Source of the DNA: Candidatus Pacebacteria bacterium CG2_30_36_39
GTDB lineage: Bacteria > Patescibacteriota > Microgenomatia > UBA1400 > PJMF01
Length of the DNA stretch: 64,000 bases
Reading direction: 5' to 3'
NCBI GenBank assembly: GCA_001873435.1
Contig: MNZB01000002.1
Location: 129,620-193,619 of the forward strand
The translations under genes were made by a program, and so were the position numbers. Below the pieces are notes generated by a model, which saw only the letters and a list, made by a program, of their open reading frames with translations, did no database searches and was not told where the DNA came from. Shown here piece by piece: positions 1 through 64,000 of this stretch. How positions within the stretch are numbered: position 1 is the first letter of the stretch; every line of letters starts with the position of its first letter.

Positions 1-440
1 TTAAAAATATTAGAGTCATCAGTAATCCACCCACGTTTAACGAGAAAGATGTTGAGATCGTAAAAAAAGTATTTAATAAGGTAATTCCCAAACACAAATC
101 ATTCCAAGCTTATTATTATCGTTTATTATTATTTCCTCACAATTTAGCTTTAATTGGTACTACTGATCAAGAATTAGATAACATAATTTTTGATTTAGAA
201 ACTGAGTTGAACAAAGTTGGTGTACCAGATAACAAAATTTATCTAAATAAAAAATACTTTTTTTGTAACATCACTTTAATTCGTTTTGCCAATCCAATAA
301 GTGAAGACTTTAAAAATAAGGTTAAAGAAATATCGGCTTCAATAAAACCATTTAGTTATGAGATTAACTCAGTTTCTTTGGTTACTAGCAATGCTGTAAT
401 GAAAAGAGTTAAGAGAATAGCGGATTGGAAATTAGATTAG
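1..440 (+). CDS. 3'-terminal part of a CDS entering from upstream (frame 3 is open from the window start, stop at 438-440). C-terminal region weakly resembles the 2H phosphoesterase / LigT fold with degenerate H-x-T-x motifs ('HNLAL', 'CNITL').
   Basis: Frame starting at nt 3 has no stop before 438-440. The C-terminus 'KKYFFCNITLIRF...W' resembles the LigT C-terminus 'FHPHITLLR'. The match is weak and judged by eye. Confidence 0.3.
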   Translation, partial: KNIRVISNPPTFNEKDVEIVKKVFNKVIPKHKSFQAYYYRLLLFPHNLALIGTTDQELDNIIFDLETELNKVGVPDNKIYLNKKYFFCNITLIRFANPISEDFKNKVKEISASIKPFSYEINSVSLVTSNAVMKRVKRIADWKLD

Positions 441-2012
441 TTCTTTGGCTTTTTTAAGTAAAATATCTTTAGAATTTAATTCTGGATTTTCTAAAACCTC
501 CTCAAATAAACTATTTAGAATTTCTCCTAATTGCTTACTTGGTTTAAGATTGAGTTCAGTCATTAAATCATTTCCATTAATTGCTAGATCTTTGACTTCC
601 ATTGGTTGATTGAGTTGTTCAACCATTCTTTGCTTCATTTCTTCAAGTCGCCAACTAGTTTTTTTTGCGCCACTACCCAGTCTATCTCCTTCGCGTAAGT
701 CTAAAATATCATCAATATTTTCTAGACCAACCTTGCGCATAAAGCGACGAATAGCAGCATCGGTATTATGTGGTTGATAATGAAACATATGTTGTCTAAC
801 TAAGATAAAAAATCTTTCTGAATCTTTTTTAGATAATTTAAAGCGTTGAGCGATTTTACTAGCCATTCTAGAACCGATGATTTCATGGTTATAAAAAGTA
901 ATACCATTTTCAGTTTTAGCAAAAGTTCTTGGCTTGCCGATATCATGGATTAAAGTTGCAAATCTAACTAATGGATCGGCTGACGGACAGCTCTCTAGTG
1001 CATCCAATGAGTGGACCCAGACATCGGTGGTGTGATGTCCACTTTGTTCAACATTTTTCATTTCTAAAATCTCTGGCAAAATATATTCAAGCATCTTTGT
1101 TTCATCAAGTAGTTGAATGGCTTTTTTAGGATTTTGACTAGCTAACATCTTAAAGAATTCATCGTGAATTCTTTCCCAGCTTACATGTTCAATTAATGGA
1201 GCATGCTGGATTAAAGCTTTAAAAGTATTTTCACCAATGCTCATTCCTAATTGCACTGAAAAACGAATGGCTCTCAACATGCGCAAGGCATCTTCTTTAA
1301 AACGTAGATTTGGGTCTCCAACGGCCTCAATAATACCTTGTGCTAGATCTTTAATGCCCTCATGAGGATCAATTAGACTAAAGTCAGCTATGGTTAAAAG
1401 ATAGTTTGTTTGTAGGTTTTTTTGTTTAAAGATTTTGTTTAAATATTCCTGGTCAATTTTTATGGCCATGGCATTGATGGTAAAATCTCGTCTTTGTAAG
1501 TCTTCTTCAATGGTTTTGCCCCAGTTTACTGAATCTGGTCGACGATGGTCTTGATAAGTTCCATCAGTACGATAAGTAGTTATTTCGAATGGCTTGGGTT
1601 GTTTTTCTTCTGAAGGAAGTTCTTTAATTGGCGATTTTAATGACTCATGGATTTTTTTGGCTTCTGCAAGGTCGATTAAAGTTTGTTTTTTGATTTTTTC
1701 AGCAGCAATAGTCTGTAGGTTTTTTTCTGGAAGAACATTACTAGTGATTAAATTTAAAGTATCTTGGTGAGTGATGCTAACTGTGCCGAAATTATTTTCA
1801 TAAAAACTCTCTGGAAATAGAGCCATAATCTCTTCTGGTTTAGCATTAGTGGTAAAGTCAAAGTCTGTGAGGCTAATATTTTTATGGTAGAAGGCGTCTG
1901 TTGACTGCAAAATCAGGTCTCTAATTGCTCCACCAACCAAATATGCTTCAAAACCAGCTTGTTGCAGGGTGTGGGAAATAAAGAGGACCTCGAATGGTAA
2001 TTCAAGTTTCAT
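432..2012 (-). CDS. cca: tRNA nucleotidyltransferase (CCA-adding enzyme, class II, with C-terminal HD domain)
   Basis: 526 aa. N-terminal polymerase-beta head motif 'LVGGAIRDLIL'. Downstream HD motif 'IHDIGKP'. Length is typical of a bacterial CCA enzyme with an HD domain. Confidence 0.8.
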   Translation of the reverse strand: MKLELPFEVLFISHTLQQAGFEAYLVGGAIRDLILQSTDAFYHKNISLTDFDFTTNAKPEEIMALFPESFYENNFGTVSITHQDTLNLITSNVLPEKNLQTIAAEKIKKQTLIDLAEAKKIHESLKSPIKELPSEEKQPKPFEITTYRTDGTYQDHRRPDSVNWGKTIEEDLQRRDFTINAMAIKIDQEYLNKIFKQKNLQTNYLLTIADFSLIDPHEGIKDLAQGIIEAVGDPNLRFKEDALRMLRAIRFSVQLGMSIGENTFKALIQHAPLIEHVSWERIHDEFFKMLASQNPKKAIQLLDETKMLEYILPEILEMKNVEQSGHHTTDVWVHSLDALESCPSADPLVRFATLIHDIGKPRTFAKTENGITFYNHEIIGSRMASKIAQRFKLSKKDSERFFILVRQHMFHYQPHNTDAAIRRFMRKVGLENIDDILDLREGDRLGSGAKKTSWRLEEMKQRMVEQLNQPMEVKDLAINGNDLMTELNLKPSKQLGEILNSLFEEVLENPELNSKDILLKKAKELI

Positions 2013-2077
2013 GGTTTCATTATAAATGATTTTTCTCTCCCATGTTTCTCTGTTAAAAATATGATACCCTGAGCCTT

Positions 2078-3715
2078 ATGCAATGGCACTTATTATCTGA
2101 AAATGTTCCAAAATCATGGGAGGATTTAGCAAAAATTTTATTAAATAACCGTCATATAACTGATGAGGACGAGTTTTTTAATTCTAGAAATCCAATTGAT
2201 TTTTCGGCTGAAGAACTAGGTTTGGATCCAGATTCTTTGCAACAAGCCAAAGAAAGAATTTTAGAGGCCAAAGAAAAAAAACAAAAAGTATTGGTTTTTG
2301 GTGATTATGATGCCGATGGAATTAGTGCTACAGCTATTTTATGGAAAACTTTATACAAAATGGGGGTAGATGCCATGCCATTTATTCCTCATCGAGAGAA
2401 ACACGGCTATGGTTTAACTTGGGCGGCTTTGCAAGAGATATATAGCAAATCTTTGCCAGATTTATTAATTACAGTTGATACTGGAATTGTGGCGCATAAA
2501 GCCGTGCAGGAATTACAAGAAAAGGGAGTTGAAGTCATTATTACAGATCATCATCAGCCGGATGATAGTTTTCCGAGTGCTTTGACTGTTGTTCATAGTA
2601 CCAAGATTTGTGGAGCAGCTGTTGCTTGGGCTTTAGTTCGTGAGTTTAGTGAGGAAGAAGCCAAGAATAATTTGGACTTGGTGGCTTTGGCAACAGTAAC
2701 GGATTTAATGTCGTTAAAAGGAATTAATAGAGCTTTTGTTAAGCATGGTCTAGAGGTTATGAATAATAATCAACGACCAGGATTATTGGCGTTGAAGCAA
2801 ATTGCTGGTTTGGCAGATAAAAAAATTAATTCCATGCATTTGGGATTTGTTATTGGTCCAAGAATAAATGCGATGGGTAGAATGTCCTATGCCATGGATG
2901 CCCTAAGGCTTCTTTGTACTAATCAAAAAAATCGAGCTACGGAGTTGGCTAGTTTAATAGACAATACTAATGGAGAACGTCAACAACTCACCGAAGAGTT
3001 GTTTCAATTAGCTCATCAACAGGCTACTGCTCAGAAACAGGAACATATTATTATTGTTCATTCTCCTGATTTCCATGAGGGAATTATTGGTTTGATTGCT
3101 GGTAAATTAACAGAGCGCTATGCTAAGCCCTCTATTGTAATTAGTACTCATGGAGATGTTGCTAAAGCATCAGCGAGATCAGTTCCAGGTGTTAATATTA
3201 CTGAAATAATTAGAACTGCTAAAGATTTGTTATTAGAGTTTGGTGGGCATCCGATGGCTGCTGGTTTTGGTTTTGAACATGAAAATTTAACTACTGTAAT
3301 TGAACATTTGCTAGAACAAGGTAGAGAAACTATTGATCCGGAGTTGTTACAAAAAAGGCTGTCTTTGGAGTGTTTGTTGCCACTTGATTTGGTGAGCGTA
3401 ACATTAATAGATAAAATCCAGTCTTTTGCTCCATTTGGTCAAGAAAATGCTGAACCAATTTTTGTTGTTAAGGATGTTCGTGTTAGTGAAATTAAACAGT
3501 TGGGGAGTCAACAGCAACATCTCAAGCTTACTTTAACTGATGCCGGTAGTAATGCACAAATCACTGGCTTGGCTTGGGGAAAGGGTGAAATGGCGGAGAC
3601 CCTACAAGAGGGATCATTGGTTAATGTTGCGATTGTTTTGCAGATTAATGAATGGCGAGATAAGAGAAATGTTCAGGCAATAATCAAGGATTTGCAGCAA
3701 ATTGAAGATTTTTGA
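2078..3715 (+). CDS. recJ: single-stranded-DNA-specific exonuclease RecJ (DHH/DHHA1 family)
   Basis: 545 aa. Motifs 'VFGDYDADGISATAIL', 'ITDHHQP' (DHH) and 'GGHPMAAGF' (DHHA1). Confidence 0.85.
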   Translation: MQWHLLSENVPKSWEDLAKILLNNRHITDEDEFFNSRNPIDFSAEELGLDPDSLQQAKERILEAKEKKQKVLVFGDYDADGISATAILWKTLYKMGVDAMPFIPHREKHGYGLTWAALQEIYSKSLPDLLITVDTGIVAHKAVQELQEKGVEVIITDHHQPDDSFPSALTVVHSTKICGAAVAWALVREFSEEEAKNNLDLVALATVTDLMSLKGINRAFVKHGLEVMNNNQRPGLLALKQIAGLADKKINSMHLGFVIGPRINAMGRMSYAMDALRLLCTNQKNRATELASLIDNTNGERQQLTEELFQLAHQQATAQKQEHIIIVHSPDFHEGIIGLIAGKLTERYAKPSIVISTHGDVAKASARSVPGVNITEIIRTAKDLLLEFGGHPMAAGFGFEHENLTTVIEHLLEQGRETIDPELLQKRLSLECLLPLDLVSVTLIDKIQSFAPFGQENAEPIFVVKDVRVSEIKQLGSQQQHLKLTLTDAGSNAQITGLAWGKGEMAETLQEGSLVNVAIVLQINEWRDKRNVQAIIKDLQQIEDF

Positions 3716-4154
3716 GTTTTTCGATAATTTGATGGTTTGATGTAAAGGTTGCTGCTTGATAGCCAGCTTCTATTGCGGCGTTAGTATGTCTAATTTGGTC
3801 ATCTAGAAAAAATATTTGTGCTGGTTTGACTTCTAGTTCTTTGGCAACATCTCTGAAAGCTCTAAAATCTCTTTTGCTATGGCCCATGGTGATGGTAGAA
3901 AAAATTTTATTAAAATCTAATAAACCTAGTTTCTCCAATTGAATACTAGAGAATGGTGGAGCAGAAGTAAAGATATTTATGGAGATTCCCTGTTTTTTTA
4001 AGGTTTTAAATTCTTCAAGTAATGGAGTATTTAATACTAGTCGCTGAATTACCGGAGTAAAGTTTTCATCAACTAATGGATTGTTTGTTTCAAAGAGTAA
4101 GACGTCAAAAAGATCGGTGAGAATGTGGGTGATCATACATGTAGTGTAACGCAA
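3684..4154 (-). CDS. HAD-superfamily hydrolase (small, 156 aa)
   Basis: N-terminal 'ILTDLFDVLLFE' resembles HAD motif I (a DxD-type motif with a Thr-Asp variant). Rossmann-like alternation follows. Overlaps the recJ 3' end convergently by 32 nt. Confidence 0.45.
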   Translation of the reverse strand: MRYTTCMITHILTDLFDVLLFETNNPLVDENFTPVIQRLVLNTPLLEEFKTLKKQGISINIFTSAPPFSSIQLEKLGLLDFNKIFSTITMGHSKRDFRAFRDVAKELEVKPAQIFFLDDQIRHTNAAIEAGYQAATFTSNHQIIEKLKNLQFAANP

Positions 4155-4205
4155 AGGGCGTCCTTGCGGACGCCCTATTTATTTTGCTTGATCAGTCTTA
4201 ATAGT

Positions 4206-4973
4206 TTACTTTAAGTATTTATCAATAACAGTTTTAATTTGAGCATAAGGTAGAGCTCCAGAGATTAATTCTCTTTTGCCATCCTTAGTAATCAAGATAG
4301 TTGCTGGAGTGCCGGATACACCAGCAGCTTGGCCACCAATCATATCTTCATTGACTAGGTCTGTCATTTTGCCATCAGCTAGGCATTTTTCCATATCTGC
4401 ATTGTTGACTCCAACTTTTCCTGCTTCAGCAATTAATTTTTCTTCAGTTAGGGCAGCTGCTCCTTCTTTTGCTGCGCCGGCAAATAGGGCGTCAGAGAAA
4501 GTCCAGAAAGCATCATTGCCACCAAGTGAAGCTACACATTCAGATGCTTCTGCGCTGATTTGTGCCTGAGCATGAAAGCTTAGTGGATAATGACGGAAAA
4601 CCCAATTTACTTTATCACCATATTCTTCCATGACTTTTACCATGGTTGGATGGAATTTATTACAGAATGGGCATTCATAATCAGAATATTCAACTAAAGT
4701 AATTTCAGCATCCTTATTTCCTCTAAGATGATCCTCAGCAGTTAATGCTGGCATGTCAGCTAAAGTATCAACAGCAGCTTTATTATTACCAGCAGCAGTT
4801 GGAGCGCCAACTTGTTGGCCATTGCCGGTATTGCCGTTTCTAAGTAACTGGTTTTCTGTCCAAAGTGAGCCAGCTACGAAACCAGCGATTAGAGCAACTG
4901 CTCCAATCATGATCTGGGTAAGAGTTTTGTTATTCATGAAGAATTCTTCCTTCCTTAAACCTTTTGTATACAA
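4206..4973 (-). CDS. DsbA-like thiol:disulfide oxidoreductase with N-terminal membrane anchor (alternative start at the 'MNNKTL' Met, about nt 4937)
   Basis: 'YSDYECPFCNKFHP' is a CxxC thioredoxin-fold active site. A hydrophobic N-terminus 'IMIGAVALIAGFVAGSLW' is followed by a Gly/Asn-rich linker. Confidence 0.75.
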   Translation of the reverse strand: MYTKGLRKEEFFMNNKTLTQIMIGAVALIAGFVAGSLWTENQLLRNGNTGNGQQVGAPTAAGNNKAAVDTLADMPALTAEDHLRGNKDAEITLVEYSDYECPFCNKFHPTMVKVMEEYGDKVNWVFRHYPLSFHAQAQISAEASECVASLGGNDAFWTFSDALFAGAAKEGAAALTEEKLIAEAGKVGVNNADMEKCLADGKMTDLVNEDMIGGQAAGVSGTPATILITKDGKRELISGALPYAQIKTVIDKYLK

Positions 4974-5074
4974 TTTATATATATTATCATCGAATATATC
5001 ATCTATATCCGGTGCATTGAATCTATCGTAAAATAGCGATTAGGTCAATCGTAACAGCAAAGGAATTAAATACA

Positions 5075-5821
5075 GTGAGATATCTTACGGCTTATGAAAG
5101 AAATCAGTTAAGAAAATGGAATATTGATTTAGCTGATTTAGATAAATATGGTGAAATGCCAGTGGAATATATCACTGGTCATGTTGATTTTTATCAACGT
5201 GATTTTTTTGTTAATAAAAATGTTTTAATTCCTAGGATAGAGACAGAGGAATTAGTTGAAAAAATAGTTGGTGTTTTTGGAGATTTAAAAGAATCAATCC
5301 AATTTTTAGAAGTAGGTACTGGTAGTGGTGCCTTGGGTATTAGTGTTTTTCTTGAACTAATCAAAAAAGGTAGAGTTGTAGAGGCTACTTTAACTGATGT
5401 TTCTCCTGATGCTTTGCAAGTAGCGGAGAGAAATTGGCAGAGGTTATCACAAGATCCTGAGGATTTGGATAATGTTTCATTTGTTGAGGCTGATTTATTA
5501 AATCAAGTAGCTTTGGATGAAAGATTAGATTTTGTAGTAGCAAATCTCCCATATATTCCTCACGAGAGGTTGAATAAATTAATGCCTTCAGTTAGGGATT
5601 ATGAGCCAATGTTGGCTTTGGATGGTGGCTTTGATGGTTTGGAGTTAATTAAAAAATTAATTAAACAATTATGTGAGAGGAAATTTGTTGGTCAATTATT
5701 TTTAGAGATTGATGATTCTCATGATAAAGAGATTATTCAAGCTCTTTTGTTTAGTAAAAAAGTTGAGGTTTGGCAGGATGAGGCTGGTAAAAATCGTTTT
5801 GCTTGGCTAGATTTTAGCTAA
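5075..5821 (+). CDS. prmC: release-factor glutamine N5-methyltransferase (PrmC/HemK family)
   Basis: SAM-binding motif I 'LEVGTGSGALGISV'. Catalytic-loop variant 'VVANLPYIPH' (NPPY-type). About 250 aa. GTG start at 5075. Confidence 0.6.
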   Translation: MRYLTAYERNQLRKWNIDLADLDKYGEMPVEYITGHVDFYQRDFFVNKNVLIPRIETEELVEKIVGVFGDLKESIQFLEVGTGSGALGISVFLELIKKGRVVEATLTDVSPDALQVAERNWQRLSQDPEDLDNVSFVEADLLNQVALDERLDFVVANLPYIPHERLNKLMPSVRDYEPMLALDGGFDGLELIKKLIKQLCERKFVGQLFLEIDDSHDKEIIQALLFSKKVEVWQDEAGKNRFAWLDFS

Positions 5822-5869
5822 ACATCAATATATCTTGCAATGCAGAGTAAAAACGTGCAGAATTGAGTT

Positions 5870-6025
5870 ATGAAGGTTAAGCTGGAGCTTTGGAAGTTAT
5901 TAGTTTTTTTGATTGTTTTTGTTGTGGTTTTGAGTTTGCTGACTTTTTTCATTAAGATTCAACATCTTGGTTTTGAAGTTAATGAGGAGTTGGTTGAGTT
6001 AGTAAAACAGGTTGTATTTAGCTAA
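5870..6025 (+). CDS. small hydrophobic ORF (51 aa, one predicted TM helix). Not in the supplied ORF track because it is short.
   Basis: ATG at 5870. Translation 'MKVKLELWKLLVFLIVFVVVLSLLTFFIKIQHLG...'. Lies in the gap between prmC and the nuclease gene. Confidence 0.2.
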   Translation: MKVKLELWKLLVFLIVFVVVLSLLTFFIKIQHLGFEVNEELVELVKQVVFS

Positions 6026-6996
6026 AGAATGACGCTGTCTTCTTGAATTTCATTGCCACTTGGTAAGATATAAATGTCTTGGTTGTAGTTTCCGGGGCCA
6101 ACAAATTCTGCTTCGCCTTTAATGATTTTTTCAAATGGTTTGCAAGAAAAACAACCATTTTCTCCTTCTGGACAACGAAAGCGATTTAATTGACGAGCTA
6201 GTTTCATTTCTTTGGCAACTTTTAAGATTTTTTCATATGATTCTTGGGGGTCTGGTAGGGCGACTTCTTCTGGTTCATTGTTCATTCCCAAATACCAATA
6301 GCTGGCTTTTGCTACTTTTCTTTTTTGAGTATTGCTGACTAGCAGTAGGTAGATGGGTAGTTGTAGTGAGTCTGCTTTTTCTTTATTTTTACTAGTTTTA
6401 AAATCGATAATATGAACACTATCTGTATCTGGTAGATATTGGAGCCAGTCGATTTTGCCACAGAGAATAATTCCATCTGTTTCTGATAGCCAATAGTGAG
6501 GTAGATCTTCTTTGATTTTGACTGATAGTTGAGCTACAGGTCCTGGATTGTCCATGACTTTACGTAGCATTTCTTCACCTCTTTGTTTGAATTTTTCTTC
6601 AGTTTGTTGGTCTAGAAAGCCGCCTTTTTTGCCACTGATTTTTTGCCAAGATGTTTGGAATTTTTCAATTAGAGATTTGTTGAAGCGTTGGTTAGTTGGT
6701 AAGGCTGATAAAGATTCAATGACTTCATGAACAGCTTGTCCTAAGGCTAGGGCTGGGGCCATGATTTGCATTTTATGGCCTGTCTCAGGGTTTTTGTATA
6801 CGTTTTTGAGGAAGTAAGCACGAGGGCATTGTTGAAAATCATTGATAGATGAGTGCGAAACCCAGACAGCAGAGTATTTATCAGGCATAGGTTTAACTTT
6901 AGCATAAAACAGATGAAGAAGAAAATACGAAACTAGAATAAAATTCGCAATAATAGGCCTGATTTGATATAATATGAGATATTGATATGGTAACAA
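6022..6996 (-). CDS. PD-(D/E)XK nuclease, Cas4/AddB-like with Fe-S cluster cysteines. The true start is probably the internal Met of 'MPDKYSAV', about nt 6888.
   Basis: N-terminal 'QQCPRAYF' followed by a C-terminal Cys triad 'CPEGENGCFSCKP' gives four Cys, as in Cas4/AddB. RecB motif III 'IIDFKTSK' (D-x-K). The hydrophobic 36-aa extension on the track ORF looks spurious. Confidence 0.6.
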   Translation of the reverse strand: MLPYQYLILYQIRPIIANFILVSYFLLHLFYAKVKPMPDKYSAVWVSHSSINDFQQCPRAYFLKNVYKNPETGHKMQIMAPALALGQAVHEVIESLSALPTNQRFNKSLIEKFQTSWQKISGKKGGFLDQQTEEKFKQRGEEMLRKVMDNPGPVAQLSVKIKEDLPHYWLSETDGIILCGKIDWLQYLPDTDSVHIIDFKTSKNKEKADSLQLPIYLLLVSNTQKRKVAKASYWYLGMNNEPEEVALPDPQESYEKILKVAKEMKLARQLNRFRCPEGENGCFSCKPFEKIIKGEAEFVGPGNYNQDIYILPSGNEIQEDSVIL

Positions 6997-7373
6997 ATCA
7001 AGAGATTAGAGTTTTTGTCGCTGAAGACGATAAAATGTGGCGACAAGTTATCACTAGTGCTTTAGAAGAGATTAGTGCAGTTCTTGCTTTGCCAATCGCC
7101 GTAGATTTTATTTCCGCTCAAAATGCTATTAAACAATTGAAAAAACTAAAAGTTGATATTGCTATTATTGATGGCAATTTGACTCCTGGTGATTCTGATG
7201 GTTGGGAAGGTCAACAGTTGATTGAGGCTATAAAAAAGCTTGGTAGTGATATAAAAATAATTGGTTATTCAGCTTATGGTCAGCCATTATTAGAGGCTGG
7301 GGCTGATGCGGTTATAGATAAACTAGATTTTAGATCTATTGGTCCCACTATTTTGAGGTTATTAGCAAATTAG
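6987..7373 (+). CDS. stand-alone response-regulator receiver domain (CheY/Spo0F-like, 128 aa)
   Basis: 'VFVAEDD' acidic pocket. Phospho-acceptor 'DIAIIDGNL'. 'IIGYSAY' (Ser at beta4). 'AVIDKLDF' (Lys). No output domain. Confidence 0.75.
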   Translation: MVTNQEIRVFVAEDDKMWRQVITSALEEISAVLALPIAVDFISAQNAIKQLKKLKVDIAIIDGNLTPGDSDGWEGQQLIEAIKKLGSDIKIIGYSAYGQPLLEAGADAVIDKLDFRSIGPTILRLLAN

Positions 7374-7395
7374 TATAAATAATTAAGAAAGCTAT

Positions 7396-7803
7396 ATGAG
7401 TGATAGTAAAGAACGAAAATTTAATGTTTTACTTGCTGAGGATAATGAGGATTGGGTTGCTACGGTTGAAGATATTATTACTGAGATTGGTGGGGTTTTA
7501 GTTAAAACAGCTACTAATTTAGAGGATGCTATTGATGCTATGGCTATGCTTGAAGAGTTAAAAGTAGATATTATTATTTTGGGTGGTAGTCTTGGCGAAT
7601 TTAAAATTGGTAATACCGATACTTTGAGGATATTAATTGCTTTGATGGAAGCAAGGATTGAGGGTGGTTTTCATGCTAATAAGGCAAAAACTATTGGTTT
7701 GTCTGGTGATCATCAGACAAGAATTAAAGAGCTAGATGCTCAGTTGGGTAAGAATAATATTGATAATTTAAAAGCAACTATTTTGAGATTGTTGGCAAAA
7801 TAA
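7396..7803 (+). CDS. receiver-like domain protein lacking the phospho-acceptor Asp (pseudo-receiver, 135 aa)
   Basis: Similar overall to the upstream REC ('VLLAEDNEDW', 'KVDIIILGGSLGE'). Gly occupies the position aligned with the phospho-acceptor Asp ('IILGG' versus 'IIDG'). Confidence 0.55.
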   Translation: MSDSKERKFNVLLAEDNEDWVATVEDIITEIGGVLVKTATNLEDAIDAMAMLEELKVDIIILGGSLGEFKIGNTDTLRILIALMEARIEGGFHANKAKTIGLSGDHQTRIKELDAQLGKNNIDNLKATILRLLAK

Positions 7804-7812
7804 GATTAGTTG

Positions 7813-8277
7813 CTAAGAATTTTCTTTTTCAACAAGAATATCTATAATTTGTTCTCTCAATGCTTTTACCACATCTCTTGGATTAAATAGCGACATTGAG
7901 CTGTTTTTTAGGTCGAATTTTTTTCTTCTTCTAAAGGCATTTAATCTATCATGCAAATTGAGATGACCAATGTAACTAATTACAAACTGATAATTGATTT
8001 GTGGATTATCTTTTTCGTATGTCATTAATATTTCTAATTCGTATGTTGTATAATTTGAATCTTCAATTGGATTGGTAGGTTCATTAATTTTTGGTCCAAA
8101 TTTTGTTGATATGTTGCTAAAACCAATCTCTCTTAGTTTGTTGAAGAATGGCTCCAAATAGCTTAATAACTCTAAAAATGCAGCTTCATATTCAATTGGT
8201 TCGGTAATTTGTTTCTTTTCTTTTTCAATTGCTTGTTTAGCAGCTTTTTTCTTTGCTTCATTGAATATATCAGACAT
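7813..8277 (-). CDS. hypothetical protein (154 aa, Lys/Glu-rich N-terminus)
   Basis: ORF only. No motif recognised. Confidence 0.4.
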   Translation of the reverse strand: MSDIFNEAKKKAAKQAIEKEKKQITEPIEYEAAFLELLSYLEPFFNKLREIGFSNISTKFGPKINEPTNPIEDSNYTTYELEILMTYEKDNPQINYQFVISYIGHLNLHDRLNAFRRRKKFDLKNSSMSLFNPRDVVKALREQIIDILVEKENS

Positions 8278-8377
8278 AAACTTCCTTAAAAACCTACCCT
8301 ATAAGGTAGGGAAAGCTTATTACTCAGACTGAATCAAATTATATCATATCTTGATTAAAAATATTTTAAATAAAAAG

Positions 8378-8448
8378 ATCCCGGGCTAGGATTCGAACCT
8401 AGGATGACAGGGTCAGAACCTGTAATGATGCCACTTCACTACCCGGGA
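8378..8448 (-). tRNA. tRNA-Gln (anticodon CUG)
   Basis: Reverse complement folds as a cloverleaf. Acceptor stem TCCCGGG/CCCGGGA. D arm GTGA...TCAT. Anticodon stem ACAGG/CCTGT with loop TTCTGAC (U33, anticodon CTG, A37). T arm CTAGG-TTCGAAT-CCTAG. No encoded CCA. Confidence 0.8.
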
Positions 8449-8469
8449 TTTCAGCTTTTTTTCAGCTTT
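8448..8469. promoter_or_regulatory. left copy of a perfect 22-bp inverted repeat (atttcagctttttttcagcttt). It contains two direct 11-bp repeats 'cagcttttttt' and lies about 55 nt upstream of the response-regulator start.
   Basis: Read directly. The exact reverse complement occurs at 9860-9881. The first base overlaps the 5' end of tRNA-Gln on the other strand. Confidence 0.6.
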
Positions 8470-8517
8470 TTTTGCTAAATTAGCAATAAAACCGTAGGAA
8501 GATAGTATACCAGAGGA

Positions 8518-9216
8518 GTGGCTATGAGAAAAATCCTTATTTTAGAAGACAACAAAAACTTAGCTCAAACCCTGAAGATTGGTTTAACCCAGAAAAAAAG
8601 ACAACTAACATTAGTAGATTCACTAAAACACTTCTATCAAATTTTAGAAAAAGAAACCTATGATTTATGCATTATGGATCGCTTTGTAACAGATGGTGAC
8701 TCTATTGAAGCAATTGAATACATCAAAGAACTTCAACCCAAATTAAAATGCATATACCTAAGTAAAAAAACTAGTTTGCAAGACAAAATAAGTGGTTTAG
8801 AAAAAGGCGCTGATGACTATTTGGCCAAACCATTTTCATTGGCAGAACTAAGGCTAAAAGTAAAAAACATGTTGCAATGGGATACCTTGGTTAAAGAAGA
8901 AAAACCATTTCAGCTAGGAGAAATAGAATTTTTTGCTGAAACAGGCTGTTTTATCACGCCAGAAGGAGAAATTTATTTAAGAAAAAGAGAAAAAGACTTA
9001 GTCTTTTGTTTAATCCAAGCAAAAGGTAGAACAGTCTCTAGAAATCATTTATTGAGAACTCTATGGACTGCTGAAGAAGAAGCTCAGAGCAATACCATAG
9101 ATGTCTATATTCGTCGTTTAAGAAAAAGATTGGGCAAATATCAAGATATTATTCAAACCAGAAGAGGCTTTGGCTATCTAATTACTGCATATAATAAGGA
9201 AAGGATAATTCAATAG
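8518..9216 (+). CDS. OmpR/PhoB-family response regulator (REC plus winged-helix). The likely true start is the second ATG at 8524, preceded by 'gaggag'.
   Basis: 'ILILEDNKNL'. Phospho-acceptor 'LCIMDRFV'. C-terminal winged-helix 'NTIDVYIRRLRKRLG...RRGFGYLI'. Confidence 0.8.
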   Translation: MAMRKILILEDNKNLAQTLKIGLTQKKRQLTLVDSLKHFYQILEKETYDLCIMDRFVTDGDSIEAIEYIKELQPKLKCIYLSKKTSLQDKISGLEKGADDYLAKPFSLAELRLKVKNMLQWDTLVKEEKPFQLGEIEFFAETGCFITPEGEIYLRKREKDLVFCLIQAKGRTVSRNHLLRTLWTAEEEAQSNTIDVYIRRLRKRLGKYQDIIQTRRGFGYLITAYNKERIIQ

Positions 9217-9847
9217 TAGTACCCTGTTTTATCTTTGAACGTATATTCACTGAGCCATTAAATTCCTTTTCAACTGTTTGCTTGACAAAAAATAAACCCA
9301 AACCAGAATGATTTTGTTTAAAAGAACTAAACGGTTTCAAAGCCATTTGTTTTTCCCACCAATTCATTCCTTTACCAGCATCAACTACACTTAACAAACA
9401 ATTACTATTTTTATTAATAGCACTCAAAAATACTAATTTATGTTTGGTTTTCTTATTATAACTCTCGTGAGCATTGTTTAATAAACACACAACAATTTCT
9501 TGGAAAAGCAGTTTATTCCCACATAAAAATTTATTTGCTGGAATCACAATCCTTGTAACTAAATTTTTCTTGATCCTAGTTTGGTCATTAATACAAAGCA
9601 ACTCATTAATAGCTTTTTGAGGAGAAAAAACATAACGCTGCTGACGATCTCTAAAAGCCAGCATCGACTGCATATGCTTGGCATTTAATAAAACTCTTTG
9701 CAGTTCTTGCTCTGGTTTATATAAATTTTCTTGTTTAATATTTTCCAAAGCCAACTCTGACAAACTAAGAATATTTGTTAGAGGAGTAGCCAAACTATGT
9801 TGCAATATGGGGGTAGTAGAAAATAGAGTATTTTTTACCATACTCAC
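9182..9847 (-). CDS. minimal soluble histidine kinase (DHp plus HATPase_c only, 221 aa, no TM or sensor domain)
   Basis: H-box 'LQHSLATPLTNILSLSE'. N-box/G-box region 'LLNNAHESY...VVDAGKGM...HSGLGLFFVKQTVE'. Convergent with the RR and overlapping its 3' end by 35 nt. Confidence 0.7.
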   Translation of the reverse strand: MSMVKNTLFSTTPILQHSLATPLTNILSLSELALENIKQENLYKPEQELQRVLLNAKHMQSMLAFRDRQQRYVFSPQKAINELLCINDQTRIKKNLVTRIVIPANKFLCGNKLLFQEIVVCLLNNAHESYNKKTKHKLVFLSAINKNSNCLLSVVDAGKGMNWWEKQMALKPFSSFKQNHSGLGLFFVKQTVEKEFNGSVNIRSKIKQGTTIELSFPYYMQ

Positions 9848-9859
9848 AATTTACAGAAG

Positions 9860-9881
9860 AAAGCTGAAAAAAAGCTGAAAT
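9860..9881. promoter_or_regulatory. right copy of the 22-bp inverted repeat (aaagctgaaaaaaagctgaaat). It lies about 13 nt upstream of the histidine-kinase start on the minus strand.
   Basis: Exact reverse complement of 8448-8469. Confidence 0.6.
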
Positions 9882-11432
9882 TTAATTCTTAATCAAAGAA
9901 GTAATATCCCACAGCTGCAAACAAGGAGCATTATTTCCTCGACAATATTGTTCAATAAGCAAATCTGAATTACTTTCCATCAACCTCATTTTCTCTCGAT
10001 GAGAATTAACCAGCAACCAAACCTTTTCATAACCATTGCTTTGCTCAATAAATTTATCTGGTATGGCATAGACAGGCTGACCAATGCCTTCAACTCTTAA
10101 ATTAGTGTAGTCCTGATTGTGTAAATACATTAGCACTCCATCAGGCAAAGTACCAAAATAACCCTCTGTAGCGACTATTAGAGAATGTTCTTTAGTGGCC
10201 TTAAGCATTAACTCAGTACTTTCCTTTATGCCATTACCAGCTGACCATTCAGTTAAATATTGAACCCTATCTATTGGTACAAAAGGCAAGTAATAAGGAT
10301 TTTTCCAAGAAAGAATCATAAAAAGAAATGAGGTTTGGACAATAGAAGTTAAAGCAAGAACTATAAAAGCGGCTTGAAAAATAAAATAAAATAAATTTTT
10401 AAAACTAGCTTGCGCTCTTCTAACTATGTATTCAAAAGAAAGAGCAGCAGAAACCGTTAGTGGAAAAATACTAGGCAATATATAACGTGGATAAATAGTT
10501 TTACCAAGAACTAAAATCGGCAAAACAAACCCCAAAAAACTCAAAATTAAAATAACATGAGTCTTTCGTAACTTGGCTTGAAATAGGCCAAAGAAAGGTA
10601 AGACAACTATTGGCCAAGAAAGATAACGGAATAAAGCTTGGAAAATTCTTTGCGTATTGGCCCAAAAAACTGTTAATGCACCTTTATCTAGTAATTCATT
10701 GATTGGGTAAAGAAAATCACTACCACGACTAAATAATTGACTAAAAATAGGAGTTAATTTTAATAATGCAAAAATTAATATTCCACCCAAAATTACCAAC
10801 GAACTTTGACCAAGCCTTACAATAAAACTTGATTTTTTTTGTGGTAAAAAACTAATTAAAACCAAACTTGGAAAAAATAAGATAGCAGGAATCTTTGTAA
10901 ATAAAGCTAATCCAAGAAATAATATTGCTAAAAAAATATTTATCGTAAAATATTTTTTATCCTGATTGGTTTTAAGCAACCAAAGAAAAGAAGCAGAAAG
11001 AAAAGTAGTTAACAGAGCATCCATTAAAGCCATACGGTGATGAAAATACCAAAATGGCAGTAAAACAATTGTAAAAGCACCAAAAATTTGGGCTAATTTA
11101 CCGCCCCCAAGCTCTTTAATAGTTTCGGCAGTTATCTTGATTTGTATAAAGCCAGCAATTAGAGAAACTAAACGTCCAGCAAATAAAGGATCGTGCCAGA
11201 TTTTTAAAGCACCAGCTACCAGCCAAACAAAAAGTGGTGTCTTGCCATCATTCATAGAAAAGAATAAGTATCTTTGCCAATCATCAATAATTAGTTGCGC
11301 CCAGCGAATATAGATTGCTTCATCGGCAAAAACAGGAAGTAAAGTTAGGGAAATCAAATGAGTTAGCCAATAGACAAGGCCAATGATTATGAAACAAATG
11401 GGACTTAAAATTTTCCAATTCTTTTTTTGCAC
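9882..11432 (-). CDS. GT-C-fold membrane glycosyltransferase-like protein (ArnT/PMT-like, 516 aa, polytopic)
   Basis: A first-loop acidic motif 'VFADEAIYIRWAQ' follows TM1. About 12 hydrophobic segments. Sits in an operon with polyprenyl-P-sugar synthases. Confidence 0.5.
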   Translation of the reverse strand: MQKKNWKILSPICFIIIGLVYWLTHLISLTLLPVFADEAIYIRWAQLIIDDWQRYLFFSMNDGKTPLFVWLVAGALKIWHDPLFAGRLVSLIAGFIQIKITAETIKELGGGKLAQIFGAFTIVLLPFWYFHHRMALMDALLTTFLSASFLWLLKTNQDKKYFTINIFLAILFLGLALFTKIPAILFFPSLVLISFLPQKKSSFIVRLGQSSLVILGGILIFALLKLTPIFSQLFSRGSDFLYPINELLDKGALTVFWANTQRIFQALFRYLSWPIVVLPFFGLFQAKLRKTHVILILSFLGFVLPILVLGKTIYPRYILPSIFPLTVSAALSFEYIVRRAQASFKNLFYFIFQAAFIVLALTSIVQTSFLFMILSWKNPYYLPFVPIDRVQYLTEWSAGNGIKESTELMLKATKEHSLIVATEGYFGTLPDGVLMYLHNQDYTNLRVEGIGQPVYAIPDKFIEQSNGYEKVWLLVNSHREKMRLMESNSDLLIEQYCRGNNAPCLQLWDITSLIKN

Positions 11433-11465
11433 TTAATTCATTGTACCCAGAGAAAGGTGTTTCTG

Positions 11466-12704
11466 CTAGTTTAGCTTATTTTTCTTAAACTTCTCACTAA
11501 TAATTAGAAGCCCAAAAAAAATAACTCCTCCAAGCCAAGTAATATATTTTTGTTGACTTATGACATTATTAGCAAAACCACCAGCTAATAACCAAGGAAG
11601 ATAGCGCAATAAACCACTTAAACTAAAAGCTAAGACCAATTTTTTCCAAGGCAAATAACTAATTAAAGGCAACCAGATTATTGACCAAGTTAAATACCAT
11701 GGAAGAAATTGTTGAGAGCGCAAAGTAAATAGGGGAATAAATAAAATTAGAGAAATAAATAGGAATAAGTTTTTTTCAACCACTTTTTTTAATAAATCAT
11801 TGCGCAATGGATTTTCGAAAAACCAACCAATAAACCAATACAACCACAGAGGCAACAACAGAATTGTGACAAATTTAGTGCTGATTGAAAAACCAAGAAA
11901 AAATAAAGAAATAACACTGACGGTAATAGGTATTCTCTTGGGTTTTTTAATCACTAAAACCATACTAATAATTGCTGGTATCAACATCCAAAAGTCGTTA
12001 TGCAAATTAGATAGGATTTCAATTATTACCAATGGGTTGGCAAAAACCAACCAAACATCTGCTGCAGTAATTTTTCTATTACTTACTTTATATATTAATA
12101 ATTTGAGTACTAAGAACAATAAAATATAACTTAGCCAAGCTAAAGCTTTAAAAATAAACCAAGTAGGTAAAAACTTATTAAAGCCAACTAAATAAGGCAG
12201 AATCGAGAAGATCGTCCAACCATAGCCATATGGGGCAGGAGTATGAGTGTTGTGCATAAATCTAAGCCAATTATCTTGCGGAAAATCTAAGGCAACTTGT
12301 TGATGTGGATCAGCTTGATAAACAACTGCCATTTTGGCATTGAAAATATAATTAAAAACATCATGAGACAAGGCGTTATAGCTAAAAAATAATGGTGACA
12401 ATGCAAATAATATTTTAATAAAAAATTTTGTAGGATTTATATTTATTTCAGTTTTAAGATTTTTTAATCCTAAAAAATAAACCAAAAAATAACCAACAAC
12501 TAAAAGTAAAAAACTAGAAGTTAATAAATTTGAGTTATGGAAAAAGGTTTGCCACATCCACTGCTGAAAATTCCAGTATGGTGCCCAACTTGTTAAAACT
12601 AAATTTGGATCAGTTAGAGAATAAGAAAACAAAGAATAAAAAAAACTCACTAAAAAAAGTAAACCAAAAAGCTGGTTACTATTATTTGATTTTTTATTAT
12701 TCAT
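11466..12704 (-). CDS. polytopic integral membrane protein (412 aa), function unknown; possibly another lipid-linked-sugar-dependent transferase
   Basis: More than 10 hydrophobic segments. Aromatic-rich. No soluble domain. Confidence 0.4.
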   Translation of the reverse strand: MNNKKSNNSNQLFGLLFLVSFFYSLFSYSLTDPNLVLTSWAPYWNFQQWMWQTFFHNSNLLTSSFLLLVVGYFLVYFLGLKNLKTEININPTKFFIKILFALSPLFFSYNALSHDVFNYIFNAKMAVVYQADPHQQVALDFPQDNWLRFMHNTHTPAPYGYGWTIFSILPYLVGFNKFLPTWFIFKALAWLSYILLFLVLKLLIYKVSNRKITAADVWLVFANPLVIIEILSNLHNDFWMLIPAIISMVLVIKKPKRIPITVSVISLFFLGFSISTKFVTILLLPLWLYWFIGWFFENPLRNDLLKKVVEKNLFLFISLILFIPLFTLRSQQFLPWYLTWSIIWLPLISYLPWKKLVLAFSLSGLLRYLPWLLAGGFANNVISQQKYITWLGGVIFFGLLIISEKFKKNKLN

Positions 12705-12706
12705 GC

Positions 12707-13465
12707 TTAGTGATATTTTCCGGTTAAGTATGCCAATCTTATTTTCATAATATCAATTAACATACGAATAGAATCTTTAATAGGACTAACACGATCAGTT
12801 TTATGATGTTTCCAAAGGATTGGTACTTCTTTATAACCTATCTTAAATTTTCTAGCTAAAAACAATAATTCAACATCGAAAGCGCCAGTAAAGGCATCCT
12901 GGCGTGTTTGTTCTCCACCATAAACATAGAGAGCTGGAAAAAGTTTTTTAGTTGCATCGGCAGAAAAAAGTTTAAAACCACATTGAGTATCTTTGACTCC
13001 TCTTACTGCTAGAATTTGGACTAATAAATTGAATCCTCGACCCATTAAATGACGATAAAGAGGCTCTTTGTCTCTTCTAGCGCCAGTAATCTCTCTAGAA
13101 CCAAAAATAACTTCTTGAGAATCTATATATTTTAAAAGTTTTTCTATCTCTACTAAGGGAGTAGATTGATCAAAGTCAGTGAATAAACGCCATTCTCCAT
13201 TTGCAGCCAGCATCCCAGCTTTAACAGTTGGACCTTTACCAGCATGATGATTTTTTAGAACAACAATTCGACTGTCTTTTACAGCATATGATTCGAGAAT
13301 TTCCGCTGTTCCATCAGTACTTCCATCATCAGTTAAAACCAATTCCCAAGTATAGGTTTGTTTTTTGAGATAACTTAGCATCTCTTCAACAACACCTCTT
13401 TTAAGATTGCTTTGTTCATTGAAAGAAGGGACAACTACGGATAAAAAAGGAATTTGGTTTGCCAT
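12707..13465 (-). CDS. GT2 polyprenyl-phosphate sugar synthase (dolichol-phosphate mannosyltransferase DPM1-like)
   Basis: 'LSVVVPSFNEQSNL' and 'LVLTDDGSTDGT' (DxD region). 252 aa soluble GT-A. Confidence 0.75.
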   Translation of the reverse strand: MANQIPFLSVVVPSFNEQSNLKRGVVEEMLSYLKKQTYTWELVLTDDGSTDGTAEILESYAVKDSRIVVLKNHHAGKGPTVKAGMLAANGEWRLFTDFDQSTPLVEIEKLLKYIDSQEVIFGSREITGARRDKEPLYRHLMGRGFNLLVQILAVRGVKDTQCGFKLFSADATKKLFPALYVYGGEQTRQDAFTGAFDVELLFLARKFKIGYKEVPILWKHHKTDRVSPIKDSIRMLIDIMKIRLAYLTGKYH

Positions 13466-13473
13466 AAGCAGCT

Positions 13474-15051
13474 CTATTCTAGCGGTTGTGCGCTTTCTTG
13501 TGTAGTTCTTTTCAACATAGTTATTTCTGGTCCTCCTGGTATAACAAAGAAATCAGCTGGTTTTTTATCTGGAAAAACAGCTATTTCATAAATTGGTGAA
13601 TCAGTAACATTCGTTGTTTTCTTTTCTTCATTAATAATAAACAGGGTGGTAGTACTATCTCTTTCAGCAAAAGTTGTTGGGCTAGTATGCCCAGTAGTTA
13701 AGTAATAACGATAGTTTTGGCCATCAATATCATGACTCTCTGAAAGTAAAACCAAATTATATTTTTCTCCAGGCTGGACATGCTTTAATATTTCTTCACT
13801 AGTTCTTTTCATATCATTAATAGTCCAACCCATAGTTTTAAGTGGCATCTTGGGCAGATTGTATTGCAAAAAATATCCAGCAAAAATAATTGTGCCAAGA
13901 TAAATGAAAAATTTTGGTTTAATACTGCTTGCTAACCAGCCATAAACTAAAACTGTAACCGGAAAAAGATAGGCAATATAGTGATCAAAAATAGTATGCT
14001 CATAAAAAGCGGTTCCAATAATTCCTATTAATAAATAAGTTAAAATCACCATAAATGGAGCTAAATATTTAGCTCCATGATCTTTTTTAAGCAATTGGGA
14101 CTGCCTGATTAAATAGCCACAGATTAAAACAGCAAAACCATAAAGCAAATTCTTATTTAAAGTTCTATTTTTTCCAATCATAACTTCAAATAAAATATGC
14201 ATCCCGCGGCCTTCAGTTTCTTTAAAAGTTTTAGCCAACTTTGTAGTTAGAGAAACTTTTGGTGAATAAGTAAAATTATCTTCATTGGTAATTAAATTTT
14301 GAAATGCAGATATATTTTTACTGCCGTGCTTTAGATCAAATAAAATCAAGGGTGTTAATGATATTAGAAAAATAGAAATGGCAAGAAAAGTTGGTTTTAA
14401 AAGTGGTTTAAAGCTATGTTTTTTGTTTTGTTGATGTTTTTGCCAAAAATCCTTAAAGCTTAATAACCAAAAAATTCCAGCAACTGGCAGTGTTAATAGT
14501 GTTAAATAGTGCAATTGAATAAGAACGCTAAAACAAACACTTACCCAAACCCAGTGCCATGGATTTTTTTTCCAGGCAGAGTAAGTGAAGTAAATCATTA
14601 ATAATGAAATTACTGGAGCTGGATTGGGATTCCAGCTAAATCTAGTAAACTGAGTTGCTGTAGCAGAAAAAGTGTAAAAAGCAGATGCCAGTAAGGCTCC
14701 ATTTTCACCAATCATCTTTTTACCCAAAAAATAGATTAGATAAACAGTTAAAACTCCTAGTCCAGCCATGGCATAAACTGGTCCAATTGGATTTGGATAG
14801 GTTAGCCATAAAAAAGGTAGCATAAAATAGTAATACAGTGGTCCGAGATACATATTTCCCACACTAGTAACTGGACCAATAAAAACTAAATCATGTTTGC
14901 GAAATATGTCAGCCACTATCATGGCGTCTCTACCCTGATCTCCCTGAAATTGTAGTGAACCCTCTAGATTATAGAAACGCAAGAAGATAGCGATGAGCAG
15001 CAAACTCACCAACAACACTCTTTTGAGTGGTGAGACGGGTAATAGCTTCAT
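13474..15051 (-). CDS. GT-C-like polytopic membrane protein (525 aa)
   Basis: N-terminal TM followed by 'FQGDQGRDAMIVADIF' in a loop, then 11 or more TM segments and a C-terminal soluble domain. Architecture resembles ArnT/PMT-type transferases. Confidence 0.45.
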   Translation of the reverse strand: MKLLPVSPLKRVLLVSLLLIAIFLRFYNLEGSLQFQGDQGRDAMIVADIFRKHDLVFIGPVTSVGNMYLGPLYYYFMLPFLWLTYPNPIGPVYAMAGLGVLTVYLIYFLGKKMIGENGALLASAFYTFSATATQFTRFSWNPNPAPVISLLMIYFTYSAWKKNPWHWVWVSVCFSVLIQLHYLTLLTLPVAGIFWLLSFKDFWQKHQQNKKHSFKPLLKPTFLAISIFLISLTPLILFDLKHGSKNISAFQNLITNEDNFTYSPKVSLTTKLAKTFKETEGRGMHILFEVMIGKNRTLNKNLLYGFAVLICGYLIRQSQLLKKDHGAKYLAPFMVILTYLLIGIIGTAFYEHTIFDHYIAYLFPVTVLVYGWLASSIKPKFFIYLGTIIFAGYFLQYNLPKMPLKTMGWTINDMKRTSEEILKHVQPGEKYNLVLLSESHDIDGQNYRYYLTTGHTSPTTFAERDSTTTLFIINEEKKTTNVTDSPIYEIAVFPDKKPADFFVIPGGPEITMLKRTTQESAQPLE

Positions 15052-15057
15052 ATTATT

Positions 15058-16230
15058 TTATTTTTTCTTACCCTTTTTCCAAATAAAGGTATTGTAAGCA
15101 AAGAAATTCCAAAACATTCCAATTAGGATTCCGCCTACGGCATACATAGTACCGGTATCAATATCCATATTAATAATTGGCAAGGTGAAGAGAGTAAATA
15201 GTCCGACAAAGGTCTCTCCAACAAAAGCAATTATTTGTTGAATTAAAATTGAACCACCAGATGCCAAATTAAATTGAACAAACTTAGCTGGAATTTGTTT
15301 TGCTTTAAGTTTACGATCAGAAAAAGTCCATAGGTTGCTTAGAATAAAATTCATTAAGACAGCACATTCAATAGCTAAGAAAAAGGCTAGCTGGAATGGA
15401 GCAACTAAACGCCAGCCTTGTAAAGTCAAAAGTTGAGTAAGTGCGCCAATGCCACCGACTATGACAAACTTAAAAATTCTACTTTTTAATAAATCTGTGA
15501 CTCTCACTTTCATAATGTATTCAAGAGTATTTTTTATATACTCAGGTCCTATTTTACTTTTACCAATGGTTCTATCTTTGAAATGAAAAGGAATTTCTGC
15601 CATGGAAAATCCGTGGTTCATTGCTTTATGAAGAAACCCAATTTGAAAGGTGTACCCAGAGAATTTATCATCATTTAACTCTTCTCTAATTGTTGTAAAA
15701 ACTTTTTTAGTAATAGCGCGATAGCCAGTAGTCCAGTCTCTAATTTTAAAATTAGTTAAAACAGTCATGATAACCAAATTTCCCACCACACTCAAAAACT
15801 TGCGGTGGAAGCCCCAATCGGCTGGAATACTGCCACCTGGAATATACCTGGATCCAAGTGCCATGTCATAGCCTTCATCTATTTTTTTGAGAAACAAAGG
15901 AATTTTTGTTGGGTCATGAGAGAGATCTGCATCAAATTCGAAAACAACTTCAGCACTGAGTTTGTTAAAGGCAAAATCCATGCCTTTTAAATAAGCTCCG
16001 CCCAAGCCAGCTTTTTCAGGATTTACTAATAGTTCCAGGCTAGCAAATTTTTTCTTTAAGTTCTCAACTAACTCGTAGGTTTTATCTGGTGAAGTATCAT
16101 CAACTACCAATACTCCGCACTCCCAATTATTAATTTCTTTAAAGGTTTTGTAAACTTCAGTGAGAGTTTTTTCAATGTTCTCACGCTCGTTATAGGTTGG
16201 GATAATGACGAACGCTTTTTTTTGTTGCAT
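15058..16230 (-). CDS. GT2 polyprenyl-phosphate glycosyltransferase fused to a C-terminal GtrA-like membrane domain
   Basis: 'FVIIPTYNERENI' and 'VLVVDDTSPDKT'. The C-terminal 120 aa has four TM helices, typical of GtrA-family fusions. Confidence 0.75.
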   Translation of the reverse strand: MQQKKAFVIIPTYNERENIEKTLTEVYKTFKEINNWECGVLVVDDTSPDKTYELVENLKKKFASLELLVNPEKAGLGGAYLKGMDFAFNKLSAEVVFEFDADLSHDPTKIPLFLKKIDEGYDMALGSRYIPGGSIPADWGFHRKFLSVVGNLVIMTVLTNFKIRDWTTGYRAITKKVFTTIREELNDDKFSGYTFQIGFLHKAMNHGFSMAEIPFHFKDRTIGKSKIGPEYIKNTLEYIMKVRVTDLLKSRIFKFVIVGGIGALTQLLTLQGWRLVAPFQLAFFLAIECAVLMNFILSNLWTFSDRKLKAKQIPAKFVQFNLASGGSILIQQIIAFVGETFVGLFTLFTLPIINMDIDTGTMYAVGGILIGMFWNFFAYNTFIWKKGKKK

Positions 16231-16235
16231 GGAAC

Positions 16236-17213
16236 TTAGTCTTTCAACTTGCTTTCTTCTTCTAGTTCAGACTGAACCATTAAATCTACTAGTTGTTCAA
16301 AATCAATTGTTGGTTGCCAACCCAATTTTTCTTTAGCTTTACTAGGATCGCCGATGAGCAAATCAACCTCAGCTGGTCTGTCGTAAACTGGGTTGTGTTT
16401 GTAAACACTTTGCCAATCAGTAATACCAGCTGATTTACATGAAAGTTCTAGAAATTCTCTTACAGAATGGGTTTCTCCAGTAGCAACTACATAATCATCT
16501 GGTTCATTTTGCTGAAGCATCAACCACATAGCTTCAACATAGTCTTTGGCATAGCCCCAGTCACGTTTTGCATCAAGATTACCCAATTCAATATATGGCT
16601 GTTTGCCGAGTTTAACTCTAGCAATGCCATTGGCAATTTTTCTAGTTACAAACTCAAGACCACGGCGAGGGGATTCATGATTGAATAAAATACCGGAAAC
16701 GGCAAACATATCATATGATTCACGATAGTTTACTGTAATCCAATGACCATAAACCTTGGCGACGCCATATGGTGATCGAGGATAAAAAGGTGTTAATTCT
16801 GTTTGTGGGGTTTCGCGAACCTTGCCAAACATTTCACTTGAAGAGGCTTGATAAAATTTAGCATTAGGAGAAGCTAGACGCATTGCCTCAAGTACTCTGG
16901 TTACGCCGATACCAGTAAATTCTCCAGTTAAAACGGGTTGTTCCCAAGAGGCTTGCACAAAAGATTGAGCAGCTAGATTATAGATTTCATCTGGTTGAAT
17001 ATCTTTTAGAGCGAAAGTTAATGAGTGTTGATCAATTAAATCACCAGAAATTAACTTAAGATTTGGATTATGGACAACTCTTTTAATTCTGGCAAAATTT
17101 TGAGTACTAGTACGACGAGTAAGACCGAAAACCTGATAGCCTTTTTCAAGTAAAGACTCAGCTAAATATGAACCATCTTGGCCGGTAATACCGGTAATAA
17201 ATGCTTTTTTCAT
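16236..17213 (-). CDS. gmd: GDP-mannose 4,6-dehydratase
   Basis: '[35 protein letters not shown]'. '[19 protein letters not shown]'. 325 aa. Strongly conserved Gmd signature. Confidence 0.9.
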
Positions 17214-17223
17214 GAATACCTCT

Positions 17224-18180
17224 CTATTGTTCTCTCCACCACTGTACTATTCTTGCTAGGGTCGTGTCGAGAGGGATTGTGGGTTCCCACCCGAGTGATT
17301 CAATTTTTGCAATGTCAGCAGTCACTCTATCTGTTTCACCAGTACGATTTTTGCTTTCATCAGCAACAATTTTAAATTCTTTATTGGCCAATTGTTGAAG
17401 TTTTTCTAATATCTCTCGAAGAGTAACATCTCTGCCACTACCGATGTTGTAAACTTCTCCAGCTTCACCTTTTTCCATTAGCAAGGCATAAGCTTTAACA
17501 ACGTCTTTTACATCAGTAAAATCGCGACTGACATCAATGTTTCCTACTCTCAATTCTTTTTTTAATCCTTTTTCAATTTCTTGAGTTATTTGTGAAACGA
17601 AATCTGGAATAACAAAGCCTTTGGGTTGATATTCACCTATATGATTAAAAGATCTAGTTCTGACGATATTAAGGTTGTGAGAGGCGTAGTAGGCACTGGC
17701 CAACATGTCTTGAGTAACTTTTGAAACAGCATAGGGATTTCTTGGACCTAGGGGACTAGTTTCAGTTAATGGACTAGGGGATGGAGCATATTCTGTGCCA
17801 CTGCCAATTGAAAGTAGCTTTGCATTGGGAGTGATGTTTAGCATAGCTTCCAAGACATTAAGTTGAATTTTAGTGTTTATGTCTAAAACTAAGCTTTTCT
17901 TTTCTAAACTAAGACCTGGAGATGAAAAACTTGCCAAATTATAGATATGTTCAGGTTTGAGTAGCTCAAACAACTCCATTACTAAATTTGGTTTGGTTAA
18001 ATTTGCTTCGTGGAAATTAGTTTGAGGTATGAGCTGATCAAGAATTACTTGAGGTTCAATTTTTAGTGTAGTGACGTGAATTAGTTCTGCTGGGGTGTTG
18101 TTGGCAATGAGTTCTTGAACCAAATGTGTACCAACAAAACCAGTACCGCCAGTAATTAAGATATTTCCATTTGTTTTCAC
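17224..18180 (-). CDS. rmd: GDP-4-dehydro-6-deoxy-D-mannose reductase (Rmd-like; GDP-D-rhamnose-forming SDR)
   Basis: '[14 protein letters not shown]', 'PRNPYAVSK', '[10 protein letters not shown]', '[18 protein letters not shown]' and '[12 protein letters not shown]' closely parallel Pseudomonas Rmd, recalled from memory. Directly downstream of gmd. Confidence 0.7.
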
Positions 18181-18195
18181 GTTTGTTTCCTCTAA

Positions 18196-19497
18196 TTATG
18201 ATTGTTTACCAACACCAATATATTTATAGCCTATTTTTTTGAGCTCTTCTTCATTTAATTGATTACGAGCATCTACTATCCATTGCATTGTATCAGGACG
18301 CCTGGTTTTTGAGAAATCGAAGCTGACTATTTCTGGCCATTCAATTAGGCAGAAAATTATATCTGCATTCAAAACAGCTTCTTCAATTGATTTTGTTTGA
18401 GTGTGACCAGTTTCTAGTTTTTCTAATCTAAAAAATGTTTTCCAGGAAGCCATTGGGTCATAACTTGAGATTTCGGCTCCTTTACTTAAAAGAATTGGAA
18501 CTACTTTATTTGCTGGTGCTTCACGCATGTCATCAGTATTTGGTTTGAATGATAAGCCCAAAACTGCAACTTTTTTACCCTTCCAACCACCGATCTTTTT
18601 TTCAATTCTTTGTAAAATCTTTGGGATACGAGTTTCATTTAATTCATTGATTTTATTGAATAAATTATCACCTTCTTCTACCGACCTAGAGTAAGCAGCG
18701 ATCTCTTTTACATCCTTGGGGAAACAAGAACCGCCATAGCCAAAACCAGGATACCAATATTGAGAACCAATTCTTTTATCTAAACCAATGGCAGAAATTA
18801 CATCTTCAATATCCGCACCATTTTTCTCACAAAGATCAGCTACCTGATTAACAAAGGTAATCCTAGTAGCAAGATATGCATTGGCTGCATATTTAGCCAT
18901 TTGAGCTGATTCTGGTTTAACTTTTACAATCGGAGCATTGAGCGGTAGATGGAGTTCTTCTAATCTCTTAAATACTTCATCATTATTTGCGCCTAAGACA
19001 ACTCTGTCTGGATGAAGTGTATCTTTAACAGCGGTTCCTTCTTTGAGAAATTCTGGCACTGATGCTACATGAAATTTAACGTTGGTTAGTTTTTTAATTC
19101 TTGCTTCTACAATTGGTAATGTTCCTGGAGGAACAGTGGATTTCACAACAACAATAGCATTTTCTTTTAAATATGGAGCAAGTGAATCTAGGCTAGCAAA
19201 AACATAGCGGAGATCTGCTTGGCCATCTGGTCCAGATGGAGTGCCAACGGCAATCATAATAATGTCGGCATCTTTAATCGCAACTTCATAGTTGGTGGTA
19301 AAAGTTAGATTACCGCCTTTTTGTTGGGAGATTAATAAATCTTCTAATCCAGGTTCATAGAATGGTACTTTGCTATTTTTTAAGGAAGTAATTTTATTTT
19401 CATCAACATCAAGTCCAATGACTTGATTACCAAACGAAGCATAAACAGCTGCGCTGACAACTCCGACAAAACCAGTACCAATGAACGTCACATTCAT
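18196..19497 (-). CDS. ugd: UDP-glucose 6-dehydrogenase (nucleotide-sugar dehydrogenase family)
   Basis: 'MNVTFIGTGFVGVVSAAVYA'. Catalytic Cys motif 'GYGGSCFPKDV'. 433 aa. Confidence 0.85.
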   Translation of the reverse strand: MNVTFIGTGFVGVVSAAVYASFGNQVIGLDVDENKITSLKNSKVPFYEPGLEDLLISQQKGGNLTFTTNYEVAIKDADIIMIAVGTPSGPDGQADLRYVFASLDSLAPYLKENAIVVVKSTVPPGTLPIVEARIKKLTNVKFHVASVPEFLKEGTAVKDTLHPDRVVLGANNDEVFKRLEELHLPLNAPIVKVKPESAQMAKYAANAYLATRITFVNQVADLCEKNGADIEDVISAIGLDKRIGSQYWYPGFGYGGSCFPKDVKEIAAYSRSVEEGDNLFNKINELNETRIPKILQRIEKKIGGWKGKKVAVLGLSFKPNTDDMREAPANKVVPILLSKGAEISSYDPMASWKTFFRLEKLETGHTQTKSIEEAVLNADIIFCLIEWPEIVSFDFSKTRRPDTMQWIVDARNQLNEEELKKIGYKYIGVGKQS

Positions 19498-19566
19498 ATT
19501 TTCTTTCTATTTTAGCTTTCAATTTAGGTCGTTTATAGGCTCAGTATAGCATTATATAATCAGGCT

Positions 19567-20223
19567 ATGGAGATTATCATTTTTACTTTATTTCCCGATT
19601 TTTTTAAAGGGGCTTTTATGACCTCTATCTTGGGTAAGGCTGTAAAGGAAGGCCAAGTTAGTTTTAAATTCATAAACATTAGAGATTTTGCTTTGGATAA
19701 GCATAAAACTACTGACGATCGTCCATATGGAGGCGGTCCAGGCATGGTTATGAAGGTTGAACCAATTGATCTAGCTCTCAAAGCTTTTAATTTTAAAAAA
19801 GATACTCCTAATGAAAAAATAATCTTAACTTCAGCTCAGGGAAGTCTTTATTCTCAGGCTAAAGCAGGGGATTTGGCTAAATATCAGCGGTTAGCGATTG
19901 TTTGTGGACATTATGAAGGCGTAGACGAAAGAATTACTGAAAATCTTATTGATGAAGAAATTAGAATTGGTGACTATGTTTTAACTGGTGGTGAGCCAGC
20001 GGCAATTGTTATTTCAGACAGTGTCATCCGTTTAATTCCAGGAGTTTTGGGAAATGAAGAAAGTAATTTAGATGAATCTCACTCTGAGCCAGGGAAAATG
20101 GGTTTTCCTCAATATACTAGACCAGAAAAATATTTAGATTGGTCAGTTCCACAAGAATTATTATCAGGTGATCCTAAAAAAATCTTACCTTGGCGCGAGC
20201 AACATCGTAAAGTTGATAAATAA
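19567..20223 (+). CDS. trmD: tRNA (guanine37-N1)-methyltransferase
   Basis: 'IIIFTLFPDFF', 'RPYGGGPGMVM', 'VCGHYEGVDERI'. SPOUT-fold TrmD signatures. Confidence 0.85.
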   Translation: MEIIIFTLFPDFFKGAFMTSILGKAVKEGQVSFKFINIRDFALDKHKTTDDRPYGGGPGMVMKVEPIDLALKAFNFKKDTPNEKIILTSAQGSLYSQAKAGDLAKYQRLAIVCGHYEGVDERITENLIDEEIRIGDYVLTGGEPAAIVISDSVIRLIPGVLGNEESNLDESHSEPGKMGFPQYTRPEKYLDWSVPQELLSGDPKKILPWREQHRKVDK

Positions 20224-20225
20224 CT

Positions 20226-21095
20226 TTATTCAACCTCACTCAAAGCTTCACGAATAGTTTTGAGTTTGAAATCTAAAATTTTAGCTAGTTTTTCATTGCT
20301 CATGGCAGTATTTCGTTGATATGGACGTGCTGAGCTCTTAAGATAAGCCTCTAGGTCGCCTTTGCCAATTTCAGCTCCCAATGATTTTATTTCATTAATA
20401 GCTACAGCAAAATCATAATCAGACCAGCTTTCGCCGTTTGTAGCATGGAAAAGACCGGTAGTGTTAGTACGAACTATAAAATCAATTACTTTACCAAAAT
20501 CATTTACAAAGGTAGGACCAAAATAGTGATTGGTAAATTGAGGGTAAAGAGAACCTGCTTTTATGCCATTAATAATGCGGTGAACAGTGTCTACTTTCTC
20601 AAAGGCGTCGGATCTAAAAGGTTGGTCAATACGTAAAATAGTCCATGGGCACTGAGCTTTTTTTACTACTTCTTCTGCTAAAAACTTTGTTTTTCCATAC
20701 CACTCGATTGGATTTGGGACATCTTCTTCGGTATAGAGTTCTTTTTTCTCTCCATCAAAAACATAAGCAGTGGAAACGTAAATTACATGTTTATTAGTTG
20801 CTTCTGCAGCTTTAATAATGTTTTCAGTTCCTATGACATTAACCTGATAAGCAATGCCATTTGCATCATCTGTTTGTTGCCAAGCACCAGTTACATCGGT
20901 GTAGGCAGCTAGATGAACAACGTGTTTTGCTGTTGATTCATTGAACCTGGTTAAGACTTGATCATATTTTGTAATGTCAGTAGGCTTATTTTGGTCTCGA
21001 AGGTCTAGATTGTTGAACTCATAAATATTTTTAAAATCTAAGGCAAAACGTGAGCCGACCAAACCATTAAGACCAGTTGTAAGTAGTGCTTTCAT
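20226..21095 (-). CDS. rmlD: dTDP-4-dehydrorhamnose reductase-like SDR (RmlD family)
   Basis: 'VVHLAAYTDV' and 'HVIYVSTAYVFDGEK...YGKTKFLAEEVV' parallel E. coli RmlD 'HYSTDYVFPG...YGKTKLAGE'. Confidence 0.65.
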   Translation of the reverse strand: MKALLTTGLNGLVGSRFALDFKNIYEFNNLDLRDQNKPTDITKYDQVLTRFNESTAKHVVHLAAYTDVTGAWQQTDDANGIAYQVNVIGTENIIKAAEATNKHVIYVSTAYVFDGEKKELYTEEDVPNPIEWYGKTKFLAEEVVKKAQCPWTILRIDQPFRSDAFEKVDTVHRIINGIKAGSLYPQFTNHYFGPTFVNDFGKVIDFIVRTNTTGLFHATNGESWSDYDFAVAINEIKSLGAEIGKGDLEAYLKSSARPYQRNTAMSNEKLAKILDFKLKTIREALSEVE

Positions 21096-21111
21096 CGGAG
21101 CTTTCTAATTA

Positions 21112-22125
21112 TTATTTTTGATACTGTTCAGAAAAATATTGTTTATTGGCGTATTTTAATTTTTGCCACCAGGATGGGTTGTTTTTATACCATTTAATGG
21201 TTTTTTTTATGCCTTCTTCCAAGGAAACACTTGGTTTCCAGCCTAGTTCTTGATTAATTTTGGTCCAGTCAACCGCATAGCGACGATCATGCCCCGGTCT
21301 ATCTTTAACATATTCTATTTTGTCTTCAGATTCTCCCATGATTTTCAAAATCATTTTAGAAATTTCAAGGTTTGATACATCTGTAGTTAAACCACCAATT
21401 AAATATGTTTCATGAAGTTTACCATCAGTTAAAACTCGATCTATTGCTGAACAATGATCCTGGACATATAGCCAATCTCTAACATATAGACCGTCTCCAT
21501 AAACAGGAATATTTTTCTTTTCAATTAGATTGGTAATGGTTAGAGAAATGAATTTTTCAGGGAATTGATATTCACCATAATTATTTGAACAGTTGGTAAT
21601 GGTGTATGGCAAGCCATAGGTTGTGCCATAAGCTCTGACTAAATGGTCTGAAGCTGCTTTGCTAGCAGAGTATGGACTATGCGGGTTATATGGAGTTAAA
21701 AGATTAAATTTTTCGGTGGTATTTAGTTCTAAAGCACCAAAAACTTCATCTGTGGAGATGTGGTGAAAACGTTGGATCTTATTTTTTAAAGCTGATTCTA
21801 GAAGTACTTGTGTGCCAATGATGTTAGTTTCTAAAAATAATTCTGGATTTTTTATTGAACGATCAACATGTGATTCGGCAGCAAAGTGAACTACGGTGTC
21901 GACATCATCCATAATTTTATCAACAAGCTCTTTATTTCCAATATCTCCATGGACAAAGGTGTAGTTGGTATTATTTTCTATACTAGCTAGATTTTCTGTG
22001 TTTCCTGCATAAGTTAATTTGTCTAAGTTAATAATTGAATCTTCTGGGTGGTTTTTAAGCCAATAAAGAATGAAGTTTGCTCCAATAAAGCCTGCTCCAC
22101 CAGTTACTAAGATTTTTTTTGCCAT
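21112..22125 (-). CDS. rmlB: dTDP-glucose 4,6-dehydratase
   Basis: 'KKILVTGGAGFIGANFILYW'. 'YSASKAASDHLVRAY' (YxxxK). 'ISTDEVFG'. Confidence 0.9.
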   Translation of the reverse strand: MAKKILVTGGAGFIGANFILYWLKNHPEDSIINLDKLTYAGNTENLASIENNTNYTFVHGDIGNKELVDKIMDDVDTVVHFAAESHVDRSIKNPELFLETNIIGTQVLLESALKNKIQRFHHISTDEVFGALELNTTEKFNLLTPYNPHSPYSASKAASDHLVRAYGTTYGLPYTITNCSNNYGEYQFPEKFISLTITNLIEKKNIPVYGDGLYVRDWLYVQDHCSAIDRVLTDGKLHETYLIGGLTTDVSNLEISKMILKIMGESEDKIEYVKDRPGHDRRYAVDWTKINQELGWKPSVSLEEGIKKTIKWYKNNPSWWQKLKYANKQYFSEQYQK

Positions 22126-22141
22126 ACAATTTTCCTGATCT

Positions 22142-22321
22142 ATATATTTATTTTTTTGTTATTGTTTCTAGTAAAAATTCATTCTTTTTTGTTTCAGCTT
22201 GATAAACAGAATGATAATAACCAGCAATATATGACAAGATAACAATTATTAAAACTAGAATTTTAATTAGAGTTTTAGGTGAGACTGGTTGAGGAAAAGC
22301 TTGTTCGAATATTTTTTTCAT
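22142..22321 (-). CDS. small membrane ORF (59 aa, one TM). Not in the track because it is short.
   Basis: Minus-strand ATG at 22321. Translation 'MKKIFEQAFPQPVSPKTLIKILVLIIVILSYIAGYYHSVYQAETKK...'. Sits 16 nt after the LCP gene stop. Confidence 0.25.
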
Positions 22322-22337
22322 GTGTTTTCAGTATAGC

Positions 22338-23468
22338 TTATTTAAATAGATCAGCATTAATTTCTTTTTGAAATAGATCTTGATTGTTTATCACGTAGAC
22401 CCATTGTTTTTGATATTTATTTGATGGTTTTGGATTGTCTAAGACTCCAGATTCAGGATTTTCTTTGGTCGTAGATAGTTGATGACTGTTTAAAACAATG
22501 TTTTCTCTAATTGGTAAAAGAGTTTTAACTGTGGCAATTCCTTCTTCTAGAGTAAATACTTGTGCATAATTGTCGTCATACCAACGATATAGTTGGCCAG
22601 CGAGTTCTGGGTTATTTATGTATTGTTTGAAGTTTAATAATTGAGAGAAAAGTGCTTTTATTATTATCTGTTGTCTTTCGCCCCTGGAAAGGTCGGTTCC
22701 CTCATCTCCTTCGCTATGACGACTGCGGATGTATTGTAAGGACTCTTCACCTGTTAGAGTTTGTTCCCCAGCTTTAAATTCAATAGTTTGATATAAAATT
22801 TTTGGGTCTCTTTCTTTAGTGACGTCTACTCCTGACCTAGGAAATTCTTGATCAATAAATCCGGTTGGAATATTTACTTTTATACCTCCAGTTAAATCAA
22901 TTAGTTTTTTAAGTTCATCAAGCGAAACCACAATGGTGTGGTGAATTTTAATATTTGTCATTTCTTCAATTACTTCTTGAGTAAATTTTTCTGGTGTGGA
23001 GGGGTATCTGTCTAAACCATAAAAGTATAGGGCGTTTATTTTGGTTTGATATTTTTCTGACCATAGGTCTCTGGGTAGTGGTAGAGTGTTGATTGTTCCA
23101 GATTTTAGATTTATAGAAATGAGCATCATTGTGTCTGTTAAAGGTGGGATTTCACCTCTTCCGGCTATGGAATCAACGCCAAGTAATAAAATATTTTTAT
23201 GATCTTCTGTTTGGATTGGTTCTTGTTGCCAGCTATTTACTACTTTGTTTTTAAGCTCCCAAGTAGAAATACCAGCTGCTTGTTCAAATTTTTTAATTTT
23301 GCCATAACCCCAAAAACAAAGACCTATGCCAGTAACAAGAAACATTAATAAAACAAAAAATAAAGCTAATAAATGAGTTTTAATTAGAAGTATCCAGATG
23401 TTGCTGGTATATTTTTTATCTTCAACTTGGTTTGTTTGAGACTTAGATGTCACTAATTCTTTTTTCAT
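22338..23468 (-). CDS. LytR-CpsA-Psr (LCP) family cell-envelope glycopolymer transferase
   Basis: N-terminal TM. 'ILLLGVDSIAGRG' and 'TDTMMLISIN' LCP core motifs. 376 aa. Confidence 0.75.
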   Translation of the reverse strand: MKKELVTSKSQTNQVEDKKYTSNIWILLIKTHLLALFFVLLMFLVTGIGLCFWGYGKIKKFEQAAGISTWELKNKVVNSWQQEPIQTEDHKNILLLGVDSIAGRGEIPPLTDTMMLISINLKSGTINTLPLPRDLWSEKYQTKINALYFYGLDRYPSTPEKFTQEVIEEMTNIKIHHTIVVSLDELKKLIDLTGGIKVNIPTGFIDQEFPRSGVDVTKERDPKILYQTIEFKAGEQTLTGEESLQYIRSRHSEGDEGTDLSRGERQQIIIKALFSQLLNFKQYINNPELAGQLYRWYDDNYAQVFTLEEGIATVKTLLPIRENIVLNSHQLSTTKENPESGVLDNPKPSNKYQKQWVYVINNQDLFQKEINADLFK

Positions 23469-23542
23469 AGAAACTAAACTTCATTGTAACTCATCTTATG
23501 AAGAAAGAAAAAAACTAGAAAACAGAGGCATTTCTCCACAAG

Positions 23543-25327
23543 ATGGGCTACAATAGGAGAGTGCAAAAACTGAAACAGTGGTCAGTCTTTTCTTTTTTAT
23601 TGCTAGTTTTCTTAGCTAGTTCTTGGTCTCTCTTGATAAACAATGGGTTTTTTAGGGTTCACGATTTTACTCATGCCGGTAGAATTGTTGAAATGGCCAG
23701 GGCTTTACAAGATGGTCATTTTCCAGTTAGATGGACTGAAAATTTTGGTTATGGCTATGGTATGCCTTTATTTGAGTTTTATGGTCCATTGCCTTTTTAT
23801 GTTGGCGCTCTATTTTTCTTGATTTTTGGTAATGTGATTTGGAGTATTAAATTTTTATATTTGTTGGTTAATTTTGGTACCTTAATGGGTGGATATTGTT
23901 TGGGTAAGAAGCTTTATGGTCGAGCTGGAGGTTTGTTGGTTGCAACTTTTTTAACTCTAGCTCCATATAGAGCAATGAATTTATTTGCCAGAGGGGCTTT
24001 AAATGAGGTTTGGGGTATTATGTTTTTGTCTTGGATATTATTTGGTTTGATAAAGATATTTCATCAAGAAAAAAATGGCTGGAAATTTTTTACTTTATCT
24101 TTAATTGGTTTGTTTTTATCTCATAACATTACAACAATGATTTTCTTGCCTGTTTTGGCTTTGTTTGCCTTGTTTTATATGGGAACGATGTATTTTTATC
24201 AGAGGCCGGAACTTTTTAGAAAGAGTCAATTTAGATTGAGGAATTTTTTAAGAATTTCTTGGCAGTTATTTGCAAGTGGGTTGTTGGCTGTTGGTGCCGC
24301 TAGTTTTTATTTGTTGCCAGCATTTTTAGAGAAGAACTATACTCAGGTAGAAAAGATTATTTTAACTTATTATTTTGATTTTAGATTGCATTTCTTGTAT
24401 ATCAGGCAGTTTTTTAATTCGACTTGGGGGTATGGTGGTAGTGGCTGGGGAACTGATGATGGTATTTCTTTTTTCTTGGGTTGGGGGCAATTATTAACAT
24501 TAATTATTTTTCTATTGTTGTGGTTTAAACAGATTTGTAGATTTATTTTTAAGAGAAATGTTAAACAGTCTTCGCAAATTTCCGCCAGATCTTTTTGGTT
24601 GACTCTGTCTTTTGGAGTTTTGACTTTATTTACTTTGTTTATGAGTTTGCTGAAATCTCAATTTGTTTGGGAGCAAATAGAGATTTTTAAATTTATTCAA
24701 TTTCCCTGGCGTTGGTTGAGTTCGGCTATAGTGTTTTTGGCTTTGCTTTTAGGTTCAATTTCTTGGCTTTTTACTAATGTCATAGTTAGGGCTTGGGTAG
24801 CTGGGATTGTTGTTGTTATATCTGTTATTGGTTCGGTTGGGTTTTTTAGGCCAGATTTTTATTTAGATAATCCTGTAGATTTTTACTATACAGATCCATC
24901 TAGAATTAGAAATGAATTGAGTGGTATTTTGCCAGACTATATATCGAGTGATATGGAAGAAAAACCAAGTATTATTCCAGATCAGTTGATTATTAATCAT
25001 GAAGATTTAGATGCTGAAAAGTATGATGTTTTAGTTGATCGTACTCATGAAAAATTAATTAAAACTTCTTTTTCTACTCCTACCAAATTGGAGTTGGCTG
25101 TAGCGACTTATCCCGGTTGGAAGACTGAGATAGATGGGCAGTGGTGGAATAATTCCAAGGGAGTAGTGGGTAATATTCAGATTGAAGCTCCAGCTGGAGA
25201 GCACTTGGTGAGTTTGAGATTTGAAAATACTTGGTTGAGAACTTATTCAGATTTAATCTCTCTTTTTTCTTGGTTAATACTTATCTATTTATTTTTGCCA
25301 AAAAATATTATTAAGAAGAAGAACTGA
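23543..25327 (+). CDS. YfhO-like polytopic membrane protein (putative GT-C glycosyltransferase), paralog 1
   Basis: N-terminal 'HDFTHAGRIVEMARALQDGHFPVRW'. Loop motif 'YLLPAFLEKNYTQ'. 'IQFPWRWLS'. C-terminal 'YPGWKTEIDGQWW' domain. 594 aa. Confidence 0.5.
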   Translation: MGYNRRVQKLKQWSVFSFLLLVFLASSWSLLINNGFFRVHDFTHAGRIVEMARALQDGHFPVRWTENFGYGYGMPLFEFYGPLPFYVGALFFLIFGNVIWSIKFLYLLVNFGTLMGGYCLGKKLYGRAGGLLVATFLTLAPYRAMNLFARGALNEVWGIMFLSWILFGLIKIFHQEKNGWKFFTLSLIGLFLSHNITTMIFLPVLALFALFYMGTMYFYQRPELFRKSQFRLRNFLRISWQLFASGLLAVGAASFYLLPAFLEKNYTQVEKIILTYYFDFRLHFLYIRQFFNSTWGYGGSGWGTDDGISFFLGWGQLLTLIIFLLLWFKQICRFIFKRNVKQSSQISARSFWLTLSFGVLTLFTLFMSLLKSQFVWEQIEIFKFIQFPWRWLSSAIVFLALLLGSISWLFTNVIVRAWVAGIVVVISVIGSVGFFRPDFYLDNPVDFYYTDPSRIRNELSGILPDYISSDMEEKPSIIPDQLIINHEDLDAEKYDVLVDRTHEKLIKTSFSTPTKLELAVATYPGWKTEIDGQWWNNSKGVVGNIQIEAPAGEHLVSLRFENTWLRTYSDLISLFSWLILIYLFLPKNIIKKKN

Positions 25328-25331
25328 AGAT

Positions 25332-26825
25332 ATGATTCAACAAACAGCTCCAGATATTACTGATGAACTAGAAGAGTTGATGGATGATGACATTGAGCAG
25401 ATCAAGCAGAAATCTGTTTCTGGAGTGGTTTCATATTTTTTCCGTACAGCTTTTTTGCAGGGCATAGGTTTGGTGGCGGCTTTTGTTTTAAGTGCGTTTT
25501 TTTCTCCAACTGATTTTGGTGTTTATGGTTTTGTTACTCAAATTATTGGTTTGTTGATTTTCTTTTCTGATGTTGGTTTAGCTGCAGCTTTGGTACAACA
25601 AAAAGATAATCCAGATAATAAGGCTTACCAGGTTGCTTTTACTTTGCAGTGGTTGCTGTCTTGGCTAATAGTTGGAATTATTGGTCTAGTGATATTGAGT
25701 GGTTTAGTTCAAGCTAAGGTCGGTGTGGCTGGTGTTTGGGTGTTGTTTAGTTTGGCCATTTCCTTTCCTTTGGCAACCTTAAAGACTGTTTCTTCTATTC
25801 GTTTAGAAAGAAAATTGTTGTTTCAAAAACTAGTTATTCCTCAAATTTTTGAGCAAATTGTTTTCTTTGGTTTATTGATTGCCCTAGCCTGGCGGGGGAT
25901 GGGTGTAATGGCTTATACCTATGCGATTATTGCTAGATCAATTATTGGTACATTGGTGATGTGGTTGATTGAGCCATGGAAAGGTATTGGTTTTTTGTGG
26001 GATTTGAAGATTTTGAGGTCATTGTTGGGTTTTGGGGTAAAGTTTCAGCTCAATGATTTTCTAGCAAGAATTAAGGATCAATTATTTTATTTGGGGTTGG
26101 CGGCATTTTTGCCTTTAGAGCAATTTGGTTATATTCAATGGGCTAAGAATTGGTCAATGTATCCATATAATTTAACTGTTCAAAATGTAATGGCCATAAC
26201 TTTTCCAACCTATTCTCGTTTGCAACATCGAAAAGATTTATTGCAAAAGGCGATTGAGAAATCAATTTTTTTCATTTCTTTAGCAATCTTTCCAATCTTA
26301 GTAGGTATGAGTATCTTTATTTGGCCACTTACTCAGGTGGTAGAGAAATATCATAAGTGGGAGCCAGCTGTTGCTAGTTTTATTTTTTTTGCTTTGAGTA
26401 TTGGTTGGGCAGCTTTATCTACTCCTTTGGTTAATACTTTGAATGCGATTGGTTATATTAATAAAACTTTAAAGTTGATGATGATGTGGACTGTTTTGAC
26501 TTGGGTTTTAACTCCTGTTTTTGTTTGGAAATTTGGTTTTAATGGTGTTGCTTTGTCTGCTTTTGTTATTTCATTTACTTCTTTGTTCTCTGTTCAGATG
26601 GTTAAAAAGCATCTTCCAGTTAGAATTCTACCTCAGATTAAAGAAGCTTCTTTGGCGGCTATTTTAATGGCTTTGGCTGGTTACTTTGGTATGAGTTACT
26701 GGGTTAGGGATTTGAAATGGTTGTTTATTGGTGGGCTATTTACTAGTTTGGTTTATGGTTTTAGTATTTTGGTTTTTGGTGGTAAAAGGATATTTGTTGA
26801 GGTTAAAAATTTGATGAAGAAATAA
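25332..26825 (+). CDS. Wzx-like oligosaccharide flippase (MOP superfamily, polysaccharide biosynthesis protein family)
   Basis: 497 aa with about 12-14 TM segments. N-terminal 'VSGVVSYFFRTAFLQGIGLVAAFVLSAFFSPTDFGVYG' is typical of the PF01943-type N-terminus. Confidence 0.65.
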   Translation: MIQQTAPDITDELEELMDDDIEQIKQKSVSGVVSYFFRTAFLQGIGLVAAFVLSAFFSPTDFGVYGFVTQIIGLLIFFSDVGLAAALVQQKDNPDNKAYQVAFTLQWLLSWLIVGIIGLVILSGLVQAKVGVAGVWVLFSLAISFPLATLKTVSSIRLERKLLFQKLVIPQIFEQIVFFGLLIALAWRGMGVMAYTYAIIARSIIGTLVMWLIEPWKGIGFLWDLKILRSLLGFGVKFQLNDFLARIKDQLFYLGLAAFLPLEQFGYIQWAKNWSMYPYNLTVQNVMAITFPTYSRLQHRKDLLQKAIEKSIFFISLAIFPILVGMSIFIWPLTQVVEKYHKWEPAVASFIFFALSIGWAALSTPLVNTLNAIGYINKTLKLMMMWTVLTWVLTPVFVWKFGFNGVALSAFVISFTSLFSVQMVKKHLPVRILPQIKEASLAAILMALAGYFGMSYWVRDLKWLFIGGLFTSLVYGFSILVFGGKRIFVEVKNLMKK

Positions 26826-26827
26826 CT

Positions 26828-28171
26828 ATGAAAAAGAAGTTGGCTATTTTTTTCTTATTTGTTTTGGGTGGTTTTATTTTAAGGGTTTTTCATTATTGGT
26901 CTTTTCCTGTTTTTGGTGAGACTGCTGATGAGAGTGCTTGGACTCATCTAGGAGCTTCTTTGATTCAGGAAGGGGTTCCTGCTTCTTGGTCATATTTTGG
27001 TCCATATCAGCCAGATTATGTTTATAAGACTGGAGTTTATGATGCGCCTATTGTTAGGCCGGTTTTTGATCATCCACCACTTTTTTCTTTGCTTCCAGGA
27101 TTGGCTCATGCTTTAAAAGGAGATTGGCTAGAGTTTCCTTCTTCTAAAGTGATTAGGTTGCCCTTGGTTTTGCTGGGGGCGTTGAATGTGGGGTTGTTTT
27201 GGTTGGTGGCAGAGAAGTTTTTTAAAGATAAGGGTTGGGCTGTTTTTGCTACTTTATTGTTTATGACTATTCCAGAGATTGTTTTTGGTAGTAGGTTGGT
27301 TGTAGCAGAGAATTTGATTGTTACGTGGAATTTATTGGCGATGATTGCTTTGTTTTATTCAGAAAAGAAGTGGAGTAATAGGCTTTTATTTGTTGTAAGT
27401 GTTTTGGCTGTTTTAACAAAGGTTTCTGGATTGGTTGTTCCAGTTGTTATTATTTCATTGGGTTTTATAGAAAAGAAATGGGATTGGTTTAGAGCTGGGA
27501 TGTTTGGGCTTATTTCTGGAGTAATTATTTATGTTTTGTATGGTGTTTTATATAATTTTGATTTGTTTTGGGCTGTTTTACAGTCTCAGGCTGGTAGGGA
27601 GTTAGGATTTGCGACGTTGCAGAATAGAATGTTTTTACATCCAACGATTGTCAAAAATATTTTTTTTGATGGTTGGAAAATTTTTGGTTTATTAGCTAGC
27701 TTCATTGTTTTGCTTAAAAAGGATACAAAGTATTTAGTTATCCAGCTTTTTACTGTTTTGAATTTGGTTTTTATTGTTTTGACTGTTGGAGAGGGTACTC
27801 TTCATGGTTGGTATGATTATGTTTTGTGGCCTTCTTTTGTTCTTGCTATTTCGATAGTTTTTCGAGAGATTTATGTTAATGGTAATAATGTTATGTTTGG
27901 TTTTGCTTGGATGTTTTTGTTGCCAGTGGTTAGGTTGGTTGCTTATTTAGGAAATATAAGTCTTGGTTTGTGGGCGATCAGGGGTATTGTTTCTGTTGGT
28001 TTTATGCCTTTGTTATTTGAATCTATTTCTTTAAAAAAATCTAGGGATTTTTCTATGAAATTTTTGATTTTATTATTGTTGATGTTTAATATTTTAGTTG
28101 TTTATTTGATTACAATTGAGAAGTACTGGCTACAATCTGCTTGGTTTGAGTCTTTTAAAATGAGTTTGTGA
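26828..28171 (+). CDS. GT-C-fold membrane glycosyltransferase-like protein (447 aa)
   Basis: 'PVFGETADESAWTHLGASL' acidic loop after TM1. Multiple TM segments. Confidence 0.45.
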   Translation: MKKKLAIFFLFVLGGFILRVFHYWSFPVFGETADESAWTHLGASLIQEGVPASWSYFGPYQPDYVYKTGVYDAPIVRPVFDHPPLFSLLPGLAHALKGDWLEFPSSKVIRLPLVLLGALNVGLFWLVAEKFFKDKGWAVFATLLFMTIPEIVFGSRLVVAENLIVTWNLLAMIALFYSEKKWSNRLLFVVSVLAVLTKVSGLVVPVVIISLGFIEKKWDWFRAGMFGLISGVIIYVLYGVLYNFDLFWAVLQSQAGRELGFATLQNRMFLHPTIVKNIFFDGWKIFGLLASFIVLLKKDTKYLVIQLFTVLNLVFIVLTVGEGTLHGWYDYVLWPSFVLAISIVFREIYVNGNNVMFGFAWMFLLPVVRLVAYLGNISLGLWAIRGIVSVGFMPLLFESISLKKSRDFSMKFLILLLLMFNILVVYLITIEKYWLQSAWFESFKMSL

Positions 28172-28224
28172 GAATTTTAGTAACCCTTAGAATATTGGGT
28201 AGTAATTTTTTATTCATGGTCGAT

Positions 28225-28275
28225 AAAAAAATAGAGAGCATTCGTTAATACTCTCTATTTTATTTTTATTTTTAT
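28225..28275. terminator. bidirectional intrinsic terminator between convergent genes
   Basis: A-run (28225-28230). Stem atagagag (28231-28238), 12-nt loop, stem ctctctat (28251-28258). T-rich tract 'tttatttttattttt' follows. Confidence 0.55.
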
Positions 28276-28288
28276 AAGGTAACTAATT

Positions 28289-29143
28289 CTATAAGAATAG
28301 TAGCATTAAAGCTCCAGCTCCAATGGCTCCTAAGCCTACTGAGAGGTATTTTAGCCAGTTCTCTGGGCCTGTTTGAGGTAGAGTTGATGGCAATGGAGGT
28401 TGAGTTGGCTGAATAGTTACCGTTACGCTGCTAGATGACGATGAGCTAGAGCTACTGGAACTTCCACTGGAAGTGGGTTGTGCTGTAGGTTGAGCAGTTG
28501 GCTGAGAAGTGGGTTGTGCTGTAGGCTCAACAGTGGCTTGACCAGTTGGTAATGGCAAACACTCATTTGCGCCATCTTCTGGACTGTAACAATATGATCC
28601 AGAAGTACAATCAGCATCAGTATCACATTCGTCTGGCTGGGTAGTTGGAGTTGGCTCTTCAGTTGGACTTGGTTCGACGGTAGGCTCAGCAGTGGGAGTT
28701 GGAGTTGTACAGGCAGTCATGTTAGTTGTCCATGCTCCACCAGCAGAAGGACAACAGTAGTTTGTACCACCACATGGCTCAACTCTGCCTCTTACATTAC
28801 ACAAACTTTCAGCTGCTGATCCATCTGCTTCTGGAGGTGTACAGTTTCTTAAAACACCATCATTACCAGGGCATTGTTCAGTACATTGAGAAGCTTGTTG
28901 GCGAATATCTTGAGGTTTTTGTACTTGGTTTAAAGCGATGAAGCCACCGATTCCAAGAATTAAAACTATTAGACCAGCAATAATATAGGTATTGGTATTA
29001 GATTTTTTTTCTTGAGGAGGTTCTGTTTGAACTGGTGCTGCTGGAGCAGCTGGTTGTGTTGGATCAACTGGAGGGGCAGATACTGGTTGCTGTGGAACAG
29101 CGGTAGTTGGTGATGGTGGTTGTTGACCTGTTACATTAATCAT
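28289..29143 (-). CDS. LPXTG-anchored surface protein: N-terminal Pro-rich segment, signal-anchor TM, Cys-rich domain, Pro/Thr repeats, poly-Ser, LPQTG sorting signal
   Basis: C-terminus 'STLPQTGPENWLKYLSVGLGAIGAGALMLLFL' is an LPxTG motif followed by a hydrophobic tail. Repeats 'AQPTSQPTAQPTAQPTSS'. A run of 12 Ser. At least 14 Cys, including 'CPGNDG', 'CNVRGRVEPCGG' and 'CCPSAGG'. Confidence 0.7.
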   Translation of the reverse strand: MINVTGQQPPSPTTAVPQQPVSAPPVDPTQPAAPAAPVQTEPPQEKKSNTNTYIIAGLIVLILGIGGFIALNQVQKPQDIRQQASQCTEQCPGNDGVLRNCTPPEADGSAAESLCNVRGRVEPCGGTNYCCPSAGGAWTTNMTACTTPTPTAEPTVEPSPTEEPTPTTQPDECDTDADCTSGSYCYSPEDGANECLPLPTGQATVEPTAQPTSQPTAQPTAQPTSSGSSSSSSSSSSSSVTVTIQPTQPPLPSTLPQTGPENWLKYLSVGLGAIGAGALMLLFL

Positions 29144-29265
29144 ATGGATAAAATATTTTAATTCCTTATTTAGATTACTCTATAATAAAGAAGTTTGTAA
29201 ATACCTAGTTCATCAGAAGAAAAACATAATAAACTAGATACACTTTGATATAATATAGATTAATT

Positions 29266-29469
29266 ATGGGTTTTAAAGAAAAGAGAACTCCTAGCAGAAC
29301 AGATTTAGAAAAATTTACAGATGATGAAATTGTTAATCGTTTTGGTTTGTTGCACTTGCTTATTTCTCTAACAAAATCACAAAAAAGACATGATAGTGAT
29401 CGTCATATCAGGAGAATTGAGAGATCAGAAAAAGCAGAAAAGAAAAAAGGTACGGGAAAAGAAGAATAG
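29266..29469 (+). CDS. small basic ORF (67 aa, Lys/Arg/Glu-rich), doubtful
   Basis: ORF only. Lies in the 360-nt gap before the large plus-strand operon. Confidence 0.2.
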   Translation: MGFKEKRTPSRTDLEKFTDDEIVNRFGLLHLLISLTKSQKRHDSDRHIRRIERSEKAEKKKGTGKEE

Positions 29470-29503
29470 AATTAGTTTAGTATTTGGTTGTATGATTTAG
29501 TAA

Positions 29504-31249
29504 ATGAATAAATTGATTAAGTTTTGTTTTAATTCTACATATTTCAAGTTAATTATAATTTTATTATTTGCGCTATTTTTAAGATTATTTAGATTATCAG
29601 AGTCCCCTCCAAGATTAACTCATGATGAAATGAGTATTGGTTACAATGCTTTTTCTATAATTAAAACTGGCAAGGATGAGTGGGGTAAGATTCTTCCTTT
29701 GGATTTTGAAGCATTTGGTGATCATAAATTACCAGGATACATATATGCATTGGCACCTTTTTTAGCTTTTTTTCAATTGAGTTCGTTTGTTGTTAAAATT
29801 CCATCAATTTTAGCTGGAGTAGCAGTTGTGATTGGTATTTTTTTGATTATAAAAAATCTCACAAAGAATGATTCATTGTCATTGTTTGGTGCTTTGCTAA
29901 TGGCTATAAGTCCTTGGTCAATTCAAATTTCCAGAATGGCGTTGGAATCTCATTTGGCCTTATTATTTTTTATTTTTGGCTTGTATTACTTGCTGACAAT
30001 GTTTGATTTTAAGAAGAATAATACTAAAAATTTTATTTTCAATAACTATAGAGTCATTCTTTCTGCAATTTTACTTGGGTTAACTTCATATTTTTATGTT
30101 GCTTACAGATTAATAACTTTTTTATTAATAATTATTTTATTTATTTTGTCTTTGAAATATGAATTAAATAGAAAAAAAATACTTATTTTTTGTTTATTTT
30201 TTTTAATAATAGTTTCTCCTATCATGCAGCAGATATTTGGCAAATCTGGATCAGCAAGATTTAATCAAATTTCTATGTTTTCTGATGAGGGGATAAATTC
30301 TACTATATTAGAACAACATAATTTTTGTTTTTTGTCACAGCCTAAATTTTTACCAAAAGTTTGTAGATTGATTTATAACAAACCATTTTTGTATGTTGAA
30401 ACCTTTACAAAAAATTACCTAACTTTTATCTTTCCAAGCTTTCTATTTATAAACGGAGATAAATTAGAATATTTAAATAATCCAGGTTTTGGTGAATTTT
30501 ATTTATTTTTGGTGCCATTTTATTTAATTGGTGTTTATGAATGGTTTAAAAAAACTGGCTATAAAGCAAATTTAATTAAAATTTGTTTTTTGATTTCACC
30601 CATTCCGTCTGCGCTAGCTGGTTATCCTCAAATTGTGAGAGGAAGTGCATTACTTCCATTTATTATTTTGTTTATTTCTTTTGGGATTTTTGAAGTATTT
30701 TCTTTAATAAAGAATAGATATTTTAAAATTATGTTTTATTTATTAATAATATTTTTACTATTAATTTCTTTTATTAGATTTTATGTTAGTTATACATATA
30801 TTTATCCGGGTAAATATGAAACAGCCTTTTATCCGTTGTCAGACAAGCTTGTCGCATTTTTAGATAATCAAGAATCTAATTATGACATGATATATTTTGA
30901 TAAAAATTCTTTTCCTGATGCTCATATTCTTATTTCTTTTTATCAAAAAATAGATCCGCTTTGGTATCAAGAAAATATATTACGTCCTATTAATAAGGAT
31001 GGCTTTGGATTTTCTCATCCAACAAAACTTGGAAAATATGAATTTGGGGAAAATATAGTTGATAATTTTATCTGTATGACTGATGACAAACGCAAGATTT
31101 TATATATTACCAATAATTCTCAAATTATTCCTCAATGGAACTTAAAAGATTTTTCTAATGTTCATATTCAAACAAAAATCTATGATATTGATAAAACAAG
31201 AGATGAGCTTAGGAGTAGTAATAAATTTTTAAGCATCTGTCATGATTAG
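29504..31249 (+). CDS. GT39/ArnT/PMT-like GT-C membrane glycosyltransferase, paralog A (581 aa); very AT-rich gene
   Basis: 'RLTHDEMSIGYNAFSIIKTGKDEWGKILPLDFEAFGDHKLPGYIY'. 12 or more TM segments. C-terminal soluble domain. Confidence 0.65.
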   Translation: MNKLIKFCFNSTYFKLIIILLFALFLRLFRLSESPPRLTHDEMSIGYNAFSIIKTGKDEWGKILPLDFEAFGDHKLPGYIYALAPFLAFFQLSSFVVKIPSILAGVAVVIGIFLIIKNLTKNDSLSLFGALLMAISPWSIQISRMALESHLALLFFIFGLYYLLTMFDFKKNNTKNFIFNNYRVILSAILLGLTSYFYVAYRLITFLLIIILFILSLKYELNRKKILIFCLFFLIIVSPIMQQIFGKSGSARFNQISMFSDEGINSTILEQHNFCFLSQPKFLPKVCRLIYNKPFLYVETFTKNYLTFIFPSFLFINGDKLEYLNNPGFGEFYLFLVPFYLIGVYEWFKKTGYKANLIKICFLISPIPSALAGYPQIVRGSALLPFIILFISFGIFEVFSLIKNRYFKIMFYLLIIFLLLISFIRFYVSYTYIYPGKYETAFYPLSDKLVAFLDNQESNYDMIYFDKNSFPDAHILISFYQKIDPLWYQENILRPINKDGFGFSHPTKLGKYEFGENIVDNFICMTDDKRKILYITNNSQIIPQWNLKDFSNVHIQTKIYDIDKTRDELRSSNKFLSICHD

Positions 31250-32942
31250 TATGTCTTTTAAAATTTCAAAGAAAATATTATTGAGTTTAATAGTAGTATT
31301 TTTATTTTCATTATTCATAAGTCGTAGTTTATTTACCAATCTCTTACCAAGAACAGATGATTTAGAACTACATGGAGCTAGGGTGGCAAGCTATTATTTA
31401 GCTTTAAAACAGGGGCAATTACCTGTTTATTGGGGACCAAATTTATATTATGGTTTTGGTTATCCTGTTTTTCTTTTTTCTTATCAATTTCCATATATAT
31501 TGGCAACACTTTTTTATGTCATGGGTTTTAGCATTGAGATTAGTCTCAATATTTTATTAATAATTTTTATAACTATTGGTGGGTTGGGAATTTTCTATCT
31601 TTCATATTTATTAAATAAAAATATTTATTTAGCAATTATTTCGAGTTTTATTTATCAAACATCTCCATACATACTATTAAATACTTTTGTTAGAGGAGCA
31701 TTGGGTGAAATAGCTTTTTTAAGTTTGTTTCCATGGGTTTTTGTCATGCTAATTCTACGTAAGCATGCCAATAAATGGTGGTATCTATTTTTTTCTGTTT
31801 TAATATTTACGAGCTTAATTTTGTCACATCCTGTTTCATTGCTGGTGGCGATGCCAATTATTGTTTTTTGGTTAATATTCAACGGTTATTATTCTGAATT
31901 AAAAAATGTTTTTAAGAATAAAAATAATTTAAATTTTATTTTTAGTTGTTTATTATCAATTGGCATTTCGTCATTTTATTGGATTCCATTTATTTTTGAG
32001 AAAAAAAATATTGTGATAGCTTCTCACAGTATTATTAATAATTTTTCTTTGAGATTTATATCTTTGAGCCAAATATTTTTTTCAAAATGGGGATATGGTG
32101 GAGCAGATTTAACCAAGTTGCATGATGTTTTTCCAGCCACTCTTGGATTTTCTATTATATTTATAGTCATGTATTCATTTTTTAAAATTTTTAATAAATA
32201 TAAACTTAACAAATTAAATAAAACATTTGATAAGAATATATTTTTTTGGTTAATTATTTTTTTTGTTGCTGTTTTTTTGATGTTATCAATATCTATAAAT
32301 ATCTGGAATTTTTCTAAAATTTTGCCATATCTACAATATCCTTGGCGGTTATTTTGGGTTACAGTTTTTTCTGGAGTAATGATCTTGAATAGTTTGAAAA
32401 GTATCAATAGATATTTATTGATACTTTTGTTGCTAATTAGTTTTCACCATGCGATTTATTATGCAAAACCATTAAGCTATATACACAACTCAGATCATGA
32501 CTGGTTGGAATATTTTGGAACTTCAACTTCAGACAATGAACTAAAACCAAAATGGTTTGATGAAAATAAAAATATTGGAATAGAAAATAAGATAGTGTTA
32601 AATTCAGAAAATGATAACAAAAAAATTACCAGCTTATTATGGACTGGAAGTAAAATAAGTTACCAAATATACCTTGAAGAACCAACTCAAGTAATTCAAA
32701 AAACAATGTATTTTCCTGGTTGGGAAGTGTATATAGATGGCAACAAAACCGAGATAGATTATCAAACAGCATCATATCCTGGTAGGATATTGTATTCAGT
32801 TCCACCAGGCAGTCATCAAATTATTAGTAAATTTACTAATAATACTTATCCAAGAAAAATTGGAATTTATTTTACTTTAATTTCTACCTCAACATGGATG
32901 TTATTGGTAATATTCGCTTTTTTTAATAAAAAACTACGCTAA
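31242..32942 (+). CDS. YfhO-like polytopic membrane protein, paralog 2 (566 aa); very AT-rich
   Basis: 'DDLELHGARVASYYLALKQGQLPVYW'. 'FYWIPFIFEKKN'. 'LQYPWRLFW'. C-terminal 'YFPGWEVYIDGNKTE'. Start overlaps the previous gene by 8 nt. Confidence 0.5.
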   Translation: MISMSFKISKKILLSLIVVFLFSLFISRSLFTNLLPRTDDLELHGARVASYYLALKQGQLPVYWGPNLYYGFGYPVFLFSYQFPYILATLFYVMGFSIEISLNILLIIFITIGGLGIFYLSYLLNKNIYLAIISSFIYQTSPYILLNTFVRGALGEIAFLSLFPWVFVMLILRKHANKWWYLFFSVLIFTSLILSHPVSLLVAMPIIVFWLIFNGYYSELKNVFKNKNNLNFIFSCLLSIGISSFYWIPFIFEKKNIVIASHSIINNFSLRFISLSQIFFSKWGYGGADLTKLHDVFPATLGFSIIFIVMYSFFKIFNKYKLNKLNKTFDKNIFFWLIIFFVAVFLMLSISINIWNFSKILPYLQYPWRLFWVTVFSGVMILNSLKSINRYLLILLLLISFHHAIYYAKPLSYIHNSDHDWLEYFGTSTSDNELKPKWFDENKNIGIENKIVLNSENDNKKITSLLWTGSKISYQIYLEEPTQVIQKTMYFPGWEVYIDGNKTEIDYQTASYPGRILYSVPPGSHQIISKFTNNTYPRKIGIYFTLISTSTWMLLVIFAFFNKKLR

Positions 32943-32970
32943 TTGTATCCACTCTTTTCTACAGGTACAA

Positions 32971-33894
32971 TTGCTTTTAATGACCAATAAACTCTCAGTT
33001 CTAATTCACACCAAAGACGTTGCTGAAACATTAGAAAAAACTTTATCATCAGTAAAATTTGCTGATGAAATAGTTATTGTTGACATGGAAAGCTCTGACG
33101 ACACATTGAAAATTGCCAAAAAATATACCAACAACATATTTCATCATGAAGATGTCGGTTATGCTGATCCAGCCCGTAATTTCGCTATTTCCAAGGCTAC
33201 CAACGAATGGATACTAGTAGTTGATGCTGACGAGGTAATCTCTGAAGAACTAAGAGAAATAATTCTAGAAACAATAAACAATAAAGATTCAGCTGATATC
33301 TATCATTTACCTAGAAAAAACTTTGTCTTTAACAAATGGATTATGAAAACAGGTTGGTGGCCAGATTACCAGCCAAGACTATTCCGCAAGGGCACCGTGT
33401 CATGGCAAGTCGGAGTTCATCGTTTACCAGATATGACAGGTACTCAGGAAAAATTTCCAGCTGAAGAAAAATATGCCATAGAACATGCTAATTATATTGA
33501 TACAAGTCATTTTATTAAAAAATTAAATCACTACACATCAATTCAAGCAATTGAGAGATTAGACACTAATAAACAAAACAAAGAACAATATAGTACTAAT
33601 AAACTTTTTGAGATTTTTGCCAACGAACTAGCTAAAAGATCATTAATGATGAATGGCACTGAAGAAGGCTTACATGGAACATCCTTATCATTTCTTCAAG
33701 CTACCTATGAAGCAGTCATATATTTAAAACAATGGGGTGAAACCGGATACAAAGAAACCAAGCCTGAAGATTTTGGAGCAACCCTAAATCATATTCAAAA
33801 AATTTGGCGCTATTGGTGGGCAGACTACAAAGTTAGACATTCATCTGGACTAACATCCATATATTGGAGAATTAGACGTAAGCTTTATTTATAA
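32971..33894 (+). CDS. GT2 glycosyltransferase (GT-A), member of a 3-paralog subfamily in this window
   Basis: 'LSVLIHTKDVAETLEKTLSSVKFADEIVIVDMESSDDT'. 'ILVVDADEV' (DxD). Confidence 0.7.
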   Translation: MLLMTNKLSVLIHTKDVAETLEKTLSSVKFADEIVIVDMESSDDTLKIAKKYTNNIFHHEDVGYADPARNFAISKATNEWILVVDADEVISEELREIILETINNKDSADIYHLPRKNFVFNKWIMKTGWWPDYQPRLFRKGTVSWQVGVHRLPDMTGTQEKFPAEEKYAIEHANYIDTSHFIKKLNHYTSIQAIERLDTNKQNKEQYSTNKLFEIFANELAKRSLMMNGTEEGLHGTSLSFLQATYEAVIYLKQWGETGYKETKPEDFGATLNHIQKIWRYWWADYKVRHSSGLTSIYWRIRRKLYL

Positions 33895-33910
33895 GTTAAA
33901 CACGAATTTA

Positions 33911-35635
33911 TTGATGAAAAAAACACTTTTTTCCAGTAAAAATATTTTTTTATTAATCATTGCTTTATCAATATTTCTTAGATTTTTTAAGCTAGGCTCT
34001 GTTCCTCCAGAATTAAATAGAGATGAAGCTTCTCTTGGATATACAGCCTACTCAATTTTAAAAACAGGTCATGAAGAACATGGAAAATATTGGCCAGTTC
34101 AAATAGAGTCTTTTGGCGATTGGAAATTGCCTTTATATATTTATACATTAATCCCATTTATTACAGTATTTAATTTGGAACCATGGGTAGTGCGCCTTCC
34201 ATCAGCTTTAGCTGGAATTGGTATCGTTGTTGTTAGTAGATTTTTAATTTTGCAGTTATTTAGAGAGAATAAGTATAAAGATAAGCTAGCAGTTCTAGTT
34301 CCGCTATTATTAGCGATTAGTCCCTGGGAAATACACTTTTCTCACGTTGCCTATGAAGCTCATCTGAGTCTGTTTTTCTTTATTTTGGGCTTGCTGGGAA
34401 TTTTAATTGTAAGAAATAAGCTCATTGAACAAAAAATATTTGATTACAAATTATTAACGATATCTATTCTTTCATGTGTTATCACTTTGCTTGGATATCA
34501 TGCCTACCAAGTGTTTATTCCGCTATTTTTAATAGGTCTAGCGGTCTTATCCAGATCAGAAATCAATCAATTGAACAAAGCTTATGGTTTAAAACAAAAA
34601 TTAATACCAATAATTCCTATATTTTTAATTGGATCACTATTATTAATAAGTGGCGTTAATGGAGCAAATAAAACTAAATTTAGTGGACTTTCAATATTTA
34701 ATTTATCTTCATATTCAAATGAGGTCAGCAAAGAAAGAGTTATGTTGGAATCTCCAAATAATCTCTTTTTTGTAGGAGCGATAAATAAGGGATCTGCTTT
34801 CTTGCAAAAAATTCAAGCAAATTTTTTTGATTTAATTTCACCTGATTTCATTTTTACCAAGGGAGGAGTCAATGGTGCTCATAATATTACAGGCTTTGGT
34901 AATTTATATCCCATATTATTTTTTGGTCTAGTAGTTGGATTGGCACAAATAATTATAAGCACAAACTTTAGTTTAAATATCTTAGGAATATGGATATTAG
35001 CAGCTGCAGTAGCTCCAATGATTACTTTTACAGCAAATCACACCACAAGATTCTCACCAGTGTTCTTGTCATTAGAAATATTATCGGTTTATGGATATTT
35101 AGTAATATTTGATTTTTTTAAAAACAAATTGTCTGGTAAACTATTTAAATTATTTATAACGATCTTTGCTATAGGACTATCCTATAGCGCATATTACTTT
35201 TTAATTCACTACTTTTTTATCTTTCCACACAAGGATGCAGTTCGTTGGTCTTGGCAAATGAAACCACTAGTTTTTCAATTGGATGCAATTAAAAATAATT
35301 ATGACAAAGTCATTGTTCAGGATGAACAGAGCTCACCATATATCTACTTTTTATTTTATCTTAAAATTGATCCACTAACCTTATCAAAAAGAATGGAATA
35401 CTACCCAATTGATTCGGAAGGATTCAGGCATGTAAAACGTTTAGACAATATTTATTTTGAAAAAATTAATTGGGAAATAACTAATTATTTAGAAGAAGGC
35501 AGATTGTTTGTAATTTCAGATAAAGAAATACCAGACTACAATCGTTATCACGAAAGATTCTCTCTTCTAACCAGTCTGGAAAATGAATACGTAGAACAAA
35601 AAATTGAGCTTTGGGAGTATGAACCCTTTCACTAG
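33911..35635 (+). CDS. GT39/ArnT/PMT-like GT-C membrane glycosyltransferase, paralog B (574 aa)
   Basis: 'ELNRDEASLGYTAYSILKTGHEEHGKYWPVQIESFGDWKLPLYIY'. Confidence 0.65.
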   Translation: MMKKTLFSSKNIFLLIIALSIFLRFFKLGSVPPELNRDEASLGYTAYSILKTGHEEHGKYWPVQIESFGDWKLPLYIYTLIPFITVFNLEPWVVRLPSALAGIGIVVVSRFLILQLFRENKYKDKLAVLVPLLLAISPWEIHFSHVAYEAHLSLFFFILGLLGILIVRNKLIEQKIFDYKLLTISILSCVITLLGYHAYQVFIPLFLIGLAVLSRSEINQLNKAYGLKQKLIPIIPIFLIGSLLLISGVNGANKTKFSGLSIFNLSSYSNEVSKERVMLESPNNLFFVGAINKGSAFLQKIQANFFDLISPDFIFTKGGVNGAHNITGFGNLYPILFFGLVVGLAQIIISTNFSLNILGIWILAAAVAPMITFTANHTTRFSPVFLSLEILSVYGYLVIFDFFKNKLSGKLFKLFITIFAIGLSYSAYYFLIHYFFIFPHKDAVRWSWQMKPLVFQLDAIKNNYDKVIVQDEQSSPYIYFLFYLKIDPLTLSKRMEYYPIDSEGFRHVKRLDNIYFEKINWEITNYLEEGRLFVISDKEIPDYNRYHERFSLLTSLENEYVEQKIELWEYEPFH

Positions 35636-35643
35636 ACGGTATA

Positions 35644-36573
35644 ATGGGAATTACTATGGAACACGTTACAACTTTAATAGTTAATTACAACACTCCAAAG
35701 GAAACGGACTTAGCCATCCGTTCGGCTGTCAATGCCACCGCTAATGGCTTTATTCATCGGGTAATAGTCATTGATAACGGCTCCAAAGAACCACTCAAAA
35801 TAGCCAAGGACCTGCAAAATAAAAATATTGAATTAATCCGTAGTGAATCAAACTTAGGATTTACTGGTGGTAACAACCTAGGCATGAGTCATGCAGTTAA
35901 AAACTATCAAACCGACTATTTTTTCCTGCTAAATTCAGATGCAGAAGTTGAAAAAGAAGGCATCCAGAAACTTTATGAATCAATTAAAGATGATCCTAAG
36001 GCTGGAATTGCTGTTTCTAAAATCTACTTTACCCCAGGACTAGAATTTCATCGTCGTAGCTACTCTAGAGCCGAAAAAGGTAAGATCTTATGGTACGCCG
36101 GCGGTAGCATTGATTGGCCAAATCTAGTGGCATATCATCGTGGTGTAGATGAAGTAGATCGTGGCCAATTTGATCAACAAACTACTTGTGATTTTGCCAC
36201 TGGTTGCGCACTTTTTGTTAAAAGAGTTGTTACCGAACACATTGGTATTCTAGACAAAAGATTTTTCCTATATTCAGAAGACGTGGATTTTAGTTTAAGA
36301 GCCAAAGAAGCTGGATACAGAATTGTGTTTGTACCAGAATCAATTGTCTGGCATATGAACGGAGGATCTATTGCAGGAGGTGCCGGATCAAAATTGCAAC
36401 AATATTATCAAACTCGCAATAGAATCTTGATTTCAGCTTTACACGGAACTTGGAGAAACAAACTTACTGCACTTAGGTTTGCTACACAAACTTTTTTACA
36501 TGGCAGTGATGCTGAGCGCAAGGGAGTTATGGATTTCTTTTTAATGCGTTTTGGCAAACAACCAATTGTTTAA
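35644..36573 (+). CDS. GT2 glycosyltransferase (rhamnosyltransferase-like, Glyco_tranf_2_3 type)
   Basis: 'TLIVNYNTPKETDLAIRS...VIVIDNGS'. 'LLNSDAEV'. 'FATGCALFVKR'. Confidence 0.7.
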   Translation: MGITMEHVTTLIVNYNTPKETDLAIRSAVNATANGFIHRVIVIDNGSKEPLKIAKDLQNKNIELIRSESNLGFTGGNNLGMSHAVKNYQTDYFFLLNSDAEVEKEGIQKLYESIKDDPKAGIAVSKIYFTPGLEFHRRSYSRAEKGKILWYAGGSIDWPNLVAYHRGVDEVDRGQFDQQTTCDFATGCALFVKRVVTEHIGILDKRFFLYSEDVDFSLRAKEAGYRIVFVPESIVWHMNGGSIAGGAGSKLQQYYQTRNRILISALHGTWRNKLTALRFATQTFLHGSDAERKGVMDFFLMRFGKQPIV

Positions 36574-37408
36574 AACAAAGAGACATATGGGTAAAAAAAT
36601 CTCAGCCATCATCTTAACCAAAAATGAAGCTCCAATGCTTGAGGTTTGTATTAAATCTCTACATTGGTGCGATGAAATTTTAGTAGTAGATAATGGTTCT
36701 ATTGATGAAACAGTTTCTTTGGCCGAACAACTTGGAGCCAGAGTTTTAAATTTCTCTCATCCATCCTTTGCCAGAAAAAGAAACGAAGCTCTTAAGCATG
36801 CAAAAGGCGATTGGGTGCTTTATGTTGATGCTGATGAAAGAATTACTCCTACCTTAGCTAAAGAAATCTTAGTACATATTGAAACTGATTCCTCTCCAGT
36901 TCTTCAATTTAAACGACAAAATATTTGTTATGGCTATGAATTAAATAATGGTGGTTGGGAAAACGATTTGGTAACTAGAGCATTTAAGAAAACTGCTTTA
37001 AAAGAATGGACTGGACAGATCCACGAAAGCCCTATTTATGATGGAAATGCAGAATTACTTCATTCCCCATTAATTCATTTAACACATCGCAGTACGGAAG
37101 AAAACCTCATTAAATCTGCAAATTGGACAAAATTAGAGGCAGAACTACTTTTTAAGGCCAACGAAAAACCAGTTGCGCTACTAACTATATTCCGCAAAGG
37201 AATTATGGAGTTTTTCCGTCGAGCAATATTTAAAAAAGGATATAAAGACGGCATGGCAGGATTAATTGAAGCAGTCGTTCAAGGAATAAATCGAATGATT
37301 GTTTATATCCAAGTTTGGGAATTACAACAAAAACCCAACTTGCCAGACAGATATTCAAAAATAGATAAAGACTTAATTGATTCTTGGGATAAAGAGAAGG
37401 AGATCTAA
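36551..37408 (+). CDS. GT2 glycosyltransferase, paralog of 32971 and 50724 (shared C-terminal 'WELQQK')
   Basis: 'ISAIILTKNEAPMLEVCIKSLHWCDEILVVDNGSIDET'. 'VLYVDADERI'. C-terminus 'IQVWELQQKP'. Confidence 0.7.
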   Translation: MANNQLFKTKRHMGKKISAIILTKNEAPMLEVCIKSLHWCDEILVVDNGSIDETVSLAEQLGARVLNFSHPSFARKRNEALKHAKGDWVLYVDADERITPTLAKEILVHIETDSSPVLQFKRQNICYGYELNNGGWENDLVTRAFKKTALKEWTGQIHESPIYDGNAELLHSPLIHLTHRSTEENLIKSANWTKLEAELLFKANEKPVALLTIFRKGIMEFFRRAIFKKGYKDGMAGLIEAVVQGINRMIVYIQVWELQQKPNLPDRYSKIDKDLIDSWDKEKEI

Positions 37409-38512
37409 ATGAAAATTTGTCTTTATTCTCCATATTTTCCGAAACACATTGGTGGTGGTGAAAAGTATTTTTTGGATGTAGCTTTTGCTCTTGCTGATTA
37501 TGGAGAGGTTAACTTAGCAATTCCTCAAGAAAATTCAGAATCTTTTGCTGTTATTTATGATCGTTATGAAAAATTTCTGGGCAAAAGCATTTGCCAATTT
37601 AATTTAATTCCCTCACCACTAGGAACTAATAGCTCTTTTTTAAAAAAGCTTTTTTGGACTAGTAAATTTGATTTAATTTATGCTTTTACAGATGGTAGTT
37701 TTTTTCCTAGTCTGGCCAAAAAAAATGTCTTACATATTCAAACACCTCTCAAAAGACAACCATTGTCTATTATTGAAAAAATCAAACTTTCAGCTTGGAA
37801 TTTTATTAATACAAACTCTAGATTTACCAAAAAAATTGTTGAAAAATATTGGCAAATTAGAGTCGATGCTGTTCATAGACCAATGATTGATGTTGAATCA
37901 ATTAAAGATCTACAAAAAACCATTAAAAAAGAAAAAGTTATTTTGCATGTTGGGAGATTTTTTAGACAACTTCATAGCAAAAGACAAGACGTTCTAGTTG
38001 ATTTTTTTGCTGAATTAATTAAAAAAAATCCAACTTCAATGGCTGGCTGGAAATTAGTCCTTATTGGCTCAGTTGAAGACCAAGAATATGCTAGCGAGGT
38101 TGCAAAAAAAGCAGAAAACTTACCAATTGAAATAATCCATCAAATTTCCAGGAAAGATCTGAATGGTTGGTATGCCAAAGCCTCTATTTATTGGCATGCA
38201 ACTGGTTTTGATTTGGATGAAATGGAACATCCAGAAAAAATGGAGCATTTTGGTATTTCAACAGGCGAGGCTATGGCTGGAGGAGCAGTGCCTGTAGTAA
38301 TTAGTTCTGGTGGACAACCAGAGGTGTTAGGGGAAGATTTAACTAATTGGCTGTGGAGCAGTAAAGACGACTGTCTTGCTAAGACATTGGAACTTATTGA
38401 TAATAAAGATCTCTTGAAAACATGGTCAAAGAAAGCCACTAACTCAATTGAGAGATTTGATGAAATTCATTTTAAAAAAAATATCGAGCAAATGATGGGG
38501 AAAATATTATGA
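37409..38512 (+). CDS. GT4 (GT-B) glycosyltransferase
   Basis: 'EHFGISTGEAMAGGAVPVVISSGGQPEVL' is an E-x7-E type motif. Start overlaps the previous stop (ATGA-type overlap). Confidence 0.75.
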   Translation: MKICLYSPYFPKHIGGGEKYFLDVAFALADYGEVNLAIPQENSESFAVIYDRYEKFLGKSICQFNLIPSPLGTNSSFLKKLFWTSKFDLIYAFTDGSFFPSLAKKNVLHIQTPLKRQPLSIIEKIKLSAWNFINTNSRFTKKIVEKYWQIRVDAVHRPMIDVESIKDLQKTIKKEKVILHVGRFFRQLHSKRQDVLVDFFAELIKKNPTSMAGWKLVLIGSVEDQEYASEVAKKAENLPIEIIHQISRKDLNGWYAKASIYWHATGFDLDEMEHPEKMEHFGISTGEAMAGGAVPVVISSGGQPEVLGEDLTNWLWSSKDDCLAKTLELIDNKDLLKTWSKKATNSIERFDEIHFKKNIEQMMGKIL

Positions 38513-39375
38513 TGAAAAAAACAAAGATAAGACCAGGTGTTTCAGCAATAATTCCTTCATATAAAGGTAGACATTTGATGGAGAAATACCTTTCTGCCCT
38601 ATTTGATAATTTAGAAAATAATGATGAACTAATTGTAGTGGAAGATACTGGGCCAGACGACACAGTACCTTGGATGAAAAAAGAATTTAAGATGAAAAGT
38701 GTCGAAGCCCCATTTGCTGGAGTAGATGCTTACAATGGTAGTTATAAAAAAGGAAATAAAAATATCTCTGTGACCTTGCTTTTTAATCAAGAGAATCAAC
38801 GTTTTGGTGAAACTTCGAATCGAGGAGTTAGAGCTGCTAAGCATAATCTAATTTTTTTGCTTAATAATGACGTTGCTCCTCATCAAAATTGTTTAAAACA
38901 CTTGGTTCCATATTTTGAAGATGACACGGTTTTTGCTGTTGGACCATTGGAAATTGAGCATGGCGAGAAAAAAGGTAAGAATAAAATTTGGTTTGAAAGA
39001 GGTATGTTTATTCATTCTGCTGGTGATGATTTGAAGAGCGGATCAACTGCCTGGGTAAGTGGTGGTAGTGGTTTGTTTGATAAGAAAAAATGGCTAGAAA
39101 TTGGTGGCTTTGATCATTTATTTTATCCAGCTTATTGGGAGGATATTGATCTTTCTTTCCAGGCTAGAAAACGAGGCTGGAAAGTTTTATTTGAAGAAAA
39201 AGCAATCGTTGATCATAATCATGAAACTACTAATGCTTCAGTTTTTGGTAAAAGAAAAATGGATCAAATGAGCTGGCATAATGCTAATAAATTTGTTTGG
39301 AAAAATGCAAATTTTTGGCAAAAAATTGCTCACATCCTATGGAAACCATATTGGATTTTGGTTTTAAATAAATGA
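38509..39375 (+). CDS. GT2 glycosyltransferase
   Basis: 'VSAIIPSYKGRHLMEKYLSAL'. 'LLNNDVAP'. 'WLEIGGFDHLFYPAYWEDIDLSFQARKRGWKV'. Confidence 0.65.
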   Translation: MMKKTKIRPGVSAIIPSYKGRHLMEKYLSALFDNLENNDELIVVEDTGPDDTVPWMKKEFKMKSVEAPFAGVDAYNGSYKKGNKNISVTLLFNQENQRFGETSNRGVRAAKHNLIFLLNNDVAPHQNCLKHLVPYFEDDTVFAVGPLEIEHGEKKGKNKIWFERGMFIHSAGDDLKSGSTAWVSGGSGLFDKKKWLEIGGFDHLFYPAYWEDIDLSFQARKRGWKVLFEEKAIVDHNHETTNASVFGKRKMDQMSWHNANKFVWKNANFWQKIAHILWKPYWILVLNK

Positions 39376-40967
39376 ATAAATTTGAAACTTTTAAATGTTC
39401 ATTGAGTGCGAAGAGTTTTCTACTGTTAACTTTATTGATTTTATTAATTGCCACTTCATTGCGTTTTTATGAACTAGGCAATATTCCTCACGGCATGACC
39501 TGGGATGAGGCAGCTATTGGTTATAATGGTTACGCTATTTTTACTACTCGTAGAGACGAATGGTTAAAAAGATTACCTATCTCTTTTTGGTCTTTTGGAG
39601 ACTATAAAGCACCATTTGCTATTTATTTAAATGGCCTATTTACTTTTTTATTTGGCATGAACTTATGGGCTGTCAGATTTCCTTTCGCTGTATCTGGGGT
39701 ATTATCTGTTCTAGGCCTAATATTATTTGTTAAACAATTTTTAATTGATGAAGAACACATAGAAGAAGAAACTGCCCGTTTTTGGGCTATCGTAGCTGGT
39801 GGATTTTTAACCTTTTCTCCATGGCATTTGCATTTTTCCAGAGCTGGATTTGAATCTGGAATGGCTCTAATGTTTTTAATTTGGGGCCTATATTTTTGGC
39901 AACGCTATTGGAACAATCAAAAACTTTGGCTGGTTCTGAGTGGTATTAGTTTTATTTTAGCGATCTACACTTACCATAGTGCCAAAATAACTATTCCTCT
40001 TCTAATTTTAATTTTAGTTTGGCAAAAAAGAAAAAAAATATTATCTAATTTAAAACAAATTATTATGGCTGGTTTGATAGCTGGAGGATTATTGACTCCT
40101 TTTATTTATGATTCTATTTTTGGCATGGGCTTACAAAGAGCTGGAACACTAGTTTTTTCTCAAGGCTTGAATATTTTTGTTTTGTGCAAAACCATTATTT
40201 TTCAAACCATAACTCACTTAAGTCCTAAGTTTTTATTTTTTGGAGAAACTACTACTCTAAGACACGGTGATGGGCATTGGGGAGTCTTATTAATAACAAC
40301 TGGTATTTTGGGTTTGGTGGCAATTTTTAAGTTTTTAATTAAACATAAAAAATCTCCACTTTTTTCATTAAGCACGGTTCTAATTGTTACTGGTTTATTA
40401 CCAGCGATACTTGGTACAGAAGTGCCTCACAGCAACCGTGCTTTATTAGCTTTGCCTGGGTTTTTATTATTGGCTGTTGTTGGTTTAAGAGAACTAGCTT
40501 GTTTTACTAATCCTATTATTCAGAGATCTATTTTGGGGAGTTTTTTATTATTCCATAGTTTATTGGCTATAGCTTATTTGCATGACTATTACACTATTTT
40601 TGCTAGAGAAAGTGCTACTGCATTTCAAGATGGATATTTGGAGGCTTTTACTTACTTAATTCCATTTGAAAAAGGCCAGAATGGTAATAATCAAGTTGAT
40701 AAGATTGTCTTTAGTAGTGATTATGGCCAACCATATATTTATGCATTATTTGCAAGAAAAACCAATCCCATTTGGTACCAAGGTGGTTCGCTAATTCGTT
40801 ATGAATTCAAAGATGAAGTTACCATCGGAGACTTAGAGCGAGAAAACACCATTGTAGTAGCTAGTAATAAAGATGATTTACTTGGTAAAAATGATAAAGC
40901 TGACAAAATAATTTATGGTAGTGATGGTTCAGAGAGATTTCGTATATATTTAAATCTGACTAAATGA
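39372..40967 (+). CDS. GT39/ArnT/PMT-like GT-C membrane glycosyltransferase, paralog C (531 aa)
   Basis: 'GMTWDEAAIGYNGYAIFTTRRDEWLKRLPISFWSFGDYKAPFAIY'. Confidence 0.65.
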   Translation: MNKFETFKCSLSAKSFLLLTLLILLIATSLRFYELGNIPHGMTWDEAAIGYNGYAIFTTRRDEWLKRLPISFWSFGDYKAPFAIYLNGLFTFLFGMNLWAVRFPFAVSGVLSVLGLILFVKQFLIDEEHIEEETARFWAIVAGGFLTFSPWHLHFSRAGFESGMALMFLIWGLYFWQRYWNNQKLWLVLSGISFILAIYTYHSAKITIPLLILILVWQKRKKILSNLKQIIMAGLIAGGLLTPFIYDSIFGMGLQRAGTLVFSQGLNIFVLCKTIIFQTITHLSPKFLFFGETTTLRHGDGHWGVLLITTGILGLVAIFKFLIKHKKSPLFSLSTVLIVTGLLPAILGTEVPHSNRALLALPGFLLLAVVGLRELACFTNPIIQRSILGSFLLFHSLLAIAYLHDYYTIFARESATAFQDGYLEAFTYLIPFEKGQNGNNQVDKIVFSSDYGQPYIYALFARKTNPIWYQGGSLIRYEFKDEVTIGDLERENTIVVASNKDDLLGKNDKADKIIYGSDGSERFRIYLNLTK

Positions 40968-42664
40968 AAAAAACTTTATTTATTTTTTTGATCGGCATCA
41001 TTACTTTCTTTGCTTTTGCAATTAGAGTTTTTCAACTTGAAAAATCACCACCAGCTCCATATTGGGAAGAAGTTGCTTTGGGTTATGATGCCTATTCAAT
41101 TTTGAAGACAGGCGAGGATCATCATGGCAATTCATGGCCGATTGTAGCTTTTGAATCTTTTGGTGATTGGAAGCCAAGCGGTTATTTTTATGCTTTGTTA
41201 CCTGCTATAGCATTGTTTGATTTAACTGTTTTTGCAGTACGCCTACCATCTGTATTGGCAGGGACTGGGATAGTGTTTTTAATTGGTTGGTTAATTTATC
41301 AGTGGCTAAACAATGTTAACGAGAAAAAAAGGTTTTTAATAAGTTTGAGTGGAATGTTTTTGGCTGCAATATCTCCATGGTTAATTCAATTTTCTCGGGC
41401 TGGTTGGGAAGTGAATTTGGCTACTTTTTTAATTCTCTTTGGAATTTGCACTGGTTGGGCCAGTGTTAAAAATTTAAAAGAAAAAAACACTTCTTTTATA
41501 CTTATCCTTTTGGCTTTAATTTCAATGATTTTATCAATGTATGCTTATCATGCCGCCAGAGTAATTGCTCCTGTTTTAGGTTTATTTTTGGGTGCTAGAT
41601 ATTTTTTATCCACCCTAAAAACTGAGCATAGTAAAATTTTTCTAAAAACAAGTATTTTATTTGTTATTGGGCTAATGCTTTTAACGCCTCTAATTAAATC
41701 TTGGGGGTCTCCAGTTTTAAGTCAAAGAATGGCTGAAACAACAATTTTTTCTAATATTACCATTATCGAACAAAGTAATTATTTTATTGGGTTACACGAA
41801 AATACTTGGTGGGCAAAGTTAGTTTATCATCGTTATTTTTTCTATCTAAGAACTATTGTTGAACAGTTTTTAGTTCATTTTAGAATTGATTTCTTGTTTG
41901 GGTCTGGAGATGCTATTGCTAGACATTCGTCTCAATATTTTGGTTTGTTTTATCCTTTTGAAATTATTTCTATTTTGGTTGGTACTTGGTTTATCATTAA
42001 AAACTTTAGTAAAGATAAAAGAAGTTTTATGTGGTTATGGTTAGTAATTGGTATCATTCCTGCTGCAATATCAAATCCAGTACCTCATGCTCTGAGAATT
42101 TTGCCCACAGCTCCGCTTTTTATAATTTTAAGTACTATCGGTCTTTGGCAAACTTTGGAATGGTTAAATGAACTGCCTTGTTTAATAAAACAACTTAAAA
42201 ACTTACGTCCTTATATTTTTACCTCTATCATTTTCTTGGTATATCTAACTAGTTTCATAGCTTTTTATCGCCATTTATTACTTGTTTATCCAGCTAGATT
42301 TTCTCAAGAATGGCAGGGTGGTTATGAACAAATGATCGCTGAACTTAATTTATTTAAACAACAAAACCCGCAGTTACCGATCTATATAACTAGAGAACAA
42401 GGTAGGCCGGCGATGTACTACTGGTTTTATAACAAGATAGATCCAACTGTTGTTCAACAAGAGAATTTTATTGTTAAGAAAGACCAGGGAGAGTATTTGG
42501 AGTTTTTAAATCTTCATTTTGTTAATTCGGTTGCAGAAGTAATTCAAACTCCAGCGATTGTTGTAGCCTCTCCTACACAGTGGCAAATGATCGAGCATAA
42601 AGACAATTTGATAAACATTATTTTTTTTGATAATCAAATCTGGCAAATTGGCATTAATCAGTAA
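40964..42664 (+). CDS. GT39/ArnT/PMT-like GT-C membrane glycosyltransferase, paralog D (566 aa)
   Basis: 'PYWEEVALGYDAYSILKTGEDHHGNSWPIVAFESFGDWKPSGYFY'. Confidence 0.65.
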   Translation: MKKTLFIFLIGIITFFAFAIRVFQLEKSPPAPYWEEVALGYDAYSILKTGEDHHGNSWPIVAFESFGDWKPSGYFYALLPAIALFDLTVFAVRLPSVLAGTGIVFLIGWLIYQWLNNVNEKKRFLISLSGMFLAAISPWLIQFSRAGWEVNLATFLILFGICTGWASVKNLKEKNTSFILILLALISMILSMYAYHAARVIAPVLGLFLGARYFLSTLKTEHSKIFLKTSILFVIGLMLLTPLIKSWGSPVLSQRMAETTIFSNITIIEQSNYFIGLHENTWWAKLVYHRYFFYLRTIVEQFLVHFRIDFLFGSGDAIARHSSQYFGLFYPFEIISILVGTWFIIKNFSKDKRSFMWLWLVIGIIPAAISNPVPHALRILPTAPLFIILSTIGLWQTLEWLNELPCLIKQLKNLRPYIFTSIIFLVYLTSFIAFYRHLLLVYPARFSQEWQGGYEQMIAELNLFKQQNPQLPIYITREQGRPAMYYWFYNKIDPTVVQQENFIVKKDQGEYLEFLNLHFVNSVAEVIQTPAIVVASPTQWQMIEHKDNLINIIFFDNQIWQIGINQ

Positions 42665-42727
42665 CTTTTCGTTATTTTTTTGTATGAGATATAATATGAC
42701 CTAGTTATATTATTTTGGAGTAAATAA

Positions 42728-43039
42728 ATGGCAGAAAAAAAACAGTTATTAGCAAGAGAAATTGAAGAAAGATCAAAGCCTTTTTTAGATGAACTAAAGA
42801 AGCGTGGCATGGAAAATGAAGCTGCTAATATCACTGAATGGATTAGAAAAGTTGCTACTGAAAACATGAATACTGTTTCTCATATGTTGTATTTATTGCT
42901 ACAAAACAAAATGTTTAATGAAATCGAAGATGAACAAGGTGAGCCAGCTGAAGCTTTAATGTTTCTTTTTAATTTAATGAGAGACGCTTGGACTTTAAAT
43001 GTGAGATTGGAAATGTTAGTAGAGGAATTAAAAAAATGA
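42728..43039 (+). CDS. small acidic helical protein (103 aa), hypothetical
   Basis: ORF preceded by an 'ttggag' RBS-like sequence. Its stop overlaps the next start in an ATGA arrangement at 43036-43039. Confidence 0.4.
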   Translation: MAEKKQLLAREIEERSKPFLDELKKRGMENEAANITEWIRKVATENMNTVSHMLYLLLQNKMFNEIEDEQGEPAEALMFLFNLMRDAWTLNVRLEMLVEELKK

Positions 43040-43281
43040 TTTTACTTGAAACCAAAACCAATGCTTTAGTTGAAAGCTTACAAGATGAGCAGATGAAGGC
43101 AAATATCTTGCAATATTTGTGGTGGATCACGGAAAAAGGTAGTGTTGAGGCATTGGATGAGTTTTTAAATTTTCTAGAAGTCGAAGATGTTAAAAATATT
43201 CTCATGGAAATTGATCCTAATTTATTTTTTGAAGTGATTTTACTGGCAGAGGAAATGCAAAGAGATTCTTTAAAAAGATAA
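43036..43281 (+). CDS. small acidic helical protein (81 aa), possible tandem paralog of 42728. The track ORF 42988-43281 uses an upstream Met that is unlikely.
   Basis: 'gaggaa' lies 8 nt before the ATG at 43036. ATGA overlap with the upstream stop. Similar composition and helical heptads to the upstream protein. Confidence 0.4.
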   Translation: MILLETKTNALVESLQDEQMKANILQYLWWITEKGSVEALDEFLNFLEVEDVKNILMEIDPNLFFEVILLAEEMQRDSLKR

Positions 43282-43282
43282 A

Positions 43283-43312
43283 AAAAGAGCGAGGGGTTGC
43301 CTCGCTCTAGTT
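43283..43312. terminator. bidirectional terminator hairpin between convergent genes
   Basis: 'aaaaaagagcgaggggttgcctcgctctag' has stem gagcgagg/cctcgctc with loop ggtt and an A-run on the 5' side. Confidence 0.55.
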
Positions 43313-43320
43313 GTGGTTGC

Positions 43321-43677
43321 CTAAACTTTGAGACCTGGTTTTCTTGTATTGAGTAACCCGCGTGGGATTGCCCAATAAGCCAAAACTTTACCAAGTTCCT
43401 TGCCCAGAGTCAGTTCGTTGATCGCATATTCAAAATCATTTTTCCAAGGAAGAGCTTGAAGTTCTTCCCAGGTATAGATCCTGATATTAATCCATCTGAA
43501 GGCAGAGAGTTTTCTTTCCTCTACATTTTTTCGGATTATTGCGCCAAGCTCGCTGTCGCAGACAATGAAAATGCTGTTAAAGCGAGTGTCAAAAAGACCA
43601 GGGTAAAAAATCAAGGCTTTGAGTTTCTTGACATTGATACCAAGTTGTTCAGCAACCATCTCTCTAGTTATTACCAT
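43321..43677 (-). CDS. hypothetical protein (118 aa)
   Basis: ORF only. N-terminal 'ITREMVAEQLGINVKKLKAL' could be helix-turn-helix-like. Confidence 0.35.
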   Translation of the reverse strand: MVITREMVAEQLGINVKKLKALIFYPGLFDTRFNSIFIVCDSELGAIIRKNVEERKLSAFRWINIRIYTWEELQALPWKNDFEYAINELTLGKELGKVLAYWAIPRGLLNTRKPGLKV

Positions 43678-43834
43678 TTTTACTCTCCTTCCAGCTTGCC
43701 CCGCGATGGGACAGCTGACTAAGCGGATTGAAACTAAAAAGATAGAACTAGTATTATATCATAATATTATAAGACGTTTGAAATTGGGTGTATACTATTT
43801 GCTAGTGTTAACCTGCCAAAGAAAGGGAGGGTTT

Positions 43835-44188
43835 ATGCCTTCTGAAGAACAAGGGTTAAGAAGTGTGGCTGAAGCTATTGCTAAAGCGATGCGAGAAAAA
43901 GGACTTGAGCCTCAAGCCGAGTCGATGATGTCTATGGTGGACAAGGCTGAAGAACTAGATCCAATGATGATTGTTTATTTGAATAATTTTCTTTATCGAA
44001 ATGAGCTAAAAGCTGTAAAGGAAGACGAAAGTACCAAAGAAGCTTTCAAATTACTTCAATCTATTGTTGCTGGCATGATGGCTGAAATTGTTGAGCATCT
44101 TGACCATATTTTGTTGACTGAGGAAAATCCAGCTGAGGGTTTGTCTGCTGCAGCCAATGCTGTATTAGAGCGAAATCATCGCTCGTAA
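43835..44188 (+). CDS. hypothetical acidic helical protein (117 aa). The track ORF 43619-44188 probably uses a spurious upstream Met.
   Basis: 'aagggagg' RBS lies 6 nt before the ATG at 43835 ('MPSEEQGLRS...'). The upstream 72 codons of the track ORF overlap the minus-strand gene. Confidence 0.4.
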   Translation: MPSEEQGLRSVAEAIAKAMREKGLEPQAESMMSMVDKAEELDPMMIVYLNNFLYRNELKAVKEDESTKEAFKLLQSIVAGMMAEIVEHLDHILLTEENPAEGLSAAANAVLERNHRS

Positions 44189-44190
44189 GA

Positions 44191-44219
44191 TTGACATATT
44201 ATAGGACTTATTGTAGAAT
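44191..44219 (+). promoter_or_regulatory. consensus sigma70-type promoter: TTGACA, 17 nt, TAGAAT
   Basis: Read directly. TTGACA at 44191-44196, 17-nt spacer, TAGAAT at 44214-44219. Followed by a leader of about 160 nt before the GTG start at 44387. Confidence 0.45.
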
Positions 44220-44386
44220 GGGGGATTCGCTTTCATCAAGTGAAGACCCCATTTTTGCGTCTGAAACTTGAAATAGCGAGAGTCCTTTAACAAGACGAGA
44301 AAGTGTAAATCTTGTCAAGATAGATACCACTGAAATGGTGTCTATCATGGGCAAGATTTGCTCATGTCACAATAAAAGGAAATACC

Positions 44387-45460
44387 GTGTTACGTTTTAA
44401 CAAATTTCTGTCCTTTGGGCTGTTGGTTGTCCTTATGGTTTTGCCGGCTTGTTCGCTGAGCAATCCTTTGGCAACTCCAGCCTCTACCGCTACCGTGGAG
44501 TCAGTAACGCCTACAAATGCGCCTCTGCCTACTACGGATCAACCGCTTGCAACTAAGTTTGCTCCAACTTCAACGTTGGTGCCGACTAAGTCTGCAACGC
44601 TGACCACAACACCACAAGTATATTCATTCAGTTACTTCAACAGTCTCCAGCAGTATGGCGATGTAACCATCTATAACCACCATGGTTATACGGTTATCAA
44701 TCCGCCATATTATTCGTTGATCATCCCTGGCGTAAGCCATATGCAACGAATGAGTATGCTCCATTTGCCCATTACATCATCAATTGAGGATGCCAAGGCA
44801 GTTGCCGAAGAGCTTTTTCCAGGGAGTGAAATCTACTGGTCTGGGCTTGAAATTGATGGCGACTTGCCAGAGGGCATGATGCGTGGACTGCCGGAAAATT
44901 GGCAGTATGGAAAAACCCCGATGTCATCGTGGACTTCCATTGCAGTTAACGAGAAAATTGATTGGACTCAGGAATGGGTCTCAGTCAAAGGTATCGTTGA
45001 TAAAGCACGCAAGGATGGCGTTCCTGCAGAATCAATCACTCTGAAATACAATCAATTCGGCTACTTTTTCGTGAAGTGCGCCGAAGGGTCTGAAACTGAC
45101 CAGGTTTACCCTGGCATTGACCCAAGTGAGGGATTCGTTTTTCAAAACTTTGTGATGCCTGGAGAAACGATTAACTTCGACTCCATGTGTCCGAAGGCGG
45201 TGATGACTGGCTCAGGCCATATCTTCACTGGGCTGAAAGGTACCACTCGCACTGAAAAACAAGCTTTCACCATCGCTCTTGCCAATGCCTTCTTGGAAAA
45301 GCTGTATAGCTATCAAGATGGTAATGGTAAGCCGATCGGGATGTGCTTGCTTCAATCAGAGCTGGGCGGCGCCTCAAATGCCAAGCGAATCTGGTTCGGC
45401 GACATGATGTATGCTCCTTATGGTTTCCTGCCTCCGCTGGAAGCCTGGACAACGAAGTAA
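44387..45460 (+). CDS. lipoprotein of unknown function (357 aa) encoded in a locally G+C-rich island
   Basis: GTG start. Signal peptide plus lipobox 'LVVLMVLPAC|SLSN'. Thr/Pro/Ala-rich linker, then a globular domain. Composition is far more G+C-rich than the flanking genes. Confidence 0.55.
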   Translation: MLRFNKFLSFGLLVVLMVLPACSLSNPLATPASTATVESVTPTNAPLPTTDQPLATKFAPTSTLVPTKSATLTTTPQVYSFSYFNSLQQYGDVTIYNHHGYTVINPPYYSLIIPGVSHMQRMSMLHLPITSSIEDAKAVAEELFPGSEIYWSGLEIDGDLPEGMMRGLPENWQYGKTPMSSWTSIAVNEKIDWTQEWVSVKGIVDKARKDGVPAESITLKYNQFGYFFVKCAEGSETDQVYPGIDPSEGFVFQNFVMPGETINFDSMCPKAVMTGSGHIFTGLKGTTRTEKQAFTIALANAFLEKLYSYQDGNGKPIGMCLLQSELGGASNAKRIWFGDMMYAPYGFLPPLEAWTTK

Positions 45461-45468
45461 TAAAACAG

Positions 45469-45495
45469 GAGGGCGGGTAGAAATTACCCGCCCTC
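45469..45495. terminator. strong GC-rich hairpin after the lipoprotein gene
   Basis: Stem gagggcgggta (45469-45479) pairs with tacccgccctc (45485-45495). Loop gaaat. No clear U-tract follows. Confidence 0.4.
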
Positions 45496-45595
45496 TCATG
45501 GATATTAACTTCGGACATGAAAAGACTTTCTCGTCTTAAACCTTTTTTTCTTAACCCTTTCTCAAGATTAAAGCACCAGGTATAATCATTTTTAT

Positions 45596-47362
45596 ATGGT
45601 GGTGGATTTACTCAATAAACAAATAACTTTAATTCTCAAAGAGCTTGGTATTGCTAATCCACAACTCAATTTTGAGCATCCTGCTGACGAAAATCACGGT
45701 GACTGGAGTACTAATGCAGCTCTGCAGTATGCTAAGCAACTACCAGATATAAATAACCCTAGAAAATTAGCTGAAATTATCGTTGAAAAATTAAAACCCT
45801 TATTAAAAGATATCCCGGAAATCTGGCAAGTTTCTATTGCTGGACCTGGATTTATCAACTTTTCTTTGGCTAGAGAATATTTCCGTACTGAAATTGTGAA
45901 GATGAGTGAAAAAGCTCCTCAGGAATATTTTGCCAAAAAGGCTAAAGAAAATAAAAACAGAAAAGTAATTGTAGAATATTCTTCTCCAAACATTGCCAAG
46001 CCATTCACCATTGGTCATTTACGCTCAACTATTATTGGTGATGCTGTAGCCAATCTCTATGAAGCTCTTGGCTGGCAAGTTTATCGAGATAATCATCTTG
46101 GCGATTGGGGAACTCAATTCGGTAAATTAATTTATGCAATTAAAACTTGGGGCAACCAAGAAGATATTGATAAATCTAAGCAGCCAATCAAAGAATTAGT
46201 TACTTTATATGTAAAATTTCATGAAGAAGCTGAGAAAAATCCAAATATTGAAGACGATGGAAGAGCTTGGTTTAAAAAGCTTGAAGAAGGTGATGATGAA
46301 GCTCATCAATTATGGCAGTGGTGCATCGATCTTTCATGGAAGGAATTTCAGAGTATTTATGGCGAGCTAGGTATTTCTTTTACAGAAAACAATGGTCGTG
46401 GTTTTGGAGAATCATATTTTGAAGACAAGATGAGTGAAGCTGTTGATTTGTTGGAAACAAAACTTGCTCCAGAAAAAGCCGTAGAGAATGGCGCTCATTA
46501 TGCTGAAGGTGAAGATGGGGCAAAATTAATATTTTTTAATAATGAAGAACTACCACCATTAATGGTAATGAAAAAAGATGGGGCTACTTTATACGCTACG
46601 AGAGACTTTGCAACAGACTATTTCCGTCTTAAGAAATATGACAATCCAGATCTAATTGTTAATGAAGTTGGTGCTGAACAAAGCTTGTATTTTCAACAAT
46701 TATATAAAGTTGAAGAGATATTGGGTTGGTATAAGCCTGGTCAAAGAGTCCATGTTAAGCATGGTCTTTATCGTTTTAAAGATAAAAAAATGTCTACCAG
46801 AAAAGGTAATGTTATTTGGTTGGCTGATGTTATTAGTGAAGCCAAGGAACGTGCTGAAGCTTTATCTCCAGATAAAAAACACATTACTCAAACCATCGCT
46901 ATTGGAGCTTTAAAATGGAATGATTTGCGCAGTGAAACAAATAGAGATATTGTTTTTGATTGGGATGAACTTCTTAGTATGAAAGGAAATTCTGGGCCTT
47001 ATGTGCAGTACGCCACAGTTAGGGCTAAGAGTATTTTGCGTAAAGCTGCTCTAGAAGAATTTTCTCCTGGTTATGGCGATGATGCTTGGAAGATGAATAC
47101 AGAAGAATTGAATTTGGCCAGACACTTAGATAGATTTGTAGAAACTGTGCAATTGGCAGCTAGTGAGTTTGCTCCTCATCATTTAGCTAGCTATTTATTT
47201 GAACTCGCTCAACGATTTAATGTGCTTTATAACACTCATAAAATTGTTACCGCGGAGAACTCAGATGCCAGAGAAAGACGTTGTGTTTTAACTCAAGCTA
47301 CTGTCAAAACTTTAGAGTATGGATTGTCACTCCTTGGTATTCAAACACCAGAGGAAATGTAA
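45596..47362 (+). CDS. argS: arginine--tRNA ligase
   Basis: 'YSSPNIAKPFTIGHLRSTIIGDAVANLY' is the class I HIGH-region variant of ArgS. 'KMSTRKGNVIWL'. 588 aa. 'tataat' at 45578. Confidence 0.9.
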   Translation: MVVDLLNKQITLILKELGIANPQLNFEHPADENHGDWSTNAALQYAKQLPDINNPRKLAEIIVEKLKPLLKDIPEIWQVSIAGPGFINFSLAREYFRTEIVKMSEKAPQEYFAKKAKENKNRKVIVEYSSPNIAKPFTIGHLRSTIIGDAVANLYEALGWQVYRDNHLGDWGTQFGKLIYAIKTWGNQEDIDKSKQPIKELVTLYVKFHEEAEKNPNIEDDGRAWFKKLEEGDDEAHQLWQWCIDLSWKEFQSIYGELGISFTENNGRGFGESYFEDKMSEAVDLLETKLAPEKAVENGAHYAEGEDGAKLIFFNNEELPPLMVMKKDGATLYATRDFATDYFRLKKYDNPDLIVNEVGAEQSLYFQQLYKVEEILGWYKPGQRVHVKHGLYRFKDKKMSTRKGNVIWLADVISEAKERAEALSPDKKHITQTIAIGALKWNDLRSETNRDIVFDWDELLSMKGNSGPYVQYATVRAKSILRKAALEEFSPGYGDDAWKMNTEELNLARHLDRFVETVQLAASEFAPHHLASYLFELAQRFNVLYNTHKIVTAENSDARERRCVLTQATVKTLEYGLSLLGIQTPEEM

Positions 47363-47380
47363 GGGTTTTTCTGCTACCAT

Positions 47381-49099
47381 GTGCATATGAAAAAATGGCT
47401 AATTTTCTTGAGTGTTTTATTGGTTAGCCTTGCTATTTATTTCCGTTTTTTTCAGTTGGGCAAAGTTCCTGTTTCATTATATTGGGATGAAATTGCTATT
47501 TTGGTTGATGCTCGATCAGTTGCTGAGACTGGTTTGGATATGCATGGCAATTCTATGTGGCAAACTATTTTTCCGTCATATGGTGATTATAAATTGCCAG
47601 TCTATATTTGGTTGGCAAGCTTGAGTGTCAAATTATTTGGAGCTAATGAATGGGCTGTTCGTTTGCCATCAGCTCTTGCTGGGCTAGGAACTGTTTTAAT
47701 GGCTTTTGTTTTGGCTCATGAGTTTTTCCCAATGAGTTTTAAAAAAGAAAAAGATCATTCTTTTTTTCATCAACATTTATTTTTACCTGTTTTGAGTGCT
47801 GGAATAATAGCTATAGCTCCCTGGTCAGTGCTGTTTTCTAGAACTGCTTTTGAGGGTCACTTGGCTCAATTTCTAGTTACTCTGAGTATTTGGTTTGCTT
47901 TAAAACAAAAGAAATATTGGGGTTGGGGTTTAATGGCAGCAGTACTGGGCAGCATTGCAACATATACCTATTTTTCAGTTCGGTATGTTTGGCCAGTAGT
48001 TTTTGTTTTAACTACCATTCTTTTTGTTTGGCAATATAAAAAGAATTGGTGGCGTCAAGCCTTACTGCTAATAGTTCTCCCGCTAATAACATATTTTTGG
48101 AGTTTGCAGCCTATGTACGAATCTCCTTTGTATGAGGTTAGTACTCAGTTTCGGTTGAGTACTACTTCTGTTTTAAATATGGCTGATTGGCCAGTCGTGA
48201 GTAACGAATATAAGTTGCAAGCTGGGAATACATATTTAGACAAAATTATTTATCATCCCAAGCTTTTATTGGCCAGAGAATTAGTTAAGAACTATGCTGA
48301 CAATATGTCTTTGGACTTTTTGTTTTTTACTGGAGACTCTAACTTACGTCATGGTACTGGTAATCATGGTTTGTTTTTATGGATTTTTCTACCTGGATTT
48401 TTCTATGGTTGGTATAGGTTATTTCCCAAGCATTGGAAGCAGGGCTTACTGTTTTTAGTTTGGTGGTTGGTTGCTTTATTACCAGCTTCAGTGCCAGAAA
48501 GTACTCCACATGCTTTGCGTTCTTTAAATGCTCTAATGCCTTTGACTTTAGTAATTGGCTGGGGAAGTTATCGTCTTCTTTTGGATGCTGAAAAACTAAA
48601 ATCTTGTAAATTTATTTTTCTTAAGAAAATTTGTCCAGTTTTGTTTTTGGGTATTATTTTTTTGAGTTTCTTGGTAGTTTTTGATTTTAATGAATATCTA
48701 TTTAAAGTTTATCCCAAGACTTCTGCCACTAGCTGGCAAGCTGGTTATAAAGAACTAGCTCATGTTTTGTGGCAAGAAAAAGATGGTAAGGATACTATTT
48801 GGATAGAGTCTTTTGATGGACGTTTTCATCTTTGGTTGATGGGTTATGAAATGCCAGTTAATGAGTTTGCTCAATTAAAATATGAGAACTATGTTCCTGA
48901 TAAACTAGGTGGTAATATTGTGATTAAGCCATTTGATTGGGATAAAGGTTTGACTATGGAACCAAAGACTATCGTTGCTGGAACTAAAAATGAGGTTGAT
49001 GCTCATTTAAAACTTTTTCCTATTAAACCAACTTGGTACAAAATAATAACAATAGAAGATAGTTCAACTCCGTTTGCTGTGGTTTATTTTGAAAAGTGA
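47381..49099 (+). CDS. GT39/ArnT/PMT-like GT-C membrane glycosyltransferase, paralog E (572 aa)
   Basis: 'LYWDEIAILVDARSVAETGLDMHGNSMWQTIFPSYGDYKLPVYIW'. Confidence 0.6.
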   Translation: MHMKKWLIFLSVLLVSLAIYFRFFQLGKVPVSLYWDEIAILVDARSVAETGLDMHGNSMWQTIFPSYGDYKLPVYIWLASLSVKLFGANEWAVRLPSALAGLGTVLMAFVLAHEFFPMSFKKEKDHSFFHQHLFLPVLSAGIIAIAPWSVLFSRTAFEGHLAQFLVTLSIWFALKQKKYWGWGLMAAVLGSIATYTYFSVRYVWPVVFVLTTILFVWQYKKNWWRQALLLIVLPLITYFWSLQPMYESPLYEVSTQFRLSTTSVLNMADWPVVSNEYKLQAGNTYLDKIIYHPKLLLARELVKNYADNMSLDFLFFTGDSNLRHGTGNHGLFLWIFLPGFFYGWYRLFPKHWKQGLLFLVWWLVALLPASVPESTPHALRSLNALMPLTLVIGWGSYRLLLDAEKLKSCKFIFLKKICPVLFLGIIFLSFLVVFDFNEYLFKVYPKTSATSWQAGYKELAHVLWQEKDGKDTIWIESFDGRFHLWLMGYEMPVNEFAQLKYENYVPDKLGGNIVIKPFDWDKGLTMEPKTIVAGTKNEVDAHLKLFPIKPTWYKIITIEDSSTPFAVVYFEK

Positions 49100-50751
49100 T
49101 TATGAAGAAAAAAATAACTAAAATTAAGCAAGAGAATAAATTAGTTAGTTTTATTAAATTTTATGGTTTGTTAATTGCTGCTATTGTAGTTGGTTTTGTT
49201 ATTCGTATTTATAAAGTAGAAAATTTACCAGTAATTCTCAATCGAGACGAAGCAGCTCTTGCTTATAATGCCTATTTGCTTAAAGAAACTGGTATGGATG
49301 AGTGGGGTAGAAGTTGGCCATTGGCTTTAGAATCTTTTGGAGACTATAAATTACCAGGATATGTTTGGAGTTTGATTCCTGTTTTTTCTGTTTTTGGTCT
49401 TAATGATTTTGCTGTTCGTTTGCCATCAGTAATTGCTGGTACAGTTTTGATCTATGTTTTTTATCTTTGGTTGAAAGAACTAAGGATTAGTCATAATTTT
49501 TCAGTTTTAGCGGCTTGGTTGGTGAGTTTGTTACCTGTTTCAATCTTTTATTCTCGCATGGCTTTTGAAGCTAATTTGGGGTTAACACTTTTGGTTATTA
49601 GTCTTTGGTTGATTACAAATTTAAGTAATAAATGGAATAAGAAGAAATTTGTTTCTTTACTAATAATTACTTTTTTTAATATCTTTACTTACAATACTCC
49701 TTGGCTTTTACTGCCGTTTTTGGCGGTCTACAGTTGGTTGGTTTTTCCTAGAAATACTCAAAAAAAGAAAAATAATGTTTGGTTAGTGGTAATTAGTTTA
49801 TTGGGTTTATTTATTTTTGGTGCCAAAGTATTTTTGTCTTTAACAGCTCAAAAAAGTGGTATTACTATTTTTACCGATGAAACTGTTTGGAGTAATTGGA
49901 TTGCTTATCGTGAGCAATTAAGCCCAGCTTGGTTATGGTTTTTTGGTAGTAAATATGTTTATTGGTTGGGTTTGATTTGGGAAAATATTTGGCAGTCATT
50001 TTCTTTTAAGTTTTTGGTTACTAGCGGTGGAACTCATCCTTGGCATAATTTGCCACATTGGGGTCATTTGAATATTTTAATTTATATTCTTGGTTGGGTT
50101 GGTCTTGGTTTTACTTTTAAGCAGGTTTGGGCGGTTGGAGTAAAAAAGATTCTTAAATTTAATAAGCTTAGCGATGAGATTCGTTTTAATTTAGCTACTT
50201 TATTTTTATTTTTTAGTAGCTTAATTCCATCGGTGATCACAGTTGATTCTCCTCATGCTACTAGAAGTTTATTATTTATTATTTTCTGGGTCTATTGGGC
50301 TGTTAGAGCTTTGGAGTTTCTTTATAAACAGGCTTTTTGGCCAACCAAAGAGTTTTTCTGGATCTTAATTGCTTCGGTGATTTTTATTGAAAGTTTTTTC
50401 TACAACTATCAGTTGTTTGTAAAATATCCTAATAATCAAGGTATGTTTAATCCTGGTTTTGATTCTATGATTCAGTTTATTGATGAGAGAAGTCAGGAGA
50501 CAAAAGTAGCAATCGTTGATCCAACTGGTTATGAATATATTTTATTGGCCTGGTACTTAAAAGTTCCAGCCAATGAATACCTTGATAATAATGTGCGTCA
50601 GTTGCCAGATAAGATTGGTTTTAGTTATGGAGAAAGGGTTGGTCGGTTCCATTTCATTGCCAATCCAAATGATAAGGCTGCTGATGAGGAAGTATTATTG
50701 ATGCAGGCTGCAAATGGGAAGGGTTGGCAGATTCTTGGATTAACTTTATGA
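49096..50751 (+). CDS. GT39/ArnT/PMT-like GT-C membrane glycosyltransferase, paralog F (551 aa)
   Basis: 'ILNRDEAALAYNAYLLKETGMDEWGRSWPLALESFGDYKLPGYVW'. Confidence 0.65.
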   Translation: MIMKKKITKIKQENKLVSFIKFYGLLIAAIVVGFVIRIYKVENLPVILNRDEAALAYNAYLLKETGMDEWGRSWPLALESFGDYKLPGYVWSLIPVFSVFGLNDFAVRLPSVIAGTVLIYVFYLWLKELRISHNFSVLAAWLVSLLPVSIFYSRMAFEANLGLTLLVISLWLITNLSNKWNKKKFVSLLIITFFNIFTYNTPWLLLPFLAVYSWLVFPRNTQKKKNNVWLVVISLLGLFIFGAKVFLSLTAQKSGITIFTDETVWSNWIAYREQLSPAWLWFFGSKYVYWLGLIWENIWQSFSFKFLVTSGGTHPWHNLPHWGHLNILIYILGWVGLGFTFKQVWAVGVKKILKFNKLSDEIRFNLATLFLFFSSLIPSVITVDSPHATRSLLFIIFWVYWAVRALEFLYKQAFWPTKEFFWILIASVIFIESFFYNYQLFVKYPNNQGMFNPGFDSMIQFIDERSQETKVAIVDPTGYEYILLAWYLKVPANEYLDNNVRQLPDKIGFSYGERVGRFHFIANPNDKAADEEVLLMQAANGKGWQILGLTL

Positions 50752-51527
50752 AAAAAATATCAGTGGTTTTGGCTACTTATAATGAGGAAAAAAATCTAAA
50801 TATGTGTTTGGATTCAGTCGTTGATTTGGCTGATGAGATCATTGTGGTTGATGGTAGTTCTACTGATAGAACTAGGGAAATTGCTCAAGAATACAAGGCA
50901 AAAGTTATTAAAACTACTAATAAACCAAATTTTCATATCAATAAACAAATGGCGATGGATAAGGCAACTGGAGAGATTATTCTTCAATTGGATGCAGATG
51001 AAGTTGTTGACCATGATTTAAAGAAGTTTATTAGAAGTTTGGCAAAGTTTTCTGATCTAACTAAGCTTTCTGAAGTGGCGTGGTGGGTGCCTAGAAAAAA
51101 TTTGTTCCTAGGCAGATGGTTGACTAAAGGTGGGCAATATCCAGATCCAGTTATTAGATTGTATTTAGCCAATAAAGCTCGCTTGCCACAAAAAGATGTG
51201 CATGAGCAGATGCAGGTTGATGGAGAAGTTGGTTGGGCCAAAGGTCATCTTTTGCATTACTCCAATCCTTCATTTACAGATTACATGCGTAAGTTCAATA
51301 CTTATACTTCTTTTAAGGCTCAGCAATGGGCTGATGAGGGTAAAAGGGCTCAGTGGTGGGGAATTGGCTATTATATGATTTGGTTGCCTTTACTTACTTT
51401 TTTGAAGTTATATCTAAGACATCGTGGTTATGTAGATGGTTATCCAGGGTTTGTTTTTGCTTTGATGAGTGGTTTGCATTTTAGTATTGCCTATTTGAAA
51501 CTGTGGGAGCTTCAGCAAAAATTATGA
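50724..51527 (+). CDS. GT2 glycosyltransferase, paralog of 32971 and 36551
   Basis: 'ISVVLATYNEEKNLNMCLDSVVDLADEIIVVDGSSTDRT'. 'ILQLDADEV'. C-terminus 'LKLWELQQKL'. Confidence 0.7.
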   Translation: MADSWINFMKKISVVLATYNEEKNLNMCLDSVVDLADEIIVVDGSSTDRTREIAQEYKAKVIKTTNKPNFHINKQMAMDKATGEIILQLDADEVVDHDLKKFIRSLAKFSDLTKLSEVAWWVPRKNLFLGRWLTKGGQYPDPVIRLYLANKARLPQKDVHEQMQVDGEVGWAKGHLLHYSNPSFTDYMRKFNTYTSFKAQQWADEGKRAQWWGIGYYMIWLPLLTFLKLYLRHRGYVDGYPGFVFALMSGLHFSIAYLKLWELQQKL

Positions 51528-52573
51528 AAGTTTTAATGGATGTTCAACCCCTATCTTCTGGTCACGCAGTGCGTGGAGTAGGGATGTATACCAGATTTCT
51601 ATTGCAGGCTTTGGAAAAATTGGAGAATAAGAATGATTTTGAGATTTTTAGGTCTGGGTTAGAAGATCCAAGCAAAGTGGATATTGTTCATTATCCTTTT
51701 TTTGATTTATTTTTTCCCACACTCCCCTTTCGTCGAAAGGGGAAAACGGTGGTGACTATTCATGATGTGATACCTCTTTTATTTCCAGAGCGTTATCAGC
51801 CAGGTAAAAAAGGCAAGATTGTTTTTCTTAGACAAAAGTTAGCCTTAAAAACTATTGATGCAATAATTACTGATTCTCATGCTTCGAAGAAGGATATTGT
51901 TTTTCATTTGGGTGTACCAGCAGAAAAGGTTCACGTAGTTTATCTAGCAGCCAATCCTTATTTGCAGCCAATAAATGATTCTCAGGCTGATGTTTTGCGT
52001 AAAAAATTGGGTTTGCCAAAGACTTATGTTTTGTATGTTGGAGATATTAATTATAATAAAAATGTGCCGCAATTGATTAAGGCACTCAAGTATCTACCTC
52101 GTCATGTTAATTTGGTGTGTGTGGGTAAGAATTTTGTTGAACAAGATATTCCTGAGTGGAAAGAGCTTGCTGCTCAGGTGGCATTGAGTGATGTGGCTGA
52201 TAGAGTTAAGTTTGTGTCTGATGTTTTGTCTGATGATTATGAAACTTTGGCTGGTATTTATTCTGGTGCTTTGGTTTATGTTCAACCTTCGTTATATGAG
52301 GGTTTTGGTTTGCCGATTTTGGAGGCGATGCGTTGTAAGACTCCAGTGATTGTAGCTAAGAATTCTTCAATGAAGGAGATTGGTGGTGAAGTAGCTATTT
52401 TTAGTGGGACTGAGGCTGAGGATTTTGCTGAAGGGATTGAGGGGGTTTTGAATTTGTCAGATAATAAGAGAGAAGAAATGATTAGTAGGGCAAGTAAGTG
52501 GGAAAAGCAGTTTACTTGGGATAAGACAGCAAGAGAGACAAAGAAAATCTATCAATTAATGTTAGAGAAATAA
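51503..52573 (+). CDS. GT4 (GT-B) glycosyltransferase
   Basis: 'EGFGLPILEAMRCKTPVIVAKNSSMKEIGGE'. Confidence 0.75.
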   Translation: MGASAKIMKVLMDVQPLSSGHAVRGVGMYTRFLLQALEKLENKNDFEIFRSGLEDPSKVDIVHYPFFDLFFPTLPFRRKGKTVVTIHDVIPLLFPERYQPGKKGKIVFLRQKLALKTIDAIITDSHASKKDIVFHLGVPAEKVHVVYLAANPYLQPINDSQADVLRKKLGLPKTYVLYVGDINYNKNVPQLIKALKYLPRHVNLVCVGKNFVEQDIPEWKELAAQVALSDVADRVKFVSDVLSDDYETLAGIYSGALVYVQPSLYEGFGLPILEAMRCKTPVIVAKNSSMKEIGGEVAIFSGTEAEDFAEGIEGVLNLSDNKREEMISRASKWEKQFTWDKTARETKKIYQLMLEK

Positions 52574-52577
52574 CTAA

Positions 52578-54284
52578 ATGTTTAACTGTGGGTTTGGCAA
52601 AAATATTATTGGGCATAAGAAGTTTTTATTAACTATTTTGTTGGTTGTTGGTTTGCCTTTTTTAGCTTTGGTTAAACCATATTTTCATCTTGGAGTTCCC
52701 TATACTCATGATGGTGAAAATCATTTGGCTCGTTTTGCTAATTATAAGATTGCTCTTAAAGAAGGTCAGTTTCCGCCTAGATTTGCTCCTAATTTAAATA
52801 ATCACTATGGTTATCCTGTTTTTAACTATAATTATCCACTAGCTAATATTTTGTCTTTGCCTTTTAGTTTGGTTGGTTTTTCTTATGAAATAACTTTTAA
52901 GTTGTTGATGGTTTTTTCGTTGGTTTCTGGGGTGACTGGTATATTCTATTGGTTGGGATCATTAAAGATTGGGTCAGTTCAAACTAGGTTGTTGGCAGGG
53001 GTGAGCCTTTTATTAGCTCCTTTTACTATCAATTTGATTTATGTGAGGGGTAGTGTTGGCGAGATGATGATGCTGGGTATTTTTCCTTGGTTGCTATGGT
53101 TGGTTCACGAGATTAGAGAAGCTGTTAAAGCAAAAAGGCAGTTGTCGTGGTTGGTTAGTACTACTATTTTAGTGGCTTTTCTTTTGGCACATAATATTTC
53201 AGTGCTTTTTGGCGGAGTTATTTGGTTTGTTTATTGTTTGGTGATATTTGGTAAGGATAAGAGGTCTTGGAGGTTATGGTTGGTTAGGAGTTTGTTGGCT
53301 TTTGGTATGACGCTGTGGTTTTGGTTGCCGGCTTTGGCTGAGAAGAATGAGGTGATTTTGGATCAGGCGAGTTTGTCTTCTCAGTATAGTAATCATTTTG
53401 TGAGGTTGATGCAGTTAATAGTTTCTCCGTTGCAGTTTGGTTATTCTTTTGCGGCTCCAGTGGATACGATGAGTTTGGCTGTGGGGTTGAGTGGGTTGTT
53501 GGGTTTAGTAATTTTTGTTTTGTTGCTGATTAAGAATAAGCAGATTAAAAAAGATTATCCATTGTCTGTTGGTTTGGTGGTGATTGGTTTGTTTTTGTTG
53601 TTTTTGCAAACTGAGTATTCTGTTTTTATTTGGAAGGTTGTTCCTTTGGTTTCTTTTATTCAGTTTCCTTGGCGTTTGAGTTTGTTTTTCGTTGTTTTGG
53701 TTTTGCCTTTGCTTGCTATCGTGATGGATTATAGTAGGTTCTGGAAATATGTTTTTATTCTTGTTTTGGGTGTTCAGTTTCATAGTTTATTACAGCTTCA
53801 ACCAGCTGATTATTTGCATAAAGAAAAGGTTGAGTATGATCTTTTTTCTCAAAGTACTAGTACGGCAAATGAGAATCTTCCAAAGAATTTTACATATTCT
53901 AATTTTGCAGATTGGTCTCCTGCTCCAGTGGTTCTGGACGGAGATGCGAGTGTGTTGGTGAGTAAATGGTCTGGTACAGAAAAAAAATATTCTGTTGTTG
54001 TTAATAATAAATCACTGGTTGTAGAACCAACTATGTATTTTTTGGGTTGGCAGACTGAGGTGAATGATAAGTTAGTTTCTTATGCGCAGATGAAAGAGAC
54101 ACAGGGTAGAATTGGTTATTGGCTTGAGCCTGGTACTTATCAGGTTAAAACTATTTTTACTCAAAAGACTTGGGCTAGAAGAGTTGGTAATGGCTTGAGC
54201 ATTTTTAGTACGATGATTGCTAGTTGGTATATTGTCCATGAGCTCTATCAATGGAGAAAGAGATGTGCCGAAGCTGCCTTATAG
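52578..54284 (+). CDS. YfhO-like polytopic membrane protein, paralog 3 (568 aa)
   Basis: 'YTHDGENHLARFANYKIALKEGQFPPRF'. 'FWLPALAEKNEV'. 'IQFPWRLSLFF'. C-terminal 'YFLGWQTEVNDKLV'. Confidence 0.5.
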   Translation: MFNCGFGKNIIGHKKFLLTILLVVGLPFLALVKPYFHLGVPYTHDGENHLARFANYKIALKEGQFPPRFAPNLNNHYGYPVFNYNYPLANILSLPFSLVGFSYEITFKLLMVFSLVSGVTGIFYWLGSLKIGSVQTRLLAGVSLLLAPFTINLIYVRGSVGEMMMLGIFPWLLWLVHEIREAVKAKRQLSWLVSTTILVAFLLAHNISVLFGGVIWFVYCLVIFGKDKRSWRLWLVRSLLAFGMTLWFWLPALAEKNEVILDQASLSSQYSNHFVRLMQLIVSPLQFGYSFAAPVDTMSLAVGLSGLLGLVIFVLLLIKNKQIKKDYPLSVGLVVIGLFLLFLQTEYSVFIWKVVPLVSFIQFPWRLSLFFVVLVLPLLAIVMDYSRFWKYVFILVLGVQFHSLLQLQPADYLHKEKVEYDLFSQSTSTANENLPKNFTYSNFADWSPAPVVLDGDASVLVSKWSGTEKKYSVVVNNKSLVVEPTMYFLGWQTEVNDKLVSYAQMKETQGRIGYWLEPGTYQVKTIFTQKTWARRVGNGLSIFSTMIASWYIVHELYQWRKRCAEAAL

Positions 54285-55440
54285 AAAAATATTATCTGCT
54301 GTAATTATTTGGCGGTTGAGTTTGTTTTTTGTTGGTTGGCTGGCGACCTTTATCTTGTCTTATAGTCCAAGCTTTCCTTATGCTAAAGAAATTCTCAATT
54401 CAATGGGTTTGCCCCGTTGGGTTTCTGCCTGGGGAGGCTTTGATGGAGTGCATTATTTGACTATAGCTTCTAAAGGATATTTTGGGACTGCTTTTATTCA
54501 GGCGTTTTTCCCAGTTTTTCCTTTGCTCATTAGTTTTATTCAGCATTTCTTTGTTTATAAACTGTTAAGTTTTGTGATGATTCTAGTGTTTCAAGTGATA
54601 ATTCTTTATTTTCTTTTGATTCTTTTTATGTCTTTGATAAATATTGATAAGAAAAGCAATGTTTCATATTGGTCTGTTGTTGCTTTGCTTTTCTTTCCAA
54701 CCAGTTTTTTCTTTGGAGCGATTTATGGGGAAGGAATTTTTCTCTTTTTTATCTTTGCTAGCTTATTAGCTGCTAGAAAAAGATATTGGTGGGTAGCTGG
54801 TTTGTTTGGGGCTTTTGCCAGTGCCACTAGGATTGTGGGAGTTGCTATTTGGCCAGCTCTTTTAATTGAGCTTTGGTTACAACAAAGTAAGACTGAGGTG
54901 ACAGTTGAAAATATTGTTTCTTTTATTAAGATTTTTCAGCTTAAGATCTTGGCGGTTTCCCTTAGTTTTCTAGGGCTATTTATCTATATGTTCTATTTGT
55001 GGAAAAATTTTAATGATCCCTTATATTTTTTTCATGTTCAGAGTCTGTTCGGGGCAGGTAGAGAAAGCAGTATTGTGTTGTTGCCACAGGTGGTTTGGCG
55101 ATATTTTAAGATCCTAACAACAGTGCCTTTTGACCTAAAGTTTTATGCTTATCTACAGGAGTTTGCTGTTAGTATGTTGTTTTTGGGGTTGTTGGTGTTT
55201 TGCTGGAAAAAGATTAGGTTTTCATATTTAGTTTTTTCTGTTTTAGTTTATTTGCTGCCTACTCTTACTGGTACATTTTCTAGTATGCCTAGGTATGTGT
55301 TGGTTTGTTTTCCTGTTTTCATTTTAATTGGGGAGTGGCTGAGTAAATATCCAAAGATTAGGCCATACTATTTTTTTATCAGTGGTCTATTTGCTGTGGT
55401 TAATACAATTCTCTTTATTCAGGGTTATTGGGTGGCTTAG
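54217..55440 (+). CDS. PIG-V / GT-C mannosyltransferase-like membrane protein. The likely start is GTG at 54265, preceded by 'ggaga'; the track start overlaps the upstream gene by 68 nt.
   Basis: 'WGGFDGVHYLTIASKGY' matches the PIG-V family signature (W.FD..HF..IA..GY). 9 or more TM segments. Confidence 0.5.
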   Translation: MLVGILSMSSINGERDVPKLPYRKILSAVIIWRLSLFFVGWLATFILSYSPSFPYAKEILNSMGLPRWVSAWGGFDGVHYLTIASKGYFGTAFIQAFFPVFPLLISFIQHFFVYKLLSFVMILVFQVIILYFLLILFMSLINIDKKSNVSYWSVVALLFFPTSFFFGAIYGEGIFLFFIFASLLAARKRYWWVAGLFGAFASATRIVGVAIWPALLIELWLQQSKTEVTVENIVSFIKIFQLKILAVSLSFLGLFIYMFYLWKNFNDPLYFFHVQSLFGAGRESSIVLLPQVVWRYFKILTTVPFDLKFYAYLQEFAVSMLFLGLLVFCWKKIRFSYLVFSVLVYLLPTLTGTFSSMPRYVLVCFPVFILIGEWLSKYPKIRPYYFFISGLFAVVNTILFIQGYWVA

Positions 55441-55452
55441 GATAAAAGAATA

Positions 55453-55465
55453 AACAGGAGTGCTT
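55453..55465. repeat. left arm of a 13-bp perfect inverted repeat (aacaggagtgctt) flanking a G+C-rich gene
   Basis: Exact reverse complement at 56180-56192. Confidence 0.4.
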
Positions 55466-55517
55466 TTGAAGGCTTGTTGCTCGAACCCCTGTTTATCTTT
55501 TTGCGGCACCCTAGGTA

Positions 55518-56126
55518 TTAAAACGGTAAGGGAAAGACAAACTTGCCAGTTAGAAGAGCTGGTAAGTTGACGATCAAGGCGATGGGCCAGCCGGGGAGGT
55601 CATAGACAAAGAACTGCCATAGACCGCGCGGAATGCCCAGGTTAACCTTGAAGATGATTTGGGCCAAGTACATGGCTCCGCCGATAGGATCCCAGGCGCT
55701 AGTACGTCCACAGCCGGGATGGCGTAGGCCATGGCTGCGGAGAAGTACAAACTCTGGGCCGAAGTTGAAGATGAACTGAGCCCAGAGGGCCAGGACGTCG
55801 ACAACGGACATAACAAATTGGGCGCCGGCTAGATAAATCAGCCAGTCCCAGCTTGGGAAGAGATAGACGTAGGCTAACCAAGGGATGATCCCAAAGGTAT
55901 AGGTGCCTACGCCACCGGCGATACGATATTTAGTCTTTTCGCGGTGGTCAACGCAGCCTGCGCCATGATCTGCGCTAGGGCTTAATTCCATGTGATGGGT
56001 TAAGCCTAGGTAGAATAAGAGCGGTCCGTAGATCGCTGTGGCGAGGGTTAGATAGACGAACCAGTCTTCTGGGGAGGCGTTGATTGCAAAGCCGAATAGT
56101 GTTTCAAGCATTAGTAAAGTCTCCAA
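55518..56126 (-). CDS. hypothetical integral membrane protein (202 aa) in a G+C-rich island. Frame choice is uncertain because other frames are also open.
   Basis: This is the longest ORF of the island. It has 5-6 hydrophobic segments. 'HHMELSPSADHGAGCVDH' and 'LRHPGCG' His/Cys-containing loops. Local G+C is visibly above 50%, against roughly 30% around it. Confidence 0.35.
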   Translation of the reverse strand: METLLMLETLFGFAINASPEDWFVYLTLATAIYGPLLFYLGLTHHMELSPSADHGAGCVDHREKTKYRIAGGVGTYTFGIIPWLAYVYLFPSWDWLIYLAGAQFVMSVVDVLALWAQFIFNFGPEFVLLRSHGLRHPGCGRTSAWDPIGGAMYLAQIIFKVNLGIPRGLWQFFVYDLPGWPIALIVNLPALLTGKFVFPLPF

Positions 56127-56179
56127 TCTGGGTGCCGCATAAAAAAGACGTTATCTGTTTTATGCGACAGCCAAATATG

Positions 56180-56192
56180 AAGCACTCCTGTT
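56180..56192. repeat. right arm of the 13-bp inverted repeat (aagcactcctgtt)
   Basis: Reverse complement of 55453-55465. Confidence 0.4.
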
Positions 56193-56359
56193 AAAGAGCT
56201 GGTTTGTTTGGTTGAAAACGATGCTTTTTCGTTAGAAACAAGCAAACCACCAGACTATATTATCTCATAATATATTGTTATTTACAATATTTGGCTGTTC
56301 TTCTACTGACAAGAGAGTGGGAGTTGAATATAATTAAAAATTAGGTTTAACTCGAGATT

Positions 56360-58084
56360 ATGCAATTATTTAAAAATACCGTTATTTCTTGGTTCTTAAA
56401 AAATAAATATTTATTTTTTGTTTTTGTTTTGGGAGTATTCTTGAGGTTTTACAATCTGGGAAATATGCCCATAGCTACTCATTTGGATGAGATTATGAAT
56501 GGTTATGTCGGAAAATTTACTATTCTTAATGGTGTTGATTTGTATGGTAATAAATGGCCAATTTTTTATTTTAATAATTTTGGTGATTACCCAAATATTA
56601 TGCCGATGTATTTATCTGGTTTATCGGCAATTATTTTTGGTAATACTGAGTTTGCAATTAGATTTCCTATTGCTCTCTTTGGTGGTTTGACAATTTTATT
56701 AATTTATTTTTTAACTAAATATTTATTTAATGATAATAAAATTGCTCTTTTTAGCAGTCTAACTATAGCAATTATGCCTTGGCATATTGTTCTTTCTAGG
56801 GCAACGGCTGAGGGGGTAACTGCGAGTTTTATATTTTTGTTGGCTATATATCTATTAATTAAGGATCAAGTTAAAAAGATTTCAATTACAACTATGATTT
56901 CGTTGTTTTTATTGCTTTTTACTTATTTGCTTTATCCTTCATTTAGAATTATTACGCCGCTGGCTGTTGTGCCGCTTTTTCTTTTAACTCAGCAAAGAGC
57001 CAAAAAAATATTATTTATTGTTTTTGCCTTATTATCACTTGGTGTAACTGTATATATCAGTCAATTGCCAGCTGGTAAGGGTCGTTTCGAGCAAACTAGT
57101 ATTATTAGCCAGAATAGTCCGATTCTTCCTTATCAAAGCGAGTTTATTAGTGGTGAGGGATTTGATAATGCTTTTAAAGCTAGATTGCTATTCAATAAGC
57201 CGGTGATGTTTGGTAGGGAATTTCTTAAGCAATATACTTCATATTTTTCTACAAGCTTTCTTTTTAGTGAGGGTGGATTGCCAAAGAGGTATTTTGTTCC
57301 AGACCAGGGAGTTTGGTACTATTCTTATTTGGGTATTTTTATTTTGTTCGTTGGTTTATTAATAATATTTCCTGATAGATTATCCAAATTTTATGAAAGT
57401 ATTTTGGTTAATAAGCAAAATAAGGCGAATGTTGTCTATTTAATTTATTTAACTTTGGTTTCTTTGGTTCCAGCTGCTATGACCTATGAAGATTCTCCCA
57501 ATGTTCATCGAGCTAGTTTGTTTCCGTTGTTTTTAAGTATTTGGAGTGGTTTATTTTTTATATTTCTAAGTAAGATTAGATATCGTAAATTTAGTTATCT
57601 TGCTTTTATTTTATTTGTTTCTATTTTTTTAGAGGCAATGTTTTTTTGGAATAAGTATCTTGTTCATGCAAATAAATATCAGGAGATTTATCGCAATGGT
57701 GCTTCTAAGAATCTAGTGGAATATTTGAATTCTCATAAAAATAGTTATGACCATATTTATGTTTCTGGTAGAAATGATATTCCTCTTTACTATCCTTTTT
57801 TCAACAATATTTATGATAGGGAGTTGAGTAATAGATTTGAGTTGGGTATGAGGTTGAAGGAGATTGATAATATTAGATTAACTGATGATGATTGTTTTGC
57901 TGATTTTTTTAGAGAAATTGAGAGTGTTAATACCTCTGATTTATATATAATGGGTTCTAATTGTATAATTGATTATGAGCAGTTGATTAAAAAGAGTTTA
58001 GAGTTGACTAAAAAAGATATTATTTATACTAAACAGGGTAATGAGGAATTAGCTACTTTTACTCTGGAGGCTATTAGTAAATAG
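56360..58084 (+). CDS. GT39/ArnT/PMT-like GT-C membrane glycosyltransferase, paralog G (574 aa, divergent)
   Basis: 'IATHLDEIMNGYVGKFTILNGVDLYGNKWPIFYFNNFGDYPNIMPMY'. Confidence 0.6.
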   Translation: MQLFKNTVISWFLKNKYLFFVFVLGVFLRFYNLGNMPIATHLDEIMNGYVGKFTILNGVDLYGNKWPIFYFNNFGDYPNIMPMYLSGLSAIIFGNTEFAIRFPIALFGGLTILLIYFLTKYLFNDNKIALFSSLTIAIMPWHIVLSRATAEGVTASFIFLLAIYLLIKDQVKKISITTMISLFLLLFTYLLYPSFRIITPLAVVPLFLLTQQRAKKILFIVFALLSLGVTVYISQLPAGKGRFEQTSIISQNSPILPYQSEFISGEGFDNAFKARLLFNKPVMFGREFLKQYTSYFSTSFLFSEGGLPKRYFVPDQGVWYYSYLGIFILFVGLLIIFPDRLSKFYESILVNKQNKANVVYLIYLTLVSLVPAAMTYEDSPNVHRASLFPLFLSIWSGLFFIFLSKIRYRKFSYLAFILFVSIFLEAMFFWNKYLVHANKYQEIYRNGASKNLVEYLNSHKNSYDHIYVSGRNDIPLYYPFFNNIYDRELSNRFELGMRLKEIDNIRLTDDDCFADFFREIESVNTSDLYIMGSNCIIDYEQLIKKSLELTKKDIIYTKQGNEELATFTLEAISK

Positions 58085-58095
58085 AAGGGTTTGAT

Positions 58096-59019
58096 ATGAA
58101 GATTTTAGTTACTGGTGGAGCAGGTTTTATTGCTTCTCACATTACTGATGCCTTTATTGAGGCTGGGCATGAGGTTGTGGTGGTTGATAATCTTTCTACT
58201 GGTAAGGAGCAATATGTGAATGCTCAGGCTAAGTTTGTTAAAGCAGATATTACTGATAAGGAGACGATTCAAAGAATTATTATGGATGAGAAGCCTGAGG
58301 TTTTAGATCTTCATGCTGCTCATATTCAAGTTGGTTATTCAGTGGTTAATCCTCAGTTTGATGCGGAGAACAATATTATTGCTCTTCTCAATATTATGGA
58401 GGCTGCTAAGGAGGTTAAGACGGTTAGGAAAGTGATCTTTGCTGCTACTGGAGGGGCTATGTATGGTAATAAGCAGACTCCTTTTGATGAGACGATGAAG
58501 GAACAGCCTCTTTCTCCTTATGGTATTAGTAAGAGGGCTGGGGAGTTATATCTCAATTATTATTACGAGCTTTATGGTATTCCCTTTGTTTCTCTGAGGT
58601 ATTCTAATGTTTATGGTCCTAGGCAGAATGCTCATGGTGAGTCTGGAGTAGTAGCTATTTTTGCTGAGATGTTGATGCAGGGTAAGGTTCCTGTGATTAA
58701 TGGGGATGGTTCTCATACGAGGGATTATGTGTATGTGGAGGATGTGGTTAAAGCCAATTTATTAGCTTTAAACACAGAGTTTGTGGGTGAACTTAATATT
58801 GGGACTGAGACTGAGGTTAGTACTAATGAGGTGTTTGAGGTGGTGACTAGGGAGTTGGGTTTGAGTGTTGAGAAGCAGTATGGTGCTCCTAGACCTGGTG
58901 AGCAGGTGACTAGTAGTCTTAGTTATGCTAAGGCTAAGGAGATTCTTGGTTGGGTGCCTAGTGTTGGTTTTGAGGAGGGTGTGAGGAGAGTGGCAGAGTG
59001 GTATAAGGGAGAAAAGTAA
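58096..59019 (+). CDS. NAD-dependent sugar-nucleotide 4-epimerase (GalE/WbpP-like short SDR, 307 aa)
   Basis: 'KILVTGGAGFIASHITDAFIEAGHEVVVVDNLSTG'. 'YGISKRAGELY' (YxxxK). 'RYSNVYGPRQ'. 'GDGSHTRDYVYVEDV'. Confidence 0.75.
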   Translation: MKILVTGGAGFIASHITDAFIEAGHEVVVVDNLSTGKEQYVNAQAKFVKADITDKETIQRIIMDEKPEVLDLHAAHIQVGYSVVNPQFDAENNIIALLNIMEAAKEVKTVRKVIFAATGGAMYGNKQTPFDETMKEQPLSPYGISKRAGELYLNYYYELYGIPFVSLRYSNVYGPRQNAHGESGVVAIFAEMLMQGKVPVINGDGSHTRDYVYVEDVVKANLLALNTEFVGELNIGTETEVSTNEVFEVVTRELGLSVEKQYGAPRPGEQVTSSLSYAKAKEILGWVPSVGFEEGVRRVAEWYKGEK

Positions 59020-59031
59020 ATAGTACAAAAT

Positions 59032-60681
59032 ATGTATTTAAACAGCAATCCTTGGATTTTTGGAGACGAGTACATTTACATAAGTAAAGCCAGAAATTTA
59101 AAATTTGGAATAGACGTTTTAGCAGATACAACAATAGGACATAGTTATCCTCCCCTATATTCATACCTACTATCTCTCGTTATTGGAAATGATCCAGTTT
59201 CTACTTATAGAAATATACAAATATTAAATTTTTTTTCCTCTCAATTTATTTTATTAATTTCTTTTTACTTTTTAAATAAAACTTATGATTTCACCAAACA
59301 AAAAAATGGTTTTGTTTATTTAATCTTTTCATATTTTGGAATAGCAAGTTTATCTACTATTTTAGGTTACAACTTTGTAGCAATGAGTGAAAACCTATTC
59401 ATACCATTAGTATTTTTAATATTTTCTTTAACTAATTATTTATTAAGTAAAAATAAAATTAACTATAAATTACTTTTTTCAATTGCTCTTTTAATATCTT
59501 GTTCCATTTTAACCAGAACTATCGGTATTATACTAATTCCTGTTTTCCTACTATCAATGTTGCCAAGTTTTATAAAATCTAAGAATACAAAAAAAATATT
59601 TTTAGATTCTGTATTATTTCTATTTTTTTCAATCATTCCATATTTAATTTTTAAAAAAGTAGAAAATTTATTTACCCCTAGCACCATTCAGGAGATTTCT
59701 GGTGATTATGATTCTTTGTTTAAAGCTTATGTTGGAGTAATAAAAGATTTTTTTCTTGGTAAAAATAATTTTTTTATTTCATTAAAAGTCATTGGGAATC
59801 ACATTATTTACTTATTTTTTTCAACCTTCTTTTTACCTTTTTTATTTATAATTAATGATTTTGTCGAATTTGTTAAAAGCAAAAAGATAAAAGGTGAATT
59901 AATTTTTGTTTTAACATCTTCTTTGCTGTTTTTTATACCTTCATACTTACACGATTATTTAGGATTTTTCAGAAATGAAATAAAATATTCTACATATTTT
60001 AGGTATGCTGATGCTAGTATCATTATTATGATTGCATATTCATTAATTAGACTTTTTGAAGTGACAAAAAATAAACTTAAGATATATAAAAATAGCTATT
60101 TTTTATATTTTTTTATATCAATGATTTTAACTTTATTTTTACCAGTTAGAGATTTTTATGTAACTATTAATTCCCTTGGTTGGACTTGGCTAGATATATT
60201 TAAGCAAAATGCTCTAATAATTAAAATTATATCTCTACTTTTATTATCTATTTTTTTATTTTTTATAAAATATAAAAAATACAATTTGTTCTTACTTTCA
60301 ATAATTATTTTAAATTTGTTTTCTATTTTTCCGATACTTAAAATGAATACATGGTTATCAACAAATAAAGAAAACTTGGCACTTGAACATACAATTTCAA
60401 ATATTTTAAGTAATAATAAAAAGATTCCTTTTTATATAGATAAAAACAATACAAAAGATGATAGTTTTGTGGGACCAATTTATTATGGAAAGTATTTCCT
60501 ATTATTTAATAGCAATGAAAAAATTCCAATAAAACCAATAAATATTAAAGAATTAAATGGTAAAAAACAATTTGTTTTTTTGGGAAAATCTAAAGATGAT
60601 ATTTTTAACATATATAATTTTAACGAAGTTATATCTATATCTGAAAATTTAAAAATTGGTATTATTTATGAGAATAAATGA
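59032..60681 (+). CDS. polytopic membrane protein (549 aa), extremely AT-rich; possibly another lipid-linked glycosyltransferase or polymerase
   Basis: More than 12 hydrophobic segments. N-terminal loop 'IFGDEYIYISKARNL'. No soluble catalytic domain recognised. Confidence 0.4.
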   Translation: MYLNSNPWIFGDEYIYISKARNLKFGIDVLADTTIGHSYPPLYSYLLSLVIGNDPVSTYRNIQILNFFSSQFILLISFYFLNKTYDFTKQKNGFVYLIFSYFGIASLSTILGYNFVAMSENLFIPLVFLIFSLTNYLLSKNKINYKLLFSIALLISCSILTRTIGIILIPVFLLSMLPSFIKSKNTKKIFLDSVLFLFFSIIPYLIFKKVENLFTPSTIQEISGDYDSLFKAYVGVIKDFFLGKNNFFISLKVIGNHIIYLFFSTFFLPFLFIINDFVEFVKSKKIKGELIFVLTSSLLFFIPSYLHDYLGFFRNEIKYSTYFRYADASIIIMIAYSLIRLFEVTKNKLKIYKNSYFLYFFISMILTLFLPVRDFYVTINSLGWTWLDIFKQNALIIKIISLLLLSIFLFFIKYKKYNLFLLSIIILNLFSIFPILKMNTWLSTNKENLALEHTISNILSNNKKIPFYIDKNNTKDDSFVGPIYYGKYFLLFNSNEKIPIKPINIKELNGKKQFVFLGKSKDDIFNIYNFNEVISISENLKIGIIYENK

Positions 60682-61261
60682 TAAAGAAATTACAATTGAT
60701 ATTTTTGTTTATATTGGTTTAGTTTCATTTATATCTTATTTTATTTCTAATAGCATTATTTTTATTTTAAACTATTTTTTAGTAGAAAAGTATTTTTTAG
60801 TTAATAAAATTACTACTAATCAAAAAACAATTATAATTATATTTATTTTGTTAATAATAAGCTTTATTTTTAACAAAATAAATATTTACAAACTAAAGGT
60901 AAAAACTCAACTAATGATACTTTTAATAGTATCTTTTTTAACACTAGGTTCTTCTTTTTATTTATCTAGAATTACTAGTTATTGGAAAGAAATACCAAAA
61001 ATACATTTAATAAAACCAAAATCTGGGATGCAAGGAACAATTATAACTTTATATGGTAATAATTTTGGAGAAGAATTCGAAAAGGGTACAGTGCTTCTTG
61101 GTAATGAGGAGTTAGTTATTAAATATTGGTCTAATACTAAAATTAAGGTCGAGCAACCAGTCCCGAATAATTTTGGAAAAAAGGAATTAAAAATAATAAA
61201 AATAAACAAAAAATTATCTGATCCAATAGAATATACCGTAATAAATCCATCTAAACTTTAA
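60656..61261 (+). CDS. membrane-anchored protein with C-terminal IPT/TIG-like beta-sandwich domain (201 aa)
   Basis: Three or four N-terminal TM helices, then 'IKPKSGMQGTIITLYGNNFGEEFEKGTVLLGNEELVIKYWSNTKIKV', which has an IPT/TIG-like P..G..GT.I.I.G.NF pattern. Confidence 0.35.
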   Translation: MVLFMRINDKEITIDIFVYIGLVSFISYFISNSIIFILNYFLVEKYFLVNKITTNQKTIIIIFILLIISFIFNKINIYKLKVKTQLMILLIVSFLTLGSSFYLSRITSYWKEIPKIHLIKPKSGMQGTIITLYGNNFGEEFEKGTVLLGNEELVIKYWSNTKIKVEQPVPNNFGKKELKIIKINKKLSDPIEYTVINPSKL

Positions 61262-61262
61262 T

Positions 61263-61808
61263 ATGTTAGTAATATCAACCATTTTTTTACATTTATTATT
61301 ATTTATCTTAAAAAAAATCAAGTTTGACTTTGGAGTTGATGTTAATTTTAGACTTTTTGTATTTTTTGAGTTGTTTTTGTTGACATTTTTTATGATAAAA
61401 AGCTTTTTTTATATTAAAAAAAATAAATTAAATGTTAGTTTGAGCAATAATTTTGTTTTTAATTCATATTTATTTAAACTTTTCAACAACAAGACTACGA
61501 GGTATATTTTAATTCCTTCTACATTATTTACATTAGCGATATTTTTTAGTTTAGCATCAAACTATGGATTCCATATGTTTTTATCTTATTTGTCACCATT
61601 TTTTTTATATGTTTTTTTTATTATTTTTGAAAAAAAAATTAAAAATGATAAAAGTTTGATTTTTTTTCTATTTATTTTTTATTTAATATTTGATACTCAA
61701 GAAAACAGTTTTTTAAAAAAAGTTAGCTTAATTTTATTATCAACAATCATTGCAACGGTTTTTGTAAAAGAAATAAAAAAATTATTAGTTTCTCGCAAAA
61801 ATTTCTAA
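61263..61808 (+). CDS. small polytopic membrane protein (181 aa), hypothetical
   Basis: ORF with 4-5 hydrophobic segments. Extremely AT-rich. Confidence 0.3.
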   Translation: MLVISTIFLHLLLFILKKIKFDFGVDVNFRLFVFFELFLLTFFMIKSFFYIKKNKLNVSLSNNFVFNSYLFKLFNNKTTRYILIPSTLFTLAIFFSLASNYGFHMFLSYLSPFFLYVFFIIFEKKIKNDKSLIFFLFIFYLIFDTQENSFLKKVSLILLSTIIATVFVKEIKKLLVSRKNF

Positions 61809-62969
61809 TATATTTTGTGAATATTTTTCCCAACTTAATTCCTTAAAAACAGTATCTCTCGCATTTTTTGAAATTTTTTCATACATTTTTTTATTGTTTA
61901 GTAAATAATTTATGTTTTTTACCAAAGAGCTAACTGATTTGGCTTCAAAAATAAAACCATTTTCTTTATTTTTTATTATCTCAGAAACTCCAGCGTCAGA
62001 AGAAATAACTGCTGGTTTACCATACGACATAGCTTCAACTGGAGCCAATCCCCATGTTTGTTTTACAGCAGGAAAAACAAAAATATAAGAGATTTCGTAA
62101 AGGGCAGCCAGTTCATCTTCAGATAAAGAACCAGTAAAAATAATTCTTTCTGATAAGTTTAGTTTTTTAATTAATTTTTTTAAATTATTTAACTCACTTC
62201 CAGAACCACCAATAATTCCTATAACATTTTTATTTTTTAATTTAAGGAAAGATCTTATAAAGTCGTCTATTCTTTTTAAAGGTTCTAATTTGCTAACAGT
62301 AAGTATTACCTTTTTATTTTTTAATTTATACCGATCTATAATCTTATTCTTAATTTCTTTATCTACTTCTTTTTTTTCGAAACCAGTGTGAACAACAATA
62401 GAATCTCTATTGAATGTATCTTTAACAATTTTTTTATTTTTTCTATCCAAAACTATTATATTATCAACTGATTCTACTATTTTTCTTTCTGTATATAGAT
62501 AAATAAGTTTTATTGGATAAAAAAATAACTTATTAAGTTTCCACCAATTTCTCAAAGGAAATCTATGCCAAGGGCTAAGTTCATTAAACATCCAAAAAAT
62601 TTTAGCTTTAGTATTTATTTTTTTATATAAAAAAGCAGAAAAATAAGATGGTGGATTATGACAATTTATTATTAAGTGACCTTTTTTCATTTTTTTGTAT
62701 ATTTTGTAAAAAAAGAAAGGAAAAAAAACTGACAAGTATTTTTGTTTAAGAAAAATACTACTATGGTCAGAAACAGAAACAATATTTTTTTTAAGTTTTT
62801 TAACTAAGTTAGGATAACAATTTTTTTCATCATAAAAATATGTGTATAAAGTTACATTATGACCTTTTTTAATAAGTTCATCCAGTAAATTAAGTATTTG
62901 TCTTTCTGCCCCACCATACATATCCAATAATGGATGTACTAAAGCTATATTAAGTTTGTTTTTTTTCAT
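61785..62969 (-). CDS. GT4 (GT-B) glycosyltransferase
   Basis: 'IALVHPLLDMYGGAERQILNL' N-terminus. 'WGLAPVEAMSYGKPAVISSDAGVSEIIKN'. 'FVFPA'. Confidence 0.75.
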   Translation of the reverse strand: MKKNKLNIALVHPLLDMYGGAERQILNLLDELIKKGHNVTLYTYFYDEKNCYPNLVKKLKKNIVSVSDHSSIFLKQKYLSVFFPFFFYKIYKKMKKGHLIINCHNPPSYFSAFLYKKINTKAKIFWMFNELSPWHRFPLRNWWKLNKLFFYPIKLIYLYTERKIVESVDNIIVLDRKNKKIVKDTFNRDSIVVHTGFEKKEVDKEIKNKIIDRYKLKNKKVILTVSKLEPLKRIDDFIRSFLKLKNKNVIGIIGGSGSELNNLKKLIKKLNLSERIIFTGSLSEDELAALYEISYIFVFPAVKQTWGLAPVEAMSYGKPAVISSDAGVSEIIKNKENGFIFEAKSVSSLVKNINYLLNNKKMYEKISKNARDTVFKELSWEKYSQNILEIFARN

Positions 62970-63006
62970 AAGTTACTATTCTTTGACAAGATGCTAATAT
63001 ATTAAA

Positions 63007-64000
63007 GTGAAAGAAACAAGTCTAAAAAAAGGCACTATTTTTTTATTTATATCTCAAATTTTTTCTATATTAACAGCTTATTTATTAAACTTTTATTTAG
63101 TTAGGCTCGTTTCTCCAAAGGAATATGGAGATTATTCAATAATAGTATATATTCTTTCCCTAATAGCCCTAATACTGTCATCTACTATCCCTCAGGCTTC
63201 TTCCAAGCTTGTCTCTGAGCATGGTATTGATTTAAGAAAAATAATTTCTGAAAGTTTTAGACTACAATCAATTCTTGTAGTGTTGATAACAATAGTTTAT
63301 ACAGCCTTGATTCCTCAAATAGGCTTTATACTCAACGATTCTTCTTTAAAAGAGTATATGTATAGTTCTTTAGTAATGATACCAGTCTATGGCTATTATA
63401 TTCTATTTTCTAGAATAGAGAATGGAAAAGGAAATTATTTATCACAATCGTTAATGGATGGTTTGGTTAATTTTGCTAAATTATCTTTAATTTTTATTAT
63501 ATTTTTATTATTTGGGAAAAATACCAACAATGCAATAATTGGTTTTTCTATATCACCAATTATTTCTATGGTTCTTGGTTTTATTTTAATTAAGCCAATT
63601 TTAAAAAAGGAAAATGAATATACTAAAGATTTTTTACTATTTTCGATACCATTTTTTTTGTTTTCTGTTTTAACAAATTTTTCAATCAAAAGTGGTTTGT
63701 TTATAATAAAATATTTTAACTTTAGTGGAGATAGTGTTGGATATTTTGCTGCCTACTCTACATTGTCTCAAATATTAGGTTTTTTCCCCACAGCACTTGG
63801 TTTGGCACTATTTCCAAAAGTGTCAAAAACATATTCATATAGACATCTAGATGGGCTTAAAAAAGTACTTAATAAATCAATAATCCTTGTATTTCTAATT
63901 ACAATAACTCCATCATTATTTTTGATAATTTTTAAAGAAAAAATAGTATCTTTTCTTTTTTCTGTGCAATATTTAGAAGAAATTAGTATTTTTAATTCTC
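63007..64000 (+). CDS. Wzx-like oligosaccharide flippase, 5' portion (GTG start; continues beyond the window end)
   Basis: Frame 1 is open from GTG 63007 to the window end. Translation '...KKGTIFLFISQIFSILTAYLLNFYLVRLVSPKEYGDYSIIVYILS...' is a typical polysaccharide-biosynthesis/Wzx N-terminus, with multiple TM segments following. Confidence 0.55.
   Translation, partial: MKETSLKKGTIFLFISQIFSILTAYLLNFYLVRLVSPKEYGDYSIIVYILSLIALILSSTIPQASSKLVSEHGIDLRKIISESFRLQSILVVLITIVYTALIPQIGFILNDSSLKEYMYSSLVMIPVYGYYILFSRIENGKGNYLSQSLMDGLVNFAKLSLIFIIFLLFGKNTNNAIIGFSISPIISMVLGFILIKPILKKENEYTKDFLLFSIPFFLFSVLTNFSIKSGLFIIKYFNFSGDSVGYFAAYSTLSQILGFFPTALGLALFPKVSKTYSYRHLDGLKKVLNKSIILVFLITITPSLFLIIFKEKIVSFLFSVQYLEEISIFNS

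Follow-up and report, generated by a model that had tools for sequence, protein, structure and literature searches.

Two copies of a probable autoregulatory OmpR/PhoB-type box and -10-like hexamer at a convergent regulator-kinase gene pair of a groundwater Pacebacterium

The locus described here belongs to Candidatus Pacebacteria bacterium CG2_30_36_39 and lies within a 64,000-nt stretch of one contig (hereafter, the window). It consists of a response regulator gene and a histidine kinase gene, placed between a tRNA-Gln gene on one side and a glycosyltransferase gene on the other (Table 1). An earlier note on this DNA, made from the letters alone, had described the two genes as convergent, an OmpR-type regulator on the plus strand and a histidine kinase on the minus strand, and this arrangement is borne out by the domain matches and by the overlap of the two 3' ends. 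The note had also placed the left copy of an inverted repeat against tRNA-Gln, as is indeed the case. The tRNA is transcribed away from the regulator gene, and the hairpin and T-run downstream of it suggest that it forms its own transcription unit. On the kinase side, PMT_2 is the last glycosyltransferase gene in a same-strand run extending from 19497 to 9882, which encodes Ugd, sugar dehydratases, GT2, and PMT_2 proteins, and the kinase-side box takes up the space that separates the stop codon of PMT_2 from the start of the kinase. An Rfam search of positions 7500-10500 returned nothing besides the tRNA. Farther out on the tRNA side, positions 6987-7803 encode two proteins that consist of a receiver only.

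Table 1. Features of the regulator-kinase locus (positions are those of the window)
Feature	Position	Strand	Basis and remarks
Terminator-like hairpin and T-run	8293..8310	-	Pattern scan; downstream of tRNA-Gln
tRNA-Gln, anticodon CTG	8377..8448	-	ARAGORN; Rfam tRNA, 56.8 bits; 5' end adjoins left box
Regulator-side box TTTCAGC-TTTT-TTTCAGC	8449..8466	+	7-nt direct repeats 11 nt apart; core of left arm
-10-like hexamer TAAATT	8476..8481	+	9 nt past box; TGC in front, giving TGCTAAATT
Conserved TAGTATACCA	8503..8512	both	Within conserved 16-mer ATAGTATACCAGAGGA
Ribosome-binding site AGAGGAG of regulator gene	8512..8518	+	Sequence; conserved in orthologues
OmpR/PhoB-family response regulator, 230 aa	8524..9216	+	Pfam Response_reg, Trans_reg_C
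Minimal histidine kinase, 219 aa	9182..9841	-	Pfam HATPase_c; 3' end overlaps regulator gene by 35 nt
-10-like hexamer TAAATT	9848..9853	-	9 nt past kinase-side box, 6 nt before kinase ATG
Kinase-side box TTTCAGC-TTTT-TTTCAGC	9863..9880	-	Core of right arm
PMT_2 (ArnT-like) glycosyltransferase	9882..11432	-	Pfam; kinase directly downstream; outside the repeat

The regulator possesses both domains expected of its family, with Pfam matches to Response_reg (1.3e-18) and, at residues 149-219, to Trans_reg_C (1.1e-19). In the alignment, every one of the receiver residues is conserved (the acidic pair of LED, the Asp of MDR, LS/LT, and KPF), and full-length matches to the solved BasR, PrrA, DrrD, and KdpE identify the winged-helix DNA-binding domain, the closest solved structures being those of BasR/PmrA (8jo2, 4s04; E about 4e-23). 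No NCBIfam equivalog cut-off was attained by the regulator, which scored 117 bits vs 330 for PmrA, and 118.9 vs 296.2 and 129.9 vs 270 for PhoB.

The kinase matches Pfam HATPase_c (1.1e-11) and does not match the Pfam HisKA model. Its H-box (H15) and its N, G1, and G2 boxes (NNA.ES, D.G.GM, and HSGLGL) are invariant in 21 homologues, and the kinase homologues are all 213-254 aa in size. An input domain is absent, only 14 residues being present before H15 in an ORF that is bounded by a stop and cannot pass 9847. With its H-box histidine at residue 15, the kinase therefore has neither a sensor nor a membrane domain.

The 22-nt sequence ATTTCAGCTTTTTTTCAGCTTT at 8448-8469 is the exact reverse complement of 9860-9881, just as the earlier note had it. 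If mismatches are allowed, the arms grow inward to 34 nt with 88% complementarity (8448-8481 and 9848-9881). When the window was simulated 200 times under an order-2 Markov model, perfect arms within 3 kb reached a maximum of 13-18 nt, against the 22 nt observed. The arms had been described as tandem 11-nt units; in the right copy, the second unit is imperfect (CAGCTTTCTTC), and we prefer to read the functional unit as 7+4+7 nt, that is, TTTCAGC TTTT TTTCAGC, running from 8449 to 8466 on the plus strand and from 9880 to 9863 on the minus strand. Tandem half-sites of 6-7 nt with a periodicity of ~11 nt, or one helical turn, are what characterizes an OmpR/PhoB-type box. The left repeat ends 54 nt from the regulator ATG (8524), close to the ~55 nt estimated before. 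The right repeat ends 18 nt from the kinase ATG (9841), which is the start in the public annotation, and 12 nt from an alternative GTG (9847); the earlier figure was ~13 nt.

Within the 64 kb, the 18-mer core was found at just two sites even when up to three mismatches were tolerated. A degenerate pattern of the motif family, with one mismatch allowed, gave four extra matches in the 64-kb window (chance expectation, 2.2), all of them inside long ORFs. Neither search revealed a third box outside the ORFs of the window, which agrees with the claim that the motif has no other intergenic copy there.

The sequence that follows each box resembles a promoter of a particular kind. Each TAAATT hexamer may be regarded as a putative box-dependent promoter, the one at 8476..8481 serving the regulator gene and the one at 9848..9853 giving a leaderless kinase mRNA. 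The hexamer located 17 nt upstream of 8476..8481 is AGCTTT, a 0/6 match to TTGACA, and a scan for the sigma-70 -35/-10 consensus found none before either gene; promoter rules have, as far as we found, not been experimentally established for Patescibacteria. A 9-nt gap after the 7-nt half-site, a TAnnnT hexamer, and the absence of a -35 element together make up the geometry of class II promoters of the CiaR/PhoB type. Short palindromes are present near the regulator-side -10 (TTGCTAAATTAGCAA in the window, CCAGCAgtaTGCTGG in lineage L013), and their position varies between lineages.

There is a further promoter-like element between the regulator-side hexamer and the ribosome-binding site. On the plus strand, TAGTATACCA reads TAGTAT, a possible second, box-independent promoter of the regulator gene; the minus strand has TGGTATACT (8512 to 8504), an extended -10 directed toward tRNA-Gln. 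The region is kept in every lineage of the close clade, and the tRNA strand retains TGnTATACT or TGnTATAAT even in L023, where the ribosome-binding site has been lost, and in the distant L027, L028, and L032. The TGCTATACT motif of this region is also found before the large sugar operon, at 19551-19543. The putative tRNA leader has no significant fold (z = -1.85).

Glycosyltransferase genes (GT2, MptA_B, PMT_2), kinase, convergent regulator, and tRNA-Gln follow one another in this order in no fewer than 12 related lineages of Pacebacteria (kinase identity, 31-62%), and tRNA-Gln is divergent from the regulator in 12 related loci, that is, in all loci reaching that far. The earlier note had allowed that relatives might carry the pair without the repeats; instead, one box precedes the kinase and another the regulator in each of the nine closest lineages (kinase identity, 45-62%), and the flanking spacer has diverged. 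Orthologous kinase-side boxes are present in 10 lineages, including L020, whose contig ends within the regulator upstream region. On the regulator side, the box is identical or near-identical and in the same position in L009, L011, L012, and L158, and takes the form of TTTCAT, TTTAAG, or TTTCAGG variants in L013, L015, L023, and L026.

Half-sites differ between genomes more than within them. TTTCAG is used in the window, L009, L011, L012, L158, and L026, TTTCAT or TTTCAG in L013 and L020, and TTTAAG in L015 and L023. The two sites of one genome co-vary, with a summed Hamming distance of 10 vs 24 under genome permutation (P=0.0015), as would be expected from one co-evolving trans factor. As for the regulator itself, the window protein has the recognition helix NTIDVYIRRLRKRL. 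Just one helix difference tracks TTTCAG vs TTTAAG, a conservative Ile/Val exchange (TIDV vs TVDV) in two related lineages only; we rejected co-variation of recognition helix and half-site as evidence, this signal being too weak.

The spacing is as constant as the sequence. The order half-site, N5, half-site, N10, TAnnnT is found at 18/18 tabulated sites of the nine lineages and also in L020, with TAnnnT at the fixed offset at 9/9 regulator-side sites. The same geometry recurs in distant lineages: L032 shows it before both genes, L027 before the regulator gene, and L028 before the kinase gene. The remaining sites in these distant lineages have no convincing box. In 10 lineages, the kinase start codon follows 6-10 nt (mostly 6-8) after TAnnnT and mostly lacks a ribosome-binding site, which suggests that the kinase mRNA is leaderless.

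Beyond the locus, a scan of genome contigs with the pattern TTTCAGBTTTTTTTCAGB matched at least 120 loci, and nearly all of the matches listed are isolated single hits in unrelated taxa. Two hits in Patescibacteria (L084 and L138) lie within coding sequence and were rejected as regulon sites, being chance matches, and 31 scattered single matches in a viral collection were taken as background. The genome-wide search for a regulon that the earlier note had recommended yielded, among the matches listed, one orthologue (L158) and otherwise mostly chance singletons. Nor is the motif ubiquitous, a concern raised in the same place: the window has two copies, and elsewhere nearly all of the matches listed are singletons.

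Four loci of Clostridia (L101, L105, L148, and L186) offer an independent parallel. Here, the identical 18-nt box, TTTCAG[CG]TTTTTTTCAG[CT], is followed 9 nt later by TAnnnT and is positioned 70-170 nt upstream of OmpR-family regulator genes, whose products are 25-27% identical to the window protein. Each locus has a second, inverted box that faces divergent VTC/DUF4956 genes; the spacing of the two boxes ranges from a few nt to about 35 nt, and the operons they serve are divergent, whereas those of the window flank a convergent pair. The Clostridia regulator and kinase genes are co-directional, and their kinases, at 411-445 aa, are larger and include a HisKA domain as well as an N-terminal region. 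The recognition helix is NNVEAYISFLRKKL, as opposed to NTIDVYIRRLRKRL in the window regulator, so similarity of the box and similarity of the helix are not simply correlated. In the literature searched, we found no description of regulator-kinase loci divergent from VTC/DUF4956.

Several characterized systems help to place the window pair. The sites of PmrA (BasR), from the PmrA/BasR-PmrB system of Enterobacteria, are YTTAAK direct repeats, and its targets include ugd and the arn genes, among them those for a GT2 and for a transferase of the ArnT/PMT_2 type. Of the solved structures, PmrA/BasR is the nearest in sequence, and the window system stands at the end of a Ugd/GT2/PMT_2 gene run. However, the window regulator is below the PmrA equivalog cut-off, its kinase is without a periplasmic or membrane sensor, and no box precedes the sugar operon. 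Upstream of the Ugd-to-PMT_2 run there are only the promoter-like motifs TGCTATACT and TATATAAT, and control of that operon by the regulator is thus unsupported. In Escherichia coli, the pho box bound by PhoB stands in for the -35 element, 10 bp upstream of the -10. The window box is likewise in the -35 place, and PhoB shares with the window system the autoregulation of its own genes, which is proposed for the latter; the PhoB half-site is CTGTCAT, though, the window regulator falls below the PhoB equivalog cut-offs, and there are no phosphate-uptake genes nearby.

The closest parallel in site geometry is CiaR of the CiaRH system of Streptococcus pneumoniae and other streptococci. The genes ciaR and ciaH form an operon, whereas those of the window system, which is known from its sequence, are convergent and overlapping, each with its own box. 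CiaR-activated promoters have the form TTTAAG-N5-TTTAAG, with 10 nt to the -10 (PMC3091779), and CiaR is an OmpR-family regulator with the same half-site/N5/N10 geometry as reported here. TTTAAG-N5-TTTAAG-N10-TAnnnT is found exactly in L015, L023, and L032, and the window has TTTCAG in the same frame, with C where CiaR sites have A. The recognition helices differ as well (VVEVYVSKVRKKL in CiaR vs NTIDVYIRRLRKRL). Sites of PhoP from Mycobacterium tuberculosis consist of two 7-nt direct repeats with a 4-nt A/T-rich spacer (PMC4832192), which is the 7+4+7 layout of the window box.

We consider it probable (roughly 0.78) that the arms are two copies of one cis-regulatory module, an OmpR/PhoB-type box plus a -10-like hexamer, with an autoregulatory function. 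Since the same predicted regulator site precedes both genes, the pair would control its own production, and because the genes are convergent, the modules take on the appearance of an inverted repeat 1.4 kb apart. Shared autoregulatory boxes were also the preferred reading of the earlier note, and conservation, co-variation of the sites, and the CiaR-like geometry now lend it support. From adjacency, family type, and co-variation, we infer that the box belongs to the neighboring regulator, and we likewise infer whether regulation is positive or negative and where transcription starts. In outline, the phosphorylated regulator would bind each box as a head-to-tail dimer and, in the style of a class II activator, recruit RNA polymerase in place of the -35 contact, such that the pair would boost its own expression (positive autoregulation). 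The kinase mRNA would begin at or next to its ATG, and the regulator mRNA would carry a leader of ~36 nt with the conserved ribosome-binding site.

Several other explanations should be kept in mind. Given that the box is so close to the -10, it could equally repress: the regulator, bound beside the -10, would occlude RNA polymerase and keep both regulator and kinase down. Just 9 nt separate the box from the -10-like hexamer, and 18 nt separate it from the kinase start codon; the conserved alternative -10, TAGTAT, downstream of the regulator-side box could be the promoter in use. There is a precedent in Clostridioides difficile, where RR_1586, whose binding site is a TTAAG repeat with an 11-nt period, acted as a repressor of reporter promoters (PMC6222199). 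Nevertheless, we regard repression as unlikely. Both promoters are without a -35 (0/6 to TTGACA with a 17-nt spacer), a usual trait of promoters that depend on an activator, the N10 spacing coincides exactly with that of promoters activated by CiaR, and a repressor site needs no exactly constant distance to the -10 across such divergence. That constant distance, with the motif overlying the -35 region and being T-rich, would also suit a core promoter element recognized directly by RNA polymerase, through an alternative sigma factor or as a UP-like T-rich sequence, and not by the neighboring regulator. This we judge very unlikely: a tandem direct repeat with an 11-nt period is the signature of an OmpR/PhoB dimer and is unlike sigma -35 elements, other promoter regions in the 64 kb are without the motif, and in Patescibacteria and Clostridia alike the motif specifically adjoins OmpR-type regulator genes.

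The remaining two explanations dispense with regulation and can hardly be credited. A chance low-complexity match, or a recent local copy of sequence with no function, is contradicted by conservation, as both boxes persist in at least nine lineages despite diverged flanks; the sequence is T-rich, but no simulation attained 22 nt. The local copy does draw on one real observation, namely, that similarity in the window lineage reaches 34 nt and includes an identical TAAATT at both sites, whereas TAAATT is not shared by relatives at both sites; this hints at some recent homogenization. The alternative offered in the earlier note, that the repeats delimit a mobile or invertible 1.4-kb regulator-kinase cassette, possibly inserted beside tRNA-Gln, is just as remote. 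A perfect 22-nt inverted repeat with one arm touching a tRNA gene does invite that thought, and the region past the tRNA 3' end differs among relatives. Yet the comparison with relatives that the note called for places the kinase and regulator between PMT_2 and tRNA-Gln in every one of them, down to 31% kinase identity, and the arms of relatives are alike only in the 18-nt box. We rejected a transposable element, there being no transposase, no target-site duplication (the flanks are CCCGGG vs TTAATT), and no patchy presence among relatives. An invertible switch was rejected as well: the arms enclose nothing but the regulator and kinase, no invertase or other recombinase domain is encoded there or by neighboring genes, and a single orientation is seen in seven independent assemblies of the species (1-5 SNPs) and in at least 12 lineages. 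Integrases normally use the tRNA 3' end. Here, the repeats are inverted, the arm meets the tRNA at its 5' end and includes only 1 nt of it, and no integrase is present inside or beside the arms, which likewise led us to reject a tRNA-targeting integrative element.

One more possibility concerns the window clade, and we put it forward as doubtful. The box-dependent regulator promoter and the tRNA-Gln(CUG) promoter would point toward each other, so that regulator binding and the firing of the regulator promoter would either silence tRNA-Gln(CUG) transcription or be silenced by it. The regulator -10 at 8476-8481 would direct a rightward start near 8488, and the tRNA promoter, TGGTATACT at 8512-8504 on the minus strand, a leftward start near 8497, with the tRNA precursor then being transcribed across the box of the regulator. 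At the other end of the genes, the convergent, overlapping ends leave no room for a terminator, and under the face-to-face arrangement this overlap would constitute a second layer of transcriptional interference, acting between regulator and kinase genes. If true, the locus would couple a sensor-less, self-amplifying two-component switch to how much of a single tRNA is available.

Patescibacteria (the Candidate Phyla Radiation) are mostly uncultured, and in the literature searched we found no transcription-factor site defined for them experimentally or by comparison. The same literature had nothing specific on a TTTCAG direct-repeat regulator, on Patescibacteria two-component systems or leaderless mRNAs, or on convergent autoregulated pairs. 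The type of circuit is most likely ordinary two-component autoregulation, new for this little-known group of bacteria. What the locus offers is a well-supported cis-element, a regulator that is probably its cognate, and a promoter layout (box, N10, -10, leaderless start), the box and its geometry being common to OmpR-type regulator genes of Clostridia and Patescibacteria. It also provides an example of a putatively autoregulated pair in which the genes are convergent and overlapping, the kinase is sensor-less, and duplicated promoters take the place of one operon.

The sequence ATTTCAGCTTTTTTTCAGCTTT at 8448-8469 has its exact reverse complement at 9860-9881, as the earlier note had described, and with mismatches allowed the two arms of this inverted repeat reach inward to 34 nt (8448-8481 and 9848-9881; 88% complementarity). 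In 200 simulated order-2 Markov windows, perfect inverted repeats within 3 kb had a maximum length of 13-18 nt, and 22 nt was never reached. A search of the 64 kb for the 18-nt core with up to three mismatches returned the two arm copies and no third, and a degenerate pattern for the box family gave four extra one-mismatch matches (2.2 expected), all within long ORFs, which bears out the claim that the window holds no other intergenic copy.

Features of the window and of Clostridia loci with the same box
Feature	Position	Strand	Remarks
OmpR-type response regulator	8524-9216	+	Response_reg and Trans_reg_C domains
Histidine kinase, 219 aa	9841-9182	-	HATPase_c domain
tRNA-Gln(CTG)	8377-8448	-	adjoins left arm
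Regulator-side box	8449-8466	+
Kinase-side box	9880-9863	-
Sugar operon	19497 to 9882	-	UDP-glucose dehydrogenase (Ugd), two sugar dehydratase/epimerase, GT2-GtrA, PMT_2, GT2, MptA_B-family, PMT_2
PMT_2 (ArnT-like, GT-C) paralogues	within 9882-19497; 23543-25327; 29504-31249; 56360-58084		at least five in window
Extended -10 TGGTATACT	8512 to 8504	-	conserved; directed at tRNA-Gln
Other intergenic extended -10 motifs	19543-19551; 8338-8346	-
Other intergenic extended -10 motif	29246-29254	+
PD-(D/E)XK nuclease gene	6022-6996
tRNA-Gln 3' end to nuclease gene	6987-8277
Inverted TTTCAG-N5-TTTCAG pairs	L101:3540-3700; L105:2120-2310; L148:6630-6800; L186:860-1095		between regulator-kinase operon and divergent VTC-domain/DUF4956 pair

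The convergent OmpR-family regulator and histidine kinase of the earlier note, and its tRNA-Gln beside the left copy, were recovered with their domains and coordinates; its description of an element ahead of each start codon is correct, with small details of the distances off. The two genes share 35 nt at their 3' ends (9182-9216), and in relatives (L-numbers denote loci of other assemblies) the overlap is 9-27 nt in L009, L012, L013, and L015, and in L011 the genes are 7 nt apart. Since no terminator can fit at this junction, each transcript must, judging from the gene layout, enter the other gene antisense. The kinase has just 14 residues N-terminal to its phospho-accepting histidine and therefore lacks a sensor domain. 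A sensor-less kinase, a probably leaderless kinase message, and convergent overlapping genes instead of an operon are unusual but not unprecedented. In sequence, BasR/PmrA are the nearest of the solved regulators; because none of the NCBIfam equivalog models reached its cut-off, the names PmrA and PhoB are unsuitable. Contigs in 92 blocks of the assembly collection carry the identical regulator protein; the eight regulator loci retrieved come from eight ENA/JGI metagenome samples, of which at least one bears the label groundwater, and NCBI attributes the kinase to Candidatus Pacebacteria bacterium, CG10 series.

The kinase lies directly downstream of the sugar operon on the same strand, and many genes in the window code for proteins of envelope glycosylation. 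Alongside the PMT_2 paralogues there are several further ORFs of ~550-590 aa, and the window also carries Ugd, sugar dehydratases, GT2-GtrA, a polysaccharide flippase, and a LytR-CpsA-Psr protein, so that lipid-linked envelope glycosylation takes up a very large portion of the 64 kb.

When related genomes were compared, as the earlier note had proposed, kinase homologues of 31-62% identity were located, and the order GT2, MptA_B, PMT_2, kinase, convergent regulator was conserved at all of these loci; tRNA-Gln(CTG) is divergent from the regulator in 12 of the 12 that extend far enough. All nine closest lineages keep the box before both genes; in a tenth (L020) only the kinase-side box is seen, as the contig stops inside the regulator gene. 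Box pairs are closer within genomes than between them (summed Hamming distance 10, against 24 on average after permutation; P=0.0015), and the 9-nt spacers 3' of the boxes are essentially unrelated between the two sites. This is the pattern expected if one factor reads both sites and drifts with them. Because the boxes within a genome are alike despite unrelated spacers, the perfect 22-nt identity mostly reflects functional constraint; the seventh position of each half-site is free to vary, and both of these happen to carry the same base (C) at the two window sites. Conservation across lineages rules out that the repeat arose by pure chance or as a copy without function.

Boxes before the regulator and kinase genes (last three rows, distant lineages, with -10 and distance to ATG)
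Locus	Regulator side	Kinase side
Window, L009, L011, L012, L158	TTTCAG[CGT]TTTTTTTCAG[CGT]	same pattern
L026	TTTCAGGATTTTTTCAGG	TTTCAGGATTTTTTCAGC
L013	TTTCATGATTTTTTCATC	TTTCAGGATTTTTTCAGG
L020		TTTCATCATTTTTTCATT
L015	TTTAAGGATTTTTTAAGC	TTTAAGGATTTTTTAATC
L023	TTTAAGAATTTTTTAAGG	TTTAAGAATTTTTTAAGG
L027	TTTAAT-N5-TTTAAT-N10-TATAAT
L032	TTTAAG-N5-TTTAAG-N10-TAGGCT	ATTAAT-N5-TTCAAG-N10-TATGCT, 6 nt, ATG
L028		GTTAAA-N5-TTTAAT-N10-TACTAT, 7 nt, ATG

At every tabulated site a TAnnnT hexamer (TAAATT, TAAGCT, TATGCT, TATATT, and others) lies exactly 9 nt past the box, that is, counting from a 6-nt half-site, half-site, N5, half-site, N10, -10; no convincing box was found at the remaining sites of the distant lineages (e.g., L027 kinase, L028 regulator). 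The hexamer 17 nt 5' of the -10, AGCTTT, agrees with TTGACA at 0 of 6 positions, and a sigma-70 consensus scan called no promoter before either gene; we found no experimental definition of promoter rules for this phylum in the literature. Between the -10 and the kinase start codon there are 6-8 nt in nine lineages and 10 nt in one, mostly without a ribosome-binding motif, and the kinase mRNA is probably leaderless. The regulator leader has a conserved 16-mer, ATAGTATACCAGAGGA, which contains a ribosome-binding site. Short palindromes overlap the regulator-side -10 (TTGCTAAATTAGCAA at 8467-8486 of the window, CCAGCAgtaTGCTGG in L013, AGCTT...AAGCT in L009, L011, and L012); their sequence varies by lineage and their position moves, and either a second operator or a tRNA-leader structure is conceivable.

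The E. coli pho box has a 7+4+7 layout, the same as that of the window boxes. So do M. tuberculosis PhoP sites (PMC4832192). CiaR-activated streptococcal promoters, defined by TTTAAG-N5-TTTAAG 10 nt from the -10 (PMC3091779), have the same geometry, and the C. difficile RR_1586 target, DRTTAAGNWWW, is repeated with an 11-nt period (PMC6222199).

Our genome-wide scan with the box pattern listed at least 120 matches, nearly all chance singletons. Among the matches listed are four Clostridia loci (L101, L105, L148, and L186) with the same 18-mer 70-170 nt 5' of an OmpR-family regulator gene, TAnnnT 9 nt on, and a second, inverted box facing divergent VTC/DUF4956 genes; by a rough estimate, ~0.04 such coincidences would be expected per 120 random sites. 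As the four are mutually orthologous, they count as one extra system. Their regulators share just 25-27% identity with the window regulator and have a different recognition helix, so the shared box bears on the kind of element and not on orthology. The inverted pair seems to be a conserved regulatory unit that had gone undescribed, and the VTC-domain/DUF4956 pair is possibly polyphosphate-related.

Conservation, co-variation, and fixed geometry support the reading that the earlier note preferred, autoregulatory boxes common to both genes, and positive autoregulation through these predicted binding sites is most likely. The phosphorylated regulator would bind each box as a head-to-tail dimer and activate a promoter without a -35, so that both genes would be positively autoregulated from two separate promoters; if the kinase message is leaderless, PMT_2 read-through would leave the kinase poorly translated. 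That the regulator instead represses at these predicted sites is improbable. A sigma-factor element is likewise unlikely, as the tandem repeat with its 11-nt period and the box's exclusive association with regulator genes both argue against it.

The earlier note's alternative, an invertible or mobile cassette, fails on several counts. Conserved synteny contradicts it, domain searches of the enclosed and neighbouring genes found no recombinase, and there is no target-site duplication. For integration at the tRNA, the arm is at the 5' end, not the 3' end; for inversion, the orientation is the same in all seven independent assemblies of the species, which differ by only 1-5 SNPs over the 1,434-nt segment.

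The extended -10 on the tRNA strand (TGnTATACT/TGnTATAAT) is retained in all lineages examined, including distant L027, L028, and L032, and L023, which has lost the regulator ribosome-binding site. The sugar operon is preceded by the same motif type, and a terminator-like hairpin lies 3' of tRNA-Gln. Should TGGTATACT be the tRNA promoter, the tRNA precursor would cross the regulator's box in the window's clade, and the regulator and tRNA promoters would be face to face with starts ~10 nt apart. An interference switch of this kind is speculative and rather doubtful; L032 and L031 have the tRNA promoter between tRNA and box, and the layout is therefore not ancestral. The window's extended -10 motifs point at downstream genes without an obvious -35 and may be the common promoter type of the organism. 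Several promoter-like motifs also occur in 62990-63930, and the ORF list has no entry of 100 aa or more beyond 62969; G+C is 0.20-0.25 in 30001-32000 and 60001-64000 versus ~0.33 elsewhere in the window.

The stretch between the tRNA-Gln 3' end and the conserved nuclease gene differs in every relative and looks like a small variable island beside the tRNA. It encodes two stand-alone receiver-like proteins, tandem paralogues of 128 and 135 aa of which only the former matches Response_reg, as well as a 154-aa protein without known function. For the sensor-less kinase, the receiver proteins could act as additional partners or as phosphate sinks.

The repeat is confirmed. Regulator boxes are a well-known kind of element, and this one is of value chiefly for giving a clean, testable regulatory motif from an uncultured phylum.

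Follow-up and report, generated by a model that had tools for sequence, protein, structure and literature searches.

A predicted envelope-glycan locus with sixteen GT-C glycosyltransferases in Candidatus Pacebacteria

Candidatus Pacebacteria CG2_30_36_39 is a tiny, uncultured groundwater bacterium of the CPR/Patescibacteria, and one part of its genome raises the question of what such an organism assembles with a long succession of glycan genes and whether these serve a single system. In the 64,000 nucleotides analysed here (the window), glycan genes account for 82.8% of the bases from position 9882 to the window end (54.1 kb), and 16 genes for GT-C proteins fill 25.6 kb of this (47%). An earlier note had described a glycosylation cluster of about 54 kb. 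Its theme is borne out and every gene class that it named was found at or near the place it gave, but the cluster is broken by trmD (19567) and argS (45596; genes are named by their first coordinate) and contains about 11 ORFs that are unrelated or without known function. Neighbouring cluster genes lie close together or share 4 bp, an arrangement suggestive of operons, and on the source contig the locus runs on beyond the window with DegT, a methyltransferase-GT4 fusion, a GT4, Epimerase_2, a GT2 and a third Wzx. As a chance control, 77 argS loci of other species (1.25 Mb in total) were searched by tblastn with cluster queries, and GT-C matches were absent from them.

Lipid-linked donors would be made in a core module (9882-19497), where their putative synthases are paired with GT-C.

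9882..11432, minus strand: GT-C, PMT_2 type, 516 aa, final gene of the module (PF13231, 36.8 bits; cut-off 26.1)
11466..12704, minus: GT-C, MptA_B family, 412 aa, 10 TM
12707..13465, minus: soluble GT2 of 252 aa that pairs with 11466, candidate synthase of polyprenyl-phosphate sugars (Pfam GT2)
13474..15051, minus: GT-C, PMT_2 type, 525 aa, paired with 15058 (PF13231, 35.8 bits)
15058..16230, minus: polyprenyl-phosphate hexose (mannose-type) synthase, GT2 catalytic domain and GtrA/DPMS membrane domain (Pfam GT2 and GtrA_DPMS_TM)
16236..17213, minus: GDP-mannose 4,6-dehydratase, gmd (TIGR01472, 437.8 bits; cut-off 415; equivalog level)
17224..18180, minus: GDP-6-deoxy-D-lyxo-4-hexulose reductase-like, rmd (top solved match 2PK3, Rmd, E 7.6e-47, full length)
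18196..19497, minus: nucleotide-sugar 6-dehydrogenase, ugd-like (TIGR03026, 413.5 bits; cut-off 189.8)

The 15058 protein matches the dolichol-phosphate-mannose synthase of Pyrococcus furiosus (DPMS, 5MLZ) end to end (residues 2-364 against 21-365, E 1.1e-40), with a catalytic domain and a four-helix GtrA-like membrane domain in both, although its host is bacterial; its earlier assignment as a synthase with a GtrA-like membrane domain is thereby upheld. PgfS is its best NCBIfam match, at 68 bits against a cut-off of 500, a score that rules out PgfS orthology. A second synthase had been proposed in 12707, which we keep as a candidate only: it is a soluble relative whose alignment with 15058 spans its whole length and whose top solved-structure matches are ArnC, PfDPMS and GtrB. 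Structures resembling the 11466 model, at 8-13% identity, are those of ALG3, GPI mannosyltransferase I and ALG6, and 9882 bears a FADE motif after TM1. These two canonical GT-A/GT-C pairs (15058+13474 and 12707+11466), grouped with gmd, rmd and ugd, are conserved out to the distant Patescibacterium L087; both adjacencies, and an orthologue of 9882 in the same module, are found in L087 and L088. The 17224 product, for which 6X3B is the second-best solved match, would complete a predicted route to GDP-D-rhamnose, and with gmd and rmd next door the possibility is raised that the donor sugar of 15058 is a 6-deoxyhexose. The score of 18196 against the TuaD equivalog model is under the cut-off.

Thirteen further GT-C lie outside the core module, most of them in two paralogous groups, A (PMT_2) and B (PTPS_related/YfhO-like).

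23543..25327, plus: group B, 594 aa (PF13231, 27.9 bits; full-length paralogue of 31242, E 4e-35, and of 52578)
26828..28171, plus: short GT-C, GT39/PMT_2 type, 447 aa, 12 TM (homologue annotation)
29504..31249, plus: group A, 581 aa, low-GC segment (PF13231, 32.5 bits; THDE motif)
31242..32942, plus: group B (PTPS_related), 566 aa (PF10131, 36.8 bits; cut-off 26.4)
33911..35635, plus: group A, 574 aa (full-length paralogue of 29504, E 5e-52; NRDE motif)
39372..40967, plus: group A (PF13231, 42.3 bits)
40964..42664, plus: group A (full-length paralogue of 29504, E 3e-53)
47381..49099, plus: group A (PF13231, 30.4 bits)
49096..50751, plus: group A (PF13231, 31.3 bits)
52578..54284, plus: group B, 568 aa (full-length paralogue of 31242, E 7e-56)
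54217..55440, plus: PIG-V-like GT-C, 407 aa, 9 TM (PF04188, Mannosyl_trans2, 23.4 bits; cut-off 22.4; marginal)
56360..58084, plus: group A, 574 aa, lineage-specific (PF13231, 36.8 bits)
59032..60681, plus: GT-C, ArnT-like fold, 549 aa, without TM1 before its GDE motif (AF2 pLDDT 87.7)

All 16 calls rest on Pfam, paralogy, homologue annotation or predicted fold. Ten proteins exceed thresholds of Pfam GT-C families, among them eight with PMT_2 (9882, 13474, 23543, 29504, 39372, 47381, 49096 and 56360), so that the GT-C abundance noticed earlier is confirmed, as is, marginally, the PIG-V-like protein. An acidic residue directly follows TM1 in all GT-C, forming a [DE]E dyad in group A and a TADE motif in 26828. 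PF13231, PF02366 or both occur in many of the 127 homologues of 26828, of which several bear the name GT39. The 59032 model was matched by Foldseek to ArnT (5EZM, E 2e-6, TM-score 0.53), then to AglB/STT3, Emb and AftB, Aft structures being among its matches; against group A, hhalign gave a probability of 84.5%. Three proteins had been called YfhO-like, but none reaches the Pfam YfhO model itself; PTPS_related is a relative of YfhO. Among 42 sampled members of the 52578 family, PTPS_related occurs in 21 and YfhO in 11, and the group B profile matches AftD (6W98, E 9e-4). The genes 39372 and 40964 have 4-bp overlaps, and GC is 0.25 at 30-32 kb.

It is exceedingly improbable that transporters or permeases account for these large membrane proteins. 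Such a reading could invoke the five proteins with no Pfam match of their own (11466, 26828, 33911, 40964 and 59032), the sub-threshold score of 52578 (GT-C_AftD, 19.9 bits) and a Foldseek search with the 11466 model that returned noise only, headed by a peptide transporter at E 0.55. Against it stand the ten proteins above GT-C thresholds, the ties of the remainder to GT-C through paralogy, homologue annotation, profile comparison and fold matches, and the finding of no significant match to any transporter family. The HMM check proposed in the earlier note has thus come out for GT-C, and as judged from sequences and models the proteins are GT-C glycosyltransferases.

The remaining glycan genes cover nucleotide sugars, flipping, ligation and cytoplasmic transfer.

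20226..21095, minus: rmlD-like reductase (TIGR01214, 144 bits; under the cut-off of 224)
21112..22125, minus: dTDP-glucose 4,6-dehydratase, rmlB (TIGR01181, 476 bits; cut-off 365; equivalog level)
22338..23468, minus: LCP-family glycopolymer-to-peptidoglycan transferase (LytR_cpsA_psr, 104.6 bits; TIGR00350, 94 bits; cut-off 62.3)
25332..26825, plus: Wzx/MOP-family flippase (Pfam Polysacc_synt_3, 145 bits)
32971..33894, plus: cytoplasmic GT2 (Pfam GT2; paralogue of 36551 and 50724)
35644..39375, plus: four cytoplasmic GTs, namely GT2 35644 (GlfT2-like), GT2 36551, GT4 37409 and GT2 38509 (Pfam)
50724..52573, plus: cytoplasmic GT2 (50724) and GT4 (51503; Pfam)
58096..59019, plus: GalE-like UDP-hexose 4-epimerase (top solved match 4ZRM, GalE, E 1.6e-78)
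61785..62969, minus: GT4 (Pfam)
62998 to beyond 64000, plus: Wzx flippase (Pfam)

Among solved structures, 35644 comes closest to a GlfT2-type galactofuranosyltransferase (E 1.4e-16) and 50724 to GmaR. Seven GT2 (the two synthase candidates included) and three GT4 make exactly 10 enzymes where 'more than 10' had been counted; the two Wzx and one LCP are as reported. The announced gmd-rmd, rmlB-rmlD, ugd and galE-like genes are all present, with gmd and rmlB at equivalog level and the rmlD-like gene under its cut-off.

Most of the GT-C paralogues, and each of those tested, have one-to-one orthologues in conserved order in L007, L008, L009, L089 and L090, and the whole gene order, trmD and argS included, is kept across several genera. 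Orthologues in related genera share 50-84% identity, whereas the paralogues share 22-37%, which indicates that the expansion is old and fixed; on this analysis, it argues for a conserved glycan that is built in several steps beyond the membrane, by the logic of Gram-positive multi-component glycosylation or mycobacterial LM/AG synthesis. The earlier note had taken the number of paralogues as a possible sign of combinatorial or variable surface display. Such display, which might serve to evade phage or host, we regard as improbable: 56360 and 55518 are absent from L007 and L009, the pair 29504/31242 is absent from L090, and assemblies break at the low-GC end, but the orthologues keep their order, the duplications are old, and the C-terminal extramembrane domains of the GT-C are about as conserved as the membrane domains, not consistently less. 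From 59 kb onward, where 59032 marks the start of a segment with GC of 0.20-0.25, gene content differs between relatives; the region is partly not fixed, an observation counted against the main explanation. The variable part looks confined to this end, which extends past the window.

We consider it somewhat more probable than the opposite that the region is a composite envelope-glycan assembly, in which numerous GT-C, a fixed set, complete or construct glycans on the external side of the membrane. The gene identities, folds, paralogy and synteny are observed; the donors, sugars, flipping, acceptors and step order of the following scheme are what we infer. Cytoplasmic nucleotide sugars would be supplied by Gmd and Rmd (GDP-D-rhamnose), RmlB and the RmlD-like protein, Ugd and the GalE-like epimerase. 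The DPMS-like 15058, and probably also the soluble 12707, would place single sugars on polyprenyl phosphate, and either the GtrA-like domain of 15058 or Wzx/MOP flippases, or both, would carry these lipids to the outer face. There, each of the sixteen GT-C would add one sugar at a specific acceptor position. In parallel, eight cytoplasmic GT2/GT4, one of them GlfT2-like, would make a lipid-linked backbone, most likely the main acceptor, to be flipped by Wzx and joined to peptidoglycan by the LCP enzyme. As the paralogues are old, with one-to-one orthologues in kept order, each GT-C is probably responsible for a linkage of its own within a single glycan, conserved and complex. The presence of Wzx, LCP and the GlfT2-like GT2 was counted for this explanation; counted against it were the two candidate synthases for 16 GT-C and, within the window, the absence of a priming phosphoglycosyltransferase, Wzy, rmlA, rmlC and GDP-mannose synthesis genes. 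The more general reading proposed earlier, extracytoplasmic glycosylation from lipid-linked monosaccharides, is supported.

In mycobacteria and corynebacteria, lipomannan/LAM and arabinogalactan are assembled by Ppm1, MptA/MptB, PimE, Emb/Aft, GlfT2 and Lcp1, with the genes in mycobacteria scattered across a ~4.4-Mb genome. There too, many GT-C, with one linkage each, extend an outside glycan from polyprenyl-phosphate sugars, and the cluster likewise has an MptA_B-family member, an AftD-like group, a GlfT2-like GT2, an LCP ligase and rhamnose genes. In contrast, it forms a single block in a CPR host without a mycolate envelope, the window lacks the decaprenyl-phosphate-arabinose pathway, and AftD similarity stays under the Pfam threshold. 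In the ER lumen, ALG3/9/12/6/8/10 and the GPI mannosyltransferases similarly form a GT-C series that builds one defined glycan from only two lipid-linked donors; the likeness (11466 to ALG3, GPI mannosyltransferase I and ALG6, 54217 to the PIG-V model) is one of fold and logic only, at 8-13% identity, and does not speak for a common pathway ancestry. Known designs use PMT_2- or YfhO-type GT-C, some with Wzx/MATE-type flippases (PMC8035078; PMC11127046). In the three-component systems of Gram-positive bacteria (CsbB/GtcA/YfhO, GtlA/GtlB, GacI-L, CsdAB/CD/EF; PMC8035078), a GT2 makes a polyprenyl-phosphate monosaccharide, a GtrA/Wzx-type flippase moves it and a PMT_2/YfhO-type GT-C modifies a wall polymer outside. 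Our cluster shares their adjacent GT-A/GT-C pairs, with an LCP enzyme and rhamnose genes close by; however, they have one to three scattered pairs against two synthase candidates and 16 GT-C in 54 kb, and no separate GtrA protein occurs here, the GtrA-like domain being joined to the synthase in one protein, an arrangement shared with archaeal DPMS.

Two other readings concern the unity of the system and its acceptor. The region might be a chance or compaction-driven neighbourhood of independent loci (one for core mannosylation, one for a rhamnose/LCP wall polymer and one of O-antigen-like Wzx type), which we think quite unlikely. The interruptions by trmD and argS make several independent systems possible and were counted against the main explanation; moreover, the core module occurs without the rest in L087, and the end beyond 59 kb stands apart in GC and content. 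Yet the full order, these two genes included, persists in several genera, and no polyprenyl-phosphate-sugar synthase accompanies the thirteen GT-C that lie beyond the core module, so that they must draw donors from elsewhere, most simply from that module. Alternatively, protein O-glycosylation may be the main job, PMT_2-type GT-C loading Ser/Thr-rich disordered regions of exported proteins from polyprenyl-phosphate sugars, as do GtrB/PgtC2 and Pgf in streptococci and Pmt in actinobacteria. Two proteins could be substrates.

28289..29143, minus: surface protein with N-terminal TM anchor, Cys-rich domain, Pro/Thr repeats, poly-Ser and C-terminal LPQTG (sequence; Pfam PT repeat)
44387..45460, plus: protein of secreted or lipoprotein type whose linker is rich in Thr and Pro, possibly a target of O-glycosylation (signal peptide, LPAC and a Thr/Pro-rich segment; no Pfam match)

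The PMT_2 model is poorly informative on the acceptor, so proteins could be targets, and streptococcal GT-C do modify Ser/Thr-rich regions (PMC12041528; PMC5856776). Those systems resemble the cluster in combining a GT2 polyprenyl-phosphate-sugar synthase, a GT-C and an epimerase, with Ser/Thr/Pro-rich surface proteins encoded in or beside the locus, and PgfS, though well under cut-off, is the nearest NCBIfam model to 15058. The LPQTG protein noted earlier passes NCBIfam LPXTG_anchor (22.7 bits against 15.9) and its orthologue keeps its position in L089, with LPATG; its tie to the cluster is nevertheless weaker than had been suggested, for L090 has a membrane protein in its place. Known protein systems manage with one or two GT-C, against 16 here; PF02366 is below its threshold of 22.7 bits throughout (19.2 and 16.0 bits), neither MIR nor PMT_4TMC domains were found, and the proteins fail tests for true GT39 PMT membership; and the LCP, Wzx and cytoplasmic GT2/GT4 set indicate a polymer. 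We therefore hold O-glycosylation as the main function to be unlikely, if the least so of these alternatives.

More than 54 kb of surface-sugar genes in a tiny CPR bacterium, with 16 membrane glycosyltransferases of a type active outside the cell, points to an unusually elaborate and hitherto unstudied envelope glycan.

The cluster from 9882 to the window end is largely given over to glycan genes, which together account for 82.8% of its span; 16 of them, covering 25.6 kb of its 54.1 kb, encode GT-C enzymes, membrane glycosyltransferases that act outside the membrane. The window is AT-rich, with GC mostly between 0.30 and 0.37, and an Rfam scan returned nothing but a tRNA-Gln outside the cluster. 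Genes and proteins are named here by their start coordinate in the window, and the features are arranged as follows.

Upstream of 9882: housekeeping genes, coding for CCA-adding enzyme, RecJ, DsbA, a Cas4-like nuclease, tRNA-Gln and a paired response regulator and kinase
9882-19497, minus strand: core module, listed as PMT_2, MptA_B, GT2, PMT_2, DPMS, gmd, rmd and ugd, with intergenic gaps of 2-33 bp
Between the core module and 20226: trmD
20226-28171: rmlD-like gene, rmlB and LCP gene, then, divergently, a group B GT-C, a Wzx and a GT39-like GT-C
28289-29143, between the preceding and following segments: LPQTG protein with N-terminal membrane anchor, Cys-rich domain, Pro/Thr repeats and a poly-Ser run
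29504-42664: ten tightly packed or overlapping genes, GT-C mixed with GT2 and GT4
After 42664: small ORFs, a Thr/Pro-rich protein and argS
44387-45460: secreted-type protein with signal peptide, LPAC and a Thr/Pro-rich linker
47381-55440: six genes, comprising four GT-C, one GT2 and one GT4
55518-59019: uncharacterised membrane protein, one GT-C and galE
59032 to the window end: segment of low GC (0.20-0.25)
Past the window on the source contig, low-GC locus: Wzx, DegT, 526-aa membrane protein, methyltransferase-GT4 fusion, GT4, UDP-GlcNAc 2-epimerase, GT2 and a third Wzx

Small ORFs of 103, about 81, 118 and about 160 aa lie on both strands at 42728-44188, between the GT-C operon and argS, and only the last has a recognisable counterpart in the related loci L007 and L009 (49% identity). 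Local GC peaks at 0.43 at 44000-46000, spanning 44387 and the start of argS, the remainder of the window being at about 0.33.

The Pfam scan took in all ORFs of 100 aa or more between 9882 and the window end, and key ORFs were also scanned against NCBIfam. The earlier note had placed the large membrane proteins in GT-C families, and this placement held up: ten exceed the threshold of a GT-C Pfam model, and the other six join them by paralogy, homologue annotation or fold. The PMT_2 model is passed by eight (9882, 13474, 23543, 29504, 39372, 47381, 49096 and 56360), and 31242 lies above the PTPS_related threshold. Permissive Pfam thresholds gained nothing for the proteins without hits, and NCBIfam gave an equivalog-level name to no GT-C of the window. 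A simple hydropathy scan, which undercounts, found 6-12 transmembrane (TM) helices across the 16 proteins, which we take to agree with the 7-13 of GT-C enzymes, and AF2 predicts 59032 and 11466 to be membrane bundles made up entirely of helices. The acidic residue or modified DxD that GT-C enzymes carry after TM1, in the first loop outside the membrane, was likewise found; among proteins outside the paralogue groups it reads ADE in 9882 and 26828, GDE in 59032 and GDQ in 13474. As a control, the same queries were run on 1.25 Mb of sequence comprising 77 argS loci of other species, and gave no GT-C hit there. The putative donors of these enzymes are polyprenyl-phosphate-linked sugars.

All-against-all BLASTP combined with profile searches defined two paralogue groups, on account of which members lacking a Pfam hit of their own are counted as GT-C. 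Group A consists of seven full-length paralogues (29504, 33911, 39372, 40964, 47381, 49096 and 56360) that are 22-37% identical and share the loop motif [HRWL][DE]E, its Glu being invariant across 16 sequences. A profile built from these 16 sequences found no meaningful match by sequence in the PDB, so the placement of group A rests on Pfam PMT_2 and on an hhalign link to the 59032 family. Group B comprises 23543, 31242 and 52578, which share an H/D-D motif (HD; DD in 31242) whose Asp is invariant, and the group profile matches AftD structures. The wider family is very large (15,301 representatives at E <= 0.001), and among 42 members sampled, 21 match PTPS_related, 11 YfhO and 4 GT-C_AftD. 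The earlier note had called three proteins YfhO-like. The likeness stands, since YfhO matches do occur in the wider family, and it is as a likeness that group B would bear the name: no window protein matches Pfam YfhO (PF09586), and 31242 matches the related PTPS_related model. Some database relatives of group B are giants carrying full tandem copies (P0296, P0355 and P0278), including one of 3329 aa with six matched stretches and one of 1670 aa with four; they reflect either genuine fusion or errors in gene calling.

The remaining GT-C proteins are more isolated. For 26828, 127 homologues were found, many carrying PF13231 or PF02366 and several named GT39. Because the gene follows wzx, a Wzy polymerase was considered for it and ruled out, the homologues being GT39/PMT_2 proteins. 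A few homologues of 59032 carry PF13231, and its AF2 model (pLDDT 87.7, pTM 0.90) has ArnT as its top structural match (E 2e-6), with AglB/STT3, Emb, AftB and AftA next; with ArnT it shares the fold only, at 11% identity. All 27 aligned homologues of 59032 share a start with PWxFGDEY at residue 7, so the acidic motif that normally comes after TM1 has no TM1 ahead of it. Protein 11466 belongs to the MptA_B family, PF26314 being precomputed on the identical database protein P0157 and on every listed homologue, with no hit from the local Pfam copy; its TIGR03459 score of 28.5 bits, far below the cut-off of 439, indicates that it is not an MptA orthologue. Against PF04188 (PIG-V/Mannosyl_trans2), 54217 scores 23.4 bits versus 22.4 over about half of the profile, and the precomputed hits of its orthologues are flagged as weak. 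Similarly, the ArnT (GT83) equivalog NF009784 is not reached (56360 scores 18.1 bits, cut-off 567), PF02366 (PMT) stays below its cut-off of 22.7 bits for all (best 19.2 for 29504 and 16.0 for 56360), and Pfam found no PMT_4TMC or MIR domain. On these profiles the window proteins fall outside the true GT39 PMTs.

The core module contains both candidate donor synthases. Protein 15058 combines a Pfam GT2 domain with the GtrA/DPMS membrane domain PF04138 and matches Pyrococcus DPMS (5MLZ) from end to end (E 1.1e-40, residues 2-364), as would be expected of a DPMS-type polyprenyl-phosphate mannose/hexose synthase. The second is 12707, a soluble 252-aa GT2 that aligns over its whole length with 15058, its best solved matches being ArnC, DPMS and GtrB. 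Each adjoins a GT-C gene, forming the GT-A/GT-C pairs 15058+13474 and 12707+11466, and both pairs are conserved in the related loci L087 and L088. Directly adjoining the module at 8518-9847 are genes for a response regulator and for a short histidine kinase of 221 aa without a predicted TM; such a pair also lies beside the module in a distant (L087 11473-12805) and a close Patescibacterium (L088 12853-14167), and may regulate envelope glycosylation.

Among the nucleotide-sugar genes, gmd and rmlB reach equivalog scores in NCBIfam, while the rmlD-like gene does not. The best match of 17224 is the Rmd reductase 2PK3 (E 7.6e-47), which supports a GDP-D-rhamnose route, and 58096 matches GalE. In all, the window encodes seven GT2 enzymes, the two synthase candidates among them, together with three GT4, two Wzx and a single LCP protein; 35644 best matches GlfT2-type polymerising galactofuranosyltransferases and 50724 best matches GmaR. 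We found neither a priming phosphoglycosyltransferase nor a Wzy in the window, nor rmlA, rmlC or genes for making GDP-mannose.

This contig turns up in several groundwater metagenomes, and the nearest species representatives, MAGs of Patescibacteria, have ArgS identities of 72-74%. In three related loci (L007, L008 and L009) gene order is kept from 32971/33911 to 58096, with one-to-one orthologues 50-84% identical, an unambiguous gap from the 22-37% between paralogues; conservation in the C-terminal domains of orthologues is roughly equal to that in their membrane parts. Absent from all three are 55518 and 56360. These genes, for a 202-aa membrane protein on the minus strand and a group A member, form an insertion at 55518-58084; in L007 and L009 the PIG-V-like gene is directly followed by galE. 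L088 keeps everything from the LCP gene through the upstream housekeeping genes, and L089 keeps gmd through GT4, with the surface protein present as an orthologue that bears LPATG. L090 keeps the order without the pair 29504/31242, and the distant L087 keeps the core module only. This module (ugd, rmd, gmd, DPMS, PMT_2, GT2, MptA_B, PMT_2) is widely conserved in Patescibacteria.

The low-GC end differs in character. GC falls to 0.20-0.29 at 59000-64000 and beyond (1-10000 of L093, the source contig past the window), and the O-antigen-like Wzx locus runs at least 10 kb past the window. Contigs of two assemblies end here, suggesting that the segment varies between strains or is of horizontal origin, and in L091 a 59032-type gene is surrounded by Glf, NeuB, a polysialyltransferase-like gene and others, showing that its neighbourhood is variable in other lineages. 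Two small membrane proteins are encoded at 60656-61808, one with a C-terminal IPT/TIG domain (Pfam 36.6 bits) and one with five predicted TM and no family match. Beyond the window, L093 5966-7546 encodes a protein of 526 aa with 8 TM and YGD after TM1, which matches the group A profile weakly (score 9.6, high composition bias) and is a possible 17th GT-C.

What the analysis establishes is the identity of the genes, their folds, paralogy and synteny; for the sugars of the donors, how they are flipped, which acceptors they reach and in what order, we propose a scheme. In multi-component transmembrane glycosylation, polyprenyl phosphate is loaded by a GT2, the sugar is moved by a flippase, and its transfer by a GT-C takes place outside the membrane (PMC8035078, PMC11127046). 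The two adjacent GT-A/GT-C pairs of the core module fit this design exactly, and the gene content, with two pairs, a GtrA-like domain and two Wzx, suits it. Accordingly worded for this cluster, a GT2 would place sugar on polyprenyl phosphate, a flippase would carry it to the outer face and a GT-C would transfer it there; the 13 GT-C outside the core module have no synthase of their own and would have to share donors. The LCP and Wzx genes, the cytoplasmic GT2 and GT4 enzymes (one GlfT2-like) and the rhamnose genes point to a wall-linked polymer as the probable main acceptor. Closest in logic are mycobacterial LM/LAM/arabinogalactan assembly and the ER-lumen ALG steps.

A serious rival is that part of the GT-C set O-glycosylates Ser/Thr/Pro-rich regions of proteins, for which there is streptococcal precedent (PMC12041528), although the failure of the window proteins to qualify as true PMTs speaks against it. 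The surface protein 28289 ends in LPQTG and a hydrophobic stretch (...LLFL, without a basic tail; TIGR01167 22.7 bits versus 15.9), and no sortase gene was found in the window. The idea that this LPXTG protein is a dedicated, conserved substrate is weakened by L090, where a membrane protein takes its position. The variable or combinatorial glycan display suggested by the earlier note fits only the low-GC end and a handful of insertions confined to particular lineages; elsewhere the paralogues are old and fixed, with one-to-one orthologues. So many old, fixed paralogues point instead to many distinct linkages in what would be one conserved glycan. The fullest version of this proposal, which we advance tentatively and consider rather improbable as a whole, is an extracytoplasmic assembly line without parallel among known small genomes, in which about 16 GT-C and two polyprenyl-phosphate monosaccharide donors build a defined, complex mannose/D-rhamnose-rich glycan, either a lipoglycan or a wall-linked polymer. 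As the DPMS-like enzyme adjoins gmd and rmd, one donor might be an undescribed polyprenyl-phosphate 6-deoxyhexose of its making.

Genomes of CPR/Patescibacteria are strongly reduced, and these organisms are thought to live attached to hosts; the present genome is presumably small, as expected for the group. To our knowledge, their envelope is almost uncharacterised. A recent overview of Patescibacteria nowhere mentions glycosylation (PMC11665869), and full-text literature searches combining CPR taxa with these enzyme families returned no title or abstract dealing with such a cluster. Every component family is already known, and the proteins stand in public databases as hypothetical or GT39. 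What is new is the scale: a single block, conserved across genera, combines 16 GT-C genes with two synthase candidates. Its diverged GT-C paralogues form a compact natural set, useful for studying acceptor and linkage choice, and the conserved core module is a concrete target for heterologous hosts, in which the donor specificity of 15058 and 12707 could be addressed. That reduced-genome, host-attached organisms invest more than 54 kb and 16 GT-C genes in surface glycans suggests that the glycan is central to their biology. If the tentative proposal is true, the core module would mark a signature envelope glycoconjugate of the CPR, with a possible role in host-cell attachment.

What the first reader, a model, noticed from the sequence alone, without database searches (positions are those of the whole stretch)
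29504..58084. Seven paralogous GT39/ArnT-like genes and a repeated gene-order module suggest segmental duplication
All seven proteins share the N-terminal signature R-x-DE-[AM]-x-[IL]-[GA]-Y-x-[AG]-[YF]-[SA]-I...FGD[YWH]K. They are 29504, 33911, 39372, 40964, 47381, 49096 and 56360, each 530-580 aa. The block 47381-52573 (GT-C, GT-C, 'WELQQK' GT2, GT4) mirrors the order seen in 33911-38512 (GT-C, GT2, 'WELQQK' GT2, GT4). Each block is accompanied by one YfhO-like gene. The three 'WELQQK' GT2 paralogs (32971, 36551, 50724) and three YfhO paralogs (23543, 31242, 52578) reinforce a duplicated-module picture. Gene starts overlap by 1-30 nt throughout, consistent with tightly coupled operons.
Basis: seen in the sequence. 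Interest (0 to 1): 0.6.

Follow-up and report, generated by a model that had tools for sequence, protein, structure and literature searches.

The report
Ancient GT-C glycosyltransferase paralogues, Pacebacteria
The seven membrane glycosyltransferase genes are real but very old paralogues in a conserved cell-surface sugar-polymer locus of an uncultured Pacebacteria (CPR) bacterium, and the evidence does not support a duplicated block of genes.

Summary
The seven genes are true paralogues, 22-37% identical pairwise. They form one subfamily of GT-C-fold membrane glycosyltransferases. An AlphaFold model (pLDDT 95.8) matches STT3/PglB, Pmt4 and ArnT at TM about 0.5. By sequence, ArnT is the only solved relative (E=0.002).

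The window comes from 'Candidatus Pacebacteria bacterium CG2_30_36_39'. It carries at least 14 GT-C-type genes, together with sugar-nucleotide genes, a polyprenyl-phosphate-sugar synthase, a MOP flippase, an LCP transferase, and GT2 and GT4 enzymes.

Segmental duplication is not supported:
- There is no nucleotide similarity between the blocks beyond a 76-nt motif.
- Each GT-C copy sits in its own orthologue clade (bootstrap 89-100, 61 for 47381) with members from up to seven other genomes.
- Nodes between clades are unresolved (bootstrap 61 or less).
- The two GT4 genes are not specifically related.
- The GT2 trio is unresolved.
- Only one pair (31242/52578) groups moderately, and it lies at non-equivalent positions.

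Both 'blocks', with ArgRS between them, are collinear in relatives whose orthologues are 47-84% identical. The copies are therefore old, and each keeps its own near-invariant active-site loop. This is an uncharacterised but ordinary member of a known kind. Interest is modest.

The parts
29504..31249 (+). GT-C paralogue 1 (581 aa). Clade signature THDEMSIGYNA[FY]SI...FGDHK. Low GC, 0.256.
   Evidence: (PMT_2 32.5 bits). Orthologues at 57-60% identity in other Pacebacteria. Own clade with bootstrap 89-98. GC.
33911..35635 (+). GT-C paralogue 2 (574 aa). Signature NRDEASLGYTAYSI...FGDWK. Has FSH where the other copies have FSR.
   Evidence: No Pfam hit of its own, but 668 bits to the family HMM. 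Clade bootstrap 98-100.
39372..40967 (+). GT-C paralogue 3 (531 aa). Signature TWDEAAIGYNGYA...FGDYKAP.
   Evidence: (PMT_2 42.3 bits). Clade bootstrap 100. Orthologues at 59-68% identity in L005, L009, L011 and L013.
40964..42664 (+). GT-C paralogue 4 (566 aa). Signature YWEEVALGYDAYSI...FGDWKPS, with EE in place of DE conserved across its whole clade.
   Evidence: Clade bootstrap 97-98, including a Microgenomatus member (L014, 43% identity).
47381..49099 (+). GT-C paralogue 5 (572 aa). Signature YWDEIAILVDARSV...YGDYK. Lies directly downstream of ArgRS.
   Evidence: Best profile partner is 40964, on the other side of ArgRS (hhalign 492). Orthologues at 57-65% identity.
49096..50751 (+). GT-C paralogue 6 (551 aa). 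Signature NRDEAALAYNAYLL...FGDYK. The 120 best homologue clusters are all at 39% identity or more.
   Evidence: AlphaFold model with pLDDT 95.8 and pTM 0.94. Foldseek matches to STT3, AglB, PglB, Pmt4 and ArnT with E 1e-8 to 6e-6 and TM about 0.5.
56360..58084 (+). GT-C paralogue 7 (574 aa), the most divergent copy. Signature HLDEIMNGYVGKFT...FGDYPNI. Patchy distribution among relatives.
   Evidence: (PMT_2 36.8 bits). A 65% orthologue is present in L009 but no orthologue was found in the L013 or L011 loci.
23543..25327 (+). Second GT-C family (AftD/PTPS-related type), copy A, 594 aa.
   Evidence: PMT_2 27.9 bits. Own clade with bootstrap 100.
31242..32942 (+). Second GT-C family, copy B, 566 aa.
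   Evidence: Pfam PTPS_related 36.8 bits. Own clade with bootstrap 100. Groups with 52578 in 145 of 200 replicates.
52578..54284 (+). Second GT-C family, copy C, 568 aa. Architecture: GT-C membrane domain, then a beta-sandwich (451-527), then a C-terminal TM helix.
   Evidence: AlphaFold pLDDT 90.4. Best PDB fold match is AftD 6w98 at E 2.9e-4. Weak Pfam GT-C_AftD hit.
54217..55440 (+). PIG-V/Gpi18-like GT-C membrane protein (407 aa). Fused to the 52578-type protein in some relatives.
   Evidence: Pfam Mannosyl_trans2 23.4 bits against a cut-off of 22.4. Residues 558-924 of P0416 (924 aa) are 44% identical to it.
32971..33894 (+). Soluble GT2 (GT-A fold), copy 1 of the GT2 trio. Its C-terminal motif is WGETGYK, not WELQQK.
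   Evidence: (no TM segment).
36551..37408 (+). Soluble GT2, copy 2 of the trio (WELQQK at residue 256).
50724..51527 (+). Soluble GT2, copy 3 of the trio (WELQQK at residue 261).
35644..36573 (+). GT2 of a different subfamily (rhamnosyltransferase- or GlfT1-like weak hits). Distant paralogue of 38509.
38509..39375 (+). GT2 of that other subfamily.
37409..38512 (+). GT4 (GT-B fold) glycosyltransferase. Not specifically related to 51503.
   Evidence: Against 51503: 22% identity, 28.9 bits and hhalign score 41.
51503..52573 (+). GT4 glycosyltransferase.
25332..26825 (+). MOP (Wzx-type) flippase for a lipid-linked glycan.
   Evidence: Pfam Polysacc_synt_3 145 bits. NCBIfam MOP flippase and O-glycosylation flippase models, both below cut-off.
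26828..28171 (+). Polytopic membrane protein (about 12-14 hydrophobic segments) with no family match. Possibly a polymerase or ligase, or another GT-C.
   Evidence: Weak similarity to the N-terminus of 56360. Conserved in L005 at 60% identity.
22338..23468 (-). LCP (LytR-CpsA-Psr) glycopolymer transferase.
   Evidence: Pfam 104.6 bits. NCBIfam TIGR00350 94 bits against a cut-off of 62.3.
28289..29143 (-). Pro/Thr/Ser-rich surface protein with a TM segment and a C-terminal LPQTG sortase signal. Candidate glycosylation acceptor.
   Evidence: Conserved in L005 at 58% identity.
15058..16230 (-). GT2 fused to a GtrA-like TM domain. Candidate polyprenyl-phosphate-sugar synthase, the donor supplier for the GT-C enzymes.
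   Evidence: Pfam GT2 plus GtrA_DPMS_TM. Best NCBIfam hits are PgfS, AglJ, ArnC, PpgS and a Dol-P-hexose transferase, all below cut-off.
9882..15051 (-). Further GT-C genes 9882-11432 and 13474-15051 (PMT_2), 11466-12704 (weak MptA-like), and GT2 12707-13465.
16236..22125 (-). Sugar-nucleotide genes: GDP-mannose 4,6-dehydratase, an epimerase/reductase, UDP-Glc/GDP-Man dehydrogenase, RmlD-like and RmlB-like. TrmD lies on the + strand in between.
45596..47362 (+). Arginyl-tRNA synthetase embedded between the two 'blocks'. A housekeeping gene, not part of the pathway. Its position is conserved in relatives.
   Evidence: Same position in L009, L011 and L013, and adjacent to GT-C genes in L008.
58096..59019 (+). 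NAD-dependent sugar epimerase/dehydratase following paralogue 7.
   Evidence: Orthologues at 73-80% identity.

Best explanation
The seven genes are anciently diverged paralogues of one subfamily of GT-C-fold, polyprenyl-phosphate-sugar-dependent membrane glycosyltransferases, so far named only from Patescibacteria. The subfamily has the ArnT/PMT/STT3 structural class. The genes sit in a roughly 50-kb cell-envelope glycan locus of 'Candidatus Pacebacteria bacterium CG2_30_36_39'.

The copies arose by old gene duplications before the sampled Pacebacteria diverged. The strongest, though weak, affinities are between neighbouring genes, which hints at tandem duplication. Each copy has since been kept as a separate orthologue with its own near-invariant first extracytoplasmic loop. 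They are therefore non-redundant enzymes, and the locus is not the product of a block duplication.

Inferred mechanism:
1. Cytoplasmic GT2 and GT4 enzymes build a lipid-linked primer from nucleotide sugars made by the adjacent Rml/Gmd/Ugd-type genes.
2. The MOP flippase exports the primer.
3. The GT2-GtrA fusion, and possibly GT2 12707, charge polyprenyl phosphate with single sugars.
4. The 14 or more GT-C enzymes each add one particular sugar or linkage outside the membrane. The conserved D/E-E acidic pair at the start of the first external loop acts as the catalytic or metal-binding site.
5. The LCP enzyme attaches the product to peptidoglycan, or to the neighbouring LPXTG Ser/Thr/Pro-rich protein.

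Shown: paralogy, fold, age, synteny and paralogue-specific motifs. Inferred: donor, acceptor, order of steps and the final product.
For: Paralogy and a distinct subfamily.

Fold: the AlphaFold model has pLDDT 95.8. Foldseek hits are STT3, AglB, PglB, Pmt4, ArnT, DPY19, Emb and AftA. PMT_2 is above cut-off in 5 of 7. ArnT 5ezm is the only solved relative by profile (E=0.0024).

Age: orthologues at 47-68% identity exist in other genomes for every copy, against at most 37% between copies. Each copy has its own clade (bootstrap 92-100; 89-100, except 61 for 47381 once the distant L012 and L014 members are added). Clades 29504, 40964, 47381 and 49096 include a Microgenomatus member.

Synteny: window 19.5-59 kb is collinear with L005+L013, L009 and L011, including ArgRS.

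No recent duplication: the nucleotide self-comparison finds only 76 nt at 79% identity.

Paralogue-specific loop motifs are conserved across genomes.

Pathway context: LCP, MOP flippase, GT2-GtrA, sugar-nucleotide genes, GT2 and GT4.

Family size: 5,903 representative clusters at E<=1e-30. Every hit that carries an organism name is Patescibacteria.
Against: - Trees are neighbour-joining on Kimura distances, not maximum likelihood. Deep nodes are unresolved and the root shifts between runs, so an ancient block duplication cannot be excluded.
- Two families give weak cross-block signals: 31242/52578 and the top profile score for 36551/50724.
- No initiating phosphoglycosyltransferase was seen in the window.
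- No member of this subfamily has been characterised, and no solved structure is close. Donor, acceptor and product are inference from family knowledge.
- Two of the seven lack any Pfam hit.
- Only eight related loci were sampled.
Confidence: 0.72

Rival explanations
1. An ancient segmental duplication copied a module (GT-C, GT2, GT4 and an AftD-like GT-C) before the Pacebacteria radiated. Gene replacement, loss and rearrangement have since erased most of the signal.
For: The same family order GT-C ... GT2-GT4 occurs twice. 31242 and 52578 are the closest pair of their trio (hhalign 452 against about 340; 145 of 200 rooted replicates). 36551 and 50724 have the highest profile score of the GT2 trio (213 against 181 and 155) and share an exact WELQQK.
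Against: - No GT-C pairing between the blocks. 33911's best partners are 40964 and 29504, and 47381's best partner is 40964.
- The GT4 genes are not specifically related.
- The rooted GT2 tree recovers 36551+50724 in only 11 of 200 replicates.
- WELQQK is a family motif that varies within the 50724 clade.
- The one supported pair is not collinear: 31242 lies upstream of block 1 and 52578 lies downstream of block 2.
- In Microgenomatus (L014) four family members sit in a tandem array next to a single GT2-GT2-GT2-GT4 set.
Confidence: 0.15
2. The paralogues were acquired independently by horizontal transfer rather than by duplication within the lineage.
For: Per-gene GC is uneven: 29504 is 0.256, 31242 is 0.262 and 56360 is 0.293, against 0.335 for the window. 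56360 has a patchy distribution.
Against: The seven form one subfamily clearly apart from the other GT-C genes of the same window. Every close homologue that carries an organism name is Patescibacteria or Microgenomates. The copies lie in tandem arrays, and both the order and the orthologues are conserved across relatives.
Confidence: 0.05
3. A functional alternative. The GT-C enzymes act mainly as PMT-like protein O-glycosyltransferases and glycan extenders on Ser/Thr/Pro-rich surface proteins encoded in the locus, not on a peptidoglycan-linked polysaccharide.
For: A DE motif in loop 1 and PMT/PMT_2 hits. 28289(-) encodes an LPQTG-anchored protein with long PT/S tracts, lies directly upstream of 29504 and is conserved in L005. 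44387 encodes a lipobox protein with a Thr/Pro-rich linker. Fold hits include the peptide-modifying GT-Cs STT3, PglB, Pmt and DPY19.
Against: - Pfam PMT (PF02366) is below cut-off, and there is no MIR or PMT_4TMC domain.
- There is no WWDYG motif.
- The locus has the full set for a wall polysaccharide: MOP flippase, LCP, GT2/GT4 and rhamnose-pathway genes.
- 44387 is not conserved in relatives.
Confidence: 0.25

Closest known systems
ArnT (CAZy GT83; undecaprenyl-phosphate-L-Ara4N:lipid A transferase; PDB 5ezm/5f15)
   Same: GT-C_A fold. Similar size, about 550 aa, with a small C-terminal extracytoplasmic domain. An acidic motif at the start of the first periplasmic loop. The only solved protein found by sequence profile (E=0.0024). 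Foldseek TM 0.51-0.53. Pfam PMT_2.
   Different: 12-13% identity. No NCBIfam ArnT model hit. The organism has no lipid A (CPR bacteria lack an outer membrane; from the literature). There are seven paralogues plus other GT-C genes instead of one gene in an arn operon.
Protein O-mannosyltransferases (GT39; Pmt1/2/4, Mycobacterium tuberculosis PMT)
   Same: A DE-type acidic pair in loop 1 and a polyprenyl-phosphate-sugar-dependent GT-C fold. Automated annotation calls these genes 'glycosyltransferase family 39'. Ser/Thr/Pro-rich secreted proteins are encoded nearby.
   Different: Pfam PMT is below cut-off (19.2 and 16 bits against 22.7). There is no MIR domain and no PMT_4TMC. Full-length structural overlap is seen only with C. 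thermophilum Pmt4 (9i5k, TM 0.49-0.53). Other PMT entries align over about 270 columns.
Oligosaccharyltransferases STT3/AglB/PglB (GT66)
   Same: The best Foldseek E-values (1e-8 to 3e-7, TMq 0.51-0.54).
   Different: No WWDYG motif. The C-terminal domain is about 90-140 aa rather than several hundred. 11-14% identity.
Mycobacterial and corynebacterial cell-wall GT-C set (EmbA/B/C, AftA-D, MptA-C, PimE) with Lcp1
   Same: Many different GT-C enzymes in one organism, each making one linkage outside the membrane from polyprenyl-phosphate sugars, with an LCP ligase attaching the polymer to peptidoglycan. The second family here (52578) is structurally closest to AftD. 11466 weakly hits MptA. This is the best analogy for how the locus works.
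   Different: No orthology. The enzymes here are much smaller and are clustered in one locus. The sugars are unknown. The host is a small-genome CPR bacterium.
YfhO/GtcA/CsbB-type teichoic-acid glycosylation and GtrABC O-antigen modification
   Same: The same three-part logic: a GT2 polyprenyl-phosphate-sugar synthase, a GtrA-type flippase domain and a GT-C transferase.
   Different: No Pfam YfhO hit for the three 'YfhO-like' genes. The GT2 trio next to them is soluble and not of the GtrB/CsbB type.
Actinomyces oris LcpA-GspA (LCP-dependent glycosylation of a sortase substrate)
   Same: An LCP gene (22338) and an LPXTG Ser/Thr-rich protein (28289) lie in one glycan locus.
   Different: The resemblance is recalled from general knowledge and was not tested here. 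No homology to GspA was examined.

Membership tests
GT-C superfamily (GT-C_A structural class) | Polytopic N-terminal membrane domain with the GT-C_A helix arrangement | tested here: met
   AlphaFold model of 49096 with pLDDT 95.8. Foldseek probability 1.00 to STT3, AglB, PglB, Pmt4, ArnT, DPY19, Emb and AftA, with TM about 0.5. Hydropathy finds 7-13 hydrophobic segments in all seven.
GT-C superfamily (GT-C_A structural class) | Conserved acidic residue(s) in the first extracytoplasmic loop | tested here: met
   E42 is invariant. The preceding residue is D in six copies and E in 40964. D51/E52 are at least 90% conserved over 91 sequences. The pair sits at the start of helix 50-65, after TM1. 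That these residues are catalytic is inference.
GT-C superfamily (GT-C_A structural class) | Uses a polyprenyl-phosphate-linked sugar donor | not testable with these tools
   Only context is available: a GT2-GtrA fusion at 15058-16230(-) resembles PgfS, ArnC, PpgS and Dol-P-hexose synthases, all below cut-off.
CAZy GT39 / Pfam PMT (protein O-mannosyltransferase) | PF02366 PMT domain above the gathering threshold | tested here: not met
   19.2 bits (29504) and 16 bits (56360) against a cut-off of 22.7. No hit in the other five.
CAZy GT39 / Pfam PMT (protein O-mannosyltransferase) | PMT_4TMC C-terminal module, and a MIR domain in eukaryotic members | tested here: not met
   No PF16192 or MIR hit in any of the seven at E<=0.01.
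ArnT / PMT_2 (PF13231; GT83-like) | PF13231 above the gathering threshold | tested here: inconclusive
   Met by 29504, 39372, 47381, 49096 and 56360 (30-42 bits against a cut-off of 26.1). Not met by 33911 or 40964. PF13231 is a broad model, so it does not show ArnT function.
ArnT / PMT_2 (PF13231; GT83-like) | Specific similarity to characterised ArnT | tested here: inconclusive
   Profile against PDB: 5ezm at E=0.0024, 19.9 bits, covering 160 residues only. E=0.84 with the 7-sequence profile. No NCBIfam ArnT hit for 29504.
STT3/PglB/AglB oligosaccharyltransferase (GT66) | WWDYG motif in a large C-terminal domain | tested here: not met
   No WWD[YWF]G in any of the seven. The C-terminal soluble part is only about 90-140 aa.
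YfhO family (PF09586), for 23543/31242/52578 | Match to the YfhO profile | tested here: not met
   No PF09586 hit at E<=5. The hits are PTPS_related (36.8 bits, 31242), PMT_2 (27.9 bits, 23543) and GT-C_AftD (19.9 bits, 52578). Only one distant orthologue has a 'weak' precomputed YfhO hit. The best fold match is AftD.
Segmental (block) duplication | Paralogues from the two blocks form congruent sister pairs | tested here: not met
   GT-C: none. GT4: none. GT2: the proposed pair is recovered in 5.5% of replicates. AftD-like: one pair at 72.5%.
Segmental (block) duplication | Collinear order of the paired genes and residual nucleotide similarity | tested here: not met
   The only supported pair (31242/52578) is at non-equivalent positions. 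blastn between the blocks finds only 76 nt at 79% identity.

The most novel reading that the evidence does not exclude
Pacebacteria, and probably the wider Microgenomates group, may devote about 14 or more extracytoplasmic GT-C enzymes in one conserved locus to building a defined, complex surface heteroglycan. These include seven one-to-one conserved paralogues, each with its own invariant active-site loop. The logic would match the mycobacterial arabinogalactan/lipomannan assembly line. The product would be attached by an LCP enzyme to peptidoglycan or to an LPXTG Ser/Thr-rich stalk protein. If so, a large share of a roughly 1-Mb symbiont genome encodes an ancestral surface glycan that could be central to host attachment.
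Probability: 0.35. Interest if true: 0.55.

Novelty: new member of a known kind. Interest (0 to 1): 0.3.

Why it matters
CPR/Patescibacteria cell envelopes are almost uncharacterised. This locus shows that a small-genome Pacebacteria keeps at least 14 GT-C-type transferases, which is more than 20 kb of coding sequence in one 64-kb window. It also shows that the seven focal paralogues are each conserved, with private active-site motifs, across the lineage. That points to a structurally defined surface glycan, not a variable capsule.

The subfamily is large: 5,903 representative clusters at E<=1e-30. It has no characterised member and no close structure, so it is a reasonable target for structural and biochemical work. 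As genome biology, though, it is an ordinary ancient gene family in a polysaccharide cluster. The 'segmental duplication' angle that made it stand out does not hold.

Tried and rejected
- A recent or segmental duplication was tested in four ways, and all were negative or unresolved: a nucleotide self-comparison, neighbour-joining trees with outside orthologues, outgroup-rooted replicate trees, and clade profile-profile scores.
- GtrB/CsbB-type identity for the 'WELQQK' GT2 trio was rejected. The three proteins have no TM segments and only generic GT2 hits.
- The search for related loci with the 7-paralogue alignment failed because no stretch was conserved enough. The single-protein scan of genome contigs returned only two loci.
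- A PDB sequence search with the 7-sequence profile gave no meaningful hit. The AftD-like family profile gave none either.
- Literature searches for GT-C, GT39 or mannosyltransferase expansions in CPR, Patescibacteria or Pacebacteria found nothing relevant. Méheust et al. 2019 (PMC6744442) mention only membrane-localised hypothetical families enriched in Microgenomates, sortase enrichment and a Gram-positive-like envelope. Wang et al. 2023 (PMC10633639) do not mention glycosyltransferases.
- The promoter and terminator scan of 40-60 kb was not above shuffled expectation, so operon boundaries were not resolved.

Full report
**Observation**

ORFs of 531-581 aa exist at all seven stated positions. 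All 21 pairwise BLASTP comparisons are significant (E 1e-17 to 4e-53, 22-37% identity). An HMM built from the seven scores them at 576-678 bits. The next ORF in the window, another GT-C at 9882-11432(-), scores only 26.7 bits. The seven therefore form one distinct subfamily.

Their alignment (A1) has 15 invariant columns, including E42 and G72-D73. 'R-x-DE' should be 'R-DE', and only 33911 and 49096 have that R. 40964 has EE, 47381 has YGDYK and 56360 has FGDYP.

The GT2 trio (27-29% identity) and the 23543/31242/52578 trio (26-28%) are also real paralogues. 'WELQQK' is present in 36551 and 50724 only. None of the 'YfhO-like' proteins hits Pfam YfhO even at E<=5. Nine of the 15 short junctions between 29504 and 55440 overlap, by 4-68 nt with longest-ORF starts. 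The other six have gaps of 0-28 nt, and four larger gaps exist.

**Source and context**

The 49096 product is 100% identical to a protein of 'Candidatus Pacebacteria bacterium CG2_30_36_39'. The exact ArgRS protein occurs on metagenome contigs of up to 245 kb. The organism is thus a CPR/Patescibacteria bacterium of the Microgenomates group.

The window is largely one glycan locus. On the minus strand it holds:
- GT-C genes 9882 and 13474 (PMT_2), and an MptA-like membrane protein at 11466;
- GT2 12707;
- a GT2-GtrA fusion at 15058, whose best NCBIfam hits are PgfS, AglJ, ArnC, PpgS and a Dol-P-hexose transferase;
- GDP-mannose dehydratase, an epimerase, a UDP-Glc/GDP-Man dehydrogenase, and RmlD- and RmlB-like genes;
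- an LCP glycopolymer transferase at 22338.

On the plus strand it holds:
- a MOP flippase at 25332 and a 12-14-segment membrane protein at 26828;
- the seven GT-C genes and three AftD/PTPS-related GT-C genes;
- a PIG-V-like GT-C at 54217;
- five GT2 genes, two GT4 genes and an epimerase.

At least 14 genes in the window have sequence evidence for a GT-C-type protein.

**What the proteins are**

A 91-sequence alignment (A2) gave an AlphaFold model of 49096 with pLDDT 95.8 and pTM 0.94. The model has a helical membrane domain up to about residue 446 and a small alpha/beta C-terminal domain.

Foldseek against the PDB returned only GT-C enzymes at the top: STT3, AglB and PglB (E 1e-8 to 3e-7, TMq 0.51-0.54), C. 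thermophilum Pmt4, ArnT (TMt 0.53), DPY19, Emb, AftA and ALG9. By sequence, ArnT 5ezm is the only solved glycosyltransferase reached (E=0.0024 with the deep profile; E=0.84 with seven sequences).

Other tests:
- Pfam PMT_2 passes its cut-off in five of seven. Pfam PMT does not pass in any.
- There is no WWDYG motif.

'GT39/ArnT-like' is therefore right at the superfamily level. Membership of GT39, GT83 or GT66 is not established.

The second family was modelled on 52578 (pLDDT 90.4). It is a GT-C membrane domain followed by a beta-sandwich and a C-terminal TM helix. Its best fold match is mycobacterial AftD (E 2.9e-4).

**Test of segmental duplication**

1. *Nucleotides.* blastn of 29.5-42.7 kb against 47.4-58.1 kb, and of the window against itself, finds only 76 nt at 79% identity (29664-29739 against 49286-49361). 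This stretch encodes the DE loop.

2. *Relatives.* Loci from eight other genomes were fetched.
   - L005+L013 (one MAG, Candidatus Paceibacterota SI047_bin131), L009, and L011 (which carries P0131, a protein also found in Pacebacteria GW2011_GWB1_47_8) hold reciprocal-best orthologues of most window genes between 19.5 and 59 kb. These are in the same order at 47-84% identity, with ArgRS in the same place between the two 'blocks'.
   - 43619, 44387 and 55518(-) have no orthologue in these loci.
   - More distant genomes (L007, L008, L012, L014) have rearranged arrays of the same families.

3. *Trees.*
   - In neighbour-joining trees with 100 bootstraps (38 and 44 sequences, about 517 columns), each window GT-C falls in its own clade with outside members. 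Bootstrap is 92-100. It is 89-100, except 61 for 47381 once the distant L012 and L014 members are added.
   - The nodes joining clades have bootstrap 2-61, and the root position changes between runs.
   - Four clades (29504, 40964, 47381, 49096) include a Microgenomatus member.
   - The AftD-like and GT2 trios behave the same way, with three clades of bootstrap 100 each.

4. *Pairing.*
- Clade profile-profile scores put 40964-47381 first (492), then 33911-40964 (471). 40964 and 47381 are neighbours across ArgRS.
   - The GT4 genes score 41 with each other, less than either scores with the unrelated GT4 at 61785.
   - With an outgroup, the GT2 trio resolves as 32971+36551 in 56% of 200 replicates, 32971+50724 in 38% and 36551+50724 in 5.5%. 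The profile score nonetheless favours 36551-50724, so the trio is unresolved.
   - Only 31242+52578 are moderately supported (72.5%), and they are not at equivalent positions.

In short, all duplications are old, no congruent block pairing exists, and the repeated 'order' reduces to one GT2-GT4 adjacency whose GT4 members are not specifically related.

**Functional divergence**

Across orthologues that are only 47-68% identical overall, each clade keeps a nearly invariant and clade-specific first-loop sequence. Examples are 'YWEEVALGYDAYSI...FGDWKPS' in the 40964 clade, 'NRDEAALAYNAYLL...FGDYKLP' in the 49096 clade and 'HLDEIMNGYVGKFT...FGDYPNI' in the 56360 clade. This is what would be expected if each paralogue has its own donor or acceptor specificity and none is redundant.

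**Most likely mechanism**

This part is inferred from established knowledge of GT-C enzymes, MOP flippases, GtrB/ArnC/DPM1-type synthases and LCP ligases.

1. Soluble GT2 and GT4 enzymes assemble a lipid-linked primer in the cytoplasm.
2. The MOP flippase exports it.
3. The GT2-GtrA protein supplies polyprenyl-phosphate monosaccharides.
4. The GT-C enzymes extend and branch the glycan outside the membrane, one linkage type each.
5. The LCP enzyme attaches the product to peptidoglycan.

The closest working analogy is the mycobacterial arabinogalactan/lipomannan machinery, without orthology.

A real alternative is protein O-glycosylation. Directly upstream of 29504, on the other strand, 28289-29143 encodes a Pro/Thr/Ser-rich protein with a TM segment and a C-terminal LPQTG sortase signal. 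It is conserved in L005. 44387 encodes a lipobox protein with a Thr/Pro-rich linker.

**Novelty and interest**

Public pipelines already label these genes 'glycosyltransferase family 39', 'ArnT family' or 'phospholipid carrier-dependent glycosyltransferase'. The subfamily is large: 5,903 representative clusters at E<=1e-30 and 13,172 at 1e-10. No member has been characterised and no structure is close. I found no paper describing the expansion in CPR.

It is a new, uncharacterised member of a known kind. The specific evolutionary claim is not supported. Interest is modest.

**Limits**

- Trees are distance-based.
- ORF starts are the longest possible.
- Only eight related loci were examined.
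- Donor, acceptor and product are untested.

Noticed in passing
window 28289-29143 (-): Encodes a 284-aa protein with an N-terminal Pro-rich region, one TM segment, Cys-rich stretches, long PT/QPT repeats, a 16-residue poly-Ser run and a C-terminal LPQTG sortase sorting signal. GC is 0.455 against 0.335 for the window. It is conserved at the same position in L005 (58% identity). It is a plausible glycosylation acceptor next to the LCP and GT-C genes.
   Followed up: partly
window 44387-45460 (+): A 357-aa protein with a lipobox-like LPAC signal and a Thr/Pro-rich linker. GC is 0.478. It has no Pfam hit and is not conserved in the relatives' loci. With 43619-44188 it fills the gap between GT-C 40964 and ArgRS.
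   Followed up: partly
window 52578-54284 and 54217-55440; P0416 and similar proteins: The AftD-like GT-C and the downstream PIG-V/Gpi18-like membrane protein overlap by 68 nt here (longest ORFs). In about 15 of the 120 best homologue clusters they are fused into single proteins of 917-951 aa. Residues 558-924 of P0416 are 44% identical to 54217. This is a Rosetta-stone hint that the two act together.
   Followed up: partly
window 45596-47362 (+); L008, L009, L011, L013: The arginyl-tRNA synthetase gene is embedded between GT-C genes. It keeps that position in several Pacebacteria whose orthologues are only 60-77% identical.
   Followed up: partly
window 29504-32942 and 59032-62969: Per-gene GC is very uneven. 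29504 is 0.256 and 31242 is 0.262. 59032, 60656, 61263 and 61785(-) are 0.18-0.24, and 55518(-) is 0.525, against a window mean of 0.335. The 59-63 kb genes (a 14-segment membrane protein, a TIG-domain protein, a 6-TM protein and a GT4) have no orthologues in the relatives' loci. This may be a variable or acquired end of the locus.
   Followed up: no
window 56360-58084 (+): The seventh GT-C paralogue has a 65% orthologue in L009, but no orthologue was found in the L013 and L011 loci. It is preceded by a 919-nt gap that contains a high-GC reverse-strand ORF (55518-56126) and an 11-of-12 promoter-like site at 56306-56334.
   Followed up: partly
window 32397-32428, 32820-32843, 14055-14078: Near-perfect or perfect palindromes of 24-32 nt lie inside coding sequence (31242 and 13474). 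They appeared as inverted self-hits in the self-blast.
   Followed up: no
window 43286-43308 and 45469-45495: Two strong GC-rich hairpins (9 and 11 pairs) with T-runs. The first lies in the 954-nt gap after 40964 and the second between 44387 and ArgRS. They may be terminators. The overall count of such sites is not above shuffled expectation.
   Followed up: no
window 22083-22116 vs 58099-58132: A 34-nt stretch at 88% identity is shared between the 5' ends of two SDR sugar epimerase/dehydratase genes on opposite strands (21112-22125(-) and 58096-59019(+)). It probably encodes the shared Rossmann GxxGxxG motif of these 31%-identical paralogues.
   Followed up: no
P0001 vs P0121: The exact 29504 protein was recorded on one contig, with ten sequence variants in its 90% cluster. 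The exact 49096 protein is on 28 contigs with five variants. This suggests more strain-level variation at the low-GC 29504 end of the locus.
   Followed up: no
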